Shown here: one piece after another, positions 1-64,000 of the stretch | How positions within the stretch are numbered: position 1 is the stretch's first letter | Layout of the letters: each line of letters starts with the position of its first letter | Origin: Escherichia phage Ecwhy_1 | DNA length: 64,000 bases | Reading direction: 5' to 3' (one strand) | Sequence record: MH791411.1 | Position numbers and translations under genes: made by a program | Notes under the pieces: model-generated | Told to the model about the DNA's origin: nothing | The model's database searches: none | What the model saw: only the letters and a program-made list of their open reading frames with translations

Positions 1-1473
1 AATGGAAATGAAGTTCTTGTTATGATTAACATCAAATATACTGCTGAAACCTGGGAATTTGATGCGAATGGCGTTGAATATGTGTTCGTTGGTGGTGATA
101 AAGTTCGTTTTTACTTCGTTTCTTCTAAAAAGATAACTGATATTAGTACTGGTAGTGTTCAAAGTGACAAAATTGAAATTTTATCATCAAATACCACAAG
201 CAATAGTAATGCTGGGTTGACAAGTAACATAGATTTCCAAATTTATGACACAATTCAACAAGAAAACGGGTATCTTGATGGTTCTCGTGTGGTTATCACC
301 TCTGAAAACGTTGATAGTAATGGAATCCCACTAGAACCTAATCAATTCAGAGAAATTGTACCAAATTGGACTGGTGAAGATTCAGTTAAATATGGTGGTA
401 TATTGGTTTTCCAAGAAAACGATGATTTCACTATATCAGTACTGTCATTACCGAATGATACTTTCACTATTCTTGATTCTTCATGGGCTTATACAATGGA
501 TCAAGCACTTGCAGAAACTAATGCGTATAAGAGAAGTGAATTTGTTCGCAACAATGCTATTCGATCAACAACATTGAGTGGTATCTATAGTAAAGGTTCA
601 GGCTTTATAGTTGGCTTTAACTATGATGGTAAATATTACTTCATTGAACAAACTGTTGGTAATAATAATGACCGTTTAAACCAATTAATTGAGAACTTGA
701 CCTATTCTGATGATACAACTGCTGCAACTCCTGAACTTGCGTTTTATCGTGCTATTGTTAATATCGGTACTAATGCTGATGTTAACCAAAAGTTAGATTA
801 TTATGGTTATAAAGATGTAACTTCACAATATACCGTAAAAACGAATGCAAGAACTGGTATTGATTTCCACTGGAAACATTATGCACCAGATGATAATCGC
901 ATTGACCCAAGTAGAACAAACTTGATTGACATGTATGTATTAACCAATTCATACAAAACTGAAGTTGATGTATGGTTGAAGAATGGAACACAAGGTAATA
1001 TGCCTAAACCGCCAACATCTGTTGAATTGAAAGACATTTTTAAAGAAGTTGAACAAAAAATAGTCATCAGTGACAGTATTATTTGGCATAGTGCAGAATA
1101 TCTACCATTATTTGGTGCGAGTGCTGCTGAAGATTATAAAGCAGATTTTAAAGTCGTCAAATTGCCTAACAGTACAATGAGTGATGATGAAATTCGTCAA
1201 AATGTCGTAGCACTAACTAACGAGTATTTTAATGTTGACAACTGGGATTTTGGTGAAAGTTTCTATTACACAGACTTGTGTACATACATTCATTCCCAAT
1301 TAGGACGACATATTAGTACTATTGTTATCGTAGCTCAAAACCCTAACTCTAAATTTGGCTCACTATTTGAAATCCCTTCACGTTCTGACCAGATTTTCTT
1401 AAGTACTGCATCAGTTGATAACGTACAGATAGTCAATTCCTTGGCTAAGAGTAACATTAACATTGGTTCATAA
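1..1473 (+). CDS. Virion structural protein, 5'-truncated at window edge; probable baseplate wedge subunit (T4 gp6-like position)
   Basis: Frame is open from nt 1 (NGNEVLV precedes the first Met at 22), so the gene starts upstream of the window. Beta-rich Asn/Thr/Ser composition typical of virion proteins. Sits directly 5' of the giant ORF and is followed by a hairpin+T-run. Function is positional inference only. Confidence 0.55.
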   Translation, partial: NGNEVLVMINIKYTAETWEFDANGVEYVFVGGDKVRFYFVSSKKITDISTGSVQSDKIEILSSNTTSNSNAGLTSNIDFQIYDTIQQENGYLDGSRVVITSENVDSNGIPLEPNQFREIVPNWTGEDSVKYGGILVFQENDDFTISVLSLPNDTFTILDSSWAYTMDQALAETNAYKRSEFVRNNAIRSTTLSGIYSKGSGFIVGFNYDGKYYFIEQTVGNNNDRLNQLIENLTYSDDTTAATPELAFYRAIVNIGTNADVNQKLDYYGYKDVTSQYTVKTNARTGIDFHWKHYAPDDNRIDPSRTNLIDMYVLTNSYKTEVDVWLKNGTQGNMPKPPTSVELKDIFKEVEQKIVISDSIIWHSAEYLPLFGASAAEDYKADFKVVKLPNSTMSDDEIRQNVVALTNEYFNVDNWDFGESFYYTDLCTYIHSQLGRHISTIVIVAQNPNSKFGSLFEIPSRSDQIFLSTASVDNVQIVNSLAKSNINIGS

Positions 1474-1480
1474 CACATTA

Positions 1481-1506
1481 AGGCGTTCTTCGGAACGTCT
1501 TTTTTA
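1481..1506 (+). terminator. Rho-independent terminator after the baseplate-like gene
   Basis: aggcgttc-ttcg-gaacgtct (8-bp stem with one G.U pair) followed by TTTTT. Confidence 0.6.
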
Positions 1507-1511
1507 TATCA

Positions 1512-1517
1512 TAAATA
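1512..1517 (+). promoter_or_regulatory. TAAATA late-promoter-like motif upstream of giant ORF
   Basis: cataaaTAAATAaatc lies 36 nt upstream of ATG 1554. Resembles the T4 late promoter TATAAATA. Confidence 0.4.
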
Positions 1518-1523
1518 AATCAA

Positions 1524-4500
1524 ATGAATGAACGAATTATATGGAGTCCAAAAATGACTAATAATTTTAAGTTTCAACCTACACAGATGGCTGAAGCAGT
1601 ACAGAAGAAGCTTTTCATAAAAAGATTGCCTGAGTGGATGCAAGGCTTAGAAGATATTCAGAAAGTCAGTGATGATGTTATCCAACAATGGTTTAATCCG
1701 GCTGAAAACGAATTAGTTGACGGCTACATTGGTGACATGGGTTCTCCGGCAGCAGCAGGGAACATCTTCTTACACGAGTCAACAGTCGCACGTCAACTAT
1801 ATCAGTTGTCCACTGCGTATGTCTCAAGAAATGATGACTCCAGCATTCGTTCAATTCAATTTTATGATGATCTAGTTGGCTATATGAATCATTACGGTGC
1901 ACTAACCGAAAATGAAAGCCGTTTGTTTAATGGTAAGTTCTATTCATGGACCCCACCAATTAACCCAAATAAAATGAACAACTACAGTTCATACCTATGG
2001 GATTCCAAGAATAGCTATAATATCACAACTCCAGATTATATTGTAATGGAACGTGGTGCAGAAAATGGTAACACTTGGTCACTACAAAACTTCTGGTACA
2101 CATTAGGTGAAACTTTAGAAGATGGTACTATCCTAACTGAAGAACTAATGCAAGATTCCCGTTTTGTTCGTGCTCGTGCACCAATTATCGAATACAATAA
2201 AAATATCGAACTAATGAACTACGGTACTAAATTCCGTGGGACAGTTGATTTGTTCTCTGATATTATTAAACCTGAAGATATCGTACAAAAAGATATTAAC
2301 AGCGGTATACGTATTGATGGTATTATTCCACAAGATGGTATGCGTATTCTTTTCACCAGTATTGGTAACAATGGTGAAAACAACCGAATTTATAAAGTAT
2401 ATGTTAAACGTATGCAAGATGGAACACGTGTGTATGGTCTAGCATTAGATCCAGACGAAGAATCTGAAAGCCGTCCGAGTGGTGAACCACAAGATGGTGA
2501 CGTAGTTCTTATTATCAAAGGTAATGAATTTGGTAACAGTTCCATGTATTGGGACGGTTCTCATTGGATTCAAGCACAGTCTAAAACTTCTGTGAACGTA
2601 TTTCCACAATTCCAATTGTATGACCGTAATGGTGTTAAACTAAACAACACTACTACCTATCCATCAAGTACTTTTACTGGTTCTTCACTATTTGGTTTTA
2701 AAATTAACTATAATTATGCAACTGATAGCGTTTATGGTTATAATATTGAACTAGGTGATTACAATTATTACACATATGAGAATTTCCTACAATCAACTCG
2801 TTATACTTACGAGCATTTGGGTGTGGAAGTTGAAATTGATGGACTATATTACTATAACGTAATTGGTGAAGGTAATACAATGAACCTAGAAACTGATTGG
2901 GTTCGTAGTACTGAATACTCCAAACAATATGTTAAACAAACTCCACAGGTTGAACGTACAGTAATGTTCCGCGTGTTCAGTACTGTTTATGACATGGAAA
3001 GTTTCAAAGACCCAGTTGAAGGAATGTATGCTTATGTAATTGAAGTTGACAGAACTTATCAATATTACAAAGCAGAACGTGAAACATATCTTGATTGGCA
3101 TGTTATCGTTGGTGATGGGGTACAAAGCGTTAAGTACAATCATACATTTGAATTGGCACAAAAAGTACTAGATAATTCTGATGATATTATCGAACTAGTT
3201 GTTGATGGTGTGGAAATAAAAGAATACACCAAAACTGTAGTTAATAATCAAGTACAAAGTATTACAATTGATAGCTCTGTTGATTTGGATGAAGATTCTG
3301 TTGTACAAATCAGAACTTATAGTAGCACTATCACTCCTAATAAAGAGTTGGGTGCATATGAAGTTCCAATTAACCTACAAAATAACCCATATAATTCAAA
3401 CATTGAATACATCAACCAAGGTGATTACACCCTGCACTTCCAAGATATTATTCAAAAGAATATTACATCTGGTTCTGCTGATGACTTTAACAATTACGAA
3501 GAACGTTTGGCTGCTGGTTTGGTTAATAATGGTGTAGGCACTAAAATTATTCAAAACGAAGCGTCCATGTTACCACTAATGGCACATACCGCTAATGAAG
3601 ATATTGATTTGTTTGAATCAATCATGTTTATGCAAGCAGAATACTTCCGCTTCATTAACAAGTTCAACACTCAAATGCTTCGTTTGTATGAAGAAGACCC
3701 AAGTGCTTTTCTTGGTAATAGTGCATCAAACATCGTAGATGCGATTCTAACAGCTATTAATATGGGACGTGATAGTACATTCCCATTCTACTATGACAAC
3801 GTTGCAAGCACTGCTGGGTTTATTCGTGCATTTGTCCCACCAACTCCACAGTTCTTGGGTATTTTGCAAGCTTATACACCACAAAAAGCAACATTCTTAA
3901 CTGCTGGTAGTAAATCTAGCTGTTATAATATCAGTCATACTGGTATTATTTCAAAAGCATACCGTGTTATCAATGGTGTTGATAAAATGGATGACGTAGT
4001 TTTTGAATTGGAAAATCGTATCTTTAATAGTATTGATCTTACTTTCAAGGATATTGATTATAAACCAGTACTAAACAGTGAAGACCTATTCCCAACTCCA
4101 TATTTCACTGGTACTGATTATAGTGCAGAAGAAAAGAAAACTCTATTACTACGTGGTTACATTAACTTCACAGCAACCAATGGCATTAGTAACAGTACTC
4201 ATGATTATGATGCAAATAACTGGAGAACTTGGAACTATACTGGTAGTTATTATGTTGTTGATGGTCAACGTACTGAAATTCCTGCTCGTGGTTCATGGCG
4301 TGCAATCTATACTGACCAATATGGCACATATCGTCCAGCAACCCATCCGTGGGAAATGATGGGCTTCTCTCAACGTCCTACTTGGTGGAACCAAGAATAC
4401 GAACCAACCGCAGTTCAAGTTGGTGAACGTGAGGGTGATGTTGTTTATGTGTATGAAGCACTAGTAATGAATGAAAATGGTGATTTGGTCCCAAGTGGAT

Positions 4501-7500
4501 TGTGGGATATTGATGGTACTATCGGTGATAGCAGTACTGGTACTATTTTGTCAGGTGAACGCCGTGGTCAATATGACAAATACAAGCGTTTCGGTGTACA
4601 GCCATTTAAAATCACTAAGACTGGCGAGAAAACCAGTACTGGTATTGATATTTGTGAAGTTGAGTATATTGCACCTGAAGTTTTAGGTCTTGTTAGTGGT
4701 AATTTAGATCATCGTGCAGAACCGTGGTCTTATGGTGACATGGGTGACATGGAATTCACTTACATGAACACTGCGATGTTTGCTTATGACCAAATGCTTC
4801 TTCTATACAAAGCAAAACCAGCACAGTTTGCAAACTATTACTGGGATACCCGTAATGATAACCTTAAACCAGTTTATACTGATGGTTCACAGTTCCTTTA
4901 TGGTGAAACTCGTAAGCGTCTAAACTTTGACAGTACTACATTAGTACATGGTGAGAAAAACACCCGTACTATCGGTTATCAAATGTTTGTTAGTGACTAT
5001 TTGATGTATCAGAATAAGAACATTACCACCAAATACGGTGACGTTGTTCGTTCTTCTTATGTCAATGTCGCTCACAAAATTGGTGGCTTTACTAAAGCAG
5101 ACCAATTGACATTCACTGCTAAATCTTTCGGTTTGATTTCACAAGAAAACCAAACTATCGGTCTAGTTCGTTCCAATAACATTCGCGATGAGCAAATGAG
5201 TGCAGTAAAAATTACTTGGAATGGTAGTGCATATCAAATTGATGGTTATGATTTAGTTGGTGCTAAATTTAAATATAAAATTCCAGTTAAAAATGGAAGA
5301 AAAGTAACTCTTAAATTGGAAGACAGAACTGTTGTTCATTACAATGAATGGAAATCTGAAGGTACATTAGAATATGGTAAAATATTCAATACATACCAAG
5401 AAGTTTATACTTTCATTTGTGGATATGGTGAATATCTAAAAGAACATGGCTGGATTTTTGAAGATGTAAATGATAGTGGTACTCAACAAGACTGGACAAC
5501 TATTGCTAAAGACTTTGTTATTTGGAGTCAGAATAATTTAAGTACTGGTGAGTTCATCTCCTGCACTCCAAGTGCAGCTAATGCTAAATTTGGTGCGGAT
5601 TTTGGTTCAGTTCAATCTGTTACACAGAATAGTGGTGGTGTTTGGTCACTACTCGATGATGAAAACCAAGGTATCCGTCAATATGAAATCGAAACTTCGC
5701 GTATCGGTAACGTATTCACAGTGAGAACTACATCTGAATCACAAAAACGTATGGCGTTGATTCGTTTGAGCCTAAGTTCATATGAACACGCAGTTGTTTT
5801 TGATGATAAAACTATCTTTGGTGATTACATTTACCAACCAACTTATGGTGCTATTCAAGAATTGATTAAAATGTATGGTTACATTACTGGGTCATGGACT
5901 GGTCGCCTACAAGCACCTGGTTTCATTATCCTAGAAGCAGGAACTTTACCATCATTTGAAAAATTAGTAACTGATTTTGAATTATATTATAATAGTGAAA
6001 CTCCTGTGAGTGATGTTCAGCTTCAAGAGTTATCAAATCACTTGATTGGCTATCAAACTCGTGATTATCTACAACGTATGATTAGTAGTGATGTTAGTCG
6101 TGTTGATTTCTATAAAGGATTCATTCATGACAAAGGTACTAACCAAGTAATGGAAAAAGTACTACGCGTTTCTAAATCTTACGACACTGATGAATATAAA
6201 GCACTTCAGGAATGGGCATTTAAGATTGGTACTTATGGTAATATCAATGGTAAGAAAAATCTACAATTTAAACTAATCAATGACCAATTTAAACAACAAC
6301 CACAGATGGTTTCGTTTGATGTTAATGCTACATCAAATGGTACTGGTAATGGTATTGTTTATTACGGTGAACAAGGGGTTGACTCACGCTGGATTACTCG
6401 TCCAAATGGTAAGTTTTCATTCCCAATGCGTAGTGGAAGAAGTGAGAATATCCAACTTCCAGACATTGGTCCTGTAACACTAGATGAAATTTCATACGTT
6501 ACTAAAGATTTCAGTACTGCATATAATGATCGTATCAATTATATGAATAACAGTGGTGAAATCCCAGATTCTGTATGGATGTTTAAAGATGGTAATGATT
6601 TGTGGAATATTTTCGAACTAGTAGACACTGAAGTTGAGATGCTCTCTATCGTTCCAATTGAAAATACCGATGTATATGCAGAACAATTCTGTAAAGTAAC
6701 TCTAAGTGATGATATCCCACTAAATGATGGTGATTATTATTACTTTGTTGATGAAACTAACTTTATGCCAGATACATTGACTATAGAAAGTCAATATTAT
6801 ACTGCGGGTAATGACCCTAGAGTTATGGTAGTTCCGTTTGACACTTCAATCACTATTGACTTCACTGATCCTGATACTCGCCCACGCTTGTATCGTTATG
6901 TTTCACGATTCAGTACTGAAGAGATGCGTCAGGAATACATTGACAGAAAATATAGTTTTAAAGCTCCACAAAGTACTTTGTTTGACCGCCCAACCACATA
7001 TGATGAGCGTACTAACATTACTGCGTTGTACCTAAACGTGTTTGACCCAATCAACGGTGTTATTCCTGGTGCAGCGATGCAGAACGTTACCTACACATCT
7101 CCAGTTGACCCAGCACAATACAACAGCAATGGTGAATTGATTCAAGCATGGGGTGCTGATAAAGTTGGTCAGGTTTGGTGGAACACCAGCACTGCTTTCT
7201 ACTTAGATTACACTCGTGCAATCTATGATGCTGATGGTAATGTGGATGTTGATGCAACAAATGAATATAAACGTTATAACTGGGGCAGATTGCTACCGCA
7301 CAGTACTGTTGATGTTCTTGAATGGGTATGTTCACCAGTTGAACCATATAACTGGGACAAATACTGCAAAGACGTTGCTAACAAAAATAAAAACAACACT
7401 ATGTACCTACCAAGCGGAACCGCATTGGAAGATAATTATAGTACGTTCTTAGAATATGATAGCACAACTGATACTTATGTTACAAAATACTATTTCTGGG

Positions 7501-10500
7501 TTCGTGATACAATCTATGTACCACCATTGCATTCCAGAACTAAATCTTGTACTGATATTGCTCGTATTATTAAAGAACCAGCACAGCTTAACATTCCTTG
7601 GTTTGCACCAATCAATGAAAGCTCGTTCATTCTAAGTAATATGCAATTTGAAGTCAACGATGACACAAGTATTTTAACTGTTTCTTATTACATGGATAAT
7701 ACTGAAGTTATTAAACATGACCAGTATCAATTATGTAAAGAAGGTGATAGCTATAACTTCAATCCATCAATCTGGACTTCTATGTGGAATTCTATGATTG
7801 GTCAAGAAACTACTGAATCAGGAACTGTTATTGATTTACTATATCCTTTAGTACCAAACGGTTTAGGTTCTAATAAGACTTGGTTCCAAGATGTAATTGA
7901 AGCTCGTAGAAACTTTGTAGAAAGTGCAAATAACTATTATCGCTCACAGAATATAACAACTAACACTGTTCTAATGGACGAAGTGTTTAATGTTAAAACT
8001 ACTGAAGTTAACCCGAATGAAGTATCATATCGTGTACTAACTTACAATAGTGAATTAGTCATTGCACCTGAAAGTGACAAGTTCAAAGAAAACGACGCAG
8101 TACTAGTAAGTACTAGTGGTGTATTACCTAACCCACTATCAACTAGCTCTGTATATTTTGTGCATATTGATGCTAATGGTTATATTCATCTAATGAATAG
8201 TCCATCAAGTGCTGGTAGTGTGGTTACCATTACATTGGAAAACCGTGGTGAAGGTCAACAGAAAATGATTAAACAATCAGACTATGTTGAAGCACTAGGA
8301 ACTTCATTGGACATGACCCAGTACTGGTCACTAGCAGATTGGTATGATATTGGCTACGATAAAAATACTGCATATACACAAGAATCCAGCCTAGAAGATG
8401 CAAACACTAAGAACTATCAAGTTGGTGACATTATCAGAATTACAGATGTTGATGGCATCTGGACATTGTACATTAAAGCACAATCACGTGATTCAGTTTA
8501 CTGGAAAGCAATTGGTCGTGAAAATAGTACAGTTGAATTGAATGATATGTTATACGCTGACTATACAGTTCGTGATGCTAATGGTTCGTTGAGTAATCGT
8601 GAGATTAACGTTCGTAAAGCACTAGCTTTATTGAAGAACTCATTCGACTTACATCAGAGTGAAATTGTGTTTGATATGGTTAAGTATGTTCACGTAGAAC
8701 AAAGCGTTGTTGATTGGGTATTCAAAACATCTTACATTTATATTGTAGGTTTAGAACAATCATTAGTACAGAACTATTCCAACGACAACTTGATTAATCA
8801 AATCGTTGAGTACTTTGAAGAAGTTAAACCATATAGAACTAAGATTCGTTCCCAGATTGAACAGAAAACTTCAGATGATGATTTAATTAAAGGTTTGTGT
8901 AATGATTTAGATCCTAATGGCTATATATTTGCAGATGGGACTTGGGTTAAAACGGAAAAAGACATTTGGGATTATGAATATGCTCAATTCAATGAGGTAA
9001 CTCAACGTTGGGAGCAAGTTGGTGAATTGCCAAGTGATTTCGTAACACCTAATCGCCGTTTCCAAGAAATTGATGTTATCATGCACTACGACAACACTCA
9101 ATGTAAACCAAATGATAATTTGGCAAGTGTTGATGTATTGGAAGAAGTGAATAAGAAATATCAATCTAATGCACAAGATGTTGTTAGTAATTTTGAATTA
9201 CAACGTTACAAATATACATTCCCAGAATACAGTGATGAAGATTTCGACCTATTGGTTGCTTATCAGATGCAATTGTATTACCCAGAATTGAACGTAACTC
9301 TAGGGATTGCTTACGGTGTTAACCAATGGTATGCAGACCATGCAGATGATTTGGTAGCAACCGCAGAATTCACAGAAACGTTGAATCGTGTATATAAAGA
9401 ATCAACACAAAATGAAATGTTTAATGACGTAAATCATTATGTTCAGTATAACACACTCTCTAACCGTTTGAAATTGTACACAGGTGCAGATGATGAAGTA
9501 ATTCATGATGAGGTTGGATGTGGATTTAGTGGGTTAACCTATGATGATAATCCAAGCACCAGACTACCGTTTGGTTATGCATCCAGTACTGATTATAACT
9601 TTGGTTACTTTGAAGTTAGTAGTGAGTTGTATAAAAAGTATGTTTCTTTAATTAAAGAAAACAATACTACTGCAACTGATGATGAAGTTAGAATTATACT
9701 TGAAGTTGAATATGGTGTTTATTCATATCGCCATGTAGATGAAGATGGAAATCAACGATTCTACAATGACGCAATTCATGTATTGTCTGGTATGCGTGGT
9801 TTGTATGACAAAGATGCTACCGACCATTATGAAAAGGCTGAAGAAATACTAAGTAGAATGCCTATTGATATTCATGCATTTACTATGATGCCACGAAAAT
9901 ATGTTTATGTTAATGTTAATGGTGTATACGAGAGTATCCCAGATGACCAAAGCATTGATGATTTCATGGAAGACAAATTCATAACTGACGGTCAACTAGT
10001 TCAATTGGCAGAAATAAATCTTGATGACTTACCTCTTGATAGAAATAACCCAATGTACAGTGATTATCAGCACATCCTAGATAGCATCACCGATGCTAAG
10101 TACTACGATGATATGAATGCATTTGATAACCTAGCACTTGAATCACAAACTTCCGAGTTAAAATGGGAAGTTGAAGGTGACGAAGTAGATCCGTACATAA
10201 TCGACATTTCTGATATTAACCCATCAGGAAGAAAGATTGGTCAGATTCGCTTCACAGTTGATGGTTATGGATTCAATAGTGTTTCACTAGTTCAATTGAG
10301 AGACAATAGTAGATATAAAACTGAAGGTATGGTTATCATCAACCCTTATAAAACAACAGAAGCAATTGTTAGTATTCCTTCTTACGCTAAGATTGAAAAT
10401 GATATTAGTAAATCATACAGTAAGTATGATGAAAAATACTTCTATAAAATTAAATCAATTGTTAGTGATACAGAAGCTGAAGTAATTGACAATACCCTAT

Positions 10501-11525
10501 CTGATGGTGATAAGGTTATGATATTCACAACTGATGGTGAAGATTATGTGAGATACCAAAACAATGCATGGGAAACCATCTTGAGTGTATCAAAAATCAA
10601 AACTGACACCACACCAACCTTGTACACAGTAAGAAACACTGCGAACGGAACTGTAGAACTACTAGATAGTACTGGAGTTGTACTTCGTTATGATAACATC
10701 ACTAAACAACAACAGAATGAACCAGCAATACCTCTAGCATTGAACATCGTTCGTATTAGAACCTTTGCTGATCCAGAATTCTTGGTTGATGGTGTTAAGT
10801 TGTATGAAACAAATAGAAACTATGCTATCGACGCAATGAACTATGAAGTATTCTACGACACAACACTATACGGTGGTTCTTATAATGATGGAATTACACC
10901 AGATGACGTTGATGTTTGGGTAGTGTCTAACGAGATATTTGAAGTTGATGGTGTTACCATTGATAACGGATATAACTTACCAATTACTGGTGCAGGTGTT
11001 CTTAGTGAGTTAGTGAGAACCAAAATGACTGATAGTGTGGAAATTAACGTGTTCGAGTATGATGTTGGTATTATTCAACCAGTACTGAATACTGAAGGGG
11101 TATGGGAATATGCATATCCACTAGTTAGTGATACATATATTGGTGTAGTTGGTGGAACCGTAACTAACATTACTGCTATCAGTGAAGAAAATACTACTTA
11201 TGTTTCACAACCAGATTCAGTTAGTCCATATAGTGTTACTAATAATGTTCTATCTGGTGCTGGTGCAAGTATGAATGATATTATTTCTCTTGGTTTTGAA
11301 AAAGTTGAAGTACGTTTTGCAAATAACTTACTCCGTGGGGTAATGTATAGTGCAGAACACGACTTTAAAGAGAATGTGACATATTCATTTAATGGCTTGA
11401 ACTTAGGTAAAGTTAATTTACTAAAACGTTATAGTGTTAACAGTTATCCAATCGAACTATCTGTTTACTCCGATAGTTTGCAAATAAGTGGTACTGACAT
11501 TAAAAATCTATTAGAAGTTAAATAA
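1524..11525 (+). CDS. Giant virion protein (3,333 aa; 3,323 aa if started at ATG 1554), putative expanded baseplate/fibre-network protein in the T4 gp7 position
   Basis: Single uninterrupted 10-kb ORF. ATG 1554 has GGAG 7 nt upstream (tatatGGAGtccaaaaATG); ATG 1524 has no SD. Ends at a bidirectional terminator. No catalytic motif recognised by eye. Confidence 0.85.
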   Translation: MNERIIWSPKMTNNFKFQPTQMAEAVQKKLFIKRLPEWMQGLEDIQKVSDDVIQQWFNPAENELVDGYIGDMGSPAAAGNIFLHESTVARQLYQLSTAYVSRNDDSSIRSIQFYDDLVGYMNHYGALTENESRLFNGKFYSWTPPINPNKMNNYSSYLWDSKNSYNITTPDYIVMERGAENGNTWSLQNFWYTLGETLEDGTILTEELMQDSRFVRARAPIIEYNKNIELMNYGTKFRGTVDLFSDIIKPEDIVQKDINSGIRIDGIIPQDGMRILFTSIGNNGENNRIYKVYVKRMQDGTRVYGLALDPDEESESRPSGEPQDGDVVLIIKGNEFGNSSMYWDGSHWIQAQSKTSVNVFPQFQLYDRNGVKLNNTTTYPSSTFTGSSLFGFKINYNYATDSVYGYNIELGDYNYYTYENFLQSTRYTYEHLGVEVEIDGLYYYNVIGEGNTMNLETDWVRSTEYSKQYVKQTPQVERTVMFRVFSTVYDMESFKDPVEGMYAYVIEVDRTYQYYKAERETYLDWHVIVGDGVQSVKYNHTFELAQKVLDNSDDIIELVVDGVEIKEYTKTVVNNQVQSITIDSSVDLDEDSVVQIRTYSSTITPNKELGAYEVPINLQNNPYNSNIEYINQGDYTLHFQDIIQKNITSGSADDFNNYEERLAAGLVNNGVGTKIIQNEASMLPLMAHTANEDIDLFESIMFMQAEYFRFINKFNTQMLRLYEEDPSAFLGNSASNIVDAILTAINMGRDSTFPFYYDNVASTAGFIRAFVPPTPQFLGILQAYTPQKATFLTAGSKSSCYNISHTGIISKAYRVINGVDKMDDVVFELENRIFNSIDLTFKDIDYKPVLNSEDLFPTPYFTGTDYSAEEKKTLLLRGYINFTATNGISNSTHDYDANNWRTWNYTGSYYVVDGQRTEIPARGSWRAIYTDQYGTYRPATHPWEMMGFSQRPTWWNQEYEPTAVQVGEREGDVVYVYEALVMNENGDLVPSGLWDIDGTIGDSSTGTILSGERRGQYDKYKRFGVQPFKITKTGEKTSTGIDICEVEYIAPEVLGLVSGNLDHRAEPWSYGDMGDMEFTYMNTAMFAYDQMLLLYKAKPAQFANYYWDTRNDNLKPVYTDGSQFLYGETRKRLNFDSTTLVHGEKNTRTIGYQMFVSDYLMYQNKNITTKYGDVVRSSYVNVAHKIGGFTKADQLTFTAKSFGLISQENQTIGLVRSNNIRDEQMSAVKITWNGSAYQIDGYDLVGAKFKYKIPVKNGRKVTLKLEDRTVVHYNEWKSEGTLEYGKIFNTYQEVYTFICGYGEYLKEHGWIFEDVNDSGTQQDWTTIAKDFVIWSQNNLSTGEFISCTPSAANAKFGADFGSVQSVTQNSGGVWSLLDDENQGIRQYEIETSRIGNVFTVRTTSESQKRMALIRLSLSSYEHAVVFDDKTIFGDYIYQPTYGAIQELIKMYGYITGSWTGRLQAPGFIILEAGTLPSFEKLVTDFELYYNSETPVSDVQLQELSNHLIGYQTRDYLQRMISSDVSRVDFYKGFIHDKGTNQVMEKVLRVSKSYDTDEYKALQEWAFKIGTYGNINGKKNLQFKLINDQFKQQPQMVSFDVNATSNGTGNGIVYYGEQGVDSRWITRPNGKFSFPMRSGRSENIQLPDIGPVTLDEISYVTKDFSTAYNDRINYMNNSGEIPDSVWMFKDGNDLWNIFELVDTEVEMLSIVPIENTDVYAEQFCKVTLSDDIPLNDGDYYYFVDETNFMPDTLTIESQYYTAGNDPRVMVVPFDTSITIDFTDPDTRPRLYRYVSRFSTEEMRQEYIDRKYSFKAPQSTLFDRPTTYDERTNITALYLNVFDPINGVIPGAAMQNVTYTSPVDPAQYNSNGELIQAWGADKVGQVWWNTSTAFYLDYTRAIYDADGNVDVDATNEYKRYNWGRLLPHSTVDVLEWVCSPVEPYNWDKYCKDVANKNKNNTMYLPSGTALEDNYSTFLEYDSTTDTYVTKYYFWVRDTIYVPPLHSRTKSCTDIARIIKEPAQLNIPWFAPINESSFILSNMQFEVNDDTSILTVSYYMDNTEVIKHDQYQLCKEGDSYNFNPSIWTSMWNSMIGQETTESGTVIDLLYPLVPNGLGSNKTWFQDVIEARRNFVESANNYYRSQNITTNTVLMDEVFNVKTTEVNPNEVSYRVLTYNSELVIAPESDKFKENDAVLVSTSGVLPNPLSTSSVYFVHIDANGYIHLMNSPSSAGSVVTITLENRGEGQQKMIKQSDYVEALGTSLDMTQYWSLADWYDIGYDKNTAYTQESSLEDANTKNYQVGDIIRITDVDGIWTLYIKAQSRDSVYWKAIGRENSTVELNDMLYADYTVRDANGSLSNREINVRKALALLKNSFDLHQSEIVFDMVKYVHVEQSVVDWVFKTSYIYIVGLEQSLVQNYSNDNLINQIVEYFEEVKPYRTKIRSQIEQKTSDDDLIKGLCNDLDPNGYIFADGTWVKTEKDIWDYEYAQFNEVTQRWEQVGELPSDFVTPNRRFQEIDVIMHYDNTQCKPNDNLASVDVLEEVNKKYQSNAQDVVSNFELQRYKYTFPEYSDEDFDLLVAYQMQLYYPELNVTLGIAYGVNQWYADHADDLVATAEFTETLNRVYKESTQNEMFNDVNHYVQYNTLSNRLKLYTGADDEVIHDEVGCGFSGLTYDDNPSTRLPFGYASSTDYNFGYFEVSSELYKKYVSLIKENNTTATDDEVRIILEVEYGVYSYRHVDEDGNQRFYNDAIHVLSGMRGLYDKDATDHYEKAEEILSRMPIDIHAFTMMPRKYVYVNVNGVYESIPDDQSIDDFMEDKFITDGQLVQLAEINLDDLPLDRNNPMYSDYQHILDSITDAKYYDDMNAFDNLALESQTSELKWEVEGDEVDPYIIDISDINPSGRKIGQIRFTVDGYGFNSVSLVQLRDNSRYKTEGMVIINPYKTTEAIVSIPSYAKIENDISKSYSKYDEKYFYKIKSIVSDTEAEVIDNTLSDGDKVMIFTTDGEDYVRYQNNAWETILSVSKIKTDTTPTLYTVRNTANGTVELLDSTGVVLRYDNITKQQQNEPAIPLALNIVRIRTFADPEFLVDGVKLYETNRNYAIDAMNYEVFYDTTLYGGSYNDGITPDDVDVWVVSNEIFEVDGVTIDNGYNLPITGAGVLSELVRTKMTDSVEINVFEYDVGIIQPVLNTEGVWEYAYPLVSDTYIGVVGGTVTNITAISEENTTYVSQPDSVSPYSVTNNVLSGAGASMNDIISLGFEKVEVRFANNLLRGVMYSAEHDFKENVTYSFNGLNLGKVNLLKRYSVNSYPIELSVYSDSLQISGTDIKNLLEVK

Positions 11526-11526
11526 C

Positions 11527-11560
11527 AAAAAGGAGAGCAAATGCTCTCCTTTTCTTTTTT
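11527..11560. terminator. Bidirectional terminator between convergent giant ORF and clpA-like gene
   Basis: aaaa-aggagagc-aaat-gctctcct-tttctttttt: perfect 8-bp GC-rich stem flanked by an A-run and a T-run. Confidence 0.8.
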
Positions 11561-13847
11561 ACGCAATAACTTTTTCTACTGCTTTAGTGCGTTTAGGTTT
11601 GATAGCCAATTTACCATCAATCACATCAAACGTCACGTTACCACCATTAACTAGAGAACCACACAACATCTCTTTAGCTAGTGGAACACGGATGTTTTGC
11701 TCAATAGTGCGTTTCATTGGACGTGCACCCATCCCAACTTTAACACCATTTGTTGCCAACCACTCACGTGCCGCTTTAGTCAGGGAAACTTTAACTTTGC
11801 GGTCTTTGATTTGTTCATTCAGACTACCCATGAACTTATCAATGATGCTGTCAATCGCTTCGCTGCTTAGGTCTTTGAATGTCACAATACTATCGATACG
11901 GTTGATGAATTCAGGTGGCAAGAATGCTTTAATAGCTTTATCTTGTGCTGTATCACTACCGCTCATCCCAATACTACGCTTGGTTGAATCTGCTGCACCA
12001 AGGTTAGTCGTCATAATAACAGTTACGTTATTGAAGTAAACAGTTTTACCTTGTGAACCAGTCAAACGTCCTTCGTCCAGAACCTGTAGGAAGGTTAGTA
12101 GTACTTTACGATCAGCTTTTTCGATTTCATCAAGCAACAGTACTGCATTCGGGAACTGCTCAATCTTGTCGAGTAGCAGACCGTTACCAGAATCGTGACC
12201 AACATAGCCTGGAGGTGAACCAATCAGTTTAGCAACAGTATGTTCCTGTGAAAACTCGGACATATCGAAACGAATCAGTTCGGAACCAGTTGCATCAGCC
12301 AGTGCTTTGGTAATTTCAGTTTTACCAGTACCAGATGGACCAACAAACATGAATGCACCTTGAACACTTGATTTATCACGCAGACCAGCACGAGCTACCA
12401 TCACGTTATCAACCAGTTTCTGTACTGCTTCTTCTTGACCGTATACACGAGAACGGAGTGCATCTGGTAGATTACGCATACGTTCACTTTCAGTGCAAGC
12501 AACCACGTTAATATCTAGGTTTGCGATACCTGCAACAACTTCTTGAATCAGTGCAACAGTGATGATGTTATCATCAGTTTCACGAGAACGTACTTTCGCT
12601 GCTGCCGCATCCATTAGGTCGATTGCTTTGTCAGGGAAGTGTTTGTTCTTCAGGAACTTATCACTTAGTGTAATAACTGCATCCATTGCTTCAGTACTGA
12701 ACTCTACGTTATGGAAAGTTTCATAAGTAGATTTCAAACCATTCACAATCGCACGGGTTTCATCAATTGTTGGCTCAACTACATCAATTTTCATGAAACG
12801 GCGAGTTAGTGCACTATCTTTTTCGATGTTTTTACGATATTCATCGTAAGTTGTTGCACCGATTACACGAATCTCACCACGAGATAGTGCAGGTTTGAGC
12901 ATGTTGCTCATATCCATAGAACCGTTGCTTGCTGACCCAGCACCAACCATAATATGGATTTCATCGATGAACACAATAGTGTTTTCACGTTTCTTCAGTT
13001 CTTTTAGTAGGTTATCGATACGTTCTTCGAACTCACCACGGTACTTAGTACCAGCAGTCAGTGCACCTACGTTCAGAGACAGAATTTCAACATCTTTAAG
13101 ATGCTCTGGTACTTCACCATCAGCGATTGCCTGTGCTAGACCATCAATGATTTGAGTTTTACCAACACCAGCTTCACCAGTCAGGATGGCATTCTTCTTA
13201 GTCTTACGGGCCAGAGTTTCAATCAGTGCAGAAAGCTCTTTCTGGCGACCAATCATTGGGTCAAGTTTACCTTCTTTTGCAAGTGCGGTTAGGTTAGTGG
13301 TGTAATCTTCTAAACCTTTTTGTTTGGACGATGGTTGCTGTTGTGCCACTTTTTTCTCCCCAGTTGGCTCATCACTAATGCTTTGAAGGTTGATTCCGTT
13401 GTCGATTGCTTCTACGTGCTTCTGTAGAGTTCGTGCTGCTTCAGTACAAGTGATACCCTCTTCACGCAATGCTGCTTCTAGTGCAGTATTTGGGAAGGAC
13501 AAACACTCAAACAGTACAAAATAAGCATCAATTGAGAAATCATCACGTTTAAGTTGCTCAATTACTGATTTCTTAGAAAGTTCCTGAACTACACGGTTCA
13601 CGAGAAGTGATGTGCGGTTCGCTTCATCACCATCAGCACTTTTAGGTGCATGTGGGAATGTTGTATTCTTCAGATATGCAATCAAACGACCGTGTAGGTT
13701 GTCTGCATCGATGTTCATATCTTCAAATACTGCTTTGATGCTATCGATTGTCAGTACTGTAGCACTTAGATGGTCAATAGTCAAGAATGTATGACCCAGA
13801 GAAGTTGCCAGTTCGTCGCTTTTTTTGAATAATTGGGTAAGATTCAT
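11559..13847 (-). CDS. clpA: ClpA-type double-ring AAA+ unfoldase (Clp_N + D1 + D2)
   Basis: Clp_N-like N-terminus (LTIDHLSATVL). D1 has Walker A GEAGVGKT and Walker B IVFIDEIH; D2 has GPSGTGKT and LLLDEIEKA. The C-terminal third parallels recalled E. coli ClpA (TTNLGA..KRSIGM..PEFINRIDSIV, GARPMKRTIE). About 760 aa with no long M-domain, so ClpA-like rather than ClpB-like. Track start 13871 is GTG; ATG 13847 has ttaGGAGaatacATG. Confidence 0.9.
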   Translation of the reverse strand: MNLTQLFKKSDELATSLGHTFLTIDHLSATVLTIDSIKAVFEDMNIDADNLHGRLIAYLKNTTFPHAPKSADGDEANRTSLLVNRVVQELSKKSVIEQLKRDDFSIDAYFVLFECLSFPNTALEAALREEGITCTEAARTLQKHVEAIDNGINLQSISDEPTGEKKVAQQQPSSKQKGLEDYTTNLTALAKEGKLDPMIGRQKELSALIETLARKTKKNAILTGEAGVGKTQIIDGLAQAIADGEVPEHLKDVEILSLNVGALTAGTKYRGEFEERIDNLLKELKKRENTIVFIDEIHIMVGAGSASNGSMDMSNMLKPALSRGEIRVIGATTYDEYRKNIEKDSALTRRFMKIDVVEPTIDETRAIVNGLKSTYETFHNVEFSTEAMDAVITLSDKFLKNKHFPDKAIDLMDAAAAKVRSRETDDNIITVALIQEVVAGIANLDINVVACTESERMRNLPDALRSRVYGQEEAVQKLVDNVMVARAGLRDKSSVQGAFMFVGPSGTGKTEITKALADATGSELIRFDMSEFSQEHTVAKLIGSPPGYVGHDSGNGLLLDKIEQFPNAVLLLDEIEKADRKVLLTFLQVLDEGRLTGSQGKTVYFNNVTVIMTTNLGAADSTKRSIGMSGSDTAQDKAIKAFLPPEFINRIDSIVTFKDLSSEAIDSIIDKFMGSLNEQIKDRKVKVSLTKAAREWLATNGVKVGMGARPMKRTIEQNIRVPLAKEMLCGSLVNGGNVTFDVIDGKLAIKPKRTKAVEKVIA

Positions 13848-13885
13848 GTATTCTCCTAAATGAGTAGTCACTCTAATTAATAAAC

Positions 13886-13913
13886 ATTATATCACATTCT
13901 TTGCGTTTGTCAA
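13886..13913 (-). promoter_or_regulatory. Consensus sigma70-type (early) promoter of the clpA-like gene
   Basis: Minus strand reads TTGACA-aacgcaaagaatgtga-TATAAT (16-nt spacer, TGa extended -10), about 40 nt upstream of ATG 13847. Confidence 0.75.
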
Positions 13914-13918
13914 CAAGG

Positions 13919-13924
13919 TAAATA
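13919..13924 (+). promoter_or_regulatory. TAAATA late-promoter-like motif upstream of neck-position gene
   Basis: ggTAAATAaag lies 31 nt upstream of ATG 13956. Confidence 0.4.
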
Positions 13925-13955
13925 AAGATATACCCGATTTATTTTGGAGACAAAC

Positions 13956-15452
13956 ATGGCATATAGAATGTGGAAAAAAGGTAGAACCAATGATTACAAG
14001 TTCATTGACTCTGCCATAGCAGAACAATACAACATCGGTGGTGTTGACATGTGGCTTTATGCCTATGTCGGACCAAAACAAGTCGCTGATAACACTGATT
14101 TATCATACGGCGGTGATTATTATGGATCAGATAGTACCGTTGTGTCAAGCATTGGTGATTTAATTTTTGGTGACACTCCAAGTCGTAACTATAATCTCGA
14201 AGCTATCACCTTAAGTTGCGTCTACCAAGTCCAAGAAGCAACTCCTGACTTGAAAATCCCAGGATTGTTCTTCAACTTTAACACTATGGACATCACAATT
14301 CATTATAACACAATGATTCAGCGTTTGGGAAGAAAAATTATGCCAGGTGACGTAATCGAACTTCCTAACTTACGTGATTTTGATGTACTTGGTAAAGATT
14401 CTGGTTTAAACCGCTTCTATGTAGTACAAGATGGGTTTAGAACGTCAGAAGGTTACTCAGTTACATGGCAACATCACATTTACAAACTCCGTGTTAAACC
14501 TCTTACTGATTCACCAGAGTACTCTGACCTTCTAGGTAACAATAACTACCCTGATGACCCAGATGATCCAAACAACGGCAATGGTAATACTGATGATGGC
14601 TCTTCAGAGAACAGCAGCTATGGTAATGAAATGGATATTATGAACCGTATCATTATGCAAGCTGATGATGAAGTACCATACATTCATTTTACTAACGAAC
14701 ACTTGTTCGATGACAGACCAGATACTGTTGATTTGTCTAAGTATATGCTAAATGGATACGAATTACCAGAGGAACCAGCAAATAAAATGTATTTCCTCAA
14801 GAAAACTTACCCAGTACTGAAAGAACTATCTAATGATACATGGATTTCTGTAGAAGTCAAGCGTGGAACAATCTTTCCTCGCAAACCGATGGATGGTGAC
14901 TTCTTCTTTAAAGAAAACGAGGCTGATGTCACTGGCTTCTCATTGTATCAATACGATAAATCTGCCAAAAAGTGGCTAAATTGTGATGTTGAGTATACTA
15001 CAGAAAGCACACCACCACAAGGGGTTGATGATTTTTATATTGAATACAAAGAACCACACATTTATCAGTACTTAAATGGTAAATGGGGAGAACCAGAAGT
15101 AACTTACGTTAATGACCCATTCACTTCTAATAGTGTTTATGGAAATATCGATTCACAACAAGATTATCGTCCTAAGATTCCTCCAGCACGAGGTACAGTT
15201 CCTGAAGGTAATATGTTCCCAAGTGATGCAGTTGATGGTGATTACTACTATCGTACCGATTATACACCAGTAACCCTATGGGAATACAGTGCGTCCAAGA
15301 ATTCTTGGGTGATTTTCGATTACGGTGGTAGAAAACCGTGGGAAGGTGCAGATCTTGCTCTAACAGAATTTGTTAATAGCCCGAACCGTGTACCATTACA
15401 TGATGCAGTTAAACCTAATACAGCGTATCGTATACATAAGGATTCAGAATGA
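13956..15452 (+). CDS. Virion protein, putative neck protein (T4 gp14 position)
   Basis: Track start 13944 is TTG; ATG 13956 follows tttGGAGacaaac. Its stop overlaps the start of the gp15-like gene (ATGA at 15449-15452). Contains an Asp/Asn/Gly linker (PDDPDDPNNGNGNTDDGSSENSS). Function is inferred from position only. Confidence 0.55.
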   Translation: MAYRMWKKGRTNDYKFIDSAIAEQYNIGGVDMWLYAYVGPKQVADNTDLSYGGDYYGSDSTVVSSIGDLIFGDTPSRNYNLEAITLSCVYQVQEATPDLKIPGLFFNFNTMDITIHYNTMIQRLGRKIMPGDVIELPNLRDFDVLGKDSGLNRFYVVQDGFRTSEGYSVTWQHHIYKLRVKPLTDSPEYSDLLGNNNYPDDPDDPNNGNGNTDDGSSENSSYGNEMDIMNRIIMQADDEVPYIHFTNEHLFDDRPDTVDLSKYMLNGYELPEEPANKMYFLKKTYPVLKELSNDTWISVEVKRGTIFPRKPMDGDFFFKENEADVTGFSLYQYDKSAKKWLNCDVEYTTESTPPQGVDDFYIEYKEPHIYQYLNGKWGEPEVTYVNDPFTSNSVYGNIDSQQDYRPKIPPARGTVPEGNMFPSDAVDGDYYYRTDYTPVTLWEYSASKNSWVIFDYGGRKPWEGADLALTEFVNSPNRVPLHDAVKPNTAYRIHKDSE

Positions 15453-16792
15453 AAATAGATTATTATTATGATGGTCAATTTCGTCGAGTACTGAAACATC
15501 TTATCAGAGTGTTTGGTGAATTTCAAGTACAAAATGGTGTTGATGCTGACGGAAAACCAAAATATAAGAAAGTTCCTTGCCGCTATGCAGATATTTCACG
15601 TATGGCAGCAGCAATTATTAATGGTAACAGTGAGAACGTGCTTCCAACAGCACCAATCATGACCATTAGTGTAAACCAACTTAAACTAGATCGCAAGTCA
15701 GTTCGTTCAAACGCAAATGAAACATTAGTTATGGGGACTAACAAGTCCCCTGGAATTAACGAATATACTAAAGACTTAGATAAACAGTATAAAGTAACTC
15801 GTCATAACCCAGTACCTTGGACATTTACGTTTGATGTTAATATTTGGGTTACACAAACACAAACTAAAATGGAACTATTTGAGCAAATTTCAACATTGTT
15901 TGCTCCTAGTATTCAATTACAACTCTCCGAGAACCCACTGGATTGGACATCATTGAGTGATGTGGAGTTGATTGACTGTCAATTTACTACTCGTGGTTTC
16001 CCACAAGGAACCGATAGTGATTTGGATATAATGGTATTGACATTTGAAACCACAATTTGGTTCTCTTTGCCAGCTATTGTTGAGAAACCAAAACTTATCC
16101 AACAAATCACCACCAATATTAAAGGTGCTCGTGATGAACTTGATTTTGAAATTGGTAATTACTCGGATATCATTACTGATGTATTCACACCAAAGAACTT
16201 ATGTATTAAAGTTGATGAAATAACAAACTCTGAACTTAATATTCCAGATACTTACCAACTCACTCTTGTTAGTCAATCACTATCAGAAACATCACCAAAT
16301 GGTGGGATTTATTCATGGGAAAAATACCTTAAGTACTTGGACCCAGAATATGAAGACAAGACTGTAGGTATTAAATTCCAACAAGCTATAGAAGAGGATA
16401 ACCCACTAAAAGGACATATCTCTTCATTTGGGGAAGGGGCTGATTCTAACAAGATTGTAGTTCAGCTTGATAATAGTAATTATACTGTTGATTATACAAT
16501 ACATGGATTCATTAGTAAAGACTCTTTGTTATATAACGCACTACCTGAACAATATTATGTAAATAATAGCATACATAACATCATTTACAAAGAGACTGAA
16601 ATCCCAGCGAACTATTTGTTTAAAATTACCAATGATGGAGCAGAACTTATTGAGCCATCGCGAGTACACAACTATGTTTATAATATGGAAGATAGTGGAT
16701 ATTATAGATATAATGACAAATTCAAATGGCATAAGAGTATTATGTCAGTATATCGTCAGGGATATTGGAAAATAACTTTCACTGACAAATAA
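15449..16792 (+). CDS. Tail sheath stabiliser / tail completion protein (T4 gp15-like), C-terminally extended
   Basis: YYYDGQFRRVLKHLIRVFGEFQV and KYKKVPCRYA parallel recalled T4 gp15 FYNSSFRRYATLMGDLFSNIQI and KFIRVPITYA. The blocks HNPVPWTFTFDVNIW and MELFEQISTLFAPS parallel gp15 YNPSPIKMIYELSIF and FQIVEQILPYFQP. Confidence 0.7.
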   Translation: MKIDYYYDGQFRRVLKHLIRVFGEFQVQNGVDADGKPKYKKVPCRYADISRMAAAIINGNSENVLPTAPIMTISVNQLKLDRKSVRSNANETLVMGTNKSPGINEYTKDLDKQYKVTRHNPVPWTFTFDVNIWVTQTQTKMELFEQISTLFAPSIQLQLSENPLDWTSLSDVELIDCQFTTRGFPQGTDSDLDIMVLTFETTIWFSLPAIVEKPKLIQQITTNIKGARDELDFEIGNYSDIITDVFTPKNLCIKVDEITNSELNIPDTYQLTLVSQSLSETSPNGGIYSWEKYLKYLDPEYEDKTVGIKFQQAIEEDNPLKGHISSFGEGADSNKIVVQLDNSNYTVDYTIHGFISKDSLLYNALPEQYYVNNSIHNIIYKETEIPANYLFKITNDGAELIEPSRVHNYVYNMEDSGYYRYNDKFKWHKSIMSVYRQGYWKITFTDK

Positions 16793-16804
16793 GGAGGTGT
16801 TGTT

Positions 16805-17269
16805 ATGAATGAAGCAGTAGGTGCTATATTTTTATCTAAAAGTACTGGACACATGATGTTAAACTTGAGATCAGAAAGAAGTACGTATTCTAACAACTGG
16901 GCATTTGTTGGTGGGAAGCTTGAGTATAATGAAACTCCGTTACAGGGTCTTATGCGTGAGATTAAAGAAGAGCTAGGTGATTCTATTCCAACGATAATAG
17001 ATATTATACCATTTGATGTATTTTGTACGAAGAATGGTAAATTTAAATATTATTCATTTGTCATTGTAGTTGAAAATGAATTCGTACCTACTTTAAATCA
17101 TGAGAGTTCTGGTTATGCATGGGTTAAGATTGGCTCATGGCCCAAACCATTACATCCTGGTGCAAAAAACACATTACTCAACACAAATTTAATGAAGGAT
17201 TTCTATTCATTGTGGGAAAGTATACGACAAGGTACACAGTTTGTCAACAGCTTACCATATCGATATTAA
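16805..17269 (+). CDS. Nudix hydrolase
   Basis: Nudix box GGKLEYNETPLQGLMREIKEELG (GX5EX7REUXEEXGU). Strong RBS aaGGAGGtgttgttATG. Confidence 0.85.
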   Translation: MNEAVGAIFLSKSTGHMMLNLRSERSTYSNNWAFVGGKLEYNETPLQGLMREIKEELGDSIPTIIDIIPFDVFCTKNGKFKYYSFVIVVENEFVPTLNHESSGYAWVKIGSWPKPLHPGAKNTLLNTNLMKDFYSLWESIRQGTQFVNSLPYRY

Positions 17270-17270
17270 T

Positions 17271-17300
17271 AAAAAAAAGGAGCCAATGGCTCCTTTTTTC
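17271..17300. terminator. Bidirectional terminator between convergent Nudix and minus-strand cassette
   Basis: aaaaaaaa-ggagcc-aat-ggctcc-tttttt. Confidence 0.7.
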
Positions 17301-17303
17301 TTT

Positions 17304-18404
17304 TTATACCCCAATTAGTGGGATACCTGTTATATTAAGTAGAACCGATGCTTGAAGCTTAACTGACTCACCTGCCGAAAGGTTGTTTACTATACCATCG
17401 ACGCGGAACCCTAAGTTTTTATTAGAGTTAAGAGAGTTAACCACCCAGTTTTCGTAATCCGCTTTTGTAATACCATTCGGATTTGGGAGAGTTGGGTCAA
17501 CACCATTAATTACCATAGATACATCCCAATTAGGGCGACTACTTGTAATTACATCCTTGATTGATTCTAGTTGTGTTATGCGACGTGGGTCTGGAATCTG
17601 ACTTGCACCAATTGAACCAGGAACAAATGTACCTTGGTTATCAACATAGAACTGACCTTTAATGAAAAATGTTTTTGAATTATACGGAAGAGAAACAATT
17701 TCACCTGATGAATCACTAACTTCACGAATCATAATTTTCAATTCATAAAAATAGTTACTACCAAATTCAAACACACCAGTACCATTTGTAAATGTTGTCC
17801 AGTTATTTGAATCAACCTGTGAAGTACCACCCATATTGAAGTACGCTAATGGCTTAGTACTGTTACTTTGTGTAAATTCAATATATTTCTTACCTGTATC
17901 ATAGTTGATATCAAGTAGTGTGGAGTACTCTTTATTTTCTGGACGAGATGTTTGAATTTCACGCCATTCTTTATTTTTCATTAGGACACGAAGGGAATCA
18001 CCATTACTGGTAAGAACCATACGACCCATAATACTATTTTCACCATCTGGTACTGTGTTGAAAATTGAAATCATTGGGATAGATGCCCAGTCAGCTTCAG
18101 ATGCAGTATCTACTGGCTGACGAGCATTATCAACTAATGCAAGAAGTAGTTCGCCAGTGTTGCCAGTATTTCTGTACCAAATCTGACCATTAACGTTACC
18201 ACGAGGTGCAGTAGCTCCACTGAAGTTCTCAACCAAGTGGAGGAAGTTTTCGTTCCATGCTTGACCGTAACCAACTTTATTTCGACCTGCAAAGTTTAAC
18301 GGTACTGGGTTACTACCAGGTTGGTTTGGTCCTAATATTACGTTATTTGGAATGGTAGCATAAACGCTACCATTACTTCTATAAATTGTATAACTTACAC
18401 TCAT
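17304..18404 (-). CDS. Putative tail fibre / baseplate-associated structural protein
   Basis: 366-aa beta-rich ORF, last gene of a three-gene leftward cassette. The N-terminal block PLNFAGRNKVGYGQAWNENFLHLVENF resembles fibre attachment regions. No enzymatic motif. Confidence 0.5.
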   Translation of the reverse strand: MSVSYTIYRSNGSVYATIPNNVILGPNQPGSNPVPLNFAGRNKVGYGQAWNENFLHLVENFSGATAPRGNVNGQIWYRNTGNTGELLLALVDNARQPVDTASEADWASIPMISIFNTVPDGENSIMGRMVLTSNGDSLRVLMKNKEWREIQTSRPENKEYSTLLDINYDTGKKYIEFTQSNSTKPLAYFNMGGTSQVDSNNWTTFTNGTGVFEFGSNYFYELKIMIREVSDSSGEIVSLPYNSKTFFIKGQFYVDNQGTFVPGSIGASQIPDPRRITQLESIKDVITSSRPNWDVSMVINGVDPTLPNPNGITKADYENWVVNSLNSNKNLGFRVDGIVNNLSAGESVKLQASVLLNITGIPLIGV

Positions 18405-18416
18405 ATCATCACCTTA

Positions 18417-19025
18417 TTATTGTAGTTGGACACGAACTGTGTATTTGATTTGCAAAACACGGTTAGCACTTTTCTCAACTGGGTGAAAAATAATATGGGT
18501 AAGTGGAATACCGCTATCACCATTTGTATATAAACCCAATTCGTCAAATACATATGTCCCATCCATGCTAGTACCAGAGCTAACACCTTGGTCAGATGGC
18601 TCACCTAAACCTAATGTACAAATACAGACGATATCAGTGTAAGCTTGACCTGGAATGTGAACAGTTGTAATGTTGTTATATTGTGAATCAATACCAGCAG
18701 AGATACGTGGGTTGATTTTTTTCAGATAAGTCTGAGAATATAGACCACCGAAAGAAGTAACGCGTGGTTTCTTGTATGTGATACGACCAGTACTCAAAAC
18801 TACTGTTCCACCATTACCAAAACGCATCTCACTAATAGATCCAATAGGAATACCAGTACTATCTTGATTATAAGCCAACGCATTAGCAATAGCAGTACTC
18901 ATATTTTCAGGGTGAATTGCGTTTGATTTATCCAAAACGATTTTTTGGTTAGATGGATCAGTAACGTCAGTAATTAGTACATGACCCTTAACAAATAGTT
19001 TTGGTTGTTCTGTTTCTAATTTCAT
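18417..19025 (-). CDS. Hypothetical virion-associated protein
   Basis: 202-aa ORF tightly packed between neighbours (9-12 nt gaps), beta-rich composition, late-type context. Confidence 0.6.
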   Translation of the reverse strand: MKLETEQPKLFVKGHVLITDVTDPSNQKIVLDKSNAIHPENMSTAIANALAYNQDSTGIPIGSISEMRFGNGGTVVLSTGRITYKKPRVTSFGGLYSQTYLKKINPRISAGIDSQYNNITTVHIPGQAYTDIVCICTLGLGEPSDQGVSSGTSMDGTYVFDELGLYTNGDSGIPLTHIIFHPVEKSANRVLQIKYTVRVQLQ

Positions 19026-19034
19026 TTCTAATCC

Positions 19035-19532
19035 TTAGTAGTTAATTAAAATTTGTTCTAACTTACCAGCTAAACTTTTTTGTACATCAGATGGATACTT
19101 GCTAATGTAATCACGGTCAATACCAACTTTCAGATAGGTAAAGTTTCCGGTTAAGGTTTCAGCGAATGTACCAGTTGTACCTTGTTCTCTAATAAGGTCA
19201 CCACCATTTGGGTTAAGAATGACATTATCAGTAAATTCAAGATAGAAGTTGCAGCTTTCGGTAAATTTAATTGGGAACCAATCATCGTCAGATGGATTAC
19301 TTGCCAGTGTAGCGAGTACGTAAATTCTACCAATGAAGTTACGTAGGGTAAAGGATATTGTATGTAATCCTGTAGTACTACCATAATAGCCGCCACTAGC
19401 TAATGGTAATGTTTGTTCGTTCCAATGATAATCTAAGTTAGCAGGATACCAGCTATCTGATTCAGGAAATTCTTGCCATGAACCATCTTTAGTTTTTCTT
19501 TTGAAGAGGAAGTCTTTTGATCTTAATGCCAT
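19035..19532 (-). CDS. Hypothetical virion-associated protein
   Basis: 165-aa ORF, first gene of the leftward cassette, with a TAAATA motif 31 nt upstream. Confidence 0.6.
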   Translation of the reverse strand: MALRSKDFLFKRKTKDGSWQEFPESDSWYPANLDYHWNEQTLPLASGGYYGSTTGLHTISFTLRNFIGRIYVLATLASNPSDDDWFPIKFTESCNFYLEFTDNVILNPNGGDLIREQGTTGTFAETLTGNFTYLKVGIDRDYISKYPSDVQKSLAGKLEQILINY

Positions 19533-19563
19533 TGTTAAGCCCTTTTAGTAGTGAACTTTCATT

Positions 19564-19569
19564 TATTTA
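19564..19569 (-). promoter_or_regulatory. TAAATA late-promoter-like motif (leftward cassette)
   Basis: Minus strand attaaTAAATAaatg lies 31 nt upstream of ATG 19532. Divergent with the motif at 19600-19605. Confidence 0.4.
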
Positions 19570-19599
19570 TTAATGGCAACGAAATGTATTTTGTACTGA

Positions 19600-19605
19600 T
19601 AAATA
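19600..19605 (+). promoter_or_regulatory. TAAATA late-promoter-like motif (fibre operon)
   Basis: ctgaTAAATAttgg lies 36 nt upstream of ATG 19642. Confidence 0.4.
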
Positions 19606-19641
19606 TTGGTATATGACATTAACTCATACAAGGGAAATATT

Positions 19642-20769
19642 ATGACAATTTCATTCAACAATGGGTCAGGTGGTTCATGTAATAATTCTGGCATCAAAAG
19701 TTTAGTTATTAACGCTGCTGGACATTTAATTGTAACCTATTCCGACAATACAATCCAAGACCTAGGTCTAGTGGTTGGACAAAATGGTGCTAACGGTAGA
19801 AACTTTTATCCAAATGAGATAGGTTTTGAAGTTCCTAATGAACTCTTCCGTGTTGGTGAAGAACTAGGGTGGTGTTATCTTAGTCTTGCAAATGGCACTA
19901 GTACTTTATATTTCAAATCAAACGATGCACAAGAAGCAATTAGTACTTGGAACCGTGTAGAGTTTGGTAAAGGCGATACTGGTGAAACTGGTAAACCATT
20001 CCACATTGACAGTTCTGGTACGGTGTTTCCAACAACTGGTCTTTTCAATAATTACACATTCTATAATACTGAAGATGGTAAATTATATTTCTATCAAAGC
20101 GTAACTGCAACATGGAGTGATGGTATTCCTTTCCGTGGTGAACAAGGTCTACGTGGTCGTTTCCATATTGATAGTACTGGTAGTCAATTCCCAAGCATTG
20201 ATAATCTACCACAAGATTATTGCTTCTATAACACGACAGATGGTAATTTGTATTATGTCGATATCGTAACTACATCATCAACCCCAACTAAAGAGTGGAG
20301 TGCTGGTATCTTATTCCGTGGAAAAGACGGTGAAGAAGGTAAGCAAGGTGAACAAGGTATTCAGGGTGAACCAGGTAAAGATACAGTTGTTATCATCAAC
20401 ACTATTGATCATTCATGGACTAACGCATTGTTAGTTATTGGTACATGCCCTGCTGGATACCTAGTAACTAATATCGAAGTTGATATTAACCAAGCATATG
20501 ATGAACCAGTAAATGAAATGTTTGTACGTTTCGGTGGTGAAGCACAAGAAGATATTGGTGGTACTGTAATTGCACCTGTTGATTATTTCGATATCAACCG
20601 CAAAATGCGTTACATTGTTAACGAAACCAACCACGAAGTATCAAGTAAAGATGAAATCATTTCTTGTGTATTCAATGATTCCGTAAACAACAGTTCATTT
20701 GGTGAAATGAAGATCGTTTGTACTTTATCATGGCAAGCACCTATTCAGCCTATTCAAGATAACATTTAA
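19642..20769 (+). CDS. Collagen-like tail fibre protein
   Basis: Gly-X-Y run GKDGEEGKQGEQGIQGEPGKD, plus shorter GKGDTGETGKP and GEQGLRG. Track start 19606 is TTG; ATG 19642 has acAAGGGAaatatt upstream. Confidence 0.7.
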   Translation: MTISFNNGSGGSCNNSGIKSLVINAAGHLIVTYSDNTIQDLGLVVGQNGANGRNFYPNEIGFEVPNELFRVGEELGWCYLSLANGTSTLYFKSNDAQEAISTWNRVEFGKGDTGETGKPFHIDSSGTVFPTTGLFNNYTFYNTEDGKLYFYQSVTATWSDGIPFRGEQGLRGRFHIDSTGSQFPSIDNLPQDYCFYNTTDGNLYYVDIVTTSSTPTKEWSAGILFRGKDGEEGKQGEQGIQGEPGKDTVVIINTIDHSWTNALLVIGTCPAGYLVTNIEVDINQAYDEPVNEMFVRFGGEAQEDIGGTVIAPVDYFDINRKMRYIVNETNHEVSSKDEIISCVFNDSVNNSSFGEMKIVCTLSWQAPIQPIQDNI

Positions 20770-20783
20770 AAGAGGGTTGATAA

Positions 20784-22925
20784 ATGGCAGTTTTTTCCAA
20801 TTTAGAAGGGACCATGATGCCAACATTCAAGTTGGGTAAACGTGGTGCTTCTATTAATTTTGTAAACGATTCTGTCGCAATCAAAGACTTTTTAGGCGAA
20901 ACGTTCCTACCTGTTAAGGTGGGAACTCCTAATGACGATGATTCCGCAGTAAACGTTAGGTATCTTGAAGATAACCCAAATGCTTTATTTGGCGTACTTC
21001 CACCAACAAATGACATTGGTAAAAATAACAACACTTATTTTCAAGTTGATTCTGAGGGTATTGTTGATATCTTTGCAAAAACAAATGATGTTTGGGTAAA
21101 ATCATTATACATTAATAAAAATGTCCTTTCCAGTGTTAACGGTGCTGATTATATCGGACTTATTACTGGAGGAACACTTCAACAGGCACAGTTTTACATA
21201 ACTCCAGAAGAGTTTGGTGCAAAAGGTGATGGCATCACTGATGACACGGCGGCGGTTAACGCATGTGCAGTTTATGCTAAAGAACACAAAATCCAAATTC
21301 AAGCTGGTGGTAATTATCGTATCAGAACTGCTGTTTATTTGAATGATATTCAATGGTTTGGTGGTACAATCACTGGTAACGGTGGCACAATGGTATCGGT
21401 ACTGAATAGTACAATCCAACAAGCAACATTAACAGGATGTTATTTAAAATTCTTTGGTGGTAATGGTAAATTTTATTTTAATAAATTTATTAATATTACA
21501 AGTACTGCTGCATTTCTAATGCAAGGTATGACTGAATCAGGTACTATCGACTTCTGCTTTAATGAAATGACACAATGTAAGTACGGTGTTCTTCAGCAAG
21601 GCACTGGTGAGAAAATGACCGTTGGGCGTTATTCATACAACCACATCCATGATATATATGGTGATGCAATTGAATTGAACGTAGTCAACTCACATTACCC
21701 AGACGGATTTGTAATAGAAGGTAACTTGATTGAAAACGTAGATGGTACAAATGCACCAATTCCTCTTTCAAACTGGGGTATTGGTATCGGTGTTGCAGGT
21801 TCTGGTCCTTATGATGTGAATGCTGATGATTCACAATATGTAAAAAAATTCGTTATAAAAAATAACCGCTTGTACAATGTCCGTCAATGTATTCACGTTG
21901 AGTTGGGTAAAGACTTTAAAATTCTCAATAATGAAGTTTATCCATCAACGTTGGTATCAATTGGTACTGGTTTGACAACCGCTGGTGTAATTACTTATGG
22001 TTCTGTTGATTTTATTATTGATGGCCTATCTGGGCATCTATTAAATGATCCATCAGTAACTAACCGTATGGTTTCTATTAACTGGGGCGTAACATCTGGT
22101 AAATTTGCTGGTCCTCCACGAAACTTTAAATTATGTAATCTCCACATTCCTGAGTCGTCTATTATTGTGTATACTTCAGGCTCTGATAATTGGCTAAATA
22201 CTACTGAACTTTCTAATATTACATGTAGTAGAATTCAATGGCGTGGATTGCCGTCATCTTCCAAGTTTAATAATATCAGTACTAAAGAACTTGATGTTAT
22301 TGGACAACACCTTGCAACTGAAGGTGAAGGAGGGGGCTTATATACTCGCTCTAAATATACATATACCAACTGGACTAATTGTGTTGTTCAAGATGATTGT
22401 AACATATCAAAATATAGTTTCTCAAGAATGTATGTTGACCGTATTGACCAATCATCTAATAACTTTAAAGTAACCACTGCAATTGATGGAACGGGTCATC
22501 GTGGACCTGTAGTAATACCTGTAGTTGAACAGTATTACGTGCCTTATGATGTTTTTCCTGGTGGGAGATATTTCCCAGCAGGAACAATTATCCATAAACA
22601 ATCAGGTGGAAAATTTATTGTTACAGTAGGTGGTTCTTTCTTTGGTCGATATGACACAATTAGACAAACAGTTGCAGGACAAACTTATATCGAAGCATTG
22701 GGTGTATCATGGGGTGATAATCAATATGCTAAAGCTGCTGGAACCGAAATCCTAATCACAGGAGCAGGGGAAAATGGCGAAGATTTAAAAACATATATCA
22801 CTAGAGCAGTTTATGTTGTTAATAATGCGTATCGTATCGATATTGCCGATCCGATTGTTACTGCTACCGCAGCAGGGGCATTATTGAAAGCTGCTCAACC
22901 AATAACATATATCACCCTATCTTAA
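20784..22925 (+). CDS. Tailspike-like receptor-binding protein with right-handed beta-helix (pectate-lyase-type) domain, putative depolymerase
   Basis: FYITPEEFGAKGDGITDDTAAVNACAVYAKEHKIQIQAGGNYRI is the hallmark cap of tailspike / pectate_lyase_3 beta-helices. Rung-like IEGNLIENVDG, IKNNRLYNV and ILNNEVY follow. The N-terminal ~60 aa are shared with the next ORF. Confidence 0.7.
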   Translation: MAVFSNLEGTMMPTFKLGKRGASINFVNDSVAIKDFLGETFLPVKVGTPNDDDSAVNVRYLEDNPNALFGVLPPTNDIGKNNNTYFQVDSEGIVDIFAKTNDVWVKSLYINKNVLSSVNGADYIGLITGGTLQQAQFYITPEEFGAKGDGITDDTAAVNACAVYAKEHKIQIQAGGNYRIRTAVYLNDIQWFGGTITGNGGTMVSVLNSTIQQATLTGCYLKFFGGNGKFYFNKFINITSTAAFLMQGMTESGTIDFCFNEMTQCKYGVLQQGTGEKMTVGRYSYNHIHDIYGDAIELNVVNSHYPDGFVIEGNLIENVDGTNAPIPLSNWGIGIGVAGSGPYDVNADDSQYVKKFVIKNNRLYNVRQCIHVELGKDFKILNNEVYPSTLVSIGTGLTTAGVITYGSVDFIIDGLSGHLLNDPSVTNRMVSINWGVTSGKFAGPPRNFKLCNLHIPESSIIVYTSGSDNWLNTTELSNITCSRIQWRGLPSSSKFNNISTKELDVIGQHLATEGEGGGLYTRSKYTYTNWTNCVVQDDCNISKYSFSRMYVDRIDQSSNNFKVTTAIDGTGHRGPVVIPVVEQYYVPYDVFPGGRYFPAGTIIHKQSGGKFIVTVGGSFFGRYDTIRQTVAGQTYIEALGVSWGDNQYAKAAGTEILITGAGENGEDLKTYITRAVYVVNNAYRIDIADPIVTATAAGALLKAAQPITYITLS

Positions 22926-22939
22926 AGGAGATTATAAAA

Positions 22940-23839
22940 ATGGCAGTTTTTTCTAATTTAGAAGGAACCATGAAGAAGACCTTCATACTTGGTAAAAATG
23001 GTGCACAAATTGCCACTAATGGTAATGTTGTTCAAATCCAGAACTACACGGGTACACAACTTCTTCCTGTTTCAGCAGGTGACCCAACCGCAAATACACA
23101 CTTGGTTACATTGGGTTATTTGAATACACATAGCGGTGGTGGTGGTGGTTCCGGTATTTTACGTGGAACTATTGCACCATCTGAATCAATCGGTGTAGAT
23201 GGTGACGCTTACTTCTTAGTTGACAGTACTAATATTATTCAGATCTATATTAAAGACCTTGGTGTTTGGAAGCCTCTCCAAAGCACAACTCCAGGTACTG
23301 ATAGTTCTTACGTTACTACTGAAATCGTTCCTGTATCGGCATTTACATTAGTTCCTGGAACAACAGATCAATATACTTATTCTTTGCCTGAATCAGTACA
23401 TGGTCGTGGTCCAGATATTATGGTTCAGCTACAGGGTGATCCTGGTAACATCCCACTTGACACTGTATTCCAAACTAACGTCACTGTGAGTGGTATTGGT
23501 GACATTACGATTGATGTTATTGGTCAAATCACTGAATACACAAGTGTCAAAGTCAACATCATAGGAGCAACAACAATGACAGTACCTTATAGTAAATTAA
23601 TTAATATAGCAGATTGGGTAGCATCTGGTGATGATTACACCATTACTGTTCCAGCGTCAGAACATAACCAAACACCTGACAATTTGTATATTTCTATATA
23701 TTCAAATAAAACACCAGGCAGTACAGCAGCATCACCATTTGAACTGGTAATAACCGAAACTCAAATTGATGCAAGTGGTAATGTTACATTCACTTCTGAC
23801 GAAGCGTTTAGTGGTAAAATAGTAATTTCCGGTAAATAA
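22940..23839 (+). CDS. Short tail fibre sharing the N-terminal adaptor of the tailspike
   Basis: Begins MAVFSNLEGTM.., the same first 11 residues as ORF 20784. Gly run HSGGGGGSG. RBS aaaGGAGattataaaaATG. Confidence 0.6.
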   Translation: MAVFSNLEGTMKKTFILGKNGAQIATNGNVVQIQNYTGTQLLPVSAGDPTANTHLVTLGYLNTHSGGGGGSGILRGTIAPSESIGVDGDAYFLVDSTNIIQIYIKDLGVWKPLQSTTPGTDSSYVTTEIVPVSAFTLVPGTTDQYTYSLPESVHGRGPDIMVQLQGDPGNIPLDTVFQTNVTVSGIGDITIDVIGQITEYTSVKVNIIGATTMTVPYSKLINIADWVASGDDYTITVPASEHNQTPDNLYISIYSNKTPGSTAASPFELVITETQIDASGNVTFTSDEAFSGKIVISGK

Positions 23840-23848
23840 AAAAAATAG

Positions 23849-23881
23849 TCCAGACTATGATTCATCTAGTCTGGATTTTTT
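23849..23881 (+). terminator. Rho-independent terminator
   Basis: tccagacta-tgattcatc-tagtctgga (9-bp stem) followed by TTTTTT. Confidence 0.75.
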
Positions 23882-23889
23882 ATATCAAT

Positions 23890-23913
23890 AACTAAATATA
23901 TGTATATTAACAA
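23890..23913 (+). promoter_or_regulatory. Conserved promoter/leader box of giant fibre gene 1 (contains TAAATA)
   Basis: aacTAAATAtatgtatattaacaa matches 23 of 24 nt of the box at 28972-28995, at the same distance (44 vs 46 nt) from the start codon. Confidence 0.55.
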
Positions 23914-23957
23914 GGTCAAATGTATTTTATGCTTTTTGCCTATTTGGAGGGAACTAA

Positions 23958-26900
23958 ATGTACTCGATTAAAACAGATCTCGATATAACTGGTGGTGCAA
24001 CGGTTGCTAAAGATCTTCTTGTGAAAGGCGATGCAGTATTCAATAAAAATCTAACAGTTAATGGAACTGTAACTTTTGCTGACGCTGTATTCACTGCAAT
24101 TGAAGCAGAAACTGTAGACATTTCATCTACACTAGATGTTGCTGGTAAAGCATCATTGAATGGTGGAATTGAAGTTCATGGTAATTCCGTAATTGGTAAT
24201 TTGCCTGTTGGTTCTGATACTGCAACGATTAATTCTAATGCACAATTCCAAAGCCCAGTATCAATGGCAGGTAATCTAACACAAACCGCTGGCACTGCTG
24301 TACTAAAAGATACCCAAGTGGCATCAATGGATGTTCTTGGGACTTCTTCATTTAAAGGTAATATTACTGCTGAAACTGGCACTACCGCAGCATTTGACAA
24401 AATAACTGCAACTGATGCAACATTCACAAACACTGCAACTACTGATATCACATCAACTGGAACTGCAAACTTTAAAGATGTGAATATTTCCGGTACACTA
24501 GGTGGAACATTTAGTCTATCTGATGTTAATGCAACAACTCTAACTGTTTCTGGTTTAACCAGTCTACAAGGTGGTGTTACATTAGGTTCCAACATTACTG
24601 GTGTGAATAGTAGTGCAAACTTCCGTGATATTAAAATTGGTTCCAATGCTGCAAACACTAACTACCGTTTGAGCTTTAACTATTCTGCTCCAAGTCTTCG
24701 TCCAACTGTAATTCTACAGAACGAAATCCAATCAGAATTGATGTCTCCAGCTACCCTAAGTGTATTGAAAACTGCATCTTTTGGTGATTCGTCACTATCC
24801 ACTTTTGGTATTACTGGTAATGGTCTAAACAAACTAGATTACCTAACAGTATCTGGTAACTCTGTTCAAGATCCAACAACTCCACTATTACAAGTAACTT
24901 CAGGTAAAACTAAAGTTCATGATTTCGAAGTAACAGGAACTGCAACTATTCCTAACATTGAAAGTACTGGTACTGCTAATTTTAATAACATCAACGTATC
25001 TGGTACACTCGGTGGTACTTTCAGTCTTGATGATATTGAAGCAAACACACTAACTGTATCCGGTTTAACTAGCCTTGTTGGTGGTGTAACTTTAGGTGCT
25101 GATATTTCCGGTGCTAATAGTACTGCTAATTTTAAAGCAGTAAGTTTAGGACAAAACGCCGCCGATGCTAACGTTAAGTATGGTTTTGCTTATTCTGCCC
25201 CTGGTGCTCGCCCAACTGTAATTCTACAAAATGAAATTCAGTCTGAGCTAGTATCTCCAGCAGTACTTAATGTACAAAAAACTGCAACCTTTGGTGATGC
25301 ATCTCTTGCAACCTATGGTATCACAGGTAACGGTCTAAACAAACTAGATTATCTATCTATTACTGGTAATGGTACACAAAGTCCAGCTACCCCACAACTA
25401 CAAGTTGCTGGTAAATCAGTACTAAATGATGTTGAATTCACTGGTACTGTAACTGGTCTAACTGTTGATGTGAGTGGACAAGATCTAACTCCTAAATCAG
25501 TAGATGCTGCTGAAGCAATCAAAGGTCAAACCCTTGAATCAGTTGGTCAAACCACAGTAGGAACTAACCTACAAGTTGGTGGAACTGCTAATGTTGTTGG
25601 TGCACTAACTGGTACTGCTGCTACCTTCACTGGTGATGTAAGTGCTGCTAAAGGTACTTTCAGTGGTGATGTTAGCGTTACTGGTCAAACTGTAACTGTA
25701 CGTGATTTAGTAGTAACTGGTACAACTACTGGTGTAACTGCCCAAGCTGATGTTGATGGTCTTGATATCGCCCCAAATAAAGTTGATGTTACAACAACAC
25801 TATCTGTTGCTGGGGACACTACTTTAGCTGGCCTAACTGCTAGTTCAGTAACCAGTACTGGTGATGTTACTGGTGCGTCTGTATCTGGTAATACAGTAAC
25901 TGCGGCTGGGGCACTATCTGGTGGTTCTCTTGCAGTAACTGGTGCTGGTTCTATGGCTTCACTAACTGTTCCAAGTATTACTGGTGACACTACTTTTGCT
26001 AATAACGTAACTATTACTGGAACACTAACTCCGAGTAGTATAGATTTAAGCACTACTGATGTAAGTGCTGCTTCTTTAACAACTACTGGTAACGTAACTG
26101 TTGGTGGTTCTCTTGCAGTAACTGGTGCTATTGATTTGTCTGCTGCTGATGTAGTAACAAAATCAGTTAGTGCAACTAACCCAAGTACATTTGGTGTAAT
26201 TAATGCATCTTCTGTTGCCGCAACTGGTGACGTTTCAGGTGGCACACTAACTACTACTGGTGCAGCGAAAGTAGGAACACTAACTAGTACTGGTGTAGTA
26301 TCTGGTTCGCGTTTGTCTTCTGGTACTGCAACAATCACAACTTCTGTAACAGTTCCAACTTTACAAGCTGAAGCTGCTGGTGCTGGTACACTAAATCTAG
26401 CAAGTAATGTTGTCGCGGCAAAAGATCTAACTGTCACTGGTGTATTCAAACCTGAAGGTGGTCTTGATCTAACAACTGTTGATATTACTGCAAACTCACT
26501 AACTACTACTGCTGATGTTAATGTTGGTGGAAACTTAGTAGTTGATGGTACTTTTGACCTAAGTGCTGCTGATGTGTCTGTGAAATCTCTTGCAAGTGCA
26601 GAGACAATTACAAGTGCTGGTGTTATTACCGTTACCGATTCAACCAATACTAGTTCGTTACCTAAAATTACTTCAACTGATGCAACACTCTTTACAGTAA
26701 ATGCAGGTACTATTAATGCAACTGGTAACAGTGTACTACAAAGTGTATCAGCTACTCAAGTAACTGCTAATAGTGCTGAATTTTCTGGTGGTGGCCTTGG
26801 TCTTCAAGTTGATAATGATGCAAACGTTGGTGGTGCATTATCTGTTGGTGGCATTGCAACTGTTGGTTCTTTAACAACAACTGCTGCTTCTCTTAATATT

Positions 26901-28892
26901 GCAAAAAATACTGCAATCACTGGTGATTTAGCTGTATCTGGCACACTAACTGCTGGTTCAATCGACCTAAGCAATACTGATGTAACCGTTAAATCTCTTG
27001 ATTCACTAGGTAACGCACACATTGCTGGTAACCTAACTGTAGATGGTGCATTCGACTTAAGTGCAACTAACCTTGTAGCTGCAAGTCTAGCAAGTACTGG
27101 TTCTACTACTGTTGGAACTGATCTAGTACTAACAACTGGTGTTGTGACTGGTAGCCCAGCTATCTCTGGTAATACAACAATCGGTGGAACTCTTGGTGTA
27201 ACTGGTGCTGTTAACCTAACTGATATTGTTAATATCGGTAAGAAAGTAACAGTGAGTACTGGTGGTATTCAGGTAGTTGATGGTGGTATCAATACTAACA
27301 CAATTAACGTTTCTGGTGCTTCTACTCTAGCAGGAACTTCCATTACTGGAACTTTAGGTGTAACTGGTGCTTCTACTCTAGCAGGTGTATCTGCGACATC
27401 ACTAACAGTTTCTGGTGACAGTACTGTTCAGAAACTAACTGTCCAAGGTGAATTGATCCCACAAGGTGGTCTTGACCTAAGCGGTGCAGACATTACTGCT
27501 AATAGTCTAACTACTGCGACAACTATCAATGCAACTGGCCTAAGTACTCTAAGTGGTGGTGTTAGTACTTCTACTGTGACTGCATCTGGTCTAGCAACTG
27601 TTGGAAGTTTAACTTCTACTGCAAACGCATCAGTTGGTGGTAATTTGGGTGTAACTGGAACTCTAGGTGTTACTGGTGCAACTACTGTATCTTCACTAAC
27701 AGCTACTGGTGCAGTGAAAACTGGTACAACCCTAACTGTTGGTACTCCAGTTGGTGAACAACCTGAAACTGTACAGATCATTCCAGATACTTATATTGCT
27801 GGTAAATTGCGTGTAATCGGTGGTATTAACGCTGAAATCGACGTAAGTGGTCAAACACTAGAACCATATGCAATTGAAGCTGCTGCAACACTATCTGCTG
27901 TTGGTAACATTACTTCTGGTGCAACCATCGTTTCTAAAGCTGCAACAATTGGTGATGTTGGTTCACAAAACAACAACCTAACTGTTAATGGTAACGTAGT
28001 AACTAATGGTGACTTCACCGTTACTGGTGTACTAAATGCACAATTGAACCAAGCAGATTCCGATGTAGCTGTTAAGTCTTTGACTGCAACTAATAACGTT
28101 GCGGCTGGTACTTCAATCACTGCTGGAACATCCATCACTGCATCAGGCTTACTAAAAGGTAATTCGTTAGAAGTCACCACTACTGGTTCATTTGGTGGTG
28201 CAGTAACTATGTCAAGTGGTGCAAACATCACTGGTACTGTTGGTATCACTGCTGGTGACCTAACAGTAGGTGGTAATATCTCTGCAACTGGTACTGCTGG
28301 ATTCGGTGCAACAACCGTTTCTACCATTACAACATCAGGTTTAGCTACCCTTGCAAGTGCATCTGTAACTGGTGCTCTAACTGTAGGTGGTACATTAACT
28401 GCAAATGGTAACACTGTGATTGGTGATGCTGCTGCTGATACTTTAACTGTAAATGCAACATCTACATTTAAAGAGAACGCAACATTTGATAAGAACCTAA
28501 CAGTGACTGGTTCTATTAACACCACCACTGCAAACTTCACTACAAACAACATGGTAACTAAGAAATATTCTGTTATCCCTGCTAGTGTTACTGCTTCTAC
28601 TGCTGCTGTAGGTGGCACTTGGACACCAGATGGTACTACTAACGTATATCGCTTAACTCTTGACCAAAGTGTTACAATGGATTCCATCGCGGGTCTAATT
28701 GGTAGTGGTCAAGCATGTTCAGTGTATATCTATGTAACTCCATCTGTTGCTGATACTACTTTCACCTTCGGTGGTGCATACTCTGTAGTTTCTGGTACAG
28801 TAAGTGCTGTAGTTGGTCAAACAAGTATTATCCAAGTAATCTATGATGGTTTCAGTACTGTGTTTGATACCTTCGTTGCACAACGTGTATAA
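23958..28892 (+). CDS. Giant repeat-rich fibre protein 1 (1,644 aa)
   Basis: N-terminus MYSIKTDLDITGG is shared with ORF 29042. Contains an internal ~170-aa tandem duplication. Has hundreds of degenerate Thr/Gly/Ser/Val-rich repeats (..LTVSGxSTLxGGVTL.., ..DLSAADVxVKSL..) and a distinct ~110-aa C-terminal domain. RBS tttGGAGGGaactaaATG. Confidence 0.8.
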   Translation: MYSIKTDLDITGGATVAKDLLVKGDAVFNKNLTVNGTVTFADAVFTAIEAETVDISSTLDVAGKASLNGGIEVHGNSVIGNLPVGSDTATINSNAQFQSPVSMAGNLTQTAGTAVLKDTQVASMDVLGTSSFKGNITAETGTTAAFDKITATDATFTNTATTDITSTGTANFKDVNISGTLGGTFSLSDVNATTLTVSGLTSLQGGVTLGSNITGVNSSANFRDIKIGSNAANTNYRLSFNYSAPSLRPTVILQNEIQSELMSPATLSVLKTASFGDSSLSTFGITGNGLNKLDYLTVSGNSVQDPTTPLLQVTSGKTKVHDFEVTGTATIPNIESTGTANFNNINVSGTLGGTFSLDDIEANTLTVSGLTSLVGGVTLGADISGANSTANFKAVSLGQNAADANVKYGFAYSAPGARPTVILQNEIQSELVSPAVLNVQKTATFGDASLATYGITGNGLNKLDYLSITGNGTQSPATPQLQVAGKSVLNDVEFTGTVTGLTVDVSGQDLTPKSVDAAEAIKGQTLESVGQTTVGTNLQVGGTANVVGALTGTAATFTGDVSAAKGTFSGDVSVTGQTVTVRDLVVTGTTTGVTAQADVDGLDIAPNKVDVTTTLSVAGDTTLAGLTASSVTSTGDVTGASVSGNTVTAAGALSGGSLAVTGAGSMASLTVPSITGDTTFANNVTITGTLTPSSIDLSTTDVSAASLTTTGNVTVGGSLAVTGAIDLSAADVVTKSVSATNPSTFGVINASSVAATGDVSGGTLTTTGAAKVGTLTSTGVVSGSRLSSGTATITTSVTVPTLQAEAAGAGTLNLASNVVAAKDLTVTGVFKPEGGLDLTTVDITANSLTTTADVNVGGNLVVDGTFDLSAADVSVKSLASAETITSAGVITVTDSTNTSSLPKITSTDATLFTVNAGTINATGNSVLQSVSATQVTANSAEFSGGGLGLQVDNDANVGGALSVGGIATVGSLTTTAASLNIAKNTAITGDLAVSGTLTAGSIDLSNTDVTVKSLDSLGNAHIAGNLTVDGAFDLSATNLVAASLASTGSTTVGTDLVLTTGVVTGSPAISGNTTIGGTLGVTGAVNLTDIVNIGKKVTVSTGGIQVVDGGINTNTINVSGASTLAGTSITGTLGVTGASTLAGVSATSLTVSGDSTVQKLTVQGELIPQGGLDLSGADITANSLTTATTINATGLSTLSGGVSTSTVTASGLATVGSLTSTANASVGGNLGVTGTLGVTGATTVSSLTATGAVKTGTTLTVGTPVGEQPETVQIIPDTYIAGKLRVIGGINAEIDVSGQTLEPYAIEAAATLSAVGNITSGATIVSKAATIGDVGSQNNNLTVNGNVVTNGDFTVTGVLNAQLNQADSDVAVKSLTATNNVAAGTSITAGTSITASGLLKGNSLEVTTTGSFGGAVTMSSGANITGTVGITAGDLTVGGNISATGTAGFGATTVSTITTSGLATLASASVTGALTVGGTLTANGNTVIGDAAADTLTVNATSTFKENATFDKNLTVTGSINTTTANFTTNNMVTKKYSVIPASVTASTAAVGGTWTPDGTTNVYRLTLDQSVTMDSIAGLIGSGQACSVYIYVTPSVADTTFTFGGAYSVVSGTVSAVVGQTSIIQVIYDGFSTVFDTFVAQRV
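24453..25472 (+). repeat. Internal tandem duplication (2 x ~510 nt, ~170 aa) in fibre gene 1
   Basis: STGTANFKDVNISGTLGGTFSLSDVNATTLTVSGLTSL...GITGNGLNKLDYLTVSGN recurs 170 aa later as STGTANFNNINVSGTLGGTFSLDDIEANTLTVSGLTSL...GITGNGLNKLDYLSITGN. Boundaries are approximate. Confidence 0.7.
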
Positions 28893-28910
28893 CATTTTAA
28901 ATTAATAATT

Positions 28911-28943
28911 AAAGCCAACTTTTTTAGTTGGCTTTTTCTTTTG
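28911..28943 (+). terminator. Rho-independent terminator
   Basis: aaagccaac-ttttttta-gttggcttt followed by ttcttttg. Confidence 0.7.
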
Positions 28944-28971
28944 TATTAGATAATAGTGTTTTTGTGAATTA

Positions 28972-28995
28972 AACTAAATATAAGTATATTAACAA
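28972..28995 (+). promoter_or_regulatory. Conserved promoter/leader box of giant fibre gene 2 (contains TAAATA)
   Basis: aacTAAATAtaagtatattaacaa is a duplicate of the box at 23890-23913. Confidence 0.55.
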
Positions 28996-29041
28996 AAGAT
29001 GGGTTATGAATATATAGTTCATCGTTATAGGAGGGGACTCT

Positions 29042-32000
29042 ATGTACTCGATTAAAACGGATCTTGATGTATCTGGTAATTCCACGGTAGGTAAGGATCT
29101 TTTGGTCAAAGGTAATGCAGTATTCAGTAATGACCTAACGGTTAATGGGGAAGTGTCTTTTGCTAACGCAGTATTCACTGCAATTACCGCTGGTTCTGTG
29201 AATGTCACAGGTGCATTGGATGTTGCTGGTAAGGCAACCTTATCCGGTGGTGCTGATGTTTCAGGTGCTGCGACATTTGCAGGAAACATTACTGCTGCTG
29301 GCGGCACAACTGCAAAATTTGATAACTTAGAAGCTAATTCAGGATCATTTGATTCTGTTGAATCAACTGATATTACTTCAACTGGCACAGCAACTTTTAA
29401 AGATGTAAACATTTCTGGTACACTTGGTGGTACTTTTAATCTTTCTGATATTAATGCTACAACACTTAATGTGTCTGGTGCTTCAGCACTAACTGGTTCA
29501 GTCACATTGGGTGCAAATATCACTGGTCTTGCAAGTACTGCAAACTTCCGTGATATTCGTATCGGGCCTAATGAAGCAGGTCAAGCATATAGACTAAACT
29601 TTGGTTACACCGTTCCAGGACAACGACCAACCGTTCTTCTACAGAACGAAGTTCAATCCGAACTAATGTCACCAGCTAAGTTGAATGTTCTACAAACTGC
29701 AACATTTGGTGATTCTTCACTTTCAACTTACGGTATTACAGGTAATGGTTTAAACAAATTAGATTATGTAACTATTTCTGGTAACGCAATTCAATCACCA
29801 ACCACTCCTTTACTTGAAGTAACTAAAGGTAAAACTAAAGTTGTTGATTTAGAAGTAACTGGTGTAGCAACTATTCCTAATATCGAAAGTTCTGGTACTG
29901 CAAACTTTAACAACATCAACGTATCTGGTACTATTGGTGGTAGTTTTGATTTAGATGATATCCAAGCAACAACATTATCAGTATCCGGTGCTTCAGCACT
30001 AACTGGTGCAGTTACATTGGGTGCAAACATCACTGGTCTAGCAAGTACTGCAACATTCAAAGCAATCAATTTGGGTCAAAATACCGCTGATGCTAACGTT
30101 AAGCTAGGTTTTGCATATACTGCACCTAGTGCACGTCCAACAGTCTTGTTAGCAAACGAAGTTCAATCTGAACTAATGTCTCCTGCTAAGTTGAACGTTC
30201 TACAAACTGCAACCTTCGGTTCTGCTGCACTATCTACCTATGGTATTACTGGTAATGGTCTAAACAAATTAGATTATCTAACAATTACTGGTAACGCAAC
30301 ACAAAACCCTGCTACTCCACAACTTCAAGTTGGTGGTAAAGCAATTCTTAATGATGTTGAATTTACAGGTACTGTAACTGGCCTAACTGTTGATGTGAGT
30401 GGACAAGATCTAACTCCTAAATCAGTAGTTGCTGCTGAAGCAATCAAAGGTCAAACTCTTGAATCAGTTGGTCAAACAACTGTAGGTTCATCTCTACAAG
30501 TTGGCGGTACTGCAACTGTTACTGGTGCATTATCTGCTGCCTCTGGTACTTTCAGTGGTGATGTTAGTGGTTCTAAAGGTATCTTCAGTGGTAGCGTATC
30601 CGGTACAAGTGCAACCTTTACTGGGGATGTTAGCGGTGATAACGCAACCTTTAGTGGCGATTTATCTGCTGTAGCTGGCACTTTCAGTGGTGATGTAACC
30701 GTAACTGGTCAAACAATCACTGTTAAAGACTTGGTAGTAACTGGAACTTCAACTGGTGTAACTGCAATCGCTGACGTTGACGGTCTTGATATTGCTCCAA
30801 ACAAAGTTGATGTTACAACAACTCTATCTGTTGCTGGTGAATCAACTCTTGCTGGTATTACAGCAACTTCAATCAATAGTACTGGTGCAATTGCAGGTAC
30901 TGCAATTTCTGGCTCTACTATTACAGCAACTGGTGAAATTTCTGGTGCATCATCTGTAGTAACTGGTCTTTCTAAATCTGGTAGCGTTGAAACTGGTGCT
31001 CTAAAGGCATCTTCTGTTGAAACTGCAATCATTAGCAACACTGCTGGTGTGTCAATAACAAACAACACTTCCATTGCAGGTAATCTATCTGTGACTGGAA
31101 CTGTTACCCCTGGTGCAATTGACCTAAGCACTACTGATATTGATGCTAAGTCCCTAACTACAACTGAAGGTGCTAACATTGGTGGTAACCTAGTTGTTGC
31201 AGGTACAGTTGATCTAAGTGCTGCTGACGTTGCTGTTAAATCTCTAACCAGTACTGGTGCAGTTATTAGTTCTGAAGGTACTGTAAGTAGTGTTCTACCT
31301 AAACTTTCCAGTACTGAAGCTAATATTACCACAGTAACTGCAACCACTGCAAATGCTACCACACTAAATGTAACTGGTACATCAACTCTAGCTGGTGTTA
31401 ACGCTTCTGGTGCTATTACTTCTGCAACTAACATTACCGCTACTGGTGTATTAAAAGGTGCATCTGTTGAAACTGCGTCAATCAGCAATGCTGATGGTGT
31501 AGCAATTAACAATAACACTACAATCACTGGTAATTTGGACGTATCTGGGACATTGACCCCTGGTGCAATTGACCTAAGCACTACTGATATTAGTTCTAAG
31601 TCTCTAACCACAACTGAAGGTGCTACAATTGGTGGCGATCTTGTGGTAGCAGGTACTGTTGACCTAAGTGCTGCTGATGTGTCTGTGAAATCTCTTGCAA
31701 GTGCAGAGACAATTACAAGTGCTGGTGTTATTACAGTTTCGGATACAGTGAATTCTAGCACTCTACCAAAACTAATTACTACTGATGCAACTATTGGTGC
31801 TGTCCATGCAGCTACTATTGAAACAACTGGTTCAAGTACACTAAAACAAGTATCTGCTACTGAAGTAACAGCTACAAGTATTGTACTAAATTCAGTTGGT
31901 GAAGGTTTACGTGTTGACAATAATGCAAACATTAATGGTATATTAAGTGTTAATAATATTACTTCTACCAATGATACTATTGCAATTGCGAAAAGTGCTG

Positions 32001-34741
32001 CTATTACTGGTGATCTGACCGTATCTGGAACTGTTACCCCTGGTGCAATTGACCTAAGTACTACCGATATTAGTTCTAAATCCCTAAGTACTACTGAAGG
32101 TGCTACAATTGGTGGTGACCTAGTTGTTAATGGTTCAATTGATTTAAGTTCTTCCAATGTTTCAGCAATTACCCTTGCTAGTTCTGGTAATACTACCGTT
32201 GGTGGTAACCTAGTACTAACAACTGGTGTTGTAACTGGCAGCCCATCTGTATCTGGCAACCTTTCAGTTGCAGGTACTGCGGCAGTAACTGGTGCAACTA
32301 CCCTAACTGATATCGTAAATATCGGTAAGAAAGTAACTGTAAGCACTGGTGGTATTCAAGTAGTTGCAGGTGGTATTAATACCGACGCTATATTAGTATC
32401 CGGTGATACAACTTTAAACAACACTACTGTAAACACTACCTTAAATGTAACTGGTCAAAGTACAGTAGCTGCACTAAGTGCTGCATCTTTGAATGTATCT
32501 GGTGATAGTACTGTTCAAAAACTAACAGTTGAAGGTGAATTGGTTCCACAAGGTGGTATCGACCTAACTGGTGCAGATATTTCTGCTAATAGTCTTGCAA
32601 CTGCTTCAACAATCACTGCAACTGGACTAAGCACACTAAGTGGTGGTGTAAGTACTACTAATGTTACTGCATCTGGTACAGTGAATGCTGGTAGTTTGGA
32701 TGTTACTAACAACGCAACCGTTGGTGGTAATTTGGGTGTAACTGGTTCATTAACTTCTGGTCCATTGAGTGTAACAGGTATTGCGAATATTACTGGTGTA
32801 ACAACTGTTGGTTCATTGGTTTCCGGTGCAGTATCTGGTAGTACTGGTACATTTAGTTCAACATTAGGTGTAACTGGTGCAGCTACATTTGACAATGACG
32901 TAACTGTTGAAGGTGTATTCACCCCAGCAGGTGGTTTAGACCTAACAACTTCTGATATTACGGCTAAGAGTTTGTCAGTATCTGAAACTATTCACTCTGA
33001 TGGTGCAGCTTCCTTTGGTGGTAACACAACAGTAGGTGGTACATTGGGTGTAACTGGTGCAGTAACTGCTCCATCGGCAACCCTAAGTGGTACTGGTACT
33101 GCACTAGCAGTAACTAATAATGCAACTATTGGTGGTACATTAGGTGTAACTGGTCAAGCATCACTTGGTTCTATAGTAACTTCTGGCGTTTCTGCAACAA
33201 GTGGCTCTTTCAGTACTACTCTTGGCGTTACTGGTGCTGCGACATTTGGTAACGATGTAACTGTAGTTGGAACACTAACTCCTGGTAGCTTAGATCTAAC
33301 TGGTGCAGATATCTCTGCTAAAACACTAACTCTATCTGAAACATTAAATGCAACAGGTAATACTACCCTTGGTGGAACATTAGGTGTAACTGGTTTAGCA
33401 ACAATTGGTGGAACACTAACGTCTGGTGCAGTAACTGCTCCATCTGCAACCTTGAATGGTTCAGGTACTGGTCTAGCAGTAACTAACAACGCAACCGTTG
33501 GTGGAACATTAGGTGTAGTTGGTCAAACAACACTAGGTTCTGTTAAAACTGGTGCAACTCTAACAGTTGGTACACCATTAGGTGAGCAGCCTGAAACTGT
33601 ACAGATTATGCCAGACACTTATATTGCTGGTAAACTACGTGTTGAAGGTGGTATTAACGCAGATATCGATGTTGGTGGACAAACACTAGAACCGTTTGCA
33701 GTAATAGCATCTGATTCTTTATCTTCTGCTGGTAATATTACTGCTGGTGCAGCAATTATTTCAAGTTCTGCAACAATTGGTGAAGTCGGTTCACAAAACA
33801 ACAACCTAATCGTTAATGGTAACGTTGTAAACAACGGTAACTTCACTGTTACTGGTGTACTAAATGCACAATTGAACCAAGCAGATTCCGATGTAGCTGT
33901 TAAGTCTTTGACTGCAACTAACAACGTATCTGCTGGAACCACATTAAGTGCAGGTACTGCAATTACTGCTGGTACTTCCATCACTGCAACTGGATTACTT
34001 AAAGGTAATACTTTAGAAGTTACTACTACTGGTTCATTTGGTGGTTTAGTAACTATGTCAAGTGGTGCAAATATCACTGGTGCAATGACCACTGCGGGTA
34101 ACATAACAGTGGGTGGCAATATCACTGCAACTGGTACTGCTGGATTCGCTGCAACAACCGTTTCTACAATTACAACAACAGGTTTGGCTACAATTGCAAG
34201 TGCATCCATTACTGGTAACGCAACAGTAGGTGGAACACTAACTGCGAATGGTAACGTAACATTAGGTGACGCAGCGGCAGACGTTCTAACCGTTAATGCA
34301 ACTTCATCATTTAAAGAAAATGCTGTGTTTGATAAGGCAGTAACAGTAACTGGTGCACTAACCACTACTAATGCTAACTTAACTACTACAACAGTAACTA
34401 CCAAAAAGTATGATGTAATCCCAACTCAAGTTACATCATCAGTAATTGCTCCAACCGGAACATGGACTCCAGATGGTACAAGTAACGTATACTTCATCAC
34501 TCTAGACCAAGATACCACGTTGGCTCCAATTACTGGCCTAATTGGTGGTGGTAAAGCTGCATCAGTATACATCTATGTTAAACAAGATACAACTGGTAAC
34601 AGAAACTTTACAACTGATGGTACTTATGCTGTTGTTGATGGTGAACTAAACAAAACTGCTGGTAGTGTGACCATTTACCAAGTAATTTATGATGGTGTAA
34701 GTCCAGTTACTGATTTGTTCATTGCACAACGTACTGCTTAA
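29042..34741 (+). CDS. Giant repeat-rich fibre protein 2 (1,899 aa), paralog of ORF 23958
   Basis: Same N-terminus (MYSIKTDLDVSGN), same duplicated 170-aa module, same repeat style. The C-terminal ~110 aa are divergent (TKKYDVIPTQV...FIAQRTA vs TKKYSVIPASV...FVAQRV). RBS ataGGAGGGGactctATG. Confidence 0.8.
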   Translation: MYSIKTDLDVSGNSTVGKDLLVKGNAVFSNDLTVNGEVSFANAVFTAITAGSVNVTGALDVAGKATLSGGADVSGAATFAGNITAAGGTTAKFDNLEANSGSFDSVESTDITSTGTATFKDVNISGTLGGTFNLSDINATTLNVSGASALTGSVTLGANITGLASTANFRDIRIGPNEAGQAYRLNFGYTVPGQRPTVLLQNEVQSELMSPAKLNVLQTATFGDSSLSTYGITGNGLNKLDYVTISGNAIQSPTTPLLEVTKGKTKVVDLEVTGVATIPNIESSGTANFNNINVSGTIGGSFDLDDIQATTLSVSGASALTGAVTLGANITGLASTATFKAINLGQNTADANVKLGFAYTAPSARPTVLLANEVQSELMSPAKLNVLQTATFGSAALSTYGITGNGLNKLDYLTITGNATQNPATPQLQVGGKAILNDVEFTGTVTGLTVDVSGQDLTPKSVVAAEAIKGQTLESVGQTTVGSSLQVGGTATVTGALSAASGTFSGDVSGSKGIFSGSVSGTSATFTGDVSGDNATFSGDLSAVAGTFSGDVTVTGQTITVKDLVVTGTSTGVTAIADVDGLDIAPNKVDVTTTLSVAGESTLAGITATSINSTGAIAGTAISGSTITATGEISGASSVVTGLSKSGSVETGALKASSVETAIISNTAGVSITNNTSIAGNLSVTGTVTPGAIDLSTTDIDAKSLTTTEGANIGGNLVVAGTVDLSAADVAVKSLTSTGAVISSEGTVSSVLPKLSSTEANITTVTATTANATTLNVTGTSTLAGVNASGAITSATNITATGVLKGASVETASISNADGVAINNNTTITGNLDVSGTLTPGAIDLSTTDISSKSLTTTEGATIGGDLVVAGTVDLSAADVSVKSLASAETITSAGVITVSDTVNSSTLPKLITTDATIGAVHAATIETTGSSTLKQVSATEVTATSIVLNSVGEGLRVDNNANINGILSVNNITSTNDTIAIAKSAAITGDLTVSGTVTPGAIDLSTTDISSKSLSTTEGATIGGDLVVNGSIDLSSSNVSAITLASSGNTTVGGNLVLTTGVVTGSPSVSGNLSVAGTAAVTGATTLTDIVNIGKKVTVSTGGIQVVAGGINTDAILVSGDTTLNNTTVNTTLNVTGQSTVAALSAASLNVSGDSTVQKLTVEGELVPQGGIDLTGADISANSLATASTITATGLSTLSGGVSTTNVTASGTVNAGSLDVTNNATVGGNLGVTGSLTSGPLSVTGIANITGVTTVGSLVSGAVSGSTGTFSSTLGVTGAATFDNDVTVEGVFTPAGGLDLTTSDITAKSLSVSETIHSDGAASFGGNTTVGGTLGVTGAVTAPSATLSGTGTALAVTNNATIGGTLGVTGQASLGSIVTSGVSATSGSFSTTLGVTGAATFGNDVTVVGTLTPGSLDLTGADISAKTLTLSETLNATGNTTLGGTLGVTGLATIGGTLTSGAVTAPSATLNGSGTGLAVTNNATVGGTLGVVGQTTLGSVKTGATLTVGTPLGEQPETVQIMPDTYIAGKLRVEGGINADIDVGGQTLEPFAVIASDSLSSAGNITAGAAIISSSATIGEVGSQNNNLIVNGNVVNNGNFTVTGVLNAQLNQADSDVAVKSLTATNNVSAGTTLSAGTAITAGTSITATGLLKGNTLEVTTTGSFGGLVTMSSGANITGAMTTAGNITVGGNITATGTAGFAATTVSTITTTGLATIASASITGNATVGGTLTANGNVTLGDAAADVLTVNATSSFKENAVFDKAVTVTGALTTTNANLTTTTVTTKKYDVIPTQVTSSVIAPTGTWTPDGTSNVYFITLDQDTTLAPITGLIGGGKAASVYIYVKQDTTGNRNFTTDGTYAVVDGELNKTAGSVTIYQVIYDGVSPVTDLFIAQRTA
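29378..30403 (+). repeat. Internal tandem duplication (2 x ~513 nt) in fibre gene 2
   Basis: STGTATFKDVNISGTLGGTFNLSDINATTLNVSGASAL... recurs as SSGTANFNNINVSGTIGGSFDLDDIQATTLSVSGASAL.... Boundaries are approximate. Confidence 0.7.
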
Positions 34742-34760
34742 TAATTATAATAAAAAAAAC

Positions 34761-34784
34761 GGTGTCATCAATTATGGTGACACC
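34761..34784 (+). terminator. Hairpin after fibre gene 2, possible weak terminator
   Basis: ggtgtca...tgacacc stem preceded by an A8 run but not followed by a T-run on the plus strand. Confidence 0.3.
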
Positions 34785-34807
34785 ATCTTAACAAGTGAGG
34801 TAGATAT

Positions 34808-35587
34808 ATGTTTACATATGTAAAAGGTAGTTCTAAAGAAAATTATGAATTGGGTAACATCATCTCCAACCCAGTTGGTGTTAAGGGTTTAAAAGAACGC
34901 CCTGGGGCAACTCCAGATGATGAACAAACATATCGTTATTTGTACAGTGATATCCGTGCACTTTATGGTATTTCAAGTAAAGATGGTTCTGAAATTGAAC
35001 CTAATAACGCTGTTCGCAAAGAAGAGGGTTTCTGGTGGTTGGAATATAAGAATGTTGGTAATGTGAACGCAATTAATGAGAATTTGGAATATATTAAACT
35101 ACAAGATAGTAATCAACCAGTCATCACATTCTTAGAAGAAGCAGAAGGTGAATATAAAGAGTTAACAGTACTGAAAACTTATAATTATGTTGATATGGAC
35201 ATTGCAGCAGTTAAATCTGATCTGAAAGCACGCACAGTATCATCTCGTAGTGATCGTATTAATGCTGGTTATATGTTTAACGGTCATCGTTATAGTACTG
35301 ATCTAGCTGGTCGTCAAATGCTTCTTAATTATTATACACAAGTAACTTCCGGTTCTGATAGCGTTTCGATTTTCCTTGATGACGCAATTGTAAAACTATC
35401 TGCTGCTGAAATGACTCAACTATACACTGAAGCATTTGCTATGGTTGAATCCCTATTTGCAGAGTGTAATAAGCAATGTGCTGACATTGATGCAGTTCCT
35501 GATGCTGATGAAGATGCAATTTATAAAGCACAACAGGCGGCTGTATGGGTATATGAAGGTATTGATATTCCTGAGCGTATTCGTTAA
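34808..35587 (+). CDS. Putative tail-fibre accessory/assembly protein (DUF4376-like C-terminal half)
   Basis: RSDRINAGYMFNGHRYSTDLAGRQMLLNYY...KLSAAEMTQLYTEAFAMVESLF resembles the recalled DUF4376 pattern found next to fibre genes. Lies between two fibre genes. RBS gtGAGGtagatatATG. Confidence 0.45.
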   Translation: MFTYVKGSSKENYELGNIISNPVGVKGLKERPGATPDDEQTYRYLYSDIRALYGISSKDGSEIEPNNAVRKEEGFWWLEYKNVGNVNAINENLEYIKLQDSNQPVITFLEEAEGEYKELTVLKTYNYVDMDIAAVKSDLKARTVSSRSDRINAGYMFNGHRYSTDLAGRQMLLNYYTQVTSGSDSVSIFLDDAIVKLSAAEMTQLYTEAFAMVESLFAECNKQCADIDAVPDADEDAIYKAQQAAVWVYEGIDIPERIR

Positions 35588-35600
35588 TTTATATTTTTTT

Positions 35601-35630
35601 AAAGGTCAACTATGGTTGGCCTTTTCTTTT
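35601..35630 (+). terminator. Rho-independent terminator
   Basis: aaaggtcaac-tatg-gttggccttt (one G.U pair) followed by tctttt. Confidence 0.65.
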
Positions 35631-35637
35631 ATCTAAA

Positions 35638-35643
35638 ATAAAT
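35638..35643 (+). promoter_or_regulatory. TAAATA late-promoter-like motif
   Basis: ctaaaaTAAATActt lies 35 nt upstream of ATG 35679. Confidence 0.4.
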
Positions 35644-35678
35644 ACTTAATATATAATCTATTCTGAGGAAATATTTAA

Positions 35679-37643
35679 ATGAGTATAAATCGAATTAGAG
35701 GTGATGGTGGTGTAATTATAGATAGTCAGGCATTTCTAGAATTACCTAAAGCACCGACTAAAGAAACCGCTGATGTGGTTAGATCAGGGATGATTAGATA
35801 CAATAAAGGATGGAAAGCATTTGAAGGTGTACTAGACTTTGAAGATGGTTCAATGGCATATCGACGTTTTGCAAACCTAGATGCAAACGGTAAACTTCTT
35901 ACTTCCCAATTACCAGATTCAGTAACTAGTGGTTTACAATTTGTTGGTACATATAATCCCATCCCAGATGATATCGATCCACCTTTAGCACAAACTCCAC
36001 TACCAGCACCATCACCATCGCTTAATGGTGATTATTATGTCGTTCGTGGTATAATGGATGCCGCACAAGCACATTATGAAGCAAATAATCCACAAACAAG
36101 TCCTGTTACATTTACACCTACAAATCCAACTGGACAAGGTAATTGGATTGAAATTTTATATTATGTTGACTCTAATCCAAATATATCTGGTGCTAAACTA
36201 GTAACATACGCTTTTGCTAGAATTATTACTGCATCTATTCCCAGTACTGGACATGATGGCCTTGAAAATTTAGCAACAGATACTGACTTGACCAAACCAT
36301 TTGCATCTGGTGTTCCAATGAACCAAACTGCACTTTCAGATGGTGATTGGATTATTATAACTGAAGATAAGAATATACGTCTTCGTCAGTCAAGAACAAG
36401 CATTTCCGCTGCTTCAGTATTATATGACAATACTGTAATGATTGCAAATCATCGCCAATTTAGAACAAACGCAGGGACCGTTCAAACATCCATAGATAAC
36501 GTTGTGATTGAGTGTTTACGTAGAACTGGCGATTCCATGTATAATGATGGAACAGACGGCTCTGGGCGTTTTGGGGTGGTGTATGGCAGTGCAGCAGCAC
36601 CAGCATTGACATTTAATAATAATCCGTTTGACCCAACGAACAACCCAGGTAATGACCCAACTAAGTGGTCCGATGCTAATACTGGTATATTCCATCCAGC
36701 AGATGATGCAATTGGTTTTACAACAGCCGGAACTGAGCGTGTTAGAATTAATAATGGAACATTAACATTATTCCAAACTACCGCTACACCAGCAGCTACG
36801 CCAGTAATACGTTTTGATAATGCATCAAACACAAACGTAGGGATAAGTGCAAGTAGTAATATTATTTCTTTAAGTTCAATGAATAAAGTTCAAGTTGAAT
36901 TTAAAAATGGTGAATCACATTTTCATGGAAATATTATTGTAGATGGATCAACATCACTAACTGGTGATTTAAACGCAGGTAACATCACTGCCAGCGGGAA
37001 TTTAGTTGTTAAAGGTAATACAACACTAGGCGACACTACTGGTGACACTATTACAGTTAATGGTGTTAGTACTTATAATGCAAATACTAATTTCAATGGA
37101 ACTAATAACAAATTCAAAAACATAAACTTACTAGAGAATGGTGTATTCACATTAGAAAGTACTACAAACCAAAGTGATATAAAACTACTTGGTGCAGACT
37201 TACGTTTCACTATGGGAAGTTATGCTGATGTAAGTATATATGATAACGGTGTTATTCGTACTCGTTTCAACCGATATGGTATTCAATTACCAGTACTGGC
37301 TACAATTGATAACTCAGTTGGTGTTGATGGTATGATTGCATACTCAAATACCGAACGTACATCGATGCAGAAGGTCCAAGGACAATGGGTTCCAATTGGT
37401 TCTGGTTCTGTACGTACTGACCCGTTTACTGCGTCAGCGTGGGTTTTAAACGGCTCATATTACACATTAACAGTAACTGCTAGTAACATAGTAACTGCTG
37501 AAATTCAAGAACTCGTAAGTACTGGTGTTTACACTCGTGTTGAAGTTGATAGTGTTACATTCAATGGAACAAGCGTAGTGTTCAGTATTCCTGCAACTCC
37601 TGATGTGAGATTTGCCGGACGTACACTGGTTACATTAAGATAA
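35679..37643 (+). CDS. Tail fibre protein
   Basis: 654-aa beta-rich ORF in the fibre cluster. N-terminal GMIRYNKGWKAFEG-type fibre shoulder. Asn/Thr/Gly-rich repeats (GNIIVDGSTSLTGDLNAGNITASGNLVVKGNTTLG). Confidence 0.55.
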   Translation: MSINRIRGDGGVIIDSQAFLELPKAPTKETADVVRSGMIRYNKGWKAFEGVLDFEDGSMAYRRFANLDANGKLLTSQLPDSVTSGLQFVGTYNPIPDDIDPPLAQTPLPAPSPSLNGDYYVVRGIMDAAQAHYEANNPQTSPVTFTPTNPTGQGNWIEILYYVDSNPNISGAKLVTYAFARIITASIPSTGHDGLENLATDTDLTKPFASGVPMNQTALSDGDWIIITEDKNIRLRQSRTSISAASVLYDNTVMIANHRQFRTNAGTVQTSIDNVVIECLRRTGDSMYNDGTDGSGRFGVVYGSAAAPALTFNNNPFDPTNNPGNDPTKWSDANTGIFHPADDAIGFTTAGTERVRINNGTLTLFQTTATPAATPVIRFDNASNTNVGISASSNIISLSSMNKVQVEFKNGESHFHGNIIVDGSTSLTGDLNAGNITASGNLVVKGNTTLGDTTGDTITVNGVSTYNANTNFNGTNNKFKNINLLENGVFTLESTTNQSDIKLLGADLRFTMGSYADVSIYDNGVIRTRFNRYGIQLPVLATIDNSVGVDGMIAYSNTERTSMQKVQGQWVPIGSGSVRTDPFTASAWVLNGSYYTLTVTASNIVTAEIQELVSTGVYTRVEVDSVTFNGTSVVFSIPATPDVRFAGRTLVTLR

Positions 37644-37644
37644 T

Positions 37645-37676
37645 AAAAAAGGGAGACATAAGTCTCCCTTTTCTTT
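37645..37676. terminator. Bidirectional terminator at the convergence of the plus and minus blocks
   Basis: aaaaaa-gggagac-ataa-gtctccc-ttttctttt. Confidence 0.8.
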
Positions 37677-38605
37677 TATACAGCCATTGGTGCTTTGATT
37701 GTTGGCATTGGATCGTAATTAACTAATTTGAAAGAATCCATAGTGAAATCTTCAATATCAGTAATAGTAGGATCTAGCCATAATTCTGGTAATGTACGTG
37801 GTTCACGTTGGAGTTGCTCTTTTACTTGTTCAATATGGTTTTGATAGATATGGCAGTCGCCACCATTCCAAATAAATTCACCAACATCTAACCCTGTAAT
37901 TTGTGCAATCATATGAGTTAGTAGTGAGTAACTACTAATATTAAATGGCACACCAAGGAATAGATCAGCACTACGTTGATGAAGAATACAACTTAGTTTA
38001 CCCTGTACAACACAAAACTGCACAAAGCTATGACAGGGTGGCAAAGTCATAGCATCAAGCTCACCAACGTTCCATGCACTTAGAATGTGACGACGACCGT
38101 ATGGATCAGTATTGATACCTTCAATAACTTGTTTTAGCTGGTCAGTTACACGACGCATAATAACACCATGTGAACCAGTATAATCAATAACTTTATACCC
38201 TTTATCTTTTAGTTCTTGAATTTCTTCAGTACTGGAACTGAATTTATAATCTTCCCATTCACGCCATTGTTTACCATAAACTGGGCCAAGCTCACCATCA
38301 GAATACCCAAGGCTTACACCTTGATTAAGGTAGTTGTCTGTCCAAATTGTTTTCTTTTCTACATCACGTGTCCCGTGTAAAATTTCACACAGACGACGCT
38401 CATCGTGAGAACCTTCAATAAACCATAACAATTCTGAAGTCATTGCTTTCCAAGCCAAACGTTTAGTAGTTACTGCTGGGAAACCTTCTTTTAGGTCAAA
38501 ACGCATTTGTTGTCCGATTAGCTTGATAGTGCCAACACCAGTACGATCAACGCTTTCGACACCTTGATCCAGAATTCTTTGATATAGTTCTTGTAGTTGT
38601 TTCAT
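37676..38605 (-). CDS. thyA: Thymidylate synthase (ThyA family)
   Basis: Near-colinear with recalled E. coli ThyA: DRTGVGT, GFPAVTTKR, ELLWFIEG, LGPVYGKQWR, catalytic LPPCH, RSADLFLGVPFNISSY (Asn retained, so dUMP-specific), GDCHIYQNH, IKAPMAV. Carries a ~30-aa insertion (YKFSSSTEEIQELKDKGYKVIDYTGSHGVIM). Confidence 0.95.
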   Translation of the reverse strand: MKQLQELYQRILDQGVESVDRTGVGTIKLIGQQMRFDLKEGFPAVTTKRLAWKAMTSELLWFIEGSHDERRLCEILHGTRDVEKKTIWTDNYLNQGVSLGYSDGELGPVYGKQWREWEDYKFSSSTEEIQELKDKGYKVIDYTGSHGVIMRRVTDQLKQVIEGINTDPYGRRHILSAWNVGELDAMTLPPCHSFVQFCVVQGKLSCILHQRSADLFLGVPFNISSYSLLTHMIAQITGLDVGEFIWNGGDCHIYQNHIEQVKEQLQREPRTLPELWLDPTITDIEDFTMDSFKLVNYDPMPTIKAPMAV

Positions 38606-39198
38606 TTTACGTCCTTGAAAAATGTAATAAAGTGTTCCATGTGTTTTTGTGTAGCATTACGTGAACCAATCCCAGTCCAATTACCGTGTGGTGCTGGTAT
38701 TGAGAATGTTTCAGTAAACTCTTTCAGTACTGTATCATAATAAAATACAGAGCGAGTGTTCATATCATAACAATATATTTCTGGATTGTCAACTGAATCC
38801 ATATACATCTGTACGGCCCATGCAGTTCCACCTGAAACTTGCGTAGGTGATGTAATATTTGCAATACAATATACTCTTTTTGTATTAAGTATCTGGTAAC
38901 TATTCCTTGCAAGTAAGTTATATACATACGAACCAGGCTTAGGAACTTTACGGCGTAAAGAGTAACATGCAATGTTTAATTGTTTTAATATTGAACTATC
39001 ACAAAGGATATTGGGTGGAATTTCTAATATAGTATTTTCATCTACGCTGCTTTGGTGACCCTTGAATGAAAAATTTATTACTTCAAATCCATTGTCTTTT
39101 GCATAGATAGAAAAAAGGCGGTCAGCACCTGCTGCCCCGCCACTGAAACATACATTAGATAAACCATTGATTGCTTCATCTAATTCTATTTTATTCAT
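38602..39198 (-). CDS. SLOG-superfamily (DprA/LOG/YpsA-like) Rossmann-fold protein
   Basis: CFSGGAAGADRLFSIYA (GGAxGxD), LLARNSYQILNTKRVYCIA and VSGGTAWAVQMY mirror the three conserved DprA/SLOG motifs. Its stop overlaps the thyA start (ATGA at 38602-38605). Confidence 0.5.
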   Translation of the reverse strand: MNKIELDEAINGLSNVCFSGGAAGADRLFSIYAKDNGFEVINFSFKGHQSSVDENTILEIPPNILCDSSILKQLNIACYSLRRKVPKPGSYVYNLLARNSYQILNTKRVYCIANITSPTQVSGGTAWAVQMYMDSVDNPEIYCYDMNTRSVFYYDTVLKEFTETFSIPAPHGNWTGIGSRNATQKHMEHFITFFKDVK

Positions 39199-39203
39199 TT
39201 ATA

Positions 39204-39857
39204 TTATTTTGCTTTACGTTCAGCAAATGCCTGTTTAACTTTCTCAATTGCTTTGGTTTGTGAAATTCCTTCTGGGATTTCAATATAGAAAGTTTTGCTA
39301 TCAGGTGCTACAGGTGTTGCTTGAACTTGTGGACGTAGAGATGGTTCTAAGTTGTAAGCACGTTCAAAGTGCTCTTTAGCCAACTGCTCATAACGTTGTG
39401 CATCTTTAAGTAGTTGCTCAACAATGGTAGCTTCTTCAACAGAAGTATCGACTTCTTGTGGCTTGAATGGGTTGTATTCTTTAACTTTACCATCTTCATG
39501 TTTTTTAGCATCATTATCATTGATTGCGTTGTTTAGAACATCAAGAGAAATCTTACTGTTTCCACCAACATGCATATCAATATCACAAGTACGTGCACGA
39601 CGCAAATGTTGTAGATTATGAAGAACATCTAGCATTTTGCGACCGTCTAGATGACCAATCTTATGCATAACTTCCCACAAATCTACATTCGATTGACCTT
39701 GATTCATTACTAAATCTGCAACAGATTGAGCATATGCTTCAGGAAGTGAGTCGCGATAAACAATGAGACAATGTTCTGGATCATCAGGGAGTGAACGCCA
39801 TACCACAAATACTCGTGAACCCGTATTACGTACTACACCAACGTGACGAATAGCCAT
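39204..39857 (-). CDS. Hypothetical protein (217 aa)
   Basis: RBS aaaGGAGaataataATG, tightly packed in the operon. No motif recognised. Confidence 0.7.
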   Translation of the reverse strand: MAIRHVGVVRNTGSRVFVVWRSLPDDPEHCLIVYRDSLPEAYAQSVADLVMNQGQSNVDLWEVMHKIGHLDGRKMLDVLHNLQHLRRARTCDIDMHVGGNSKISLDVLNNAINDNDAKKHEDGKVKEYNPFKPQEVDTSVEEATIVEQLLKDAQRYEQLAKEHFERAYNLEPSLRPQVQATPVAPDSKTFYIEIPEGISQTKAIEKVKQAFAERKAK

Positions 39858-39859
39858 TA

Positions 39860-40090
39860 TTATTCTCCTTTATTTTGTTCAGCAGCAGCTTGTGCAGCAT
39901 CAGCTTCTTCTTGTGCTTTGATATCTTCGAGTGCAGAGTTAGCAAACTCAACAAACTTAGATACGACTGGAGCAACATCAACAAGTTCTTCGACTTTAAA
40001 TGAATTACGAGCCACAGCAGCTTCCATGATTTTAGCAGCGTTGATTAGGTCGATTAGGGTTAGTTGAATTTTTTCTGGTTCTTGTTCCAT
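39860..40090 (-). CDS. Small acidic hypothetical protein (76 aa)
   Basis: The track ORF extends to 40189 but would run through a terminator and a promoter. ATG 40090 (MEQEPEK) has catGGAGAGtattaaaATG and lies downstream of promoter 40125-40152. Confidence 0.6.
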   Translation of the reverse strand: MEQEPEKIQLTLIDLINAAKIMEAAVARNSFKVEELVDVAPVVSKFVEFANSALEDIKAQEEADAAQAAAEQNKGE

Positions 40091-40124
40091 TTTAATACTC
40101 TCCATGTATGTTGTTACAAATATA

Positions 40125-40152
40125 ATTATATCACCTTTTTCCAAGCTGTCCC
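40125..40152 (-). promoter_or_regulatory. sigma70-type promoter of the 76aa-217aa-SLOG-thyA operon
   Basis: Minus strand GGGACA-gcttggaaaaaggtga-TATAAT (16-nt spacer, TGa extended -10). Confidence 0.6.
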
Positions 40153-40155
40153 GCT

Positions 40156-40187
40156 GAAAAAAGTAGAGAACGGAATTTTCCGTTCTC
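40156..40187 (-). terminator. Rho-independent terminator after the VWA gene
   Basis: Minus strand gagaacgg-aaaatt-ccgttctc followed by tacTTTTTT. Confidence 0.75.
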
Positions 40188-40199
40188 ATTATTTAGTAC

Positions 40200-41609
40200 T
40201 TAGCTACGTTGACGCTTTTTGTCAGCTTCATATTCGTAGTGTACAGTTTCGCCAAATGGTGCTTGTTTGTTAGGATTACTGTGGATAACAAACAGTGTCT
40301 TACAGTAATCAGGATCACCCCATGACTGCCACGGCTCACCATCTGTAAACATAATAAGCTGTTTAGGCTTATAGTTGTCATGCTTCATATGAACCCATAC
40401 TGCTTCAAAGTCAGTACCACCACCACCTTTCACTGGATATTCGAGAATCTTACTCTCTTCACCAGTTTTGTAATCTTTCACAGTATAAACTTCAGTATCG
40501 AACGTCATGATACGGATTTTAAATTGTTTAAACTGCTTAGTGATACCCAGTACTTCACTGATGAAATCACGGAGCATATCTTCAGAGATAGAACCGGATG
40601 CATCTAGTGCAATTGCAATATCAATATCATCATCTGGTTTCATACCAGGGAAGATTGGATTCCCGTAGAATGAACCAGAACTACCAAAACCAGCACCCCA
40701 TGAACGACGATTAGGATTTTGATAAGTTGCATCAGACTTCAACCAGCTACGCAGTGTGCGGTGAAGTTTGGAACGCCAGTCAATCTTAGGTTCTTTGAAG
40801 TTGTTAATCATACGTGCGATTTCAGCAGGAGTACCACCTGCACGAGCAGCATTCATCATTGCTGTTTTGAAATCATCCATATAATCACGTTTTTGTTTAT
40901 CACTTGAACCACCTTCTTGACCTTCTTGTGGAACGTCATGCTGGTCGATTGTTGTACCTTTGCCTTTACCATCTTTGATATCACCAAAAGTACCGCGTGA
41001 TTTACCTTCACCCTCACCACTACCAGCCTGTGGATTTCCTTCACCTTCTCCGTCTTGATCCTGCTTATCTTCTTCTTCGAGAATGTTATAAATCTCTTCA
41101 GCAGTCATACCATCGTACTTTTTATCGTACAGCCATTGGCTTTGGATTTTACCAATTTTATCACGAACAAGAATCTGGTTAATTGCATAGTCAGCAGCAC
41201 GGTTATAACGCTGCGGGTCACGCATACCACGACGCAAGAAGTGGTCATATGCACAGTGAAGAATCTCATGACAGATAACTGCAATCAGGTTTTCATCGGT
41301 CAAACCTTCTGTCATTTCTTTAAGTTGTTCTTCAGTTACTTCAGGATGTTTCTCACGAATTGCTTCTTCGTATGCTGACTTTTTGGATTGGTCCTGAATA
41401 CCCATGATGAATTCTACGTTGTAGAATAAATGCTTACCATCTACAGCCAAAGTACGACACCATGTGTTGTTTGCAACTGGACGCAGACGAGAAGCCAGTA
41501 CACCAAAGAATGGGAATGTTAGCATTAAAGATGTGCGAGCTAAGATCAGACGATCTTGACATTCTTTCTGGAGAGCCGGAGTAACATCACTGAAACGTTT
41601 ATCTGACAT
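40200..41609 (-). CDS. VWA-domain protein with N-terminal HExxH putative metallopeptidase domain (DUF2201_N + DUF2201/VWA type)
   Basis: VICHEILHCAYDH (HExxH), RAADYAINQIL, MIDAS motif IALDASGSIS (DxSxS). Acidic/Gly-rich linker (EEEDKQDQDGEGEGNPQAGSGEGEG). RBS cGAGGAaatacaaATG. Confidence 0.85.
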   Translation of the reverse strand: MSDKRFSDVTPALQKECQDRLILARTSLMLTFPFFGVLASRLRPVANNTWCRTLAVDGKHLFYNVEFIMGIQDQSKKSAYEEAIREKHPEVTEEQLKEMTEGLTDENLIAVICHEILHCAYDHFLRRGMRDPQRYNRAADYAINQILVRDKIGKIQSQWLYDKKYDGMTAEEIYNILEEEDKQDQDGEGEGNPQAGSGEGEGKSRGTFGDIKDGKGKGTTIDQHDVPQEGQEGGSSDKQKRDYMDDFKTAMMNAARAGGTPAEIARMINNFKEPKIDWRSKLHRTLRSWLKSDATYQNPNRRSWGAGFGSSGSFYGNPIFPGMKPDDDIDIAIALDASGSISEDMLRDFISEVLGITKQFKQFKIRIMTFDTEVYTVKDYKTGEESKILEYPVKGGGGTDFEAVWVHMKHDNYKPKQLIMFTDGEPWQSWGDPDYCKTLFVIHSNPNKQAPFGETVHYEYEADKKRQRS

Positions 41610-41630
41610 TTGTATTTCCTCGTTTAGTTA

Positions 41631-41669
41631 AGATAAAAGAAGGATACCATGTGGTATCCTCCTTGTCAA
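41631..41669 (-). terminator. Intercistronic hairpin + T-run between MoxR and VWA genes (attenuator/partial terminator), overlapped by a weak promoter-like sequence
   Basis: Minus strand aggatacc-acat-ggtatcct followed by tcttttatc. TTGACA lies immediately upstream, with TATCCT (the hairpin 5' arm) 17 nt downstream. Confidence 0.5.
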
Positions 41670-41684
41670 CACTCTTTTTAATTA

Positions 41685-43013
41685 TTAACCAAGAGAGCGT
41701 GCTTTACGTACTAGGTCAGAGTACTTCATAACGAAGTCTTTAAACGCTGGTACATCTTTAATCGTAATCGCTACTTTATGAAGCGTGATGGTACGAATCG
41801 CCAGTACTGCCAGTTCTGCTTGAGTTGCAGAGAAGTTATGGTCTAGGAAGGTGATGAAGTTGTTGCACAGCTTACCCCAATCTTCCACTGGTAGACGTTG
41901 TTCTTGCTTCTCATTGTAGAGGTCGATAATTTTGTAAACCAGATTCAGAGTGATGAAGTAGTTCGCGGAAATATCAAGCGAAGCATCAATCTCTTTAATC
42001 TCACCCTGTAGGATGGACATGGTATCTGGTAGTTTAGCTACGTTATCAACATACTCGATGTATTCAGTTGCTACGCCTTCACCAACACGACCTGCAATCA
42101 TCGCACGGAACACTTCTTTATCAATGTTCTTAACTTTCTTCAGATCTTCGTAGCGTGCTACTGCTTCCCATGAACGTGGAGAAGTACCACCACAGTGAGA
42201 AGGATCTTGTGGGCTAAGGGTGTTGAAGTGTTTAGCACCAGTGTTGTTGATGAACGCTACAGTTGCTGGGTTCAAACGCTTACCAATCGCATAATCGTTA
42301 ATCCAATCTTGATGATAAGGAATCATTTCGATGTGGGTCATACGGTCACGCAGTGGTGTAGCTAGAGAGAACGTTACACCGCCATCAGTTTCACGGTTAC
42401 CTGCTGCGAGAATCAGTGCAGTCTTAGGTAGCTTCATCTCACCAACACAACGGTCGAGGATTAGCTGATAAGACGCTGCCTGTACAATCGGCATTGCAGA
42501 GTTGATTTCGTCAAACAGAATAACACCTTTCCAATCTGGAGACAGTTTCAGTACTTTAGGTGCTGCCCACACAACTGCTGTTTCAGCGATGTAATCTTGT
42601 GCACTAGCCAGTTCAGATTCAATCAGTTGCTTACCATCCATATCAAGGAACACTTTCTCTGGAACTGGGATACCGCGAAGGTCACTTGGTTCAATCTGAG
42701 ACAAACGGAAATCGATAAAGTTAGTGTCTTGGTCGATTAGTTTGGCTTCAAACGCTGCCAGTTCACGGCGAAGTTGATCAGCATTTTCAGTATCAGCTTC
42801 GATTTGTTGTTTCATGAACTCAATTTTTGCCACGTTATCTTTACGCAGTGGGTAGTTCTCATCAGCGTATTGACGTGCGATAGCAGATTTACCGATACCA
42901 GGGCTACCCCAAATCATCAGGCTATCTTGAATCATGTCAGCCAGTGCCATTGCTTCTTTAGCTTTCTTAGGAGTCAGTTTTACGTTCAGGATATCGTTGT
43001 TTTGAGTAGACAT
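41685..43013 (-). CDS. MoxR/CobS-like AAA+ ATPase (AAA_5 type)
   Basis: Walker A GSPGIGKS, Walker B VILFDEIN, sensor region ILAAGNRETDGG..PLRDRM. RBS caAAAGGAaaatatacATG. Confidence 0.85.
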   Translation of the reverse strand: MSTQNNDILNVKLTPKKAKEAMALADMIQDSLMIWGSPGIGKSAIARQYADENYPLRKDNVAKIEFMKQQIEADTENADQLRRELAAFEAKLIDQDTNFIDFRLSQIEPSDLRGIPVPEKVFLDMDGKQLIESELASAQDYIAETAVVWAAPKVLKLSPDWKGVILFDEINSAMPIVQAASYQLILDRCVGEMKLPKTALILAAGNRETDGGVTFSLATPLRDRMTHIEMIPYHQDWINDYAIGKRLNPATVAFINNTGAKHFNTLSPQDPSHCGGTSPRSWEAVARYEDLKKVKNIDKEVFRAMIAGRVGEGVATEYIEYVDNVAKLPDTMSILQGEIKEIDASLDISANYFITLNLVYKIIDLYNEKQEQRLPVEDWGKLCNNFITFLDHNFSATQAELAVLAIRTITLHKVAITIKDVPAFKDFVMKYSDLVRKARSLG

Positions 43014-43051
43014 GTATATTTTCCTTTTGTTGGATAAAATCGTTTAGGTTT

Positions 43052-43080
43052 CTATTATAGCCAATCCGTGGGCAAAAGTA
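43052..43080 (-). promoter_or_regulatory. Proximal sigma70-type promoter (P3) of the MoxR-VWA operon
   Basis: Minus strand TTTACT-tttgcccacggattggc-TATAAT (17-nt spacer). The -35 overlaps the foot of the hairpin. Confidence 0.45.
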
Positions 43081-43120
43081 AAGGAACTGTGTTAAAAGAA
43101 TTTTTAACTTATCAGTTCCT
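43068..43120 (-). terminator. Long leader hairpin with U-rich tail (terminator/attenuator) downstream of P1/P2
   Basis: 10-bp outer stem (aaaggaactg/cagttccttt) plus 7-bp inner stem (gttaaaa/ttttaac) with a 4-nt loop. On the minus strand it is followed by ACTTTTGCCC. Confidence 0.5.
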
Positions 43121-43186
43121 TTGTTACTTCATGAATCATCCGTGTATTTAAAAAGGCATTTCTCTTTGCCGTCTTGATGTGGTCAT
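43068..43186 (-). ncRNA. Candidate ~120-nt small RNA / leader transcript (P2 start to hairpin terminator)
   Basis: Consensus promoter P2 followed ~110 nt later by a terminator-like hairpin, with no convincing ORF between them (only an 11-codon ATG frame without SD). Purely structural inference. Confidence 0.2.
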
Positions 43187-43230
43187 TATATCACATCGTT
43201 CAGGCTTGTCAACAACTTTTTTATTTCTTT
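43187..43230 (-). promoter_or_regulatory. Consensus sigma70-type promoter P2 (copy 1 of a duplicated 44-bp cassette)
   Basis: Minus strand TTGACA-agcctgaacgatgtga-TATAAT (-35 at 43215-43220, -10 at 43193-43198, TGa extended -10). About 38/44 nt identical to the copy at 43271-43314. Confidence 0.75.
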
Positions 43231-43270
43231 TTCAATCTCACATCTTGTGATTTTGAAAACTTGCTTCGTG

Positions 43271-43314
43271 GTGGTCATTATAACACATCATTCGGCGTTG
43301 TCAACATCTTTTTT
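43271..43314 (-). promoter_or_regulatory. Consensus sigma70-type promoter P1 (copy 2 of the duplicated cassette)
   Basis: Minus strand TTGACA-acgccgaatgatgtgt-TATAAT (-35 at 43299-43304, -10 at 43277-43282). Lies 84 nt upstream of P2. Confidence 0.75.
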
Positions 43315-43329
43315 TCTTTATTTTCGAAG

Positions 43330-43707
43330 CTACATGTGCATCGAAAATAACATTCTAAAATCATCACCACACAATGTTAACTCTGTAACTATCATTGCGT
43401 CCGAGAGGTATATGTACTGCCCTTCTACATAGTAGGGTGAAGTACATATCCTATCAAGCGATGTAAAGATTATAGAACTTTTGAACTCTCTTTGCAAGGG
43501 GATTTTTGTAAATTCGTAAAGAATGTTTTCTTTACAAATTGTATATCCAAACTTGCTAAGTCTTAAACCACCGCCAGTTCTGAAATTTTCAAAAATTGAC
43601 ATCAGAAGCATACGGTCTGTTAATTCAGCGTCTGATCCATGTACTTCTCTAACTTTTAAAAGTACATCGTTTTGAAATTCAGTACTGTTGTGTGGTTCAG
43701 GAATCAT
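43330..43707 (-). CDS. Hypothetical protein (125 aa)
   Basis: Last gene of the long leftward late operon. An SD-like GGGGA sits upstream of the ATG. Confidence 0.6.
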   Translation of the reverse strand: MIPEPHNSTEFQNDVLLKVREVHGSDAELTDRMLLMSIFENFRTGGGLRLSKFGYTICKENILYEFTKIPLQREFKSSIIFTSLDRICTSPYYVEGQYIYLSDAMIVTELTLCGDDFRMLFSMHM

Positions 43708-43710
43708 AAA

Positions 43711-44103
43711 TTACATCCCCACGAAACCCTGTCTTGCTGCATATGAAGGAGCATCTTTAACTTTATAGTCTTGGACACCATCTTTACCAATTTTCGGACC
43801 CATATCTTTGGTTCCGAAGCAGCAATCAGTGGATTCATCAACTTCTTCAGTACTTTCATCATTATATCGAACATCCGATAAAATGTCACACGCTTTTTGA
43901 AGCTTTTCTACGATTTCTTTTTGATCTTCACCTGATTTAACCTTATCCACAATGTGGATAAGGCATTCGGTGATATCTTTAAGTAAATCGGTGGCAACAG
44001 CATCAGAAGGAGTCTCAACTGCAAAACTTTCTTCTTCAGTAGATTCTTCACTAGAAGTGATTTCATCTAATGCTTCAACCAATTCACGATAATTATATCC
44101 CAT
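43711..44103 (-). CDS. Acidic hypothetical protein (130 aa)
   Basis: RBS aGGGGAcaaataagATG. Glu/Asp/Ser-rich (SSEESTEEESF, NDESTEEVDESTD). Confidence 0.65.
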   Translation of the reverse strand: MGYNYRELVEALDEITSSEESTEEESFAVETPSDAVATDLLKDITECLIHIVDKVKSGEDQKEIVEKLQKACDILSDVRYNDESTEEVDESTDCCFGTKDMGPKIGKDGVQDYKVKDAPSYAARQGFVGM

Positions 44104-44104
44104 C

Positions 44105-45097
44105 TTATTTGTCCCCTAGAAATTGTTGATATTTCTTCTGGAGACTTTCGAAAATGTCTTCGACTTCTTCATCGCTTTCATCTTCTAGTTCTTCGTTACC
44201 TTCCACTGACTCATCACTCTCATTAACATTGAGTGGGTTGTCACCTAGAGCAGTACCTGGAAACTTAGGTTCAAATTTGTGAACACGGTTCTCGTTACCG
44301 TCATTGTCATAGTACTCTGGTTCAGGACGATTGTCAACATCTTCATCAACGACACGTCTCCAGTAGAACTTGTTACCCTTGGTAATAACAACAAAGTGGT
44401 CACCTTCTACACCATTAGTTTTAGCTTGACCGTCACGAACAGCATCAGCTTCAGTGTTGTAAGGACCAAAATCAGTACTGTCACCTTGTTCTTCATCTTC
44501 AGAGATGGTTAGGTCTGGTAGGAAAGTGTTTTCTTCAACTTTAACTTCAGTATCTGGGTTACCTTCTACTGAATATTCATCTTCTGGTTCGTCTTGAAGA
44601 CCAGCTAGAGATAGCATACGACTGAAATCGAATTCTTCTTCGATGATTTCTTCTTCTTCTTCCTCTTCTTCAACTGATTCTAGTTGAGGTTGACCGGAAA
44701 GATCTAAAGAAAACTCTTCTTCATCTGCAACACCAGGCTCTTCGAACTCTGCATCCATACTTACTTCTTCAGAATCACCACCAAAATCACCAGCTTCAGC
44801 AGATAGTGAGTCAGCAGCTACTTCCAATGGGTCTTCAACTGGTGCATCAATCGCACCATCCATTGTACCACCAACTTCTTCTTCAGCACCCGCACCAATG
44901 GAATCCATGTCGAGTGGAGCGATTGGTGGTAGAGAAGGGGTCATAGACCCCATAGAAGGAACTGGAGCAGCAACAGGAGAAGCTTGACGCTCTGCTTGAC
45001 CAGCTAATGCAAGCATACGAGATAGTGTTTCTAGATCTTCAGATTCTAGACCTGCGATATCGATTTTAACTTGTGCTTCATTAATTTTTTTAGCCAT
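44105..45097 (-). CDS. Hyper-acidic protein (330 aa)
   Basis: RBS aAAGGAtttatttaaaATG. Long Asp/Glu tracts including SVEEEEEEEEIIEEEFDF, with only the C-terminal third mixed in composition. Confidence 0.7.
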   Translation of the reverse strand: MAKKINEAQVKIDIAGLESEDLETLSRMLALAGQAERQASPVAAPVPSMGSMTPSLPPIAPLDMDSIGAGAEEEVGGTMDGAIDAPVEDPLEVAADSLSAEAGDFGGDSEEVSMDAEFEEPGVADEEEFSLDLSGQPQLESVEEEEEEEEIIEEEFDFSRMLSLAGLQDEPEDEYSVEGNPDTEVKVEENTFLPDLTISEDEEQGDSTDFGPYNTEADAVRDGQAKTNGVEGDHFVVITKGNKFYWRRVVDEDVDNRPEPEYYDNDGNENRVHKFEPKFPGTALGDNPLNVNESDESVEGNEELEDESDEEVEDIFESLQKKYQQFLGDK

Positions 45098-45119
45098 TTT
45101 AAATAAATCCTTTTAGTTA

Positions 45120-46631
45120 TCAATCATTCTTATTTAATGATTTTAAAATTTGCACTGTTTCATCCTTTTTACCAGATAGTAAAATGTCAGCAGCAATTAG
45201 AGAAACCTCATCACCACGCGTTAAGAGTACTGTAATTTTCTTAGCGTAAGGTGATTCTTTAATTCGTGAAGCCAATGATTGAACTTCATCACCAGGAGCA
45301 GGAACTTCAGGTTCTGGCTCTGATACAGGTTCTGGTTCTTTAGTAGGTTCAGCTTTTGGTTCAACTACATCAGTACTTGATACTTCAGCATCTACTTTCT
45401 CTTCAGGTTCTTCTTCTTTCTTATCAGCATGTTCTGCATCATAACGAGCAAGAATGTCATCAGCAGTTGATTTTGGAATCAATTTACCTTCTGCACTGAT
45501 AAAGCGGTTACCACCGATATAAGAATACTCTGTGCCTTTCTTAGATTTTACTTTAGTTCCGATTTTCATTGCACCAGAACTGTTATGGCGAATTATATCA
45601 CGTTGAGCAGCACGTTCAACACTTTTTGCAGCACTAGAATTTAGTTGTTTTTTAGTTTCTACATCAAACCATGCATTTTTTTGTTTAATGTATGTTTTAC
45701 CTTTATTTGAAGTAATGCGGTAACCATGTGGAACCACAACAGATTCAGTTTCTTCAATCTCTTCATCTGCTTCATTAATGGATTCTTTTGTTGCGAATAC
45801 TGGCTGTTTTACTGGTTGTTTAGGTTGTTCTGGCTTTTCACCTGAACCAAAACGTTGTTCACCTGATTCATGATCACCAGTTAGTGAAGGAAAATCACCA
45901 GGGTTAGCCTTAACAAATTGCTGATATGCATTAAAGATTACATGTGCATTTTGTTCTGGAATTACAACATTACCATCATTATCACAAAATTCTTTACCAT
46001 TCCATTCTGAACGAGTATTACCTTGTACTAATGTAGATTTAATTGGAATTAGTTTGTTTTTTGGTGCTAATTGGCGAGCAATACGCATACCTTCATCGGA
46101 AAGTTTACGTGTCATTGCTGGGTCAACTGGACGTCCAGATTTTGCATCAACAAAACGGTGATTTTTAGGGATGAATTTAAATCCACTAACTTCCATACCT
46201 GCTGGAATAGAAATATCATCAGCATATGGTGGAAGGATATAGAATTTTAGGGAGTTCCATTCTTTTTGTAGAGTTTCTTTTGAAACATTATATACACGGT
46301 GGTCATCTGCCATTAGTTCAGTGATAATTTCACTTTCAGTTAGTAGAATTCCATCTTTAGAATTGAAACGATTTTCACCAAGAAATGTACACTCTTTACC
46401 TTCAAGAATATATTTTTTACCAATTTTATATTCACTAGAAGATAGATTGTGCTCAACAATCTGTTGTCGAGCACTTGCGTACATGGATGGGTATTTTTTA
46501 GGGTCTACCATTAACATATTATTGTCGTTAAACCAGAAACCTTCTAGAAATACATATTTGCCACCAGTGTGAGAAGTATATACATATCCATTAGGTACTG
46601 TGGTAGTTTCAGTACTGAAAAAATTATCCAT
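45120..46631 (-). CDS. Hypothetical protein with internal ~90-aa domain duplication
   Basis: ATG 46631 (MDNFFSTE) has aaGGAGaatcaacacATG; the track start 46673 overlaps the upstream gene. Repeat: VPNGYVYTSHTGGKY...IVEHNLSSSEYKIGKKY...GENRFNSKDGILL vs VPHGYRITSNKGKTY...IIRHNSSGAMKIGTKV...GGNRFISAEGKLI. Pro/Glu-rich linker near the C-terminus. Confidence 0.7.
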   Translation of the reverse strand: MDNFFSTETTTVPNGYVYTSHTGGKYVFLEGFWFNDNNMLMVDPKKYPSMYASARQQIVEHNLSSSEYKIGKKYILEGKECTFLGENRFNSKDGILLTESEIITELMADDHRVYNVSKETLQKEWNSLKFYILPPYADDISIPAGMEVSGFKFIPKNHRFVDAKSGRPVDPAMTRKLSDEGMRIARQLAPKNKLIPIKSTLVQGNTRSEWNGKEFCDNDGNVVIPEQNAHVIFNAYQQFVKANPGDFPSLTGDHESGEQRFGSGEKPEQPKQPVKQPVFATKESINEADEEIEETESVVVPHGYRITSNKGKTYIKQKNAWFDVETKKQLNSSAAKSVERAAQRDIIRHNSSGAMKIGTKVKSKKGTEYSYIGGNRFISAEGKLIPKSTADDILARYDAEHADKKEEEPEEKVDAEVSSTDVVEPKAEPTKEPEPVSEPEPEVPAPGDEVQSLASRIKESPYAKKITVLLTRGDEVSLIAADILLSGKKDETVQILKSLNKND

Positions 46632-46644
46632 GTGTTGATTCTCC

Positions 46645-56375: not shown

Positions 56376-56415
56376 AGCACCTCATTAATGTTTATATACA
56401 TTATTTAGAGGTGCT
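56376..56415 (-). promoter_or_regulatory. Hairpin that pairs the neck-gene SD, with a TAAATA late motif (56402-56407) in its loop
   Basis: Minus strand agcacctc-TAAATAatgtatataaacattaat-GAGGTGCT-ttttttATG. The 3' arm is the Shine-Dalgarno sequence, and the 5' arm lies upstream of the putative late start site. Confidence 0.5.
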
Positions 56416-56420
56416 AATAG

Positions 56421-56639
56421 TTATTTGGAATTATACAAGCAATACAAGTATACCATAGGAGCAAAATGTTCGGTATCAACTAAGTATATTAACTGGGTGT
56501 CATATATACCGTACAAATCTCGAAATTTATCTCTGTACAGCAACAATGACTTATTGTTGTGTGGGTCAACCCAGTACTTTAAGTCATTGTAGTGCAACGT
56601 GTTATTACGGTAACCTGATAATATTTGTTTTTTAGCCAA
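56421..56639 (-). CDS. Hypothetical protein (72 aa)
   Basis: Overlaps the upstream gene by 8 nt. No motif recognised. Confidence 0.55.
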   Translation of the reverse strand: MAKKQILSGYRNNTLHYNDLKYWVDPHNNKSLLLYRDKFRDLYGIYDTQLIYLVDTEHFAPMVYLYCLYNSK

Positions 56640-57009
56640 CTTTTTTACAATTACTTAGTAAATGCATGATGGCATCAGCGGTAAATGGTCCCAGTACTAA
56701 AACTTCTTCTCCATTACCGAAGATACTCAATGGTACAGATTGTTGTCCTGCTAGATATTCGATTTGTTCTAATTCGAAAATGTCATCAGCAGCATAAACA
56801 ACCTGTTCCATTTCATTATCTTTAATCCATGACTGCCAATGTTCTTTAAACTGCTTCGCTTCGTATTCCAGTACATAGTTAGGTGATTCTGGATTGTACT
56901 GATGTAGCATTGTCATACCAGCCATAACCAGTTCTTTTGGTGATGGAGTAGAATCTTTCAGTACTACGATAGCTTGGATAGTTTTAACTTTAACGTTTTG
57001 AGCAGCCAT
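56632..57009 (-). CDS. Hypothetical protein (125 aa) with weak PTH2/DUF2000-fold resemblance
   Basis: The spacing of AIVVLKD...W..W....EQVVYAADDIFELEQIEYLA....VPLSIF...EEVLVLGPFTADAIMHLLSNCKKV mimics peptidyl-tRNA hydrolase 2. The catalytic DAGxT-type residues are not evident. Confidence 0.45.
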   Translation of the reverse strand: MAAQNVKVKTIQAIVVLKDSTPSPKELVMAGMTMLHQYNPESPNYVLEYEAKQFKEHWQSWIKDNEMEQVVYAADDIFELEQIEYLAGQQSVPLSIFGNGEEVLVLGPFTADAIMHLLSNCKKVG

Positions 57010-57021
57010 TAGATACCTCTA

Positions 57022-57330
57022 TTATAGAATGATTTTGTTATCAGGAACAATCAGTGCTGGTTTTTCTTCGATAGCCTTGATTGCTTCAACATAAGCTTCA
57101 ACTAGTGCAGGGTTTGCATCGCTGATGCTAATGATGTTGGATTTATAAAAAATAACGCCTTTTTCAGAACTAATGAATTCTAGATAATCACGTAGAATGA
57201 TTTCACCTTGTTCGTCAGTACCTAGCTGTGCTGGGTAGTTAACTACTACTGCTTCTGGTGCATCATTTTGTAGAATTGCTAGTACTGGGCCAACGCTGTT
57301 GATGTTTAGTAGTTTAACGGTCATAGTCAT
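57022..57330 (-). CDS. Hypothetical protein (~102 aa)
   Basis: Track start 57339 is TTG. ATG 57330 is preceded by aAAGGActtgacaaaa. Confidence 0.6.
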   Translation of the reverse strand: MTMTVKLLNINSVGPVLAILQNDAPEAVVVNYPAQLGTDEQGEIILRDYLEFISSEKGVIFYKSNIISISDANPALVEAYVEAIKAIEEKPALIVPDNKIIL

Positions 57331-57349
57331 TTTTGTCAAGTCCTTTTGT

Positions 57350-57829
57350 TTATTTTAGAATGTATAAGTGTTTTTCTGCATTAACCAGTCTGTGGTCAAT
57401 GATTTCTTTGATAACGTTCCAGTTACCACCGCCTAAATCGGCTCCAATTTTCGGGAAGTGTACATGGATCTCTTGTGGTTCATTTTTAATGAATTCATTC
57501 ATCGAGTTAAATGCAAGGTCAATCGCATCATAACTTACATACTTCTTACCATCATTACCATAATACTCTTGTGTAATGCAGTTTGCAATAATTAAGTTAT
57601 TATTTGGTGCTGCATAGACAACTTCACCCAATTTCAAACCATTCTGATTGGTATAACGTGTATGATACACATCATATGCCAATTGGTGACGCTTTCTTAA
57701 TTCTTTTGCAAAACCAGAACCCATCTTACCCTGAGCGTTACAACCATGAGCGATAATATGTAATGCAGTTTGATCAGTAGTAACAGTACTGAATAAATCA
57801 AACAGATTACCACAATGTTCATGTATCAT
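57350..57829 (-). CDS. Macro-domain protein (ADP-ribose / Appr-1''-p binding or hydrolase)
   Basis: LHIIAHGCNAQGKMGSGFAKELRKRH is the N-terminal macro signature (h.NC.G.MG.GIA). 159 aa is a single macro-domain size. RBS cGGAGaatataATG. Confidence 0.8.
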   Translation of the reverse strand: MIHEHCGNLFDLFSTVTTDQTALHIIAHGCNAQGKMGSGFAKELRKRHQLAYDVYHTRYTNQNGLKLGEVVYAAPNNNLIIANCITQEYYGNDGKKYVSYDAIDLAFNSMNEFIKNEPQEIHVHFPKIGADLGGGNWNVIKEIIDHRLVNAEKHLYILK

Positions 57830-57840
57830 TATATTCTCCG

Positions 57841-57870
57841 AAAAGAAAGGACTCTGTAATCAGAGTCCTT
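57841..57870 (-). terminator. Rho-independent terminator upstream of the macro gene
   Basis: Minus strand aaggactctg-atta-cagagtcctt followed by tcTTTTcgg. Confidence 0.7.
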
Positions 57871-57880
57871 AATTTATATT

Positions 57881-58123
57881 TTATTCTTCTTCACCGAATC
57901 GAATTTTTTTCAATTCTTTTCGTTGTTTGCGAGCAATGGTACTTTTGTGAAGTCTATTACCACGTTTTGTGTCTTTCGTAATGTACCATGAATCTTCTGG
58001 TGCATTATAATCACAATAACCATCTTCTGTAATCGTCCCTAAGAAAGCAGACTTTTTAGGAATGGATGTTTGAGCTTTAGCAGCGAATTGGCCTTTTGCT
58101 AATTGTTCACGAAAACTGAGCAT
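57881..58123 (-). CDS. Basic hypothetical protein (~80 aa)
   Basis: Track start 58138 is TTG. ATG 58123 (MLSFREQ) follows GGGAGAtactatt. Lys/Arg-rich C-terminus (KSTIARKQRKELKKIRF). Confidence 0.55.
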   Translation of the reverse strand: MLSFREQLAKGQFAAKAQTSIPKKSAFLGTITEDGYCDYNAPEDSWYITKDTKRGNRLHKSTIARKQRKELKKIRFGEEE

Positions 58124-58168
58124 AATAGTATCTCCCAAATTGTTACGAAGAACTTGTGTTCTTCATTA

Positions 58169-58411
58169 TTATTTAGGGTTGCTCGAAACCTCTACTGAAG
58201 CGATGAATGCCAAAATATCATCTTTACTGAAAGCTTCAATAATATAAGCAACCGCTTTATCGTACTGTTCTTTCTTAGTAGTGTATTCTTTCATTTTGTG
58301 AATTTTACGTTGTGCTTTAACTTTTGCAGCTTCCATATCAGGCATTTTAAATTCAACACCCAATGTGTCAGCTAAATGTTTTGCACGAGATGATACTTTA
58401 TCAATATTCAT
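58169..58411 (-). CDS. Hypothetical protein (80 aa)
   Basis: Start overlaps the glutaredoxin stop (TAATG-type junction). Helical, Lys-rich. Confidence 0.55.
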   Translation of the reverse strand: MNIDKVSSRAKHLADTLGVEFKMPDMEAAKVKAQRKIHKMKEYTTKKEQYDKAVAYIIEAFSKDDILAFIASVEVSSNPK

Positions 58412-58659
58412 TAATTCCAGCGACCTTCTTTAAGACCTTCAACGAAACCAGTACAGCCACCTGGAACGTAAACATCGTTTACGAAAATTTGTGGAACCTG
58501 TCGTACTGGCTCACCACATAGTTCAGATAGTTTAGCACCATCAATACCAGCGGTAACAATATCGATAAACTCCATATCAAATTTGTTATTTTCACATACT
58601 GCTTTAGCAGTGTCGCAGAATTTACAACCAGTAGTGCGACCATAAATTTTAACTTTCAT
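58411..58659 (-). CDS. Glutaredoxin (Grx1 / T4 NrdC-like)
   Basis: KIYGRTTGCKFCDTAK (CxxC) and VPQIFVNDVYVPGG parallel E. coli Grx1 FGRSGCPYCVRAK and VPQIFIDQQHIGG (recalled). Confidence 0.8.
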   Translation of the reverse strand: MKVKIYGRTTGCKFCDTAKAVCENNKFDMEFIDIVTAGIDGAKLSELCGEPVRQVPQIFVNDVYVPGGCTGFVEGLKEGRWN

Positions 58660-59062
58660 TTCTTTTCCCTTTATTTCGTTGAAACATTGTAACAGCCTTT
58701 ATTATACTGTTACACATTCGTTCAGTCAAATACTTTTGACAATCTAGTACATCAATGTACATGAACTTATCCAATTCTGGGTGACTTCTACCATATCTGT
58801 TTGTGTAAGTACTTTTACACTCCAACTCTTCTGGTATAGGCTTATCTTTGGCTGTATAGAAAAATAAAACTAAACGTTTCCCCTTTCTATACGATACATC
58901 ACCAAGAAACAGAAGATCATCTTCATCGATTTCATATCCTGTCTCTTCGTAGCATTCACGTACAGCAGCCTCTTTAAATGTTTCTGTACCTTCAGTTTTA
59001 CCTTTAGGTAAGTCCCAGTGATTCTGTCCGTGTTGTATGCCCGATAAGTATCTGACCATCAC
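58649..59062 (-). CDS. Nudix hydrolase (second copy in window)
   Basis: Nudix box PKGKTEGTETFKEAAVRECYEETGYEI. GTG/ATG start with no SD, very close to an extended -10 element. Confidence 0.8.
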   Translation of the reverse strand: MMVRYLSGIQHGQNHWDLPKGKTEGTETFKEAAVRECYEETGYEIDEDDLLFLGDVSYRKGKRLVLFFYTAKDKPIPEELECKSTYTNRYGRSHPELDKFMYIDVLDCQKYLTERMCNSIIKAVTMFQRNKGKRNES

Positions 59063-59070
59063 GATAAAAT

Positions 59071-59079
59071 ATTATACCA
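59071..59079 (-). promoter_or_regulatory. Extended -10 promoter (TGgTATAAT) immediately upstream of Nudix 2
   Basis: Minus strand gctgTGgTATAATattttatcGTGATG. The -10 ends only 8-11 nt from the candidate start codons, so the mRNA may be leaderless or short-leadered. Confidence 0.35.
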
Positions 59080-59135
59080 CAGCTATAACGCATAATCTTA
59101 TCTCTTTATCATCAAGTGATGTTCAGATACTAGTA

Positions 59136-59163
59136 ATTATATCAGAAGATGTTAACTTGTCCC
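59136..59163 (-). promoter_or_regulatory. sigma70-type promoter downstream of cca
   Basis: Minus strand GGGACA-agttaacatcttctga-TATAAT (16-nt spacer, TGa extended -10). Same -35 variant as promoter 40125-40152. Confidence 0.5.
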
Positions 59164-59168
59164 AGCTT

Positions 59169-60284
59169 TTAGAACATTTGCTTGATTGCTTCAATACGCA
59201 ATTCAGCAACAAAATCACGAATCTCCGATGTTTGGAGTTCACCATCTTTCACTAACTGCTGAATATCAGGTAATTCAACATCAGTATAACGATCATAAAC
59301 TTTAATAATCAAATCTTCAAGTTCAGAATCAATTTCTTTGTTCAAAATGAAGTTTTCCAGTACTTTGTAAAGGAAATCTTCACCACCATTGTTTTTGATA
59401 TTCATATCCAGTAAGATTTGTCCCATTTCAACTGGGGTCTTCTTACGGAAGGTTTTAATATCTTCACGGAAACGCTTGATGTAATTACTAAACTTAACGT
59501 ACTTAACTGGAACCTTAATGGAACCGTTAAGTACTGAATCATTATTTACTTCTTCATTTTCAAGAAGTACTGTCCATAAGAAATATGGTTTATATTCTTC
59601 TGTACAATTTGCAGCGATAGAATCAATTAATTCCAGACGTTTCTTGGTAACTGGAACTGTAGTAAATGCCTTTTCGTAATAACCAAATTGTACCAGAGTT
59701 TTGATAAACTTGGAAGGGTTTTCTTCAGAAAGTGCTTTTTCGAATTCAACAAAAACACGATCTGGAACTAGATGGTCTAGTTCACCAGTACTAACCATAT
59801 CTTTACACATTGTCATAGTATCATCATGGATTGTAAAGTCGGAGTAACGCGTAGCGAAACGGGCCAAACGTAGAACACGCAATGGATCTTCTTTAAAGTG
59901 TTCTGATACATGACGAAGTACTTTGTTCTTGATATCAGCTTTCCCGCCATAAGGGTCGATGTGAATCTGGAGTACTGGATCATATGCAATACTATTGATT
60001 GTGAGATCACGACGATATAGATCTTGTTCTAGTGTCACACCTTTTGTATTCACTTCGAAGCCACCATATCCAGTACCAGTTTTACGCTCAGTACGGGCTA
60101 ATGCGTGTTCATTACCTTCTGGACTTAGATATACAGGGAAATCCTTACCTACTTGCTTGTATCCAATACTTTGCAAGTATTTAATATCGGATTCGGTAGC
60201 ACCGACAATAACATAATCTTTGTCTTTTGCACGGATACCCATTAAACGGTCACGAACGTAGCCACCAACCAAATACTTTTTCAT
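59169..60284 (-). CDS. cca: tRNA nucleotidyltransferase (CCA-adding enzyme, class II, no HD domain)
   Basis: LVGGYVRDRLMGIRAKDKDYVIVG (GGxVRD...DxD), RRDLTINSIAYD, DPLRVLRLARFATRY. 371 aa. Confidence 0.9.
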   Translation of the reverse strand: MKKYLVGGYVRDRLMGIRAKDKDYVIVGATESDIKYLQSIGYKQVGKDFPVYLSPEGNEHALARTERKTGTGYGGFEVNTKGVTLEQDLYRRDLTINSIAYDPVLQIHIDPYGGKADIKNKVLRHVSEHFKEDPLRVLRLARFATRYSDFTIHDDTMTMCKDMVSTGELDHLVPDRVFVEFEKALSEENPSKFIKTLVQFGYYEKAFTTVPVTKKRLELIDSIAANCTEEYKPYFLWTVLLENEEVNNDSVLNGSIKVPVKYVKFSNYIKRFREDIKTFRKKTPVEMGQILLDMNIKNNGGEDFLYKVLENFILNKEIDSELEDLIIKVYDRYTDVELPDIQQLVKDGELQTSEIRDFVAELRIEAIKQMF

Positions 60285-60285
60285 A

Positions 60286-60408
60286 TCATTCCCCCATCAA
60301 CCAATCACGTAGACGTTCCCAGAAGCCTTTTGGCTGATATTCTGGATATTCATATTCATCTGTTCCTTGCTCGGAAACACCCCAATCTTCTTCTAATACT
60401 GTAATCAC
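60286..60408 (-). CDS. Unannotated acidic micro-ORF A (40 aa), paralog of micro-ORF B
   Basis: GGAGGcattGTG start. Peptide (M)ITVLEEDWGVSEQGTDEYEYPEYQPKGFWERLRDWLMGE*. The stop lies 1 nt before the cca ATG. About 60% identical to the peptide at 61418-61543, with substitutions that preserve the frame. Confidence 0.55.
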   Translation of the reverse strand: MITVLEEDWGVSEQGTDEYEYPEYQPKGFWERLRDWLMGE

Positions 60409-60419
60409 AATGCCTCCAA

Positions 60420-60857
60420 TTAAATTAATCTATCACGTAGACGGTCGTAATATTTTGCATGTATATCTAGTATACACTGAAATGATGGATAGTCAATACT
60501 AAATGTATCATCAATGAACATGTACTGAAGAAGTGTTTCTGGTCCATTATCAACAACTGGTAATGTCCCTTCTTTTTTTGATAGGGTGTGCCACATCAAC
60601 TCACTTTCAATATGGTGAGTTGCGTATGTCAATTCAATCTTACTTTTTCGTAGTAAAATTAACAATTCATCATTGTCATCGAGTGCATTACGAAATTTAA
60701 TACGAACTGTACCCTGGAAATTATTAGTGTACATAACACGATGATGATTGTATGAAATTAAACCACGTCTTTCAGTACTGATTTCATGTTCAGCAAAGTA
60801 CTTTAACGTTTCATTAAATTTTGGAATTTTACTTGCGTCCACCAATGTAATCCTCAT
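60420..60857 (-). CDS. Small paralog-family protein (member 4)
   Basis: C-terminal LLQYMFIDDTFSIDYPSF matches YLQYQFIDDTFGFDFELY of ORF 60829. The N-terminus MRITLVD matches MRTFNID and MRNTLIK if started at ATG 60857 (track start 60863). Confidence 0.65.
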   Translation of the reverse strand: MRITLVDASKIPKFNETLKYFAEHEISTERRGLISYNHHRVMYTNNFQGTVRIKFRNALDDNDELLILLRKSKIELTYATHHIESELMWHTLSKKEGTLPVVDNGPETLLQYMFIDDTFSIDYPSFQCILDIHAKYYDRLRDRLI

Positions 60858-61236
60858 ATACATGATATACGTTCATTATACTATTATATAGTTCAAAGTC
60901 AAATCCAAATGTGTCATCAATGAACTGGTATTGCAGATATTCTTCATATGAAGCATCAATTGGTAATGATCCAGCACGAATATCATCTGATTTAAAATCG
61001 TCAATGTATCTTAATGTTATGTCTTCATCAACAGTAATATCTATCATCAACGTATCGTCACTGTACCAAAGGTTATGTATACGGATGTAAAGTTTCTTAG
61101 CACGATTAAAACTAGATACATTGGTATTGCGATGGAGTTTATCTAAGTTGAAGTAAAAACCAGGCTCGTTTTTACTTATGTTTTTCATATGTTCTGCAAT
61201 CGAATCAATTATATAATCAATGTTGAATGTTCTCAT
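60829..61236 (-). CDS. Small paralog-family protein (member 3)
   Basis: Track start 61242 is TTG. ATG 61236 overlaps the upstream stop (ATGA). See paralog motifs above. Confidence 0.65.
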   Translation of the reverse strand: MRTFNIDYIIDSIAEHMKNISKNEPGFYFNLDKLHRNTNVSSFNRAKKLYIRIHNLWYSDDTLMIDITVDEDITLRYIDDFKSDDIRAGSLPIDASYEEYLQYQFIDDTFGFDFELYNSIMNVYHVYEDYIGGRK

Positions 61237-61418
61237 AAACAAATCTCATAGCGGTTTGTGTTTGGATTGTAGCAATAGGTATCATTAATTTTAACACCAG
61301 GTTTAAGTGTTATTGTTGTTCCTACTTCAGTACTGGGTTCTGCATCACAATAAATCATCACACCAACGCCACAGATTAAAGCTAAGATACAAATAATAGC
61401 ACATATTGTATATTCCAT
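61233..61418 (-). CDS. Small membrane protein (61 aa)
   Basis: MEYTICAIICILALICGVGVMIYC is one hydrophobic helix, followed by a Cys-containing soluble tail. ATG 61418 overlaps the micro-ORF B stop (TGATG); the track start 61436 lies inside micro-ORF B. Confidence 0.55.
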   Translation of the reverse strand: MEYTICAIICILALICGVGVMIYCDAEPSTEVGTTITLKPGVKINDTYCYNPNTNRYEICL

Positions 61419-61543
61419 CACTCCCCCATCAGCCAATCAAAGAGACGTTCCAAGAAGCCATTAGGCTTGTATTCTGGTTCTTTGTTCACGTCGGTTTCTT
61501 GTTCATAAACACCCAAATCTTCTTCAAGTATAATTGTATTCAT
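61418..61543 (-). CDS. Unannotated acidic micro-ORF B (41 aa), paralog of micro-ORF A
   Basis: The ATG overlaps the upstream stop (TAATG). Peptide MNTIILEEDLGVYEQETDVNKEPEYKPNGFLERLFDWLMGE*. The stop overlaps the next ATG (TGATG). Confidence 0.6.
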   Translation of the reverse strand: MNTIILEEDLGVYEQETDVNKEPEYKPNGFLERLFDWLMGE

Positions 61544-61914
61544 TATATATTATACTCTATTATACCATCATCACTTTCACCAGACAACCACTTAATGTAA
61601 TTTACTTTGTAGAAATTAATCAATGCATAAGTGCTGTACTCAATCAACAAGTGATCTCTCAAGAATTCGTCTTGAGCATATCCATCTTCATCCAAATCTG
61701 TTGGAATATCAGTTTCTTTGTCTTGAATGTGTAAAGTTATTGTGTCTTTTGTTATACAAATTGTTATATGATTACAAATAGTAATGATGATTATGCTATA
61801 TGTTCTATTGAAATATATTGTGAAATCTTCATTAATATTATATCTTCGACTTTCTTCATATTTCTGATATGGGTCGAAATGTGATAAATTAACTTTAATT
61901 AATGTATTTCTCAA
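61543..61914 (-). CDS. Small paralog-family protein (member 2, divergent)
   Basis: Probable TTG start at 61914 after GAGGTGtaag, giving (M)RNTLIKVN. The C-terminal DEFLRDHLLIEYSTYALINFY weakly matches the family motif. Confidence 0.5.
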   Translation of the reverse strand: MRNTLIKVNLSHFDPYQKYEESRRYNINEDFTIYFNRTYSIIIITICNHITICITKDTITLHIQDKETDIPTDLDEDGYAQDEFLRDHLLIEYSTYALINFYKVNYIKWLSGESDDGIIEYNI

Positions 61915-61926
61915 CTTACACCTCAA

Positions 61927-62307
61927 TCATATAAAGTAATTATACATTTTATTGTACAATATAAAAAGGTCTTTAACATTATCATAAGTAATATCAGATA
62001 CATCATGAATTAATGATAACTGGAAAAATGATGCTTCGTCTATCTCTACTGGGATTATAACATCATAGTCTTCGTCAATTTTATGGGTGTAGTATTTTAT
62101 GTGATCAGCATTCAACACAAGGTTGTATTTTGTATCATCTTCAATTAATCCGACAAATTGAGATTTTTGATTAATAAAAAATCCAATCCCAACACAACGG
62201 TTATCTGGATATGGATAGTACCATCTATTAATAACTAGGTGTTCAGGTAAGTCCATATCATGTGTTGATATTAAAGATTTTACAATTCCCATCCAGGAAT
62301 AATTCAT
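61927..62307 (-). CDS. Small paralog-family protein (member 1, divergent)
   Basis: The C-terminal EASFFQLSLIHDVSDITYDNV follows the pattern of ..LQY.FIDDTF..D. RBS tatGGAGttttaattATG. Confidence 0.55.
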   Translation of the reverse strand: MNYSWMGIVKSLISTHDMDLPEHLVINRWYYPYPDNRCVGIGFFINQKSQFVGLIEDDTKYNLVLNADHIKYYTHKIDEDYDVIIPVEIDEASFFQLSLIHDVSDITYDNVKDLFILYNKMYNYFI

Positions 62308-62320
62308 AATTAAAACTCCA

Positions 62321-62352
62321 TAAGAAAAGGGACAGAATAATCTCTGTCCCTT
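62321..62352 (-). terminator. Rho-independent terminator after hpf
   Basis: Minus strand aagggacag-agattatt-ctgtccctt followed by TTcTTat. Confidence 0.65.
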
Positions 62353-62353
62353 T

Positions 62354-62382
62354 ATTATATCTTACTCTTCGTCTTCAGTCAA
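62354..62382 (-). promoter_or_regulatory. sigma70-type promoter straddling the hpf stop codon
   Basis: Minus strand TTGACT-gaagacgaagagtaaga-TATAAT (17-nt spacer). The predicted start site falls inside the 5' arm of the terminator hairpin. Confidence 0.55.
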
Positions 62383-62694
62383 GTCTTCTTGAACTGGATG
62401 TTCGGGGTGGTTACGGCGATGCAATTTGATGCTTTTGTCTTTACCTAAGACAGTTTCCATTTTTTCAAATGAATCACCAATTGCTTTGTATAAATCTGCA
62501 TCATCGGCGGTGACAATCTTACCACCTGATGTTAAAGTTACGGAATATTGATTCTTATGCTCTTTCTTCACATGAACACCGATATAAAGTACTGAAGAAT
62601 CACTAAACTTCGTTAGTGCATTTGCTTCTGCATGAATCGCGTCATTGATTGCTGGAGTAATATCAACATTACCTTGGATAACTAAATCTAGCAT
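62362..62694 (-). CDS. hpf: Ribosome-associated inhibitor / hibernation factor (short HPF-RaiA/YfiA family)
   Basis: 110 aa. VDITPAINDAIHAEANALTKF and DADLYKAIGDSFEKMETVLGK parallel recalled E. coli YfiA [21 protein letters not shown] and [21 protein letters not shown]. The acidic C-terminal tail QEDLTEDEE resembles the YfiA EEVEEE tail. Confidence 0.8.
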   Translation of the reverse strand: MLDLVIQGNVDITPAINDAIHAEANALTKFSDSSVLYIGVHVKKEHKNQYSVTLTSGGKIVTADDADLYKAIGDSFEKMETVLGKDKSIKLHRRNHPEHPVQEDLTEDEE

Positions 62695-62719
62695 AATTTA
62701 CCTACCTTTTTTTTTAGTT

Positions 62720-64000: not shown

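What the first reader, a model, noticed from the sequence alone, without database searches (positions are those of the whole stretch)
1..16792. A single 10-kb ORF fills the slot where T4-like phages carry gp7-gp12
The recognisable genes follow the T4 order: a baseplate-like gene, then the giant ORF, then a gp14-position neck gene translationally coupled to a gp15-like sheath stabiliser. No separate wedge, short-fibre or whisker genes lie between them. Instead there is one 3,333-aa ORF in which I see no enzymatic motif. This suggests fusion or expansion of baseplate-periphery functions into one polypeptide. Together with the six or more fibre genes downstream, it points to an elaborate adsorption apparatus.
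Basis: partly seen in the sequence, partly recalled or inferred. Interest (0 to 1): 0.5.

Follow-up and report, generated by a model that had tools for sequence, protein, structure and literature searches.

The report
Giant jumbo-phage baseplate-module structural protein
A 3,323-residue virion protein encoded directly after the baseplate wedge genes of a Rak2-like E. coli jumbo phage is real and conserved in hundreds of giant phages. It probably builds the outer baseplate, but shows no detectable kinship to T4 gp7-gp12 and is already catalogued as a structural protein of unknown role.

Summary
The 10-kb ORF is real. Its likely start is ATG 1554, giving 3,323 aa and 380 kDa. The window is an Asteriusvirus (99.8% identical to phage vB_Ec-M-J).

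**What supports a baseplate role**
- Orthologues are detected by mass spectrometry in virions of phAPEC6 and CBB, and PA5oct gp128 is flagged ESI-MS/MS in its GenBank record.
- The family is always giant (2.8-5.6 kaa) and occurs in 89 phage records and at least 430 IMG/VR contigs.
- In 75 of 76 distant loci it follows the gp6-like wedge gene within 100 nt.
- Residues 1-2450 are a collinear conserved core. The last 870 residues are clade-specific and evolve faster.
- Relatives carry FG-GAP, CBM5/12 and LamG insertions.

- The C-terminal region has no stand-alone relatives.
- Separate small periphery proteins exist. They are inverted at 17.3-19.5 kb here, and PA5oct has a gp10-like gene two genes downstream.

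- A ClpA/B-like gene lies on the opposite strand at 11559-13871.
- The "gp14-position" gene shows no neck homology.

**Verdict:** a known but unassigned family, most likely the gp7-position peripheral baseplate scaffold. The fusion idea is not supported.

The parts
1..1473 (+). C-terminal 490 aa of the gp6-like baseplate wedge protein (1,153 aa in full; cut by the window edge)
   Evidence: phrog_10646 'baseplate wedge subunit', E 1e-215, profile positions 688-1141. Full gene seen in vB_Ec-M-J. Frame is open to position 1. Family support for gp6 kinship is weak: PF21379 in 14/38 members and P1 BplA at E 0.0022.
1480..1501 (+). Terminator-like hairpin (9 pairs, UUCG loop, T run) between the gp6-like stop and the giant ORF
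   Evidence: sequence read
1554..11525 (+). Giant ORF: 3,323 aa, 380.5 kDa, pI 4.5. The maximal ORF starts at 1524; the likely start is 1554, after GGAG at 1543-1546.
   Evidence: full-length match to phrog_10938 (5,479 bits)
1554..8903 (+). Conserved collinear core (residues 1-2450), shared with all distant relatives. Blocks are 1-460, 560-950, 1050-1700, 1810-2140 and 2250-2450, separated by variable or insertion sites.
   Evidence: AF2 of residues 1-1040: pLDDT 79.6, pTM 0.61.
8934..11522 (+). Clade-specific, faster-evolving C-terminal region (residues 2461-3323): helical bundle, then mixed alpha/beta, then beta-rich domains
   Evidence: identity 0.33-0.51 versus 0.46-0.73 in the core; AF2 pLDDT 70.3
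11527..11554 (.). Bidirectional terminator between the giant ORF and the convergent Clp-like gene
11559..13871 (-). ClpA/B-like double AAA+ ATPase (annotated start in relatives corresponds to 13847). Its sigma-70 promoter TTGACA-16-TATAAT lies at 13913-13886. It is an insertion into the structural module.
   Evidence: No homologue lies within 10 kb of the giant in 79 distant loci.
13956..15452 (+). 498-aa virion structural protein (phrog_11591), stop overlapping the next start. Neck (gp14) identity is not supported.
   Evidence: CBB_234 is the MS-detected structural protein at the corresponding position in the CBB gene order (PMC5259590).
15449..16792 (+). gp15-like tail sheath stabiliser / completion protein
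   Evidence: PF16724 E 4.8e-22; phmmer to T4 gp15 2.5e-5
17304..18404 (-). 366-aa virion protein. Its N-terminal ~75 aa adapter is shared with PA5oct gp125 (gp10-like tail pin) and gp124. Probable baseplate-periphery or fibre protein.
18417..19025 (-). 202-aa conserved partner of the giant protein. It follows the giant directly on the same strand in relatives; here it is inverted.
   Evidence: 35% identity to MS-detected PA5oct gp126, E 3e-33
19606..37643 (+). Fibre and tailspike block: tail protein, colanidase-type tailspike, two paralogous 1,644- and 1,899-aa fibres, a DUF4376 protein, and others

Best explanation
The giant ORF encodes the gp7-position component of the baseplate wedge and periphery in a very large clade of jumbo myophages (Rak2-like, PA5oct-like, Atu_ph07, SCTP-2 and many uncultured ones).

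**Shown**
- It is a virion protein.
- It is always encoded immediately after the gp25-like and gp6-like wedge genes, and before a small conserved partner and the fibre genes.
- It consists of a 2,450-residue non-repetitive conserved core plus a variable C-terminal third.

**Inferred**
- One copy per wedge (six per virion) binds the gp6-like pair through conserved core segments.
- The N-terminal ~57 residues are conserved in sequence but fold with low confidence in a monomer model, as expected for an interface element.
- The rest of the core forms the outer rim of the ~35-nm baseplate.
- The clade-specific C-terminal ~870 residues, together with the 202-aa partner, form the docking platform for the lineage's own fibres, whose proteins carry a shared N-terminal adapter.
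- In environmental relatives, five permissive sites accept FG-GAP propellers, CBM5/12 and LamG modules, which suggests direct surface exposure and glycan contact.

The protein is an analogue of T4 gp7 (plus part of the gp8-gp11 network), not a detectable homologue or fusion of them.
For: **Identity and virion association**
- Full-length match to phrog_10938; 99-100% identity to annotated Asteriusvirus proteins.
- Virion MS: phAPEC6 Gp245, 381.9 kDa, 17 peptides (PMC7247149). CBB_236, 21 peptides (PMC5259590). PA5oct gp128 is flagged ESI-MS/MS and is one of PA5oct's two largest proteins (PMC7318152).

**Synteny**
- Order in vB_Ec-M-J: gp53-like, gp5-like, gp25-like, gp6-like, giant.
- In 75/76 distant loci the gp6-like gene ends within 100 nt of the giant ORF. 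In L084 the two genes overlap by 8 nt.
- Downstream, the 202-aa partner is present in 16 of 20 loci that reach the giant's end. It is followed by fibres in L084 and by a gp10-like tail pin in PA5oct.

**Architecture**
- Collinear core with a variable C-terminus.
- Adhesin-type insertions in relatives.
- No similarity between tiles.

**Fold**

**Composition**
- Acidic and rich in D/N/T/S/Y, with no long hydrophobic run.
Against: - No direct localisation exists for any family member; MS only places it in virions.
- Residues 1041-2440 were not modelled.
- The gp6-like identity of the upstream gene is itself weak.
- Copy number and contacts are inferred only.
- Here, unlike in L084, a terminator-like hairpin separates it from the gp6-like gene.
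Confidence: 0.55

Rival explanations
1. It is a fibre, adhesin or tail-appendage protein (for example part of the baseplate fibres or the 'hairy' tail whiskers of phAPEC6 and CBB). On this view it is merely encoded next to the wedge genes and is not an integral wedge component.
For: - A distant relative has a weak T7 tail-fibre N-terminal Pfam hit.
- Relatives carry FG-GAP, CBM and LamG insertions.
- The C-terminus evolves faster than the core.
- Fibre genes lie next door.
- Unusual hairs are seen on phAPEC6 and CBB (PMC7247149, PMC5259590).
Against: - The AF2 models show mixed alpha/beta globular domains. No repeats were found between tiles.
- A 2,450-residue core is conserved across clades whose fibres differ completely.
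- Adjacency to the gp6-like gene is near-universal, with overlap in L084.
- The family also occurs in RaK2, for which the papers read here describe branched fibres and report no hairs.
Confidence: 0.2
2. One reading: the ORF arose by fusion or expansion of gp7-gp12-type baseplate-periphery, short-fibre and whisker genes into one polypeptide that replaces them.
For: - Its position lies between gp6-like and gp15-like.
- 3,323 residues is the same order as the residues T4 uses per wedge for gp7-gp11. That figure is about 5,000, from the lengths and the established T4 stoichiometry.
- No T4 gp7-gp12 or wac homologue is found anywhere in the 64-kb window by tblastn.
Against: - No tile matches any T4 gp6-gp12 or wac protein by phmmer, family HMM or hhalign.
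- The gp7 Pfam domains are absent, with a working control.
- The C-terminal region has no stand-alone relatives.
- All relatives are giants, with no split forms seen.
- Separate periphery proteins persist, including a gp10-like protein in PA5oct.
Confidence: 0.07
3. It is an internal or ejected virion protein (tape-measure-like, tube-lumen cargo or an N4-vRNAP-style injected giant) rather than an external baseplate part.
For: - Size is comparable to known injected giants (own knowledge).
- MS shows only virion association.
- There is no homology to any solved baseplate protein.
Against: - There are no enzymatic or polymerase families.
- The modelled tiles mix strands and helices rather than forming a long helical rod.
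- Carbohydrate-binding and integrin-type propeller insertions in relatives argue for an exposed location.
- The gene sits inside the hub-wedge-fibre module.
- 3,323 aa far exceeds what a ~110-125-nm tail needs (own estimate).
Confidence: 0.08

Closest known systems
Orthologues in cultured jumbo phages: phAPEC6 Gp245, 121Q/PBECO4 'virion structural protein', RaK2/K64-1, CBB_236, GAP32, PA5oct gp128, Atu_ph07, SCTP-2 (phrog_10938 and beyond)
   Same: Same family over the full length (86-100% identity in Asteriusvirus, 57-70% in other Rak2-like phages) or over the 2,450-residue core (26-28% in PA5oct and Atu_ph07). Same position after the wedge gene. Virion-associated by MS.
   Different: None for the close ones; the window protein is 100% identical to a catalogued cluster (P0001). 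Distant ones have other C-termini and extra FG-GAP, CBM or LamG modules. None has an assigned function or location.
T4 gp7, baseplate wedge initiator (Pfam Gp7_helical, Gp7_5th, Gp7_6th)
   Same: Gene immediately downstream of the gp6-type wedge gene in a T4-like order. A large multidomain virion protein that precedes the periphery and fibre genes.
gp6/gp7-like wedge proteins of extracellular contractile injection systems (Afp12, Pvc12, Alg12)
   Same: The second wedge gene after the gp6-like one. Its peripheral gp7-like part is described as the evolutionary hot spot that binds different fibres (PMC8894135). This fits the conserved-core plus variable-periphery pattern seen here.
N-terminal anchor / gp10-like XD domains of branched tailspikes (CBA120 TSP4, PDB 7rfv) and the T7 gp17 N-terminal domain
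   Different: Only about 90-105 residues align, at 13-15% identity and below the usual significance level. The rest of the protein is unmatched.
phiKZ baseplate peripheral proteins PHIKZ027 and PHIKZ087 (PDB 9xqd, 9xqs)
   Same: Large jumbo-phage-specific proteins that build the inner and outer baseplate periphery.

Membership tests
Rak2-like giant virion structural protein (phrog_10938) | Full-length HMM match and collinear alignment with family members | tested here: met
   5,479 bits, residues 11-3330 against profile positions 1-3324. 59 homologues cover 98-100% at 44-100% identity.
Rak2-like giant virion structural protein (phrog_10938) | Presence in purified virions | not testable with these tools
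   Literature and record annotation for orthologues only: phAPEC6 Gp245 (PMC7247149), CBB_236 (PMC5259590), PA5oct gp128 (ESI-MS/MS note).
T4 gp7 baseplate wedge initiator | Pfam domains Gp7_helical (PF21428), Gp7_5th (PF21427), Gp7_6th (PF21456) | tested here: not met
   No Pfam family at E <= 1 for the giant. T4 gp7 as a control hits all three at 5e-30 to 2e-47.
T4 gp7 baseplate wedge initiator | Profile-profile or HMM similarity to the gp7 family | tested here: not met
   hhalign of a 41-sequence gp7 alignment against four tile alignments gives probabilities <= 0.5%. Tile HMMs against T4 gp7 score below 0 bits. PHROG scan of tiles returns only phrog_10938.
T4 gp7 baseplate wedge initiator | Fold similarity to gp7 in solved baseplates | tested here: inconclusive
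T4 gp7 baseplate wedge initiator | Gene directly downstream of the gp6-type wedge gene | tested here: met
   (75/76 loci)
T4 gp7 baseplate wedge initiator | Forms the (gp6)2-gp7 core bundle / trifurcation unit | not testable with these tools
   Needs multimer prediction or cryo-EM. The gp6-like N-terminus lies outside the window and could not be submitted.
T4 gp8, gp9, gp10, gp11, gp12, wac (as fused modules) | Any tile similar in sequence or fold to these proteins | tested here: not met
Trimeric phage tail fibre | Fibrous repeats, beta-helix or coiled-coil shaft; repetitive sequence | tested here: inconclusive
   No repeats between tiles. The AF2 models show mixed globular domains, but monomer models cannot show trimeric shafts.
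T4 gp6 / gpJ wedge protein (upstream gene, 1-1473) | Gp6-like helical domain (PF21379) or Baseplate_J | tested here: inconclusive
   The window-lineage protein has no Pfam hit. 14/38 family members hit PF21379 weakly, best 7.6e-4. The profile hits P1 BplA at E 0.0022 and TIGR02243 at 0.003.
T4 gp13/gp14 neck proteins (ORF 13956-15452) | T4_neck-protein domain (PF11649) or profile similarity | tested here: not met
   No Pfam hit in 27 family members, while the T4 gp14 control scores 3.7e-139. The PDB profile search is empty. hhalign probability is <= 0.2%. A gp13-like gene lies elsewhere, at 55579-56385.
T4 gp15 tail sheath stabiliser (ORF 15449-16792) | T4-gp15_tss domain (PF16724) | tested here: met
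   E 4.8e-22, 78.8 bits against a cut-off of 25

The most novel reading that the evidence does not exclude
One ~380-kDa chain per wedge builds most of the baseplate periphery in a whole, very large radiation of jumbo phages (Rak2-like, PA5oct-like, Atu_ph07, SCTP-2 and hundreds of uncultured genomes). It would use about 3,300 non-repetitive residues with no relative among solved structures. That would make it an independent architectural solution to the T4 gp7-gp11 network, with defined permissive sites where adhesin modules (FG-GAP propeller, CBM5/12, LamG) have repeatedly been inserted. The baseplate itself, and not only the fibres, would then carry host-recognition modules.
Probability: 0.3. 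Interest if true: 0.65.

Novelty: new variant of a known kind. Interest (0 to 1): 0.4.

Why it matters

Tried and rejected
1. **Structure-prediction input limits.** A 46-sequence full-length alignment was too large to submit. The models therefore rest on only 23-24 full-length homologues.
2. **Sequence searches against PDB.** These were empty for the single sequence, the N-terminal profile, the mid profile and the full-length profile. The only hits were to FG-GAP and CBM insertions that the window protein lacks.
3. **Foldseek against PDB for residues 1-1040.** No hit at E <= 1e-3.
4. **Paralogy between the giant and the gp6-like protein.** This would be expected if it carried a gp6/gp7-type core. 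hhalign found nothing.
5. **Internal duplication.** None was found between tiles.
6. **Neck identity of ORF 13956-15452.** Rejected.
7. **Literature.** The phiKp24 paper does not resolve a baseplate. The 'gp7' of the A-1(L) paper is an unrelated neck protein. The fEgEco12, Sharanji and RaK2 papers say nothing about this protein.
8. **Giant gp7-type proteins elsewhere.** T4 gp7 weakly touches a 4,179-position 'baseplate wedge' PHROG (phrog_2885), which hints that such proteins exist. The window protein does not match it, and the lead was not pursued.


Full report
**What the window is.** Bases 1-16800 are 99.8% identical to Escherichia phage vB_Ec-M-J (Asteriusvirus, 379 kb). They are 82.5% identical to phAPEC6, G17, SP27 and other Asteriusvirus isolates. 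35 phage records cover at least 80% of the stretch. This is therefore a Rak2-like jumbo myophage of E. coli.

**The observation.**
- A single + strand ORF runs 1524-11525. In DNA of this composition a stop is expected every 13 codons, so a 3,323-codon ORF has log10 P of about -112. GC by codon position is 0.47/0.34/0.26.
- The first ATG (1524) has no ribosome-binding site. The ATG at 1554 follows GGAG at 1543-1546 with a 7-nt spacer. It is the annotated start in relatives and the point where the PHROG alignment begins. The product is therefore 3,323 aa, 380.5 kDa, pI 4.5.
- The upstream 'baseplate-like gene' (1-1473) is the C-terminal 490 aa of a 1,153-aa gp6-like protein cut by the window edge.
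- ORF 13956-15452 is 498 aa, with GGAG 6 nt upstream of its ATG; the TTG at 13944 is an artefact of ORF listing. It ends in an ATGA overlap with the gp15-like gene 15449-16792. That gene matches PF16724 at E 4.8e-22.
It has a perfect TTGACA-16-TATAAT promoter and shares a bidirectional terminator with the giant ORF.

**It is a real, known virion protein.**
- The ORF matches phrog_10938 ('virion structural protein') over its full length. It is 100% identical to a catalogued cluster.
- The phAPEC6 orthologue Gp245 (381.9 kDa) gave 17 unique peptides from purified virions (PMC7247149).
- CBB_236 gave 21 peptides (PMC5259590). The CBB paper also uses 'the largest ORF' as its genome anchor.
- The distant PA5oct orthologue gp128 is flagged ESI-MS/MS in its record. 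It is named as one of PA5oct's two largest proteins (PMC7318152).
- No paper found assigns it a location or function. All 89 phage records call it 'hypothetical' or 'structural protein'.

**Family and architecture.**
- 237 database clusters match at E <= 1e-3, and the 120 listed are all 2,780-5,638 aa. At least 430 IMG/VR contigs encode a relative.
- Cultured carriers include RaK2, K64-1, CBB, GAP32, Serratia BF, Yersinia fHe-Yen9-04, Erwinia and Xanthomonas jumbo phages. More distant carriers are PA5oct-like phages, Atu_ph07 (490 kb) and SCTP-2 (440 kb).
- Distant members align collinearly with residues 1-2450 in five blocks: 1-460, 560-950, 1050-1700, 1810-2140 and 2250-2450. These are separated by variable sites.
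- Residues 2461-3323 are shared only by the ~59 closest clusters. They are also the least conserved part among those clusters: identity per 100 aa is 0.33-0.51, against 0.46-0.73 in the core.
- Against 1.84 billion representatives, the C-terminal region finds only giants or gene fragments and no stand-alone protein.
- Distant relatives carry FG-GAP repeats (integrin-alpha propeller; PDB profile E 4e-8), CBM5/12 and LamG modules at the variable sites. The window protein lacks them.
- The tiles show no similarity to one another, so the protein is not visibly built from repeats.

**Gene context.**
- In vB_Ec-M-J the order is: structural protein, gp53-like (PF11246), 751-aa protein, gp5-like hub/lysozyme, lysozyme, gp25-like (PF04965), gp6-like, giant.
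- In 75 of 76 distant loci with enough upstream sequence, the gp6-like gene lies on the same strand and ends within 100 nt of the giant ORF. In L084 the two genes overlap by 8 nt.
- Downstream, 16 of the 20 loci that reach the giant's end carry a homologue of window 18417-19025 (202 aa) immediately after it.
- In L084 two Peptidase_S74 fibres follow, one with a weak Gp34_trimer hit.
- In PA5oct the next gene is a tail-pin protein whose C-terminus is 39% identical to T4 gp10 (E 2e-15). Its N-terminal ~70 residues, and those of the gene after it, match the N-terminus of window 17304-18404.
- In this window that pair, plus a 165-aa virion protein, lies inverted at 17304-19532. The Clp gene, the 498-aa protein, gp15-like and a NUDIX gene are interposed.
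- The ancestral order is thus hub, wedge, giant, small partner, adapter-bearing periphery and fibre proteins. This parallels T4's 5, 6, 7, 8-11, 12.

**Tests of kinship to T4 proteins.**
- phmmer of the giant, HMMs of four tile alignments, and hhalign against a 41-sequence gp7 alignment all fail. Scores are near zero and probabilities are <= 0.5%.
- The Pfam gp7 domains (helical 643-689, V, VI) and gp6 domains are found in the T4 controls. They are not found in the giant at E <= 1.
- hhalign against the phage's own gp6-like family is also negative.
- tblastn finds no gp7-gp12 or wac relative anywhere in the 64 kb, but does find a gp13-like gene at 55579-56385.

**Structure.**
- AF2 on residues 1-1040 (23-sequence alignment) gave pLDDT 79.6 and pTM 0.61. 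It shows low-confidence but sequence-conserved helices in residues 1-57, then beta-rich domains and a helical region at ~606-880.
- Foldseek against PDB found nothing at E <= 1e-3.
  - CBA120 TSP4 N-terminal gp10-like domains (6.9)
  - cyanophage fibres (6.3, 6.0)
  - T7 gp17 N-terminus (5.7)
  - P1 BplA (5.6)
  - KP1 gp6 (5.4)

**Interpretation.**
- The evidence places the protein in the baseplate module at the gp7 position, in the virion, with a conserved core and a lineage-specific, faster-evolving end next to lineage-specific fibres.
- I therefore favour a peripheral wedge scaffold and fibre-docking platform (confidence 0.55).
- Copy number (six per virion), the contact with gp6-like and the docking role are all inferences.
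- The mass is plausible. By my own calculation, 6 x 380 kDa = 2.3 MDa fits a 35-36-nm baseplate (dimensions from PMC3622015 and PMC5259590).
- The fusion hypothesis is not supported.

**Novelty.** The gene and its virion association are already published, and the window copy is identical to database entries.
- the breadth of the family and its invariant gp6-like/giant pairing
- the domain map
- the conserved partner genes
- the negative results against gp7-gp12 and against solved structures

The protein is best called a new variant of a known kind (contractile-tail baseplate periphery). Interest is moderate.

Noticed in passing
window 11559-13871 (-), promoter 13913-13886, terminator 11527-11554: A ClpA/B-like double-AAA+ ATPase gene with a perfect sigma-70 promoter sits convergently against the giant ORF inside the late structural module. 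No homologue lies within 10 kb of the giant in 79 distant loci. It could be a dedicated unfoldase or chaperone, or simply an inserted early gene.
   Followed up: partly
window 1480-1501 (+): A terminator-like hairpin (UUCG loop plus T run) lies between the gp6-like stop and the giant ORF. In distant relative L084 the two genes overlap by 8 nt instead. This may lower expression of the giant relative to the wedge protein.
   Followed up: no
window 17304-19532 (-); L084 21654-22241; L085 18788-21142: An inverted trio of small virion proteins. The 202-aa one (18417-19025) belongs to a well-conserved family (46% mean identity, no Pfam or PDB hit) that follows the giant directly in relatives. The 366-aa one shares its N-terminal ~75 aa with two PA5oct proteins, one of which is a T4 gp10-like tail pin.
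   Followed up: partly
window 16805-17269 (+): A MutT/NUDIX hydrolase gene (phrog_1198, E 6e-45) is embedded between the gp15-like gene and the inverted virion-protein trio.
   Followed up: no
window 20784-22925 (+) versus L001 32782-34924: The colanidase-type tailspike is a single 713-aa ORF here. In the 99.8%-identical phage vB_Ec-M-J the same stretch is annotated as two CDS, which points to a frameshift or stop difference or an annotation split.
   Followed up: no
window 23958-28892 and 29042-34741 (+): Two adjacent paralogous giant fibre genes (1,644 and 1,899 aa) both match phrog_4549, with 6-7 repeated matches each. Long spurious antisense ORFs of up to 545 aa lie inside them.
   Followed up: no
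window 55579-56385 (-): A T4 gp13-like neck gene (tblastn E 3e-6 over the full length of gp13) lies 40 kb from the gp15-like gene on the other strand. The T4 13-14-15 order is therefore not kept.
   Followed up: partly
PHROG library: T4 gp7 weakly touches phrog_2885, a 'baseplate wedge subunit' profile of 4,179 positions. This suggests that other phage groups also have giant gp7-type wedge proteins. The window protein does not match that profile.
   Followed up: no
L031 (Agrobacterium phage Atu_ph07, 490 kb), and IMG/VR contigs of 222-365 kb (L038, L009, L041): The gp6-like/giant gene pair marks a clade of very large genomes that extends well beyond the enterobacterial Rak2-like phages.
   Followed up: partly

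Follow-up and report, generated by a model that had tools for sequence, protein, structure and literature searches.

The clpA-like gene of Escherichia phage Ecwhy_1 probably encodes the ATP-driven unfoldase of a self-contained phage ClpAP(S) protease, which is transcribed by the host RNA polymerase and is a core feature of the RaK2-like jumbo phages. The gene lies at 11559..13847 (minus strand, stop codon included) in the ORF list of the stretch of DNA analyzed here, a 64-kb window of record MH791411.1 that shares 99.8% identity with Escherichia phage vB_Ec-M-J (Asteriusvirus). It starts with ATG and encodes 762 aa; a ribosome-binding site, AGGAG (13853..13857, minus strand), can be read from the sequence 5 nt 5′ of the ATG. 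An alternative GTG start at 13871, which would give a protein of 770 aa, lacks a ribosome-binding site, and the ATG is the start annotated in relatives. As the preliminary description of this DNA had it, the ORF coordinates place the gene antisense to both flanking virion genes (1524-11525 and 13956-15452, both on the plus strand). The left neighbor, convergent with clpA, encodes a virion protein of 3,333 aa. The virion module harbors a NUDIX gene in the same manner.

The regulatory signals on either side of the gene were also part of that description, and both hold up. Upstream lies a sigma70-type promoter with an extended -10 element, TTGACA-N16(..TGa)-TATAAT (13886..13913, minus strand), which matches all 12 of 12 consensus positions as well as the TG. 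Its 16-nt spacer includes the TGa, and it lies 38 nt upstream of the ATG, so that the gene does stand under its own host-type promoter. Perfect sites occur three times in the 64 kb, against 0.19 expected. Promoters of the sigma70 type with TGaTATAAT also precede clpA in G17, phAPEC6, and RaK2; a distant metagenomic relative (54% ClpA identity) has only the extended -10 element there. Elsewhere, the small-gene region of the terminal repeat is dominated by perfect sigma70 promoters with a TG-extended -10 element, and clpA, clpP (whose promoter is of the same type as that of clpA), and the IF3-clpS operon each sit behind a consensus or near-consensus sigma70 promoter. No T4-type late promoter (TATAAATA), sought as a contrast from the neighboring genes, occurs in the 64-kb window, and a literature search found no transcriptome of a RaK2-like coliphage. 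Downstream, a bidirectional intrinsic terminator (11527..11554, called as a hairpin on both strands) is common to clpA and the convergent 3,333-aa virion gene. Equivalent hairpins, with compensatory changes in the stem, are present in G17, RaK2, and the relative with 54% ClpA identity, and the G17 record annotates its copy as a terminator.

The encoded protein appears to be a real, intact, ClpA-type protein-unfolding motor. The two complete AAA+ modules claimed for it from the letters alone were confirmed by Pfam and by alignment with E. coli ClpA. The first, D1 with its lid (about residues 196-440; 12528..13262, minus strand), is marked by Pfam AAA (residues 221-341) and AAA_lid_9 (361-429). 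The second, D2 with its small domain (about residues 455-745; 11613..12485, minus strand), is marked by AAA_2 (497-654) and ClpB_D2-small (660-739). In the alignment, D1 carries GEAGVGKT (Walker A), FIDEIH (Walker B), the KYRG pore loop, and the RRF arginine fingers, and D2 carries GPSGTGKT, LLLDEIEKA, the GYVG pore loop, NRID, and GARPM; every one of the Walker A and B motifs, pore-1 loops, arginine fingers, and sensor-2 motifs is intact relative to E. coli ClpA. The Clp_N-like N-domain that had been proposed (about residues 1-150; 13398..13847, minus strand) is a diverged one, and its Clp_N match is marginal. The ClpA family model matches from residue 3, and an AlphaFold2 model places eight helices between residues 3 and 148, but Pfam scored Clp_N barely over its cutoff, and for the first repeat alone, at residues 11-59 (21.3 bits versus 20.7). 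In the same model, pLDDT is about 50-65 for residues 61-110 and below 50 in a disordered linker (about residues 156-176) that follows. Within the phage clade, the N-domain is the most variable folded part of ClpA (mean column entropy 1.65).

The best-matching family is ClpA, of which the phage protein is a diverged member. The ClpA model TIGR02639 covers residues 3-741 at 751.6 bits, below the NCBIfam equivalog cutoff of 993.15, and NF008263 scores 648.7, below its cutoff of 1350. The best match among solved structures is E. coli ClpA 1ksf (E 5.6e-178; residues 17-741 against 20-734). Like E. coli ClpA (758 aa; PDB 1ksf, 6w1z, and 7uiv), with which it aligns end to end at 46-48% identity over D1-D2, the phage protein has the order N-domain-D1-D2 and no M-domain. 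It differs in a strongly diverged N-domain, in a longer linker, and in being virus-encoded behind a phage early-type promoter. In ClpB/Hsp104 disaggregases, too, a Clp_N domain comes with a pair of AAA+ rings whose D1 and D2 folds are similar, and a fold search could not, by structure only, tell ClpA apart from ClpC or ClpB. However, the ClpA alignment is a single full-length stretch, whereas the ClpB, ClpC, and ClpV models each match in two; because the ClpB and ClpC models break in this way, an M-domain is lacking. ClpB/Hsp104 proteins have an M-domain and no ClpP-type loop, and the phage protein is the opposite on both counts. A ClpB/Hsp104 identity was thus rejected: the TIGR03346 alignment falls into two parts with nothing matched in between, and a ClpA-type loop is present. 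No second Clp/Hsp100 ATPase was seen, as judged from the single tblastn place in each record; direct reading of vB_Ec-M-J covered the initial 150 kb and the region near 249-257 kb.

That loop is the feature that could join the unfoldase to a peptidase. The residues KRSIGMSGS are encoded at 11955-11981 of this minus-strand gene, as its translation confirms, and include the putative docking tripeptide IGM (residues 626-628; 11964..11972, minus strand). The tripeptide aligns without gaps with I617-G618-L619 of E. coli ClpA (HMMER; 1ksf and 6w1z), which bears out the earlier proposal that it lies at the ClpP-docking loop and not away from it. In the AlphaFold2 model residues 624-630 form a surface loop with pLDDT below 50. 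The place is the same, but the sequence is not: the third residue is M, versus F or L in the [LIV]-G-[FL] docking motif, and relative to E. coli ClpA the loop carries L619M, I620S, H621G, Q622S, and R614K, such that, of the seven residues through which the ClpA loop touches E. coli ClpP (contacts from 10.1101/820209), five are changed. Across the phage clade, a hydrophobic-Gly-hydrophobic tripeptide is present in 74 of 111 clusters, and about a third of the members lack a canonical one (IGG, IGA, MNM, or MSM). Among the 305 positions of D2, residue 628 comes 23rd in order of entropy. The tripeptide varies by lineage (IGM in Ecwhy_1, LGL in phage A4, IGV in RaK2, MNM in 7t3), and the surrounding helix-loop-helix is full length, with G627 conserved to 90% or more across a diverse set.

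The candidate partners lie elsewhere in the genome. Within the 64-kb window, local tblastn gave nothing better than E = 0.26 for clpP or clpS, in keeping with the preliminary description. Outside the window, the genome encodes a ClpP, EcMJ_201 of vB_Ec-M-J (Pfam CLP_protease 1.3e-41; TIGR00493, 153 bits), whose Ser-His-Asp triad (S97, H122, and D171) is conserved in seven lineages. The RaK2-like records that have ClpA also conserve this ClpP. A ClpS-like protein, EcMJ_400 of the same phage, is likewise outside the window and is present in 71 of 71 RaK2-like records. Pfam gave no match for the Asteriusvirus protein alone; homology was established through GAP32_314, which matches Pfam ClpS at 9.4e-11, and through a phage-family profile of three sequences, which matches E. 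coli ClpS at 4.4e-11. A ClpS-fold core is thereby supported as a prediction for the family. The N-degron pocket of ClpS is formed by N34, D35/D36, T38, M40, and H66; at these positions the Asteriusvirus protein keeps D35 and T38 and carries N34D, D36P, M40A, and H66N. The clpA, clpP, and clpS-like genes lie 80-90 kb apart and do not share an operon.

The ClpP side of the putative interface has changed as well. Of the 14 residues of the IGL pocket, as named by Lopez et al. (bioRxiv 10.1101/820209), 10 differ between the phage and E. coli proteins; Y62, M92, and R192 are retained. Thus, both sides of the predicted unfoldase-peptidase interface differ from the host pair. Between genera, RaK2 combines IGV with the bulkier ClpP residues Y82, F112, and V60, and Asteriusvirus combines IGM with S82, L112, and T60. 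This pattern is suggestive of covariation between tripeptide and pocket across genera, in a comparison with too few lineages for statistics. Within a genus there is none: phage A4, with LGL, has the same 14 pocket residues as the IGM phage.

These genes belong to one lineage of viruses. The ClpA protein is 100% identical in vB_Ec-M-J, fEgEco12, WPEC3, and EC.P1, 92.8% identical in 121Q, PBECO4, and phAPEC6, and 75% identical in RaK2. Its homologues form a single jumbo-phage clade that extends from 100% down to 54% identity, after which there is a gap to about 40%, where bacterial ClpA begins. The ClpA genes of the RaK2-like phages (121Q gene 581, PBECO4, phAPEC6 gp246c, RaK2 ORF069, GAP32, 7t3, and XbC2) are the same gene, with shared position, orientation, promoter, and terminator; the docking tripeptide alone varies by lineage. 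RaK2 itself has clpA antisense beside a virion protein of ~3,330 aa, with promoter and terminator, and the relative at 54% identity keeps both the position and the terminator. Full-length ClpA homologues had been called unusual in phages, which is so by number, with a near-full-length match in 96 of 50,697 records; within the RaK2-like clade, however, the gene is universal, and this had already been published. The protein is non-structural, because its phAPEC6 homologue gp246c is missing from the virion mass-spectrometry list, on which the products of the flanking genes, gp245 and gp248, appear. Neither ClpA nor ClpP is on that list.

From these elements a plausible sequence of events can be drawn. 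Host sigma70 RNA polymerase would transcribe clpA from its own extended -10 promoter, apart from the virion genes and presumably early in infection. Given the intact motifs and fold, the product would assemble into a double-ring hexamer. This hexamer may then dock through its hydrophobic-Gly-hydrophobic loop (IGM) onto the phage ClpP, EcMJ_201, a pairing that we infer from the co-occurrence of the two proteins and the divergence of their interface. The diverged ClpS-like protein, EcMJ_400, may modulate the choice of substrate, and the complex would unfold and degrade selected proteins, which could be those of the host, the phage, or both.

Several other functions could be envisioned for the gene. 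First, the protein might act independently of ClpP as an unfoldase or chaperone in virion assembly, for example on the 3,333-aa protein or the giant tail proteins, and its fixed place in the baseplate/tail module would then reflect its function. A role in assembly or translocation was suggested by Iyer et al. (PMC7824862), and down to 54% identity clpA stays next to the giant virion gene and shares a terminator with it. Moreover, the degenerate tripeptides in about a third of the clade could mean that docking is dispensable. We nevertheless consider this function unlikely. The docking helix-loop-helix retains its full length and its conserved glycine, ClpP and ClpS-like partners co-occur with ClpA throughout the clade, and a sigma70-type promoter, in place of late co-transcription, points to a timing unlike that of the virion genes. 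Adjacency may also be a matter of conserved gene order only, as the NUDIX gene is embedded likewise.

Second, the phage ClpA might dock onto E. coli ClpP, either exclusively or besides the phage enzyme, and redirect it to host or defense proteins, as the preliminary description had envisaged. Host cells already contain abundant ClpP by the time an early gene is expressed. The IGM tripeptide occupies the place of the ClpA IGL and shares its I and G, and the two ClpP pockets are partly alike in the three residues that the phage protein keeps. But this seems rather unlikely, and an explanation by hijacking of host ClpP has ceased to be the economical one: because the phage has an intact ClpP of its own, which accompanies ClpA throughout the clade, and a ClpS-like adaptor, it probably has no need to borrow a host protease. 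The ClpP proteins of enterobacterial hosts are near-identical, and a tripeptide constrained by a conserved host ClpP would not be expected to drift as it does among phages of enterobacteria (IGM, LGL, IGV, IGA, IGG, and MNM). The changed loop contacts noted above also argue against docking on the host enzyme. In ClpX, even the conservative changes I268L or F270L in the IGF tripeptide severely weaken binding to ClpP (PMC7112951).

Third, that the gene is a recently acquired bacterial clpA, a "moron" with no integrated phage role and with raised GC as a foreign trace, is highly improbable, as all catalytic motifs are intact, synteny and regulatory signals are conserved, and the nearest bacterial ClpA, at about 40% identity, stands apart from a continuous phage-only clade. 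Its ultimate origin is clearly bacterial ClpA. Recent horizontal transfer was rejected, and with it the proposal that the gene had been acquired and inserted in this way. The higher GC on which that proposal drew is real relative to the flanking genes (41.9% versus 35.7% and 38.6%) but amounts to only +1.6 SD among the genes of the window (mean 36.9%), and other regions reach 40-45%. Further, first codon positions (GC1 0.565) account for most of the excess, which so reflects amino-acid composition; GC3, at 0.32 (z = +1.35), is close to the level of the phage itself.

A self-contained phage ClpAP(S) protease, then, is the function that we favor. As a finding, the gene itself adds little: dozens of GenBank records already give it as ClpA-like, and its conservation in the RaK2-like phages is in print (PMC6102473, PMC7824862). 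Agrobacterium phage Atu_ph07 and Pseudomonas phage PA5oct have ClpP and ClpS too, and Atu_ph07 also has ClpA, ClpX, and ClpB (PMC6102473, PMC7824862). The Atu_ph07 ClpP, however, is about 64% identical to that of E. coli and looks recently bacterial, whereas the ClpP, ClpA, and ClpS-like proteins of the RaK2-like phages are far more diverged and are clade-specific. Our literature searches found no relevant experimental work on phage-encoded ClpP or ClpA and, among searchable papers, no biochemically characterized phage ClpA/ClpP/ClpS set; the genome papers of fEgEco12 and Sharanji do not mention Clp.

A stronger version of the favored function can be put forward tentatively, as a possibility. 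Here, a ClpA with a re-specified loop, a ClpP with a remodeled IGL pocket and a conserved C-terminal extension, and a two-domain ClpS-like protein with a non-canonical N-degron pocket would together form an orthogonal Clp protease, turned on early by the host RNA polymerase and working alongside, though insulated from, host ClpAP and ClpXP. If so, this protease would degrade host proteins of the phage's choosing, possibly those of defense, or early phage proteins. Since both sides of the predicted interface differ from the host pair, it becomes directly testable whether giant phages have an orthogonal machine for protein degradation that is private to them, and against which targets.

We consider it reasonably likely that the ClpA-like protein serves as the unfoldase in a ClpAP(S) protease that the phage itself encodes and expresses from host-type promoters. 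Its gene (window 11559–13847, minus strand) encodes 762 aa from an ATG that follows a ribosome-binding site, AGGAG (13853–13857, minus strand). Annotated relatives begin at this ATG and not at the upstream GTG (13871), which would add eight residues and has no ribosome-binding site. The top NCBIfam model is that of ClpA, TIGR02639 (751.6 bits in a single stretch, residues 3–741), and the ClpB, ClpV, ClpK and ClpG models each align in two stretches, indicating that the middle domain is absent. Because the TIGR02639 score is under the NCBI equivalog cutoff of 993, the protein is, judged by its sequence, a diverged ClpA. With E. coli ClpA (1ksf) also ranking first in a phmmer search of all PDB sequences (E 5.6e-178, residues 17–741 versus 20–734), the preliminary description was correct in choosing ClpA over ClpB. 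It was right, too, about two complete AAA+ modules: Pfam finds AAA (221–341), AAA_lid_9 (361–429), AAA_2 (497–654) and ClpB_D2-small (660–739), and the Walker A (GEAGVGKT, GPSGTGKT), Walker B (FIDEIH, LLLDEIEKA), pore-loop (KYRG, GYVG), arginine-finger and sensor-2 motifs all align with E. coli ClpA in phmmer. The Clp_N-like N-domain holds for the first repeat, just over the Pfam cutoff when the N-terminal 178 residues are scanned alone (21.3 versus 20.7 bits), but no second repeat was matched.

The IGM tripeptide, I626-G627-M628 (nt 11964–11972, minus strand), does align with the ClpP-docking loop, as had been proposed; it falls exactly on I617-G618-L619 of E. coli ClpA, since the alignment is gapless from the MTTN strand to the PEFxNR helix. 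An AlphaFold2 model (33-sequence alignment input, mean pLDDT 79.5) has eight helices within residues 3–148 and a low-confidence loop at 624–630, between a strand (608–614) and a helix (634–642), as would be expected of a flexible IGL loop. Its Foldseek matches are ClpC and ClpA chains out of ClpP complexes, with 46–48% identity and a TM-score of ~0.8 to ClpA D1–D2.

As first noted, neither clpP nor clpS is found within the 64-kb window; in vB_Ec-M-J, an Asteriusvirus (378.6 kb) 99.8% identical to the window, a clpP and a gene for a ClpS-like protein lie outside it. EcMJ_201 (231 aa, vB_Ec-M-J 81671–82366), labelled “head maturation protease” (PHROG-style), is in fact ClpP over its full length (Pfam CLP_protease 1.3e-41; TIGR00493, 153 bits); genuine ClpP models fit it much better than does the head-maturation model related to ClpP. 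It is conserved throughout the RaK2-like phages, the giant-phage clade that carries this clpA, with homologues (66–100% identity) in the same records as ClpA; those of RaK2, GAP32, PBECO4 and phAPEC6 are annotated as Clp proteolytic subunit, and seven lineages retain intact catalytic residues S97, H122 and D171. An E. coli ClpS query gives a weak tblastn match to GAP32 and relatives. GAP32_314 scores 9.4e-11 with Pfam ClpS and, as a query, finds a full-length homologue in 71 of 71 RaK2-like records, among them 121Q gene 48 (“protease adapter protein ClpS”). A three-sequence profile of this phage family matches E. coli ClpS at 4.4e-11. In vB_Ec-M-J the gene for the two-domain ClpS-like protein, EcMJ_400 (181 aa, 252760–253305), immediately follows an IF3-like gene, and the protein keeps its N-degron pocket residues only in part. 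Another ORF of vB_Ec-M-J with weak ClpP similarity, EcMJ_208 (202 aa, 85301–85909; Pfam CLP_protease, 20.6 bits), begins with a hydrophobic segment; its product may be a serine peptidase that is secreted or associated with the membrane.

The promoter described for clpA (13913–13886, minus strand) is indeed perfect: 12/12 consensus positions match, the spacer measures 16 nt and TG precedes the -10 hexamer; three perfect TTGACA-N15–18-TATAAT sites occur in 64 kb versus 0.19 expected. In vB_Ec-M-J, a 12/12 promoter precedes the IF3–clpS pair, and TAGACA-N16-TGATATAAT precedes both clpP and EcMJ_208. The other two perfect sites of the window, of the same TGTGaTATAAT class, stand in tandem (43185–43212 and 43277–43304, minus strand) ahead of genes for an AAA ATPase (442 aa, 41685–43013, minus strand) and a DUF2201 metallopeptidase/VWA protein (469 aa, 40200–41609, minus strand), which resemble a MoxR/VWA-like pair and have the top GC3 of the window. 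The phAPEC6 homologue at this locus (40200–43304), gp265c (“ATPase”), was detected in virions. The first 150 kb of vB_Ec-M-J contains 16 perfect sites, of which 12 lie ahead of small genes in the 21.5-kb direct terminal repeat (1–21525), which is dense with ~50–130-aa genes, many behind TTGACA-N16-TGTATAAT, a layout that looks like what would be expected of immediate-early genes. The T4 late-promoter motif TATAAATA is found on neither strand of the whole window, so the phage's late promoters must use a different consensus. According to the Sharanji paper, the phage encodes its own RpoD-like sigma factor.

The proposal that clpA is a horizontally acquired insert was not borne out as a recent event. 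A search of 5.8 billion proteins gave an unbroken jumbo-phage series from 100% to 54% identity on contigs of 345–378 kb, including RaK2, 7t3/SE_PL, GAP32, XbC2 and pEa_SNUABM_19, below which identity falls to 45% and then to ~40% for gammaproteobacterial ClpA. The protein is 100% identical in vB_Ec-M-J, fEgEco12, WPEC3/5 and EC.P1, and shares 92.8% identity with 121Q gene 581 (“ClpA-like protein”) and 75% with RaK2 ORF069; the window itself is 84% identical to 121Q, PBECO4, phAPEC6 and G17. Gene order (baseplate wedge, ~3,330-aa virion protein, antisense clpA, ~490-aa virion protein, gp15-like tail-sheath stabiliser, NUDIX) is identical in G17, phAPEC6 and RaK2, and from the giant protein to NUDIX also in a metagenome-derived relative whose ClpA is 54% identical. 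The promoter reads TAGACA-N16-TGATATAAT in G17 and phAPEC6 and TTGACA-N18-TGATATAAT in RaK2, with the extended -10 element alone left in the 54% contig. The terminator hairpin (11527–11554), called on both strands as first described, is kept in G17, RaK2 and that contig with compensatory stem changes. Recent insertion is thus rejected. The raised GC is real (41.9% versus a gene mean of 36.9 ± 3.1%; GC3 0.321 versus 0.256 ± 0.048), but several other window genes equal or exceed it, and most of the excess is in first codon positions (0.565), reflecting amino-acid composition. The NUDIX/MutT hydrolase gene (16805–17269, plus strand), right after the tail-sheath stabiliser in the tail module, is a second non-structural gene fixed in the virion module, placed identically in RaK2 and the distant relative. 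Two giant ORFs (1,644 and 1,899 aa; 23958–34741, plus strand) of unusual codon-position composition (GC2 ~0.54–0.55, GC3 ~0.16) are probably the repeat-rich fiber proteins mentioned earlier. The identical ClpA-like protein also appears in NCBI as “AAA family ATPase [Escherichia coli]”, so contigs of a lytic jumbo phage sit within bacterial genome assemblies. This agrees with recent descriptions of such assemblies containing lytic phage genomes. Annotation and comparative studies have already covered this gene, the latter in Attai et al. and in Iyer et al. 2021, whose list of jumbo-phage functions includes ClpA, ClpX, ClpS and ClpP (PMC7824862).

The gene for the giant virion protein (3,333 aa, 1524–11525, plus strand; phAPEC6 gp245) is convergent with clpA across the common terminator, an adjacency persisting down to 54% ClpA identity. 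This could favor a ClpP-independent assembly chaperone, which we regard as rather unlikely beside the docking loop and the phage ClpP. The phAPEC6 virion mass-spectrometry table (PMC7247149) includes gp245 (382 kDa) and gp248, and neither gp246c (ClpA) nor gp353c (ClpP), and the non-structural assignment stands. Docking onto host ClpP, to which the loop itself might point, is quite improbable, and the suggested hijacking was not upheld, as the phage has its own intact-triad ClpP and an interface unlike the host pair. Of the initial interpretation, the ClpA type, docking loop, own host-type promoter and non-structural role survive; the acquired, host-ClpP-hijacking insert does not.

In E. coli the interface between unfoldase and peptidase comprises ClpA I617, G618, L619, I620, R614, H621 and Q622, and ClpP L23, L48, F49, A52, Y60, Y62, F82, I90, M92, F112, L114, L189, E26 and R192 (Lopez et al., bioRxiv 10.1101/820209). 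In the phage ClpA, I and G alone are unchanged (L619M, I620S, H621G, Q622S, R614K); the phage ClpP differs at 10 of 14 pocket positions, including Y60T, F82S, F112L and L114G, and adds a conserved C-terminal extension of ~20 residues. Across 111 phage clusters the tripeptide varies (MGM, IGM, IGV, LGM, IGA, LGL, MSM, IGG, MNM and others): it is hydrophobic-Gly-hydrophobic in 74, lacks Gly in 17, and in 16 the third residue is small or otherwise non-hydrophobic (A, G or H). Ranking 23rd of 305, position 628 is one of the most variable in D2. ClpP is almost the same across the enterobacteria that these phages infect. In ClpX, I268L or F270L alone severely weakens ClpP binding (PMC7112951). Given both, a phage ClpP that co-evolves as the partner would account for the drift more readily, and these sequence comparisons point to it indirectly. 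IGV in RaK2 goes with a bulkier pocket (Y82, F112, V60) and IGM in Asteriusvirus with S82, L112 and T60, yet phage A4 has LGL with an unchanged pocket. Divergence of the interface from the host pair is a small new observation, and it makes an orthogonality experiment worthwhile.

Follow-up and report, generated by a model that had tools for sequence, protein, structure and literature searches.

What does a Nudix hydrolase do at the end of a phage tail-gene operon, and does it share its work with the other Nudix enzyme encoded nearby on the same genome? The question arises from a 64,000-nt stretch of Escherichia phage Ecwhy_1 DNA (MH791411.1), hereafter called the window. An earlier note on this DNA had placed a canonical Nudix-box protein at 16805–17269 (hereafter Nudix-1) and a second Nudix gene at 58649–59062 (hereafter Nudix-2), and had proposed that the two are differently regulated and act on distinct substrates. 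Both genes are real. Six-frame translation of the window contained exactly two Nudix boxes under the strict pattern GX5EX7REUXEEXGU, namely GKLEYNETPLQGLMREIKEELG at 16913–16978 in Nudix-1 and a box at 58937–59002 on the minus strand in Nudix-2, and the two proteins reached Pfam NUDIX scores of 56.7 and 45.8 bits, respectively (cut-off 21.1 for Nudix-1). The coordinates given for the second gene, however, mark an artefactual truncated ORF, as described below.

The window comes from a 121Q/RaK2-type (Asteriusvirus-type) jumbo coliphage. Positions 13900–19600 are 99.0–99.7% identical to the Escherichia jumbo phages vB_Ec-M-J, TH47, EC.P1, fEgEco12 and Turkey3, and ~84% identical to 121Q, PBECO4, G17 and phAPEC6 (Asteriusvirus, RaK2-like supergroup); the CMSTMSU record was left out of the comparisons because of indels throughout. 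Nudix-1 is labelled 'MutT-like', 'MutT/NUDIX hydrolase', 'nudix hydrolase' or 'nudG' in these public records, and Nudix-2 is already named NudE in the 121Q and RaK2 annotation. Both genes are known and annotated in dozens of RaK2/121Q-type genomes, and the feature itself is ordinary; the one notable result is a conserved frameshift in Nudix-2, which lies outside 16805–17269. The papers on fEgEco12, Sharanji and PA5oct make no mention of Nudix genes, dUTPase or expression timing. A PADLOC scan of both Nudix proteins returned a generic Nudix candidate model (PDC-S07) as its sole match, which is uninformative, and a tRNA scan of the 64-kb window found no tRNA genes.

Nudix-1 (16805–17269, plus strand) starts with ATG and encodes a MutT/NudI-like Nudix hydrolase of 154 aa, with orthologues in 121Q (gp578), RaK2 (gp066), CBB (CBB_232) and phAPEC6 (gp249). 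Two genes precede it on the same strand. The first (13956–15452), whose start was set from fEgEco12 g326 and 121Q gp580, encodes a 498-aa virion structural protein orthologous to 121Q gp580 and CBB_234; it matched phrog_11591 ('virion structural protein') at 1e-258, and this PHROG is its sole assignment, as no Pfam match was found. Its phAPEC6 orthologue, gp247, is missing from the virion proteome of that phage, yet CBB_234 was seen in CBB with 12 peptides. The second (15449–16792) encodes a T4 gp15-like tail sheath stabiliser/completion protein (Pfam T4-gp15_tss, 4.8e-22; phrog_11196), orthologues of which have been found in virions of phAPEC6, PA5oct and CBB. The 'neck/sheath-stabiliser operon' of the earlier note therefore keeps its sheath stabiliser, whereas the neck label finds no support in the phrog_11591 assignment of the 13956–15452 product.

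The junction between the gp15-like gene and Nudix-1 is compact. The TAA stop of the former (16790–16792) is separated from the latter by 12 nt and is followed directly by a Shine-Dalgarno sequence GGAGG (16793–16797, plus strand), which lies 7 nt 5' of the ATG; the earlier note had described this ribosome-binding site as very strong. This succession of stop, GGAGG, 7 nt and ATG leaves no space for an intergenic promoter or terminator, and the junction is kept in 121Q, RaK2, CBB and Vibrio phage 2.275.O. Directly 3' of the Nudix-1 stop lies a bidirectional intrinsic terminator (17273–17299), which also serves the convergent structural gene at 17304–18404. Its stem has 12 pairs and leads into a T-run, and 121Q and RaK2 carry this hairpin too.

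The promoter of this unit was sought by motif. The T4 late promoter TATAAATA had no match in the window against 7 expected, and the shorter TAAATA/ATAAATA motif was therefore used instead; ATAAATA has been proposed by the CBB authors as the RaK2-like late promoter. Exact ATAAATA is depleted in the window (10 found, 25 expected), and several copies precede structural genes. Sites of the TAAATA/ATAAATA type lie at 13915–13925, 19564–19605, 50629–50635, 51466–51472 and 54532–54538. Comparison with 121Q, RaK2, CBB, Vibrio phage 2.275.O and PA5oct showed that the TAAATA ~35 nt upstream of 13956 occupies the same place in six genera within diverged surrounding sequence. Phages of this group thus probably use the TAAATA-type motif as their late promoter. 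Together with the 12-nt junction and the terminator, the conserved TAAATA makes the description of Nudix-1 as the last gene of a late structural unit fit the sequence; the junction and terminator speak for its final position, and the late timing is read from the motif.

Nudix-2 appears to have a promoter of another type. A sigma70-like extended −10 element, situated directly 5' of the gene at 59136–59163 on the minus strand, reads GGGACA-N16-TGATATAAT, then GTATCTGA. The element, with a spacer of N16/17, is kept across Asteriusvirus lineages and 7t3, and is partly conserved and recognisable in Erwinia phage pEa47, EJP2 and RaK2. As sigma70 and terminator scans ran at chance level overall, only sites conserved in relatives were used. 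The conserved TAAATA of the Nudix-1 operon and the sigma70-like element of Nudix-2 support, at the level of sequence, the proposal that the two genes are differently regulated.

Among sequenced phages, Nudix-1 is found across the whole RaK2-like supergroup. Its close homologues number ~80 at an identity of at least 41%, all from phages or metagenomes; beyond them comes a gap, and then bacterial 133-aa MutT/NUDIX_4 proteins at E ~1e-8. The gene occurs in Asteriusvirus, Alcyoneusvirus, Eneladusvirus, CBB and GAP32, in Yersinia, Salmonella and Xanthomonas relatives, in Vibrio phage 2.275.O and in PA5oct, with more distant copies in SCTP-2, phiRSL1 and BcepSauron. It lies directly 3' of the gp15-like gene in RaK2, CBB, the Vibrio phage and PA5oct. 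In metagenomic phages with 49% identity, the two genes are ~2.3 kb apart, with an inserted block of small genes between them, and in phiRSL1 and BcepSauron the neighbours are deaminase, NAD-salvage, topoisomerase and RNA polymerase genes. Relative to 121Q, Nudix-1 shows ~6.5 non-synonymous differences at a dS of 1.09, which is near saturation, giving a dN/dS of 0.016; the neighbouring structural genes have three times this ratio. The Nudix box is present in 30 of 30 family members, which also share the invariant motifs EFxPxLNxExxGYxW and PLHPGAK. Collectively, these comparisons indicate that Nudix-1 is a core, strongly constrained gene of the RaK2/121Q/CBB/PA5oct supergroup.

By its Pfam gathering score and its alpha/beta/alpha Nudix fold, Nudix-1 belongs to the Nudix superfamily (PF00293), and by both profile and fold it is nearest MutT, NudI and NudG, with NudI as the top fold match. 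It fell below the curated cut-offs of the equivalogs for the MutT 8-oxo-dGTP diphosphatase (TIGR00586, 34.4 against 97.9; NF008044, 35.7 against 148) and the NudI pyrimidine dNTP triphosphatase (NF012016, 32.5 bits against 95). The match to the MutT models spans residues 4–61 only. Consistently, hhalign with E. coli MutT, the sequence of which was confirmed against 1MUT, aligned only MutT residues 5–59 and ended right after the box. In MutT, Asn119 (context FPPAN) recognises 8-oxoguanine; in an alignment made by eye, this position would fall on the near-invariant Ala of the LHPGAK motif in Nudix-1.

Residues downstream of the box did not point to another known subfamily either. NudC enzymes are reportedly marked (Dunn et al. 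1999) by an SQPWPFPxS array downstream of the Nudix box, which occurred in 0 of 30 Nudix-1 and 0 of 27 Nudix-2 family members. ADP-ribose pyrophosphatases carry a Pro 15–16 residues after the box, and no Pro was found at +15 or +16 in either family. The marker of ApnA hydrolases is a Tyr 16–18 residues after the box; this tyrosine and the NuCoA motif are absent from the Nudix-1 family. Because the equivalog cut-offs were not reached and the downstream markers are absent, Nudix-1 is not a demonstrable MutT, NudI, NudG or RppH, and it appears instead to represent a phage-specific clade nearest the nucleoside-triphosphate branch (MutT/NudI/NudG). As its score lies below every curated equivalog cut-off, a 'sanitation' role is something that we infer. 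A (d)NTP pyrophosphohydrolase that sanitises or rebalances the nucleotide pool would fit the low GC content of the phage genome (34–40%; that of E. coli is ~51%), and would likewise suit phages that carry genes for deaminases and thymidylate synthase, as these do.

The second enzyme gave a clearer match. Nudix-2, the orthologue of 121Q gp540, matched phrog_1185, the T4 NudE family, at 1.1e-45, and hhalign with T4 NudE returned a probability of 99.5% and an E value of 8e-23, with 33% identity over 118 columns. The alignment takes in the C-terminal region CxSxFxNxxGxxxPExDxF, and an invariant Tyr at +15 after the box of the Nudix-2 family aligns with the T4 NudE Tyr at +16. These matches indicate that Nudix-2 is a homologue of T4 NudE.1, an enzyme that hydrolyses ADP-ribose, Ap3A, FAD and NAD, decaps NAD-RNA in vitro and is inactive on PPP-RNA. 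The same search with Nudix-1 was weak (E 7e-8), covered the N-terminal part only and left it outside the NudE.1 family. The PHROG profile search assigned Nudix-1 to phrog_1198; the two proteins are 20% identical in a profile–profile alignment, and BLASTP matched them around the box only. The subfamily check by profile search that had been suggested earlier thus separates the two: they belong to different PHROGs and differ in the residues 3' of the box, rather than forming one subfamily with identical specificity residues. The earlier interpretation thus holds in part, and its idea of distinct substrates is supported as a reasonable one: the subfamilies differ, Nudix-2 is homologous to NudE.1, and Nudix-1 lies nearest MutT, NudI and NudG.

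Taken as a whole, the data are best explained, at about an even chance in our estimation, by two Nudix pyrophosphohydrolases that are both active and serve different purposes. Nudix-1 would be a soluble enzyme from the MutT/NudI/NudG branch that stays out of the virion and, lacking a separate promoter, is read from the late-type promoter on one transcript with the gp15-like sheath stabiliser. Most likely it would split (d)NTPs into monophosphate and PPi, and would sanitise or rebalance the nucleotide pool during replication and packaging of an AT-rich genome. Nudix-2 would be the counterpart of T4 NudE.1, a hydrolase of ADP-X, NAD and NAD caps transcribed from its own sigma70-type promoter, with the full-length protein arising only upon a +1 ribosome shift at an otherwise unused CGG. 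The analysis establishes the gene structure, the superfamily membership and fold, the separate subfamilies, the synteny, the purifying selection, the conserved promoter and terminator motifs and the switch of frame in the substitutions; the substrates, the timing of expression and the occurrence of frameshifting are the parts that we infer.

Other functions of Nudix-1 have to be weighed against this explanation. The enzyme could act on RNA 5' ends, as an RppH/BdRppH-type pyrophosphohydrolase or a decapping enzyme; produced late, it would turn the 5' ends of triphosphate-bearing or capped transcripts into monophosphates, so that RNase E would degrade mRNA of the host or of early phage genes faster. 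We consider this unlikely. The match to BdRppH is limited to residues 8–59 around the Nudix box, MutT and NudI rank above it by both profile and fold, and the scores against the RppH equivalogs (NF001936 and related) are far under the cut-offs (25.3 against 118 for Nudix-1; Nudix-2 reached 24 against 241). Moreover, Nudix-1 is near neutral (pI 6.8, K+R = D+E), with no obvious basic RNA-binding surface. It is less probable still that Nudix-1, in the manner of T4 NudE.1, has ADP-X dinucleotides (NAD(H), ADP-ribose, ApnA, FAD) as its substrates and overlaps Nudix-2 in function, perhaps compensating for poor translation of a frameshifted gene. Its N-terminal match to T4 NudE compares poorly with that of Nudix-2, and its family has none of the ADPRase, NudC and ApnA marker residues. 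Furthermore, every relative outside Asteriusvirus carries Nudix-1 together with an intact Nudix-2, which argues against redundancy.

That Nudix-1 is packaged in the virion and enters the cell with the DNA, destroying NAD- or ADP-ribose-derived immune signals or acting on host nucleotides as the next infection begins, strikes us as very improbable, even though its gene belongs to a structural operon preceded by a late-type promoter. Packaging has been proposed generally for phage Nudix, Macro and NADAR genes located among morphogenesis genes (Iyer et al. 2022, PMC9503650), and Nudix-1, which a large myovirus encodes in one operon with tail genes, resembles that situation; the proposal, however, mainly concerns NudE-like and NadM-like clades (PMC9503650), and Nudix-1 is in neither. 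Three independent published virion proteomes weigh against packaging. The phAPEC6 list includes gp248, gp250c, gp251c and gp253 and lacks the Nudix protein gp249; in the PA5oct record, the label 'ESI-MS/MS' stands at the sheath stabiliser and its neighbours and is missing from the Nudix gene; and the CBB list contains CBB_230, 231, 233 and 234 and lacks CBB_232, the Nudix protein, with 12 peptides each for CBB_231, 233 and 234. Both adjacent products were thus detected where Nudix-1 was not. Distant homologues occur in metabolic rather than structural contexts, and the ADPRase marker proline is absent. As far as these three proteomes go, Nudix-1 is a non-virion protein, with a low copy number being possible.

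Nudix-2 lies in a cluster of co-oriented genes for lysozyme, an HPF-like factor, a CCA-adding enzyme, the Nudix protein, glutaredoxin and a macro domain, which immediately precedes the genes for neck, sheath and tube. The glutaredoxin gene (58411–58659, minus strand) overlaps the end of Nudix-2 by 11 nt. In EJP2 and six metagenomic clusters, the two are joined in a Nudix–glutaredoxin fusion protein of 225–227 aa, which suggests that the two activities may be functionally linked. The macro (Appr-1-p processing) domain gene, so annotated as 121Q gp544, lies at 57350–57829 on the minus strand. It evolves much faster than its neighbours, with a dN/dS of 0.30 relative to 121Q against 0.09–0.10 for the Nudix, glutaredoxin and CCA-enzyme genes.

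The listed Nudix-2 ORF, running from GTG 59062 or ATG 59059 to 58649, is N-terminally short compared with its homologues. An 11-residue in-frame deletion as the cause was ruled out by reading the upstream frame. From ATG 59093, codons 1–21 in frame 0 (59031–59093, minus strand) encode MRYSCGIIFYRDGQILIGHTT, which matches the consensus N-terminus of intact homologues. Next comes a putative +1 recoding site, ACA ACA C GGA (59027–59036, minus strand), at which the 0-frame codon is CGG, and then the +1-frame part (58649–59029, minus strand) of 126 codons and a stop, which carries the Nudix box. From the site on, frame 0 reads CGG ACA GAA ... TAA, and the +1 reading is CAT ACA ACA [C] GGA CAG AAT CAC TGG, i.e., ...HTT-GQNHW. 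The full-length joined product (59093–58649, minus strand) has 147 aa, and the predicted junction tryptic peptide of this trans-frame protein is DGQILIGHTTGQNHWDLPK.

Comparison with relatives showed that the extra base is conserved. It occurs in the identical context ACA ACA CGG ACA G in 5 of 5 diverged Asteriusvirus lineages (this window, 121Q, JNE01, A4 and UE-S1), whereas Nudix-2 is a single ORF in EJP2, pEa47, 7t3 and RaK2. In tblastn with the joined protein, 34 Asteriusvirus records matched only from residue 13–22 onward, and the other relatives and EJP2 matched from residue 1 among the matches listed. The frame under selection also switches at the site. Upstream, variable codons are synonymous over changing by 5 to 1 in frame 0 and by 1 to 6 in the other two frames, including the annotated one; downstream, the +1 frame has 56 to 18 and the others 4 to 72. 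The part past the site has a dN/dS of 0.094 at a dS of 0.6 across lineages. Conservation of the site, homologues that consist of a single ORF and a change in the frame under selection are the features expected of a programmed +1 frameshift.

The codon at the site is exceptional as well. CGG, which is rare in E. coli, accounts for 0 of 579 Arg codons and 0 of 18,007 codons in the 34 window ORFs that are 150 aa or longer, and the only conserved CGG encountered in frame is that of the Nudix-2 frameshift site; a 0-frame codon otherwise unused in the long ORFs of the window is what slow decoding would call for. AGG is near-absent too, with 3 uses in the long ORFs. The 10-mer ACAACACGGA has a second exact copy at 51336–51345 (plus strand; 2 found, 0.15 expected), which was rejected as a recoding site because it lies antisense inside a tail-tube gene and is probably due to chance. 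No Shine-Dalgarno-like stimulator was seen at the Nudix-2 site, and the +1 frame offers the P-site tRNA-Thr no re-pairing; a shift would have to work by Ty3-like out-of-frame binding in the A site. Among the papers searched, none was relevant to frameshifting in phage Nudix or NudE genes.

Whether Nudix-2 is made via genuine +1 recoding at a hungry CGG codon is, in our judgement, evenly balanced. The contending reading, which we hold to be possible at a distinctly lower probability, dispenses with recoding: a truncated Nudix-2 would be translated from the internal ATG 59059, perhaps with a 29-aa peptide made separately, or the gene would be a decaying pseudogene. Every public annotation calls only the 132–136-aa ORF, the truncated protein still folds in AlphaFold (pLDDT 90.7), and the site lacks both a re-pairing slippery codon and a stimulator. 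The dN/dS of 0.094 downstream, however, indicates that Nudix-2 is not a pseudogene, and the substitution pattern upstream, synonymous in frame 0 and changing in the annotated frame, indicates that the annotated N-terminus is not under selection. Furthermore, ATG 59059 has no Shine-Dalgarno sequence, whereas ATG 59093 keeps the AAGAGA context of intact genes, and the truncated protein would be without one core beta-strand.

Jumbo phages commonly carry more than one Nudix gene, and the original finding of two such genes adds little. What is gained is a clean assignment of one to a NudE.1 orthologue and of the other to a phage-specific MutT/NudI-branch clade. The constraint on Nudix-1 and its linkage to the gp15 operon across several genera make it a worthwhile target for enzymology. 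For Nudix-2, the analysis offers a gene-model correction that concerns this NudE.1-type gene in 34 or more deposited genomes, and a candidate for rare phage recoding. If recoding is true, the yield of an NAD/ADP-ribose/NAD-cap hydrolase in the main Asteriusvirus clade would hinge on how quickly one rare tRNA-Arg decodes its codon, and the CGG site would be a built-in sensor of host translational or tRNA state, placed in a cluster with genes related to tRNA and the ribosome, namely those for the CCA-adding enzyme, peptidyl-tRNA hydrolase and the HPF-like factor.

Among known systems, Nudix-1 shares its branch with E. coli NudI (YfaO), MutT and NudG, and differs from them in its own invariant motifs and in an extra C-terminal helix and tail. 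Nudix-2 resembles T4 NudE.1 (gene e.1) in lying in a cluster with a lysozyme gene near structural genes. Unlike the T4 gene, the Asteriusvirus gene is interrupted by a +1 frameshift, and a glutaredoxin gene follows it, fused to it in some relatives. Programmed +1 frameshifts at hungry codons are known from E. coli prfB (CUU-UGA-C), yeast Ty1 and Ty3 and the structural genes of Listeria phage PSA. The Nudix-2 site is like these in having overlapping ORFs whose joined product matches a single-ORF homologue and a slowly decoded 0-frame codon, at a position perfectly conserved across diverged genomes. It differs from them in that the predicted product is an accessory enzyme rather than a release factor or a structural protein.

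Follow-up and report, generated by a model that had tools for sequence, protein, structure and literature searches.

A jumbo-phage copy of the N4 gp24/gp25 gene pair, predicted to encode a MoxR-class ATPase and a VWA/HExxH protein, with a possible role in counter-defence

The 64,000-nucleotide stretch of Escherichia phage Ecwhy_1 analysed here (MH791411.1; the window) belongs to an Asteriusvirus-like E. coli jumbo phage, and EC.P1 and fEgEco12 are 99.9% identical to it. It carries two genes that, judged by their sequence relationships, are the jumbo-phage copy of an already known pair, the N4 gp24/gp25 genes of large lytic phages. The first gene (41685..43013, minus strand) encodes a MoxR-class AAA+ ATPase of 442 aa, which is N4 gp24-like and falls in PHROG 1297, and the second (40200..41609, minus strand) a VWA/Zn-peptidase-like protein of 469 aa, which is N4 gp25-like and falls in PHROG 1314, a group mislabelled HNH endonuclease. 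The initial annotation had described an ATPase gene and a gene combining an HExxH with a MIDAS-containing VWA domain, both GC-richer than their surroundings. Both ORFs lie on the minus strand where it had placed them, the architecture holds, and the GC content is 43.9% for the ATPase gene, the most GC-rich 1.3-kb stretch of the window, and 41.3% for the VWA gene, against a window average of 37.3%. Its remark that the role of such pairs in phages is undefined, however, overlooks the long-annotated N4 gp24/gp25 core-gene pair. What is new here is a leader hairpin, conserved and resembling a terminator, that separates the ATPase gene from the strong promoters, together with clade-specific insertions, one in each protein. 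We put forward, tentatively but as a serious possibility, that the pair may be an early-expressed, ATP-driven remodelling and cleavage machine serving counter-defence.

The affiliation with N4 is seen most directly in LUZ7, whose 'N4 gp24-like' protein matches the ATPase profile at 1e-46 and whose 'N4 gp25-like' protein matches the VWA-peptidase profile at 5e-56; in tblastn searches against the window, the same two proteins gave E-values of 5e-21 and 5e-29. The records of phAPEC6, K64-1 and Muenster are already labelled N4 gp24/gp25-like. More than 700 phage records, among them N4-like, V5-like and Rak2-like ones, contain homologues of the pair, as do about 18,000 protein clusters (17,917 at E≤1e-10), and the host-genus counts for the two genes are almost equal across 724 and 812 phage records. 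Among the fetched loci with enough upstream sequence, about 30 in number, the ATPase gene was upstream of the VWA-peptidase gene and on the same strand in every case. The two are usually adjacent, with about 1 kb of small ORFs between them in alphaproteobacterial elements, and the bacterial occurrences lie in prophage-like or mobile contexts with a ligase and a sliding clamp. No ATPase-VWA gene fusion was seen among the 147 best cluster representatives, the long proteins being explained by inteins or inserts. Genes annotated as encoding virion structural proteins immediately precede the pair; frequent neighbours are ThyA in the source phage and a 5'-3' exonuclease, ligase, clamp, helicase and DNA polymerase in other loci. 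Two conserved flanking genes (X and Y) were not companions of the pair in V5-like, N4-like and alphaproteobacterial loci, and are therefore regarded as a lineage feature, not as a proven third component. No PADLOC model matches the pair and NCBIfam gave no useful match, and the pair goes unmentioned in a jumbo-phage review, the CRISPRi-ART paper, other phage Tn-seq preprints and the PA5oct omics paper.

The two motifs first noticed in the ATPase are present, GSPGIGKS, the Walker A motif, at aa 36-43 (nt 42885-42908) and ILFDEIN at aa 165-171 (nt 42501-42521), the latter containing Walker B (ILFDE, aa 165-169). Within these motifs, sets of 119 and of 34 homologues show no variation at G36, K42, S43, D168 or E169, and Walker A and B are constant in the V5-like and N4-like members too. 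Three further residues, N206 (AAGN), R224 and R280 (SPRSW), are invariant across the family, V5-like and N4-like members included, and we assign them from position alone as sensor-1, Arg finger and sensor-2, respectively; in the structure model, R224 directly precedes strand 226-230, as expected for an Arg finger before core strand 5. The protein had been called AAA_5/MoxR-like, and of this the MoxR class stands whereas AAA_5 is not called on it directly: the Pfam matches of the 442-aa protein are AAA, just above its cut-off (21.5 against 21.2 bits), and AAA_3, below its own (17.9 against 27 bits), with AAA_5 absent. Shorter homologues do match the AAA_5, AAA_3 and bpMoxR models (16, 13 and 10, respectively, of the 34 family members, at E<0.001), and we assign the MoxR class because family members match these MoxR-type models, the fold is that of NorQ/CbbQ and the catalytic residues are invariant. 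The missed AAA_3/AAA_5 match is probably due to a clade-specific helical hairpin (about aa 54-98), which would break the alignment to the models; it is by this insert of about 45 aa that the jumbo-phage ATPase is longer than the N4-like ones. The top 12 Foldseek matches of the model (pLDDT 85) against the PDB were all NorQ chains (E 5e-7 to 1e-5, target TM-score 0.54-0.61), and CbbQ2 was also retrieved. A helical extension of about 140 aa forms the C-terminus, and the protein would be expected to assemble as a hexameric ring.

The motifs reported for the second protein are likewise in place, HEILHCAYDH at aa 114-123 (nt 41241-41270) and DASGS at aa 336-340 (nt 40590-40604), and profile searches recover the proposed domains, with DUF2201_N (PF13203) at 125.8 bits (cut-off 23.2), DUF2201 VWA-like (PF09967) at 77.8 bits (cut-off 26.4) and VWA at an E-value of 5e-4. 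An N-terminal DUF2201_N domain, bearing the HExxH (H114, E115, H118) and D140, is followed by an acidic, Gly-rich, disordered linker (aa 187-232) with an invariant D222-x-H224, and by a C-terminal VWA domain whose MIDAS motif (DxSxS...T...D; D336, S338, S340, T399 and D423) is complete. The four HExxH-domain residues and the five MIDAS residues show no variation in 120 homologues, the most distant of which are 37% identical. Structure prediction places the HExxH in a helix (aa 105-125; pLDDT 91-95 across aa 101-120), before which the jumbo-phage peptidase carries an insert relative to the shorter N4-like gp25. Inteins typically insert at functionally critical sites, and in one homologue an intein (Hint plus LAGLIDADG) sits immediately after the HExxH, which we count as support for the functional importance of the site. 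Searches of PDB sequences with single proteins and profiles matched only the Walker A region, the start of the VWA domain and, as the sole and marginal match of the HExxH region (E 0.8), minigluzincin (MJ1213); no PDB fold match was obtained for the N-terminal DUF2201_N domain. Our searches found no characterised DUF2201_N/DUF2201 member, and we know of no demonstration of proteolysis for any DUF2201_N protein. We speak of a putative metallopeptidase with a putative zinc site. The labels 'HNH endonuclease', anti-sigma factor and 'T4 gp25-like' were not supported by the analysis; many records mislabel the peptidase, and for the source phage the practical value of the present work is mostly corrective.

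Three sigma70-type promoters had been claimed for the pair. The consensus matches are genuine, but all three lie outside the range 40156-43013 to which they had been ascribed. P1 (43277..43304, minus strand; TTGACA-16-TGTTATAAT) matches the sigma70 consensus at 12/12 positions and has an extended -10 TG and an A-rich upstream tract; its -10 reads TACAAT in G17, and it is missing from the Klebsiella Alcyoneusviruses. P2 (43185..43212, minus strand; TTGACA-16-TGATATAAT), also 12/12 with an extended -10 TG, retains its perfect match in G17, K64-1 and Muenster. The proximal promoter, P3 (43054..43082, minus strand; TTTACT-17-TATAAT, 10/12), lies about 35 nt from the ATPase ATG; it is conserved in G17 and reads TATCAT in K64-1 and Muenster. 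Perfect sigma70 sites number 3 in the 64 kb, against 0.12 expected, and the T4-type late promoter motif TATAAATA is found nowhere in the window. Between P2 and P3 is a terminator-like leader hairpin (43075..43130, minus strand; -17.4 kcal/mol, z -4.3) followed by UUUUG, whose 3' arm contains the -35 of P3 and which may act as an attenuator or mark the 3' end of a short leader RNA. It is annotated as a terminator in the G17 record, and the leader region is about 99% identical to that of G17, against 87% for the CDS; by single-sequence folds, K64-1 has a hairpin of different sequence at the equivalent position. An Rfam search of the leader and intergenic regions gave no match.

The hairpin reported between the two genes was recovered (41637..41664, minus strand; -17.5 kcal/mol, z -4.3) as a 12-bp stem followed by UUUUAUCUU, and it may be a partial terminator; the suggestion that it sets the stoichiometry of the two products is plausible. 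It overlaps a weak promoter-like site (TTGACA-17-TATCCT, 41669-41641), and its stem is retained in G17 with an A-U to G-U change, but in many homologous pairs the genes abut or overlap, so that the hairpin is not general to the family. The pair is closed, as had been noted, by an intrinsic terminator (40156..40187, minus strand) with a 9-bp GC-rich stem and UACUUUUUUC, in which the hairpin at 40187-40166 and its T6 run fold at -14.2 kcal/mol (z -6.4); it is conserved in G17, whose record annotates a terminator there. For the further assertion that the pair is 'clearly early', the promoter consensus is the only basis, and P1 and P2 are cut off from the ATPase gene by the conserved terminator-like hairpin. 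Given its own sigma70 promoters and terminator, expression of the pair most likely falls shortly after infection and relies on unmodified host RNA polymerase.

Bas54, a V5-like phage (Vequintavirus MaxBurger), is the only family member with genetic data. Its 'MoxR ATPase', bas54_0063, matches our ATPase family profile at 3.5e-70 and the source-phage ATPase by BLASTP at E 8e-33 (24% identity), and its putative metallopeptidase, bas54_0055, belongs to the VWA-peptidase family. According to the HIDEN-SEQ preprint of 2025 (10.1101/2025.11.20.689424), the ATPase is dispensable on E. coli K-12 and needed against the predicted defence system DS-28, a two-gene DefenseFinder system, and the bas54_0063 knock-out is specifically sensitive to cloned DS-28. 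Resampling of K-12 vs CFE311 in the same preprint gives a log2FC of -7.23 for bas54_0063 (adjusted p 0) and of -2.20 for bas54_0055 (adjusted p 0.009), the neighbouring bas54_0056 being unaffected, and on K-12 insertions were tolerated at 60/64 and 81/86 TA sites of the two homologues (10.1101/2025.11.20.689424). The preprint's supplementary table has bas54_0055 depleted on the DS-28-carrying strain. The only genes that its authors name are the ATPase and an unrelated 99-aa gene; the peptidase is not among them (10.1101/2025.11.20.689424). The Bas54 arrangement differs in that about 3.6 kb separates its two genes, which are on opposite strands, and in that a third gene, bas54_0140, is also needed against DS-28; no homologue of the latter occurs in the window. 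The host-directed role guessed at in the initial annotation remains plausible and is consistent with the DS-28 genetics, which come from a distant homologue in a different phage family, and an anti-defence role in the source phage would be carried over by analogy.

The proposed mechanism is that the two genes specify a machine of the phage N4 gp24/gp25 family, built of two components, that remodels proteins. Its VWA/MIDAS domain would seize a target protein inside the infected cell, the MIDAS site, as in other MoxR-VWA systems, gripping an acidic residue of the target or docking onto the ATPase ring. ATP hydrolysis by the MoxR ring would then pull or twist the VWA protein with its bound target, and the flexibly tethered zinc domain would cut the target or itself become switched on, with the effect of inactivating a host immune protein or removing a phage signal that triggers immunity. 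Of these elements the contact between ATPase and VWA protein, the proteolysis and the identity of the target are what we infer, and support for the reading comes from domain identities, invariant catalytic residues, gene linkage, the promoter and terminator consensus and the genetics of the distant homologue. Several observations speak against counter-defence. The genetics come from a single preprint on a homologue that is 24% identical and from a different phage family, in which the two genes stand apart on opposite strands, and the effect of the peptidase is far weaker than that of the ATPase (-2.2 vs -7.2). Neither a PADLOC match for the pair nor a PDB fold match for the N-terminal domain was obtained, and proteolysis is not known for any DUF2201_N protein. 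The N4 homologues are middle genes, not early ones, an ATPase orthologue is among the virion-associated proteins of phAPEC6, and a terminator-like hairpin follows the two strongest promoters.

The virion finding bears on another explanation, in which the pair is a morphogenetic chaperone that helps the very large virion, or packaged proteins, to assemble or mature, part of it travelling with the particle. In CsCl-purified virions, mass spectrometry found 6 peptides (19% coverage) of the orthologue, phAPEC6 gp265c, the pair is directly downstream of annotated structural genes, N4-like roseophages have a second structural module near their gp24/gp25 homologues, and there is a precedent in archaeal viruses, a morphogenetic role having been proposed for the MoxR/VWA proteins of ATV and a tail-assembly MoxR-vWA system being cited in PMC7159879. 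Yet each of the two homologues is dispensable to Bas54 on K-12, the VWA-peptidase is missing from the phAPEC6 virion list, and thymidylate synthase is on it, so that abundant non-structural proteins probably co-purified. The 121Q record, moreover, marks the neighbours as structural but neither the ATPase nor the peptidase, and host-type promoters and a terminator of its own set the pair apart from other operons; we consider a chaperone of this kind quite unlikely. Replication offers a different context: in the N4-like phages the homologues are core, are classed as middle (replication-phase) genes and adjoin those for the helicase and DNA polymerase, and both the breadth of their conservation and the ligase and clamp beside the bacterial copies would suit a general host-takeover or replication-linked remodelling unrelated to immunity, such as the removal or degradation of a host DNA-bound or membrane complex, with an indirect DS-28 phenotype. 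This we hold to be unlikely, given that the homologues are dispensable on K-12 with no fitness cost reported and that the sensitivity of the ATPase knock-out is specific to cloned DS-28.

Least probable, in our view, is a metal-cofactor insertion or enzyme-activation chaperone like NorQ/NorD, CbbQ/CbbO, CobS/CobT or BchI/BchD, in which the role of the HExxH domain would be to bind or hand over a metal, not to cut proteins, and a phage or host metalloenzyme, for instance of nucleotide metabolism, would serve as client. NorQ and CbbQ are indeed the top structural matches of the ATPase, and genes for nucleotide metabolism or replication often adjoin the pair. No consistent client gene recurs across the phage groups, however, no nor, cbb, cob or bch client operon was found in the source-phage neighbourhood or in related loci, and a defence-specific phenotype without a cost on K-12 would be left unexplained. 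Nor are the known metal-insertion VWA partners known to have a DUF2201_N-type HExxH domain.

The counter-defence reading remains the one we prefer, and, if true, an ATP-dependent counter-defence protease would add a new mechanistic class to anti-defence, with consequences for predicting host range. The pair is among the most widely conserved uncharacterised modules in large lytic phages, and V5-like and Rak2-like carriers are under consideration for therapy. One more point against the preferred reading is that a pair core to all N4-like phages and present in hundreds of large phages seems too conserved to serve against one uncommon defence system, which suggests a more general target. A bolder and rather doubtful extension is that N4-like, V5-like and Rak2-like jumbo phages share a general ATP-powered 'immune-protein shredder', in which a MoxR ring and a MIDAS adaptor with a tethered zinc peptidase would cut defence proteins or phage triggers; it would represent an enzymatic, energy-dependent anti-defence class, the mirror of bacterial MoxR-vWA-peptidase defence systems.

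Those bacterial systems, the MoxR-vWA ternary conflict systems of the VMAP, iSTAND, FtsH and beta-propeller types (Kaur et al. 2020), share with the phage pair a MoxR and vWA core, the vWA often being fused to peptidase effectors, and are thought to act in virus-host conflict; the bpMoxR Pfam model is matched by the ten ATPase family members mentioned above. They differ in being host defences with an obligatory third component, whereas the present pair is phage-encoded and, if anything, anti-defence; the flanking genes contain no VMAP, iSTAND, FtsH or beta-propeller domains, and PADLOC gave no match. NorQ/NorD and CbbQ/CbbO are also two-gene systems of an ATPase and a VWA protein, they provide the closest solved structures for the ATPase, and their VWA domain is similar; in NorQ-NorD, the VWA domain inserts a finger into the ATPase pore, and a NorD linker is remodelled as ATP is hydrolysed (PMC13036017). 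Their VWA partners serve in metal insertion or Rubisco activation, with the DUF2201_N HExxH not known there, and unlike NorQ and CbbQ the source-phage ATPase has the extra helical C-terminal region and is found where nor and cbb clients are absent. In the N4-like phages (Schitoviridae), gp24 and gp25 (vWFA) are core genes homologous to the pair and stand in the same order, ATPase first and VWA-peptidase second. In LUZ7 a 154-aa ORF separates the two genes, which lie inside the replication module, and the N4 homologues are reported as middle genes, whereas the pair of the source phage has sigma70-type promoters of its own.

The sequence belongs to a Rak2/121Q-type, Asteriusvirus-like jumbo phage of E. 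coli; over region 40100-43100 it shares 99.9% identity with EC.P1 and fEgEco12, and 87% with 121Q, G17 and phAPEC6. Two long minus-strand ORFs fill the interval singled out in the initial annotation, a MoxR-class ATPase gene (41685-43013, 442 aa) followed by a VWA-peptidase gene (40200-41609, 469 aa). All four protein motifs quoted there lie at the expected positions, and the impression that the pair is GC-richer than its surroundings holds up for the ATPase gene, whose 43.9% GC is the highest in the window, the mean being 37.3%. Profile searches bear out the domain labels in part: on the second protein Pfam finds both DUF2201_N ('putative metallopeptidase', 125.8 bits) and DUF2201 ('VWA-like', 77.8 bits), but on the ATPase it makes no AAA_5 call, returning only a borderline AAA match (21.5 bits) and AAA_3 below threshold.

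PHROGs assigns the ATPase to phrog_1297, 'ATPase', and a database search recovered 272 relatives. Among 34 representative family members, Pfam matches AAA_5 in 16, AAA_3 in 13 and bpMoxR in 10, and distant, shorter relatives (370-400 aa, ~32% identity) carry AAA_5, AAA_3 and bpMoxR. AlphaFold gives a confident model (pLDDT 85, pTM 0.78), for which the twelve best PDB hits are chains of the MoxR ATPase NorQ; CbbQ, another MoxR ATPase, comes next. Invariant across the family are G36, K42 and S43 of Walker A, D168 and E169 of Walker B, N206 (in AAGN), R224 (directly before strand 5) and R280, and this invariance persists when V5-like and N4-like members are added.

Conservation in the VWA-peptidase was assessed over 120 homologues, with identity down to 37%. 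H114, E115, H118, N136, D140, N144, D222 and H224 are invariant in the N-terminal half, as are D336, S338, G339, S340, T399 and D423 in the VWA domain; these residues make up a full HExxH site and a complete MIDAS motif, with D140, in the motif AADYAIN, as candidate third ligand. In the predicted model (pLDDT 75) the N-terminal alpha/beta domain and the VWA domain are both confident and are joined by two disordered linkers (aa 187-232 and 292-325); the N-terminal fold could not be placed among solved structures. Two homologues carry inserts at these motifs: P0292 (794 aa) has an intein (Hint + LAGLIDADG_3) directly after HEVLH, its HExxH motif, and P0298 (733 aa) has a long insert within the NxAxDY helix, in keeping with a critical functional role of both motifs. 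The protein also matches PHROG 1314 (1.6e-127), labelled 'HNH endonuclease', a label that finds no support in our analysis. GenBank phage records systematically misannotate the family, either with this label or as 'anti-sigma factor' or 'Zn-dependent hydrolase (T4-gp25-like)', the last being a corrupted form of 'N4 gp25-like'.

A word-indexed search returned 2,779 relatives of the VWA-peptidase, and an exhaustive profile search 24,736 cluster representatives at E<=1e-3, 17,917 at 1e-10 and 6,479 at 1e-30. By tblastn, 724 phage records contain the VWA-peptidase and 812 a member of the ATPase family, with near-identical genus counts; these records come from Rak2-like and PA5oct-like jumbo phages, from V5-like and N4-like phages, and from phages infecting Campylobacter, Cronobacter and Pectobacterium. 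In ~30 metagenomic and genomic loci, the VWA-peptidase gene is downstream of the ATPase gene on the same strand. In alphaproteobacterial elements the two genes are separated by small ORFs spanning ~1 kb, and in V5-like phages the genes stand on opposite strands, ~3.6 kb apart. The bacterial contexts examined look like mobile elements: one contains DUF4942 alongside a ligase and a sliding clamp, and another has transposases as well as a reverse-transcriptase protein of 1,226 aa. The latter is encoded divergently to the bacterial pair, among transposase genes, at 2906-6586 of a Mesosutterella porci contig (L038), a neighbourhood that may be a defence-island context.

In the window the pair is flanked by genes X (43330-43707, 125 aa, phrog_15638) and Y (39204-39857, 217 aa, phrog_15894), both of unassigned function. 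The same two genes flank the pair in 11-12 distant phage-like contigs of aquatic or marine origin, in which identity of the VWA-peptidase falls to ~40%; neither was found near the pair in V5-like, N4-like or alphaproteobacterial loci. In phAPEC6, X is without annotation and the homologue of Y (gp262c) is represented by one peptide in virion mass spectrometry. Three genes upstream of the pair (43711-46673, minus strand) have matches among PHROG families that are labelled as virion structural proteins; one of the three products is very acidic (330 aa), and one, of 130 aa, bears a weak resemblance to internal head proteins of phiKZ. The 198-aa protein encoded between Y and thymidylate synthase (38602-39198, minus strand) matches phrog_768 ('DprA-like') and has a weak match to YAcAr, a SLOG-family domain; domains of this family are frequently linked to nucleotide signalling in conflict systems.

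A further feature of the locus is the leader upstream of the ATPase gene (43014-43330, minus strand), which has counterparts in loci L001 (8926-9240), L047 and L048. The three sigma70-type promoters described initially are indeed present on the minus strand: P1 (43304-43277) and P2 (43212-43185) are perfect consensus sites with an extended -10, and P3 (43082-43054) matches at 10/12 positions. Perfect sites number three in the 64 kb, against 0.12 expected, and only eleven sites score >=11/12. The sole other perfect TTGACA-16-TGnTATAAT promoter in the window is at 13886-13913 (minus strand). The T4-type late-promoter motif TATAAATA has zero copies in the 64 kb, where ~7 would be expected by chance (sd 2.8). 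Between P2 and P3 lies a hairpin (43075-43130, minus strand; -17.4 kcal/mol, z -4.3) followed by UUUUG and marked as a terminator by the authors of G17; transcripts from the strong P1 and P2 must therefore cross a conserved terminator-like structure, and the promoter nearest to the gene, P3, is the weaker one. From P2 to the start codon the sequence is ~99% identical to that of G17, against 87% for the coding sequence, and the Klebsiella phages K64-1 and Muenster, from which P1 is absent, retain P2 and P3 and, at the same position, a hairpin whose sequence differs. The leader has no match in Rfam; its hairpin could represent a short leader RNA or an attenuator.

A second hairpin (41637-41664, minus strand; -17.5 kcal/mol, z -4.3), with a short U-run, separates the two genes; it is retained in G17, where an A-U pair has become G-U. 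The suggestion that it sets their stoichiometry is possible for the window pair and is not a family feature; in many homologous pairs the two genes abut or overlap. The strong terminator said to close the pair is found at 40166-40187 (minus strand) and is conserved.

Our literature search found no biochemical study of any family member, and the sole genetic data come from a HIDEN-SEQ preprint (10.1101/2025.11.20.689424) on Bas54, which we confirmed to be phage MaxBurger, with bas54_0063 a member of the ATPase family. Its Extended Data Table 8 compares depletion on K-12 BW25113 and on E. coli CFE311, the source of the predicted two-gene defence system DS-28, against which the preprint reports the ATPase gene to be needed. 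The ATPase gene bas54_0063 is depleted with a log2FC of -7.23 (adjusted p 0) and the DUF2201 homologue bas54_0055 with -2.20 (p 0.0009, adjusted p 0.009), while bas54_0056, which adjoins the latter, stands at -0.08; bas54_0063 and bas54_0055 are both rated non-essential on K-12 (10.1101/2025.11.20.689424). The depletion of the peptidase gene is our reading of the table and is not discussed by the preprint's authors. The sheets 'K-12 vs CFE303' and 'K-12 vs CFE311' share the same command line and numbers, those of the CFE311 comparison, and the CFE303 data appear to be absent from the table.

Detection of the phAPEC6 ATPase in purified virions, together with the structural genes adjoining the pair, would suit an assembly chaperone or virion component, but thymidylate synthase is on the same virion list, the 121Q record puts no structural mark on the pair and the Bas54 homologues are dispensable, so that we consider such a role unlikely. 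A metal-insertion chaperone, which accounts for the structural similarity, seems quite improbable, as it leaves unexplained the HExxH fusion, the absence of a client gene and the defence-specific phenotype. A role in general takeover, or in remodelling linked to replication, fits the breadth of conservation better than an anti-defence role against a single system, and we regard it as a rather unlikely, if reasonable, alternative.

The reading we prefer, with somewhat less than even confidence, is that the pair may be an ATP-driven machine for remodelling and cleavage that serves counter-defence. MIDAS sites generally capture an acidic residue of their target. In the NorQ-NorD pair, the VWA domain inserts a finger into the pore of the ATPase, and a NorD linker is remodelled by ATP hydrolysis (PMC13036017). 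To the domain identities, conserved residues, linkage and consensus signals established here we add, by analogy, a mechanism whose every mechanical element we infer: the VWA domain would dock on the MoxR ring, capture the target, or both; ATP hydrolysis would strain the long linkers; and the tethered HExxH domain would then cleave the target or become unmasked. More speculatively, the invariant D222-x-H224 in a disordered linker might serve the MIDAS or the zinc site as an internal pseudo-ligand.

The pair belongs to a known, annotated phage family that is mechanistically uncharacterised. The 'N4 gp24-like' and 'N4 gp25-like' proteins of LUZ7 match the ATPase and VWA-peptidase family profiles (1e-46 and 5e-56), the phAPEC6 record already labels the pair 'MoxR ATPase' and 'N4 gp25-like protein', and gp24 and gp25 are listed in the core gene set of the N4-like phages, being described as middle genes for N4 itself (PMC4193335). 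Membership in the bacterial MoxR-vWA ternary defence systems was rejected, since no third component turned up and PADLOC gave no match. New for this lineage are the clade-specific insertions in both proteins and the conserved promoter-hairpin-promoter leader; the connection of the initial hypothesis to recent genetics is also new. Compared with its shorter relatives, the ATPase clade of the window has a ~45-residue helical hairpin insert (aa 54-98) that follows the Walker A helix, and its beta-hairpin region is longer; the whole ATPase family differs from NorQ-size proteins in an extra helical C-terminal region of ~140 aa.

Follow-up and report, generated by a model that had tools for sequence, protein, structure and literature searches.

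A conserved promoter-hairpin leader, with a putative leaky or regulated terminator, upstream of a MoxR-like ATPase gene in Asteriusvirus and related jumbo phages

The window analysed here is a stretch of 64,000 nucleotides from Escherichia phage Ecwhy_1 (MH791411.1), an Asteriusvirus (PBECO4/121Q-like jumbo coliphage). When ORFs of at least 70 aa are counted, the longest inter-ORF gap in these 64 kb lies immediately upstream of a gene encoding a MoxR-like AAA+ ATPase (Table 1); an earlier note, made from the sequence alone, had also singled out this gap as the longest and put it at 315 bp, which a recount extends to 316 nt. The second longest (61243-61542, 300 nt) has small ORFs inside it. On the minus strand, the leader carries two sigma-70 promoters, P1 and P2, a two-part hairpin with a U-rich tail, T1, and a weaker promoter, P3; the features listed in the earlier note were all found on this strand, with coordinates around 2 nt away from those that it gave. 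Its opinion that the leader contains no credible ORF is borne out by comparison with relatives, between which the mini-ORFs are not conserved: they encode MIHEVTKELIS, MIH, MNY or MD, each followed by a stop codon, and are absent in some lineages. A 30-codon ORF (43278-43186), which begins within the -10 element of P1, lacks its ATG in G17-type phages. No tRNA or tmRNA gene was detected by scanning, and no Rfam riboswitch or cis-regulatory RNA matched the 64 kb at gathering thresholds; searching a 451-nt region at E <= 10 returned only chance-level matches (at most 23 bits, E of at least 0.3).

Table 1. Features of the leader and the adjoining genes in the window
Feature	Position	Strand	Remarks
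Non-coding gap 5' of the MoxR-like ATPase gene	43014-43329	minus	316 nt
P1, sigma-70 promoter TTGACA-N16-TATAAT	43277..43304	minus	12/12, TG upstream, A-tract ahead
I1, imperfect hairpin between P1 and P2, in the P1 transcript	43229..43259	minus	inverted repeat, 14-nt arms, 86% complementary, 3-nt loop
P2, sigma-70 promoter TTGACA-N16-TATAAT	43185..43212	minus	12/12, TG upstream
GGA-1, upstream A-N-GGA motif CACGGAUGA	43136..43144	minus	GGA 43141-43139; 14 nt 5' of T1
T1, conserved stem of the putative leader terminator	43080..43122	minus	10 bp + 7 bp, 4x1 internal loop, 4-nt apical loop AUUC
T1 U-rich tail UUUACUUUUGCC	43071..43082	minus	doubles as P3 -35 element
P3, TTTACT-N17-TATAAT	43054..43082	minus	10/12, without TG; weak, lineage-specific, predicted to bypass T1
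Small stem-loop GCC-CACGGAUU-GGC with GGA-2	43060..43073	minus	GGA 43067-43065; within P3 spacer
SD AAGGAA and ATG of the ATPase gene	43011..43025	minus	SD GGA 43024-43022, ATG 43013-43011
MoxR-like AAA+ ATPase (N4 gp24-like)	41685..43013	minus	Pfam AAA / AAA_3 (weak), phrog_1297 ATPase
T2, second terminator-like hairpin, ATPase/VWA intergenic	41637..41664	minus	12 pairs, -17.5 kcal/mol, z = -5.2, tail UUUUAUCUU
DUF2201_N/DUF2201 VWA-like gene, 3' of ATPase	40200-41609	minus	DUF2201_N 3e-36, DUF2201 1e-21

The ATPase is named N4 gp24-like in the records of RaK2 and Muenster, and it must be made, since a 49.5-kDa ATPase has been detected in phAPEC6 virions (PMC7247149). Its gene is bracketed by T1 and by a second hairpin of similar type, T2, for which the annotation of phage Muenster gives a terminator at the orthologous site. 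The context of the start codon, AUCCAA(C)AAAAGGAAAA, is common even to L050, the most divergent lineage in the comparison. The 125-aa gene upstream of the leader, labelled 'HdfR' in the fEgEco12 record, was considered as a candidate regulator and set aside, as it has no Pfam match and falls in a PHROG of unknown function.

P1 and P2, with predicted start sites at around 43270 and 43178 respectively, form part of a 55-nt direct repeat (43179-43233 and 43271-43325; 82% identical, with a 92-nt period) produced by tandem duplication. Just one further perfect site with the upstream TG exists in the 64 kb (13913-13886), and this leads directly to an SD and ATG with no hairpin before them; hence the combination of P1, P2 and T1 is exceptional within the window. 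P1 is kept in Asteriusvirus and in the RaK2-like phages, the latter lacking P2, and the promoter unit is present three times in SP27. The hairpin I1 lacks a U-tract, is not terminator-like and is retained only partly in G17-type phages. Tandem promoters with an AT-rich stretch might mark a replication origin, a candidate that was rejected as the cumulative GC skew turns at around 38 kb, at the flip in gene orientation, and not at 43 kb.

The third promoter had been placed at 43080-43052, with its -35 element overlapping the foot of the hairpin. The hexamers and their N17 spacing were recovered at 43082-43054, and the overlap is genuine, being provided by the tail of T1. Considered alone, P3 is near chance level, because the identical hexamer pair occurs inside an ORF elsewhere in the 64-kb window (16519-16491). 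Its -10 TATAAT is invariant throughout Asteriusvirus, the divergent A4 and JNE01 among them. The corresponding position reads TATCAT in RaK2-like phages, P3 being weaker in RaK2, and in SE_PL it reads GATAAA; elsewhere P3 is absent.

T1 had been described as a 17-bp two-part hairpin at 43078-43120; the pairing is confirmed, as 10 + 7 bp, and the position is corrected to 43122-43080. Its 10-nt arms are perfectly inverted. The fold, which the earlier note had wanted checked, has a predicted energy of -15.4 kcal/mol (z = -3.6), was not equalled in stability by any of 200 shuffles and falls inside the range of the operon-end terminators of the window (-13.5 to -19.4). As the stem contains G+C pairs and is followed directly by a U-rich tract (tail UUUACUUUUG), T1 has two of the hallmarks of an intrinsic terminator, and the resemblance noticed in the window extends, with compensatory changes, to every relative examined. 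A simple terminator scanner misses T1 in the window solely through its 'loop' of more than 8 nt. The U-tract is interrupted by AC in the window (UUUACUUUU); TTTACTTTTG within the tail is invariant across Asteriusvirus and RaK2-like phages, and the tail in relatives reads CUCUUUUG, UCUUUUUAU or CUUUUUUC, with the T columns invariant in a 19-sequence alignment. If transcripts ended in the U-tract at around 43072, they would be about 107 nt long from P2 and about 199 nt from P1, in agreement with the 110-200 nt initially estimated. No other intergenic terminator-like site was listed by the scanner on the minus strand from 50704 to T1, which is the first such site after approximately 7 kb of same-strand structural genes. 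The orthologous hairpin has previously been marked as a predicted terminator in the record of Escherichia phage vB_EcoM_G17 (MK327931, 228253-228289; ARNold 'putative transcriptional terminator, -9.20'), in which the region is 86% identical. That record describes the hairpin only; neither it nor the RaK2, CBB, phAPEC6 and fEgEco12 papers searched mention the upstream promoters, the conservation across genera or the flanking GGA motifs.

The comparison set comprised about 20 distinct lineages with ATPases 54-100% identical, among them RaK2, SE_PL, pEa_SNUABM_47 (pEa47), CBB, GAP32 and metagenomic contigs. In all of them, a promoter is followed after 30-110 nt by a hairpin with a U-tract and then by the ATPase gene; the layout is kept in RaK2, K64-1, SE_PL, pEa47, CBB, GAP32 and more than 20 IMG/VR and metagenome contigs, down to the lowest ATPase identity. 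That related giant phages from five or more further genera retain it argues for a genuine regulatory leader, though one of a familiar type. A covariance model gave one match per locus, always 5' of the ATPase gene, scoring 49-79 bits, with the T1 of the window at 74 bits. T1 is not a recurrent genome-wide element, the other matches in the window (62369-62312, 57890-57828 and 40203-40137; 22-29 bits) being ordinary terminators directly before the SD of the next gene.

The covariation analysis suggested in the earlier note supports the structure: in an alignment that was fitted to the proposed fold, and of lineages that are related by descent, 91% of cells are paired, six of 14 pairs have compensatory changes, and cells with double changes number 32, against 10.9 +/- 2.1 in shuffles. 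The covariation score was reached in none of 500 shuffles, and slid registers all scored far lower. RNAalifold also predicts the T1 stem from a MAFFT alignment not fitted to the structure. Within this stem, four of ten pairs have compensatory changes, and in some lineages the sequence has been replaced completely with the pairing retained; variants include GGAACUG/CAGUUCC, GGACUG/CAGUCC, GGCACUG/CAGUGCC, GACACUG/CAGUGUC, AGCACUGA/UCAGUGCU, AGCACAGC/GCUGUGCU and GGCUCC/GGAGCC. The outer arms stand 2 to 25 nt apart, and the U-tract is on the sense strand of the ATPase gene in every lineage. Orthologues in SE_PL-, pEa47-, CBB-, GAP32- and L050-type phages have an 8-11-bp stem, a 2-8-nt loop and a U-tract, the SE_PL variant having a 9-bp outer stem that encloses a small inner hairpin. 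Orthologous stems contain 4-5 G-C pairs, and in CBB, pEa47 and lineage L053 the scanner classes the site as a terminator. Judged by predicted structure, the orthologues in the distant lineages are textbook intrinsic terminators in form.

All relatives have one extended -10 promoter together with T1, and the class of the promoter switches between a TTGACA type and a TGAAACG type. Between the terminator and the ATG, the scanner found no promoter-like site on the sense strand in CBB, pEa47 or L053, so that transcription of the ATPase gene in these lineages needs read-through of the terminator. Hence the suggestion that P3 makes the mRNA does not survive as a general logic, the -10 TATAAT of P3 being confined to Asteriusvirus, and the obligatory read-through in lineages without P3 favours an attenuator or a leaky terminator.

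A-N-GGA motifs lie on both sides of T1. Of 20 lineages, 17 have one on the 5' side of the hairpin, compared with 6.8% of random 30-nt windows, and the 9-mer of GGA-1 in the window is the core of the hcnA SD RNA, a high-affinity ligand of RsmE (PMC13287468). GGA-2 is presented by a small stem-loop which, as it is situated just past the U-tract and inside the P3 spacer, can be present in read-through transcripts only. All 19 aligned sequences have the GGA of GGA-2. Across lineages, only L050 and L053 lack the downstream GGA, and among those that have it only JNE01 does not show A-N in front of it. A GGA-2 stem of 4 bp or more is found in 19 of the 24 sequences compared, as against a frequency of 16.6% at random GGA sites; in most lineages its length is 4-10 bp, with more than nine different stem sequences (amongst them GCUU/AAGC, GCUUA/UAAGC, CUCAA/UUGAG, CAAA/UUUG, CCAAA/UUUGG and UCAGA/UCUGA). 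In the clade of the window it has just 3 bp (2 bp in ph0011) and is marginal, and RNAalifold alone does not predict the helix. With GGA-1, GGA-2 and the GGA of the SD, 43 nt 3' of GGA-2, there are at least two motifs, one of them at the SD.

On balance, these observations point to a conserved 5' leader in which T1 and its U-tail probably act as a leaky or factor-regulated intrinsic terminator, gating the MoxR-like ATPase/VWA pair and also yielding RNAs of about 107 and 199 nt. The two readings originally proposed, a short RNA or an attenuator, were thus the right frame, a terminator hairpin that is conserved with compensatory changes being located downstream of real-looking promoters. Host RNA polymerase with sigma-70 would initiate at P1 and P2, two very strong promoters in tandem; the majority of these transcripts would stop at T1 to give the two short RNAs, and a fraction reading through would become the ATPase mRNA. 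As the first terminator met by transcripts leaving the structural block of approximately 7 kb upstream, T1 would also insulate the ATPase genes from that operon. For Asteriusvirus alone, a basal supply independent of T1 may come from the weak P3, built from the U-tract of T1 and the sequence directly following it. The read-through RNA, but not the P3 RNA, would bear the A-N-GGA-loop hairpin ahead of the AAGGAA SD, most simply a candidate protein-binding site for post-transcriptional control. Some features count against a leaky terminator. The interrupted U-tract and the long two-part hairpin mean that the efficiency of termination could be low, attenuating a strong promoter seems wasteful, and the GGA-2 hairpin has decayed in the clade to which the window belongs and is missing from L050 and L053.

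The multiplication of the promoter unit, to two copies in Asteriusvirus and three in SP27, fits selection for the short RNA, and its dosage, at least as well as selection for the mRNA. P1, P2 and T1 might accordingly be an independent unit for a stand-alone, trans-acting small RNA that base-pairs or serves as a decoy for protein, with read-through into the ATPase gene incidental; its product would be about 55-60 nt long in most genera and about 107 or 199 nt in the phage of the window. We regard this as unlikely, though deserving of some weight. The unit, a non-coding segment delimited by its own promoter and terminator, is conserved in every lineage, and the predicted RNA, with a conserved UUAAGA near its start, an A-N-GGA in its 5' part and a mostly unstructured body ending in a terminator hairpin and U-tail, has the usual build of enterobacterial sRNAs. 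Moreover, promoters elsewhere in the window overlap or follow terminators (T2; 62382-62326), which makes T1 and P3 a normal pair and P1 and P2 the oddity. However, read-through cannot be incidental where lineages without P3 have no other recognisable promoter for the ATPase gene, and conservation extends beyond the terminator to the GGA-loop hairpin with its covarying stem. The segment from P2 to the hairpin is also highly variable in length and sequence between genera, and no Rfam family is matched. A blastn search of 5,426 E. coli genomes with either strand of the leader found no match that could hint at a target or a mimic, by which host mimicry and antisense action were rejected.

As the upstream structural genes run into T1 before any other such site, and as T1 shares the AAGG...CCUU-UCUUUU style of other terminators in the window, it might do nothing more than end their transcription, with the promoters placed upstream of it simply through close packing behind the gene before them, and the ATPase gene living on leakage or on P3. 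The overlap of the upstream TGAAACG box of the CBB-type promoter with the stop codon of the preceding gene (PMC5259590) agrees with such packing. We nonetheless think it distinctly improbable that this is all, since a layout which merely wasted a perfect promoter should not persist, yet the order of promoter before terminator survives to 54% protein identity despite replacement of the stem and changes of promoter class; the conserved GGA motifs on both sides would also be left unexplained. It is very unlikely that the two-part hairpin is an RNase III-type site affecting processing or stability and not a terminator. The early region of T7 has its tandem A1-A3 promoters ahead of the R0.3 RNase III site, and here too strong tandem early promoters lie 5' of a long hairpin with an internal loop, which in the window and in RaK2-like phages superficially resembles the T7 sites. 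However, the short stems of the SE_PL-, pEa47-, CBB-, GAP32- and L050-type orthologues are too short for a typical substrate and canonical for an intrinsic terminator, and the feature that is invariant across lineages is the U-tract. Barely credible, finally, is an operator at the DNA level, binding a dimeric regulator of P3 or P2, to which the perfect 10-bp inverted arms overlapping the P3 -35 element might lend themselves: the variable distance between the outer arms, arm sequences that vary yet remain complementary, and the strand-specific U-tract always next to them are the signature of an RNA hairpin and not of a pair of protein half-sites.

Returning to the putative leaky or regulated terminator, the protein that might recognise the GGA motifs is suggested by leaders regulated by CsrA/RsmA, such as the hcnA SD hairpin and Salmonella sopD2. 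The leader here has one A-N-GGA at the SD and another that, in most lineages, is predicted to be shown in a hairpin's apical loop, on a stem reduced to 3 bp in the clade of the window. The known hosts of these phages are all Enterobacterales, which possess CsrA/RsmA. The leader loops AUGGA and ACGGA fit the CLIP-seq motif [A/C]UGGA or ANGGA in apical loops (PMC5207318). In the SELEX consensus, by contrast, ACA upstream of the GGA is 100% conserved (PMC4347634), and most lineages lack it; nor are hairpins with A-N-GGA loops enriched in the window (26 observed, 35 +/- 5 in shuffles). A tblastn search identified 88 phage records with a CsrA homologue, amongst which, leaving one Erwinia record aside, there was no Asteriusvirus or relative; at that sensitivity, any CsrA involved would be that of the host. 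CsrA-type recognition of the GGA motifs is thus a lead and not a result. It is conceivable, though we hold it improbable, that the leader is a phage RNA engaging host CsrA, the short RNA with A-N-GGA, produced in bulk by two or three consensus promoters in tandem, titrating or recruiting CsrA early in infection and the loop hairpin and SD GGA placing translation of the ATPase/VWA pair under CsrA control; in a variant, the binder would be a phage RNA-binding protein with CsrA-like loop specificity. Were this true, a gene module of a jumbo phage would be coupled to the carbon and growth-state signalling of its host.

In phage lambda, the strong constitutive sigma-70 promoter P_R' is followed by the intrinsic terminator t_R', so that the short 6S RNA is made by default and downstream genes are expressed by read-through under Q antitermination. 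The leader shows the same arrangement of a promoter, a putative intrinsic terminator within about 60-200 nt, a predicted short RNA and predicted read-through, a comparison that extends to layout only; more broadly, it recalls the promoter-proximal intrinsic terminators by which phages control early and late genes. It differs in its cargo, which is a two-gene ATPase/VWA pair and not a whole late operon, in the tandem duplication of its promoters and in the bypass promoter P3 added in Asteriusvirus. Like bacterial attenuators, it has a putative intrinsic terminator in the 5' leader between promoter and start codon, conserved with covariation; unlike them, it has no conserved leader peptide or antiterminator helix and no match to an Rfam riboswitch or leader. 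An attenuator working through a leader peptide was rejected on these grounds, the mini-ORFs differing or being absent across lineages. A potential antiterminator pairing, CCUUU/AAAGG, upstream of the 5' arm occurs in Asteriusvirus only; in K64-1 it is disrupted, and other genera lack it. The long-range helix GGAUGA/UUAUCC in the minimum-energy fold of the window is not conserved in RaK2. The RNA-seq-derived ncRNA003 of the distant relative PA5oct is not an equivalent, as it is not adjacent to the ATPase gene of that phage.

Gene regulation in jumbo phages of the RaK2, PBECO4 and CBB type is almost unstudied, the genome papers searched giving lists of motifs or no promoters and terminators; the CBB paper provides promoter motif classes only (PMC5259590). 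The literature searched contained no RNA-seq or transcriptome for Asteriusvirus, Alcyoneusvirus or Mimasvirus phages, and neither RNA-seq nor promoter descriptions for RaK2, fEgEco12 or phAPEC6. The leader offers a concrete control element spanning genera, which predicts short RNAs of defined size, a read-through fraction and a protein-binding GGA loop. Should read-through be regulated, the leader would mark a temporal switch for these phages; should CsrA bind the GGA motifs, a virulent jumbo phage would be linked to a global regulator of its host; if neither is the case, the leader would be a well-conserved leaky terminator, and annotators should expect units with a promoter before a terminator in these genomes. 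The MoxR/VWA pair itself, which is without known function, is conserved from N4-like to jumbo phages.

The 551 bases around the leader are 100% identical in Escherichia phages EC.P1, fEgEco12, WPEC3 and WPEC5, a match that assigns the phage, on sequence grounds, to Asteriusvirus, a genus of ~350-kb jumbo myoviruses; identity to PBECO4, 121Q, G17 and phAPEC6 is 86-87%. Among ORFs of 70 aa or more, no gap in the window exceeds the 316 nt that separate the gene for a 125-aa protein from that for the 442-aa MoxR-like ATPase, in line with the earlier note. The sole comparable gap and second longest, 61243-61542 (minus strand, 300 nt), holds small ORFs: at least two fall under the 70-aa cutoff, one starting ATGAATACAATTATACTTGAAGAA and the other, which has a hydrophobic stretch, starting ATGGAATATACAATATGTGCT, with a TG-extended promoter-like site (61587-61559) ahead of them. 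The 125-aa protein, labelled 'transcriptional regulator HdfR' in the fEgEco12 record (L002, 2244-2621), has no Pfam match and falls in a PHROG of function not known. Two further annotations differ between records: the ATPase start in RaK2 (L003, 1823) lies 60 nt downstream of that in sister records (1275 vs 1335 nt), and Salmonella phage SD-15_S21 (L011, 578-805) has a CDS on the opposite strand that spans the promoters and is not conserved and probably spurious.

Coordinates of the leader, its flanking genes and related sites
Feature	Coordinates	Strand	Properties
125-aa gene upstream of leader	43330-43707	-	
Promoter P1	43304-43277	-	TTGACA-N16-TATAAT, TG upstream, 12/12
Promoter P2	43212-43185	-	TTGACA-N16-TATAAT, TG upstream, 12/12
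T1 hairpin (predicted leader terminator)	43122-43080	-	10 + 7 bp, -15.4 kcal/mol, z = -3.6
Promoter P3	43082-43054	-	TTTACT-N17-TATAAT, 10/12, without TG
ATPase gene, 442 aa	41685-43013	-	
T2 (terminator-like hairpin between ATPase and VWA genes) and promoter-like site	41637-41669	-	
Promoter/terminator overlap pair	62326-62382	-	TTGACT-N17-TATAAT, 11/12

Both the hairpin T1 and the third promoter, P3, exist as the earlier note had described them, each displaced by 2 nt from the positions it gave. T1 is followed by the tail UUUACUUUUG, and its folding energy is comparable to those of the operon-end terminators of the window (-13.5 to -19.4 kcal/mol); it behaves as an intrinsic terminator in the sequence-level tests, and its G17 orthologue is called by ARNold and already annotated as a predicted terminator in the GenBank record of that phage. 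It is also the first intergenic terminator-like site past ~7 kb of same-strand virion genes, and would therefore additionally insulate the ATPase/VWA pair from the upstream operon. P1 and P2 are copies of a single unit, a 55-nt repeat of 82% identity with a 92-nt period, and RNAs ending in the U-tract are predicted to be ~199 nt and ~107 nt long respectively, in agreement with the earlier estimate of about 110-200 nt. The P3 hexamer pair recurs identically within an ORF at 16519, hence P3 alone is not above chance.

Orthologous intergenic regions were collected from 16 annotated phage records, 18 IMG/VR contigs and 14 metagenome contigs, whose ATPases are 54-100% identical. All have one order: the 125-aa gene and an extended -10 promoter, then, after 30-110 nt, the hairpin and its U-tract, and after a further 50-90 nt the Shine-Dalgarno sequence and ATG of the ATPase gene. 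The sequence of the stem varies between lineages with its pairing kept: AAGGAACUG/CAGUUCCUU in the window, GGACUG/CAGUCC in RaK2 (a matched deletion in both arms), AAGGCACUG/CAGUGCCUU in SE_PL and pEa47, AAGACACUG/CAGUGUCUU in L024 and L026, AAAGCACUGA/UCAGUGCUUU in CBB and GAP32, AAAGCACUGG/CCAGUGCUUU in L035, AAAGCACAGC/GCUGUGCUUU in L046 and AAGGCUCC/GGAGCCUU in L050 and L053. A 19-sequence covariance model gave one match per locus, at the same position every time (49-79 bits). In the alignment derived from it, which is fitted to the proposed structure and composed of lineages related by descent, 91% of cells are paired and 6 of 14 pairs have compensatory changes; double-change cells number 32, against 10.9 +/- 2.1 in shuffles, with none of 500 shuffles reaching the observed value, and slid registers give 20-51% pairing. 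RNAalifold, applied to an unfitted MAFFT alignment, independently predicted a 9-bp stem with three compensatory pairs. The check by covariation proposed earlier came out in favour of the hairpin. In the distant lineages the structure has the form of a textbook intrinsic terminator, and the scanner calls it as a terminator in CBB, pEa47 and L053.

Promoter copy number varies as well. Most lineages have a single copy and Asteriusvirus generally has two; SP27 has three, so the array grows and shrinks within the genus. The extra tandem copy in SP27 (L014, 407-818) spans ~96 nt and includes a P2-type promoter. Asteriusvirus and Alcyoneusvirus have a TTGACA-type leader promoter. That of CBB-, GAP32- and pEa47-type phages carries a TGAAACG box and belongs to the class that the work on CBB terms 'divergent RpoD-like' (PMC5259590). 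In these loci (L020, L021, L019 and related, ~730-760) the box overlaps the TGA stop of the 125-aa gene, and its spacing to the -10 is constant (TGAAACG-N16-TATAAT, with TATACT in L050 and L053). ATAAATA has been reported upstream of structural genes in CBB-type relatives (PMC5259590); the T4-type late-promoter octamer TATAAATA is found 0 times in the window (1-64000, both strands), where dinucleotide shuffles predict 7.0 +/- 2.8.

Lying 1-3 nt past the U-tract, and hence found in read-through RNA only, is a short stem-loop whose loop is always (N)GGA, mostly A-U/C-GGA-U. Its stem occurs as GCC/GGC, GCUU/AAGC, GCUUA/UAAGC, GCUUA/UGAGC, CUCAA/UUGAG, CAAA/UUUG, UCAAA/UUUGA, CCAAA/UUUGG and UCAGA/UCUGA, and in an alignment with few invariant blocks the GGA is one of them; variable arms around a conserved centre are the pattern expected where a protein recognises an RNA loop. 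A stem of at least 4 bp flanks the GGA in 19 of 24 sequences, compared with 16.6% for GGA sites taken at random in the window. The window's own clade has the weakest version of the hairpin (three G-C pairs plus one C.U mismatch, and in ph0011 just 2 bp). The hairpin is absent from the RNAalifold prediction, and is missing from L050 and L053, which are the most divergent contigs. Since these retain the promoter and terminator, promoter plus terminator form the conserved core, and the GGA hairpin is a widespread, non-universal addition.

In 17 of 20 lineages a second A-N-GGA motif precedes the terminator by 8-20 nt, where the background rate in random 30-nt windows is 6.8%, and the downstream motif is 43 nt from the Shine-Dalgarno GGA. 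CsrA/RsmA binds A(N)GGA, specifically [A/C]UGGA, in hairpin apical loops (Salmonella CLIP-seq, PMC5207318); its SELEX consensus is RUACARGGAUGU (PMC4347634), the ACA of which is mostly absent from the leader motifs. The hcnA Shine-Dalgarno RNA, GGGCUUCACGGAUGAAGCCC, serves as a high-affinity RsmE ligand, and its core is identical to the upstream motif of the window, CACGGAUGA (PMC13287468). No CsrA homologue was found in these phages at tblastn sensitivity, so the reader would be the host's CsrA or some other protein of the phage; the likeness is one of sequence, and that CsrA itself reads the motifs is rather improbable.

Whether the terminator serves the ATPase gene or a separate RNA can be judged in part from how transcription reaches the ATPase. 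The earlier suggestion that P3 makes the mRNA does not generalise, its -10 being confined to Asteriusvirus: TATAAT is found throughout that genus, including the divergent A4 and JNE01, whereas RaK2-like phages have TATCAT at this place and SE_PL has GATAAA. The promoter scan detected no sense-strand promoter-like site between terminator and ATG in CBB, pEa47 or L053, therefore all their ATPase transcripts, whether initiated at the neighbouring promoter or within the structural operon farther up, would have to pass the terminator. As a 49.5-kDa ATPase has been detected in phAPEC6 virions (PMC7247149), the terminator would have to be leaky or regulated, and a leader terminator of this kind is slightly more likely than not. 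A primarily trans-acting small RNA would account for the conservation of the promoter-terminator unit in its own right, the duplicated or triplicated promoter, and the UUAAGA and A-N-GGA motifs conserved in the largely unpaired 5' portion of the RNA that is predicted; however, conservation continues past the terminator into the GGA-loop stem-loop, and the ATPase would be reached solely via read-through in CBB, pEa47 and L053, making this function unlikely as the principal one. The leaky or regulated terminator and the small RNA are nevertheless compatible, not exclusive.

An operator on DNA was rejected, as the outer arms are between 2 and 25 nt apart and the U-tract is invariant and on the ATPase sense strand in every lineage, together indicating that the element acts as RNA. 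An RNase III site, leader peptide, riboswitch, replication origin, host mimic and the PA5oct ncRNA were each rejected so far as they could be tested, as was a recurrent genome-wide motif, GGA-loop hairpins not being enriched in the window. The leader falls outside both the leader-peptide attenuators and the Rfam riboswitches; functionally, the closest layouts are the phage promoter-proximal terminator circuit lambda P_R'-6S RNA-t_R' and bacterial leader attenuators. New here are the placement of T1 downstream of the promoters, its conservation with covariation in six or more genera, a bypass promoter, P3, that is lineage-specific, and the GGA motifs flanking T1.

Elsewhere in the window, the only other perfect TG-type TTGACA-N16-TATAAT in 64 kb (13913-13886, minus strand) leads straight to a Shine-Dalgarno sequence and ATG with no hairpin between. 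It drives a 770-aa ORF (11559-13871, minus strand) whose N-terminus, MNLTQLFKKSDELATSLGHTFLTIDHLSATVL, resembles a Clp N-domain by eye; if this likeness holds, both perfect-promoter genes of the window would encode AAA+-type ATPases. T2 (12 bp, -17.5 kcal/mol, tail UUUUAUCUU), the orthologue of which is annotated as a terminator in the phage Muenster record, is overlapped by a promoter-like TTGACA-N17-TATCCT, with the -35 just before the stem and the -10 in its 3' arm. At 62326-62382, the promoter ends directly before the terminator hairpin AAAGGGACAGAG...CUGUCCCUUU, hence transcripts would start inside the stem and escape termination, and the U-tract is followed at once by the Shine-Dalgarno sequence (UGGAG) of the next gene. 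Together with T1 and P3, these two sites suggest a design that recurs in this genome, in which promoters overlap terminators.
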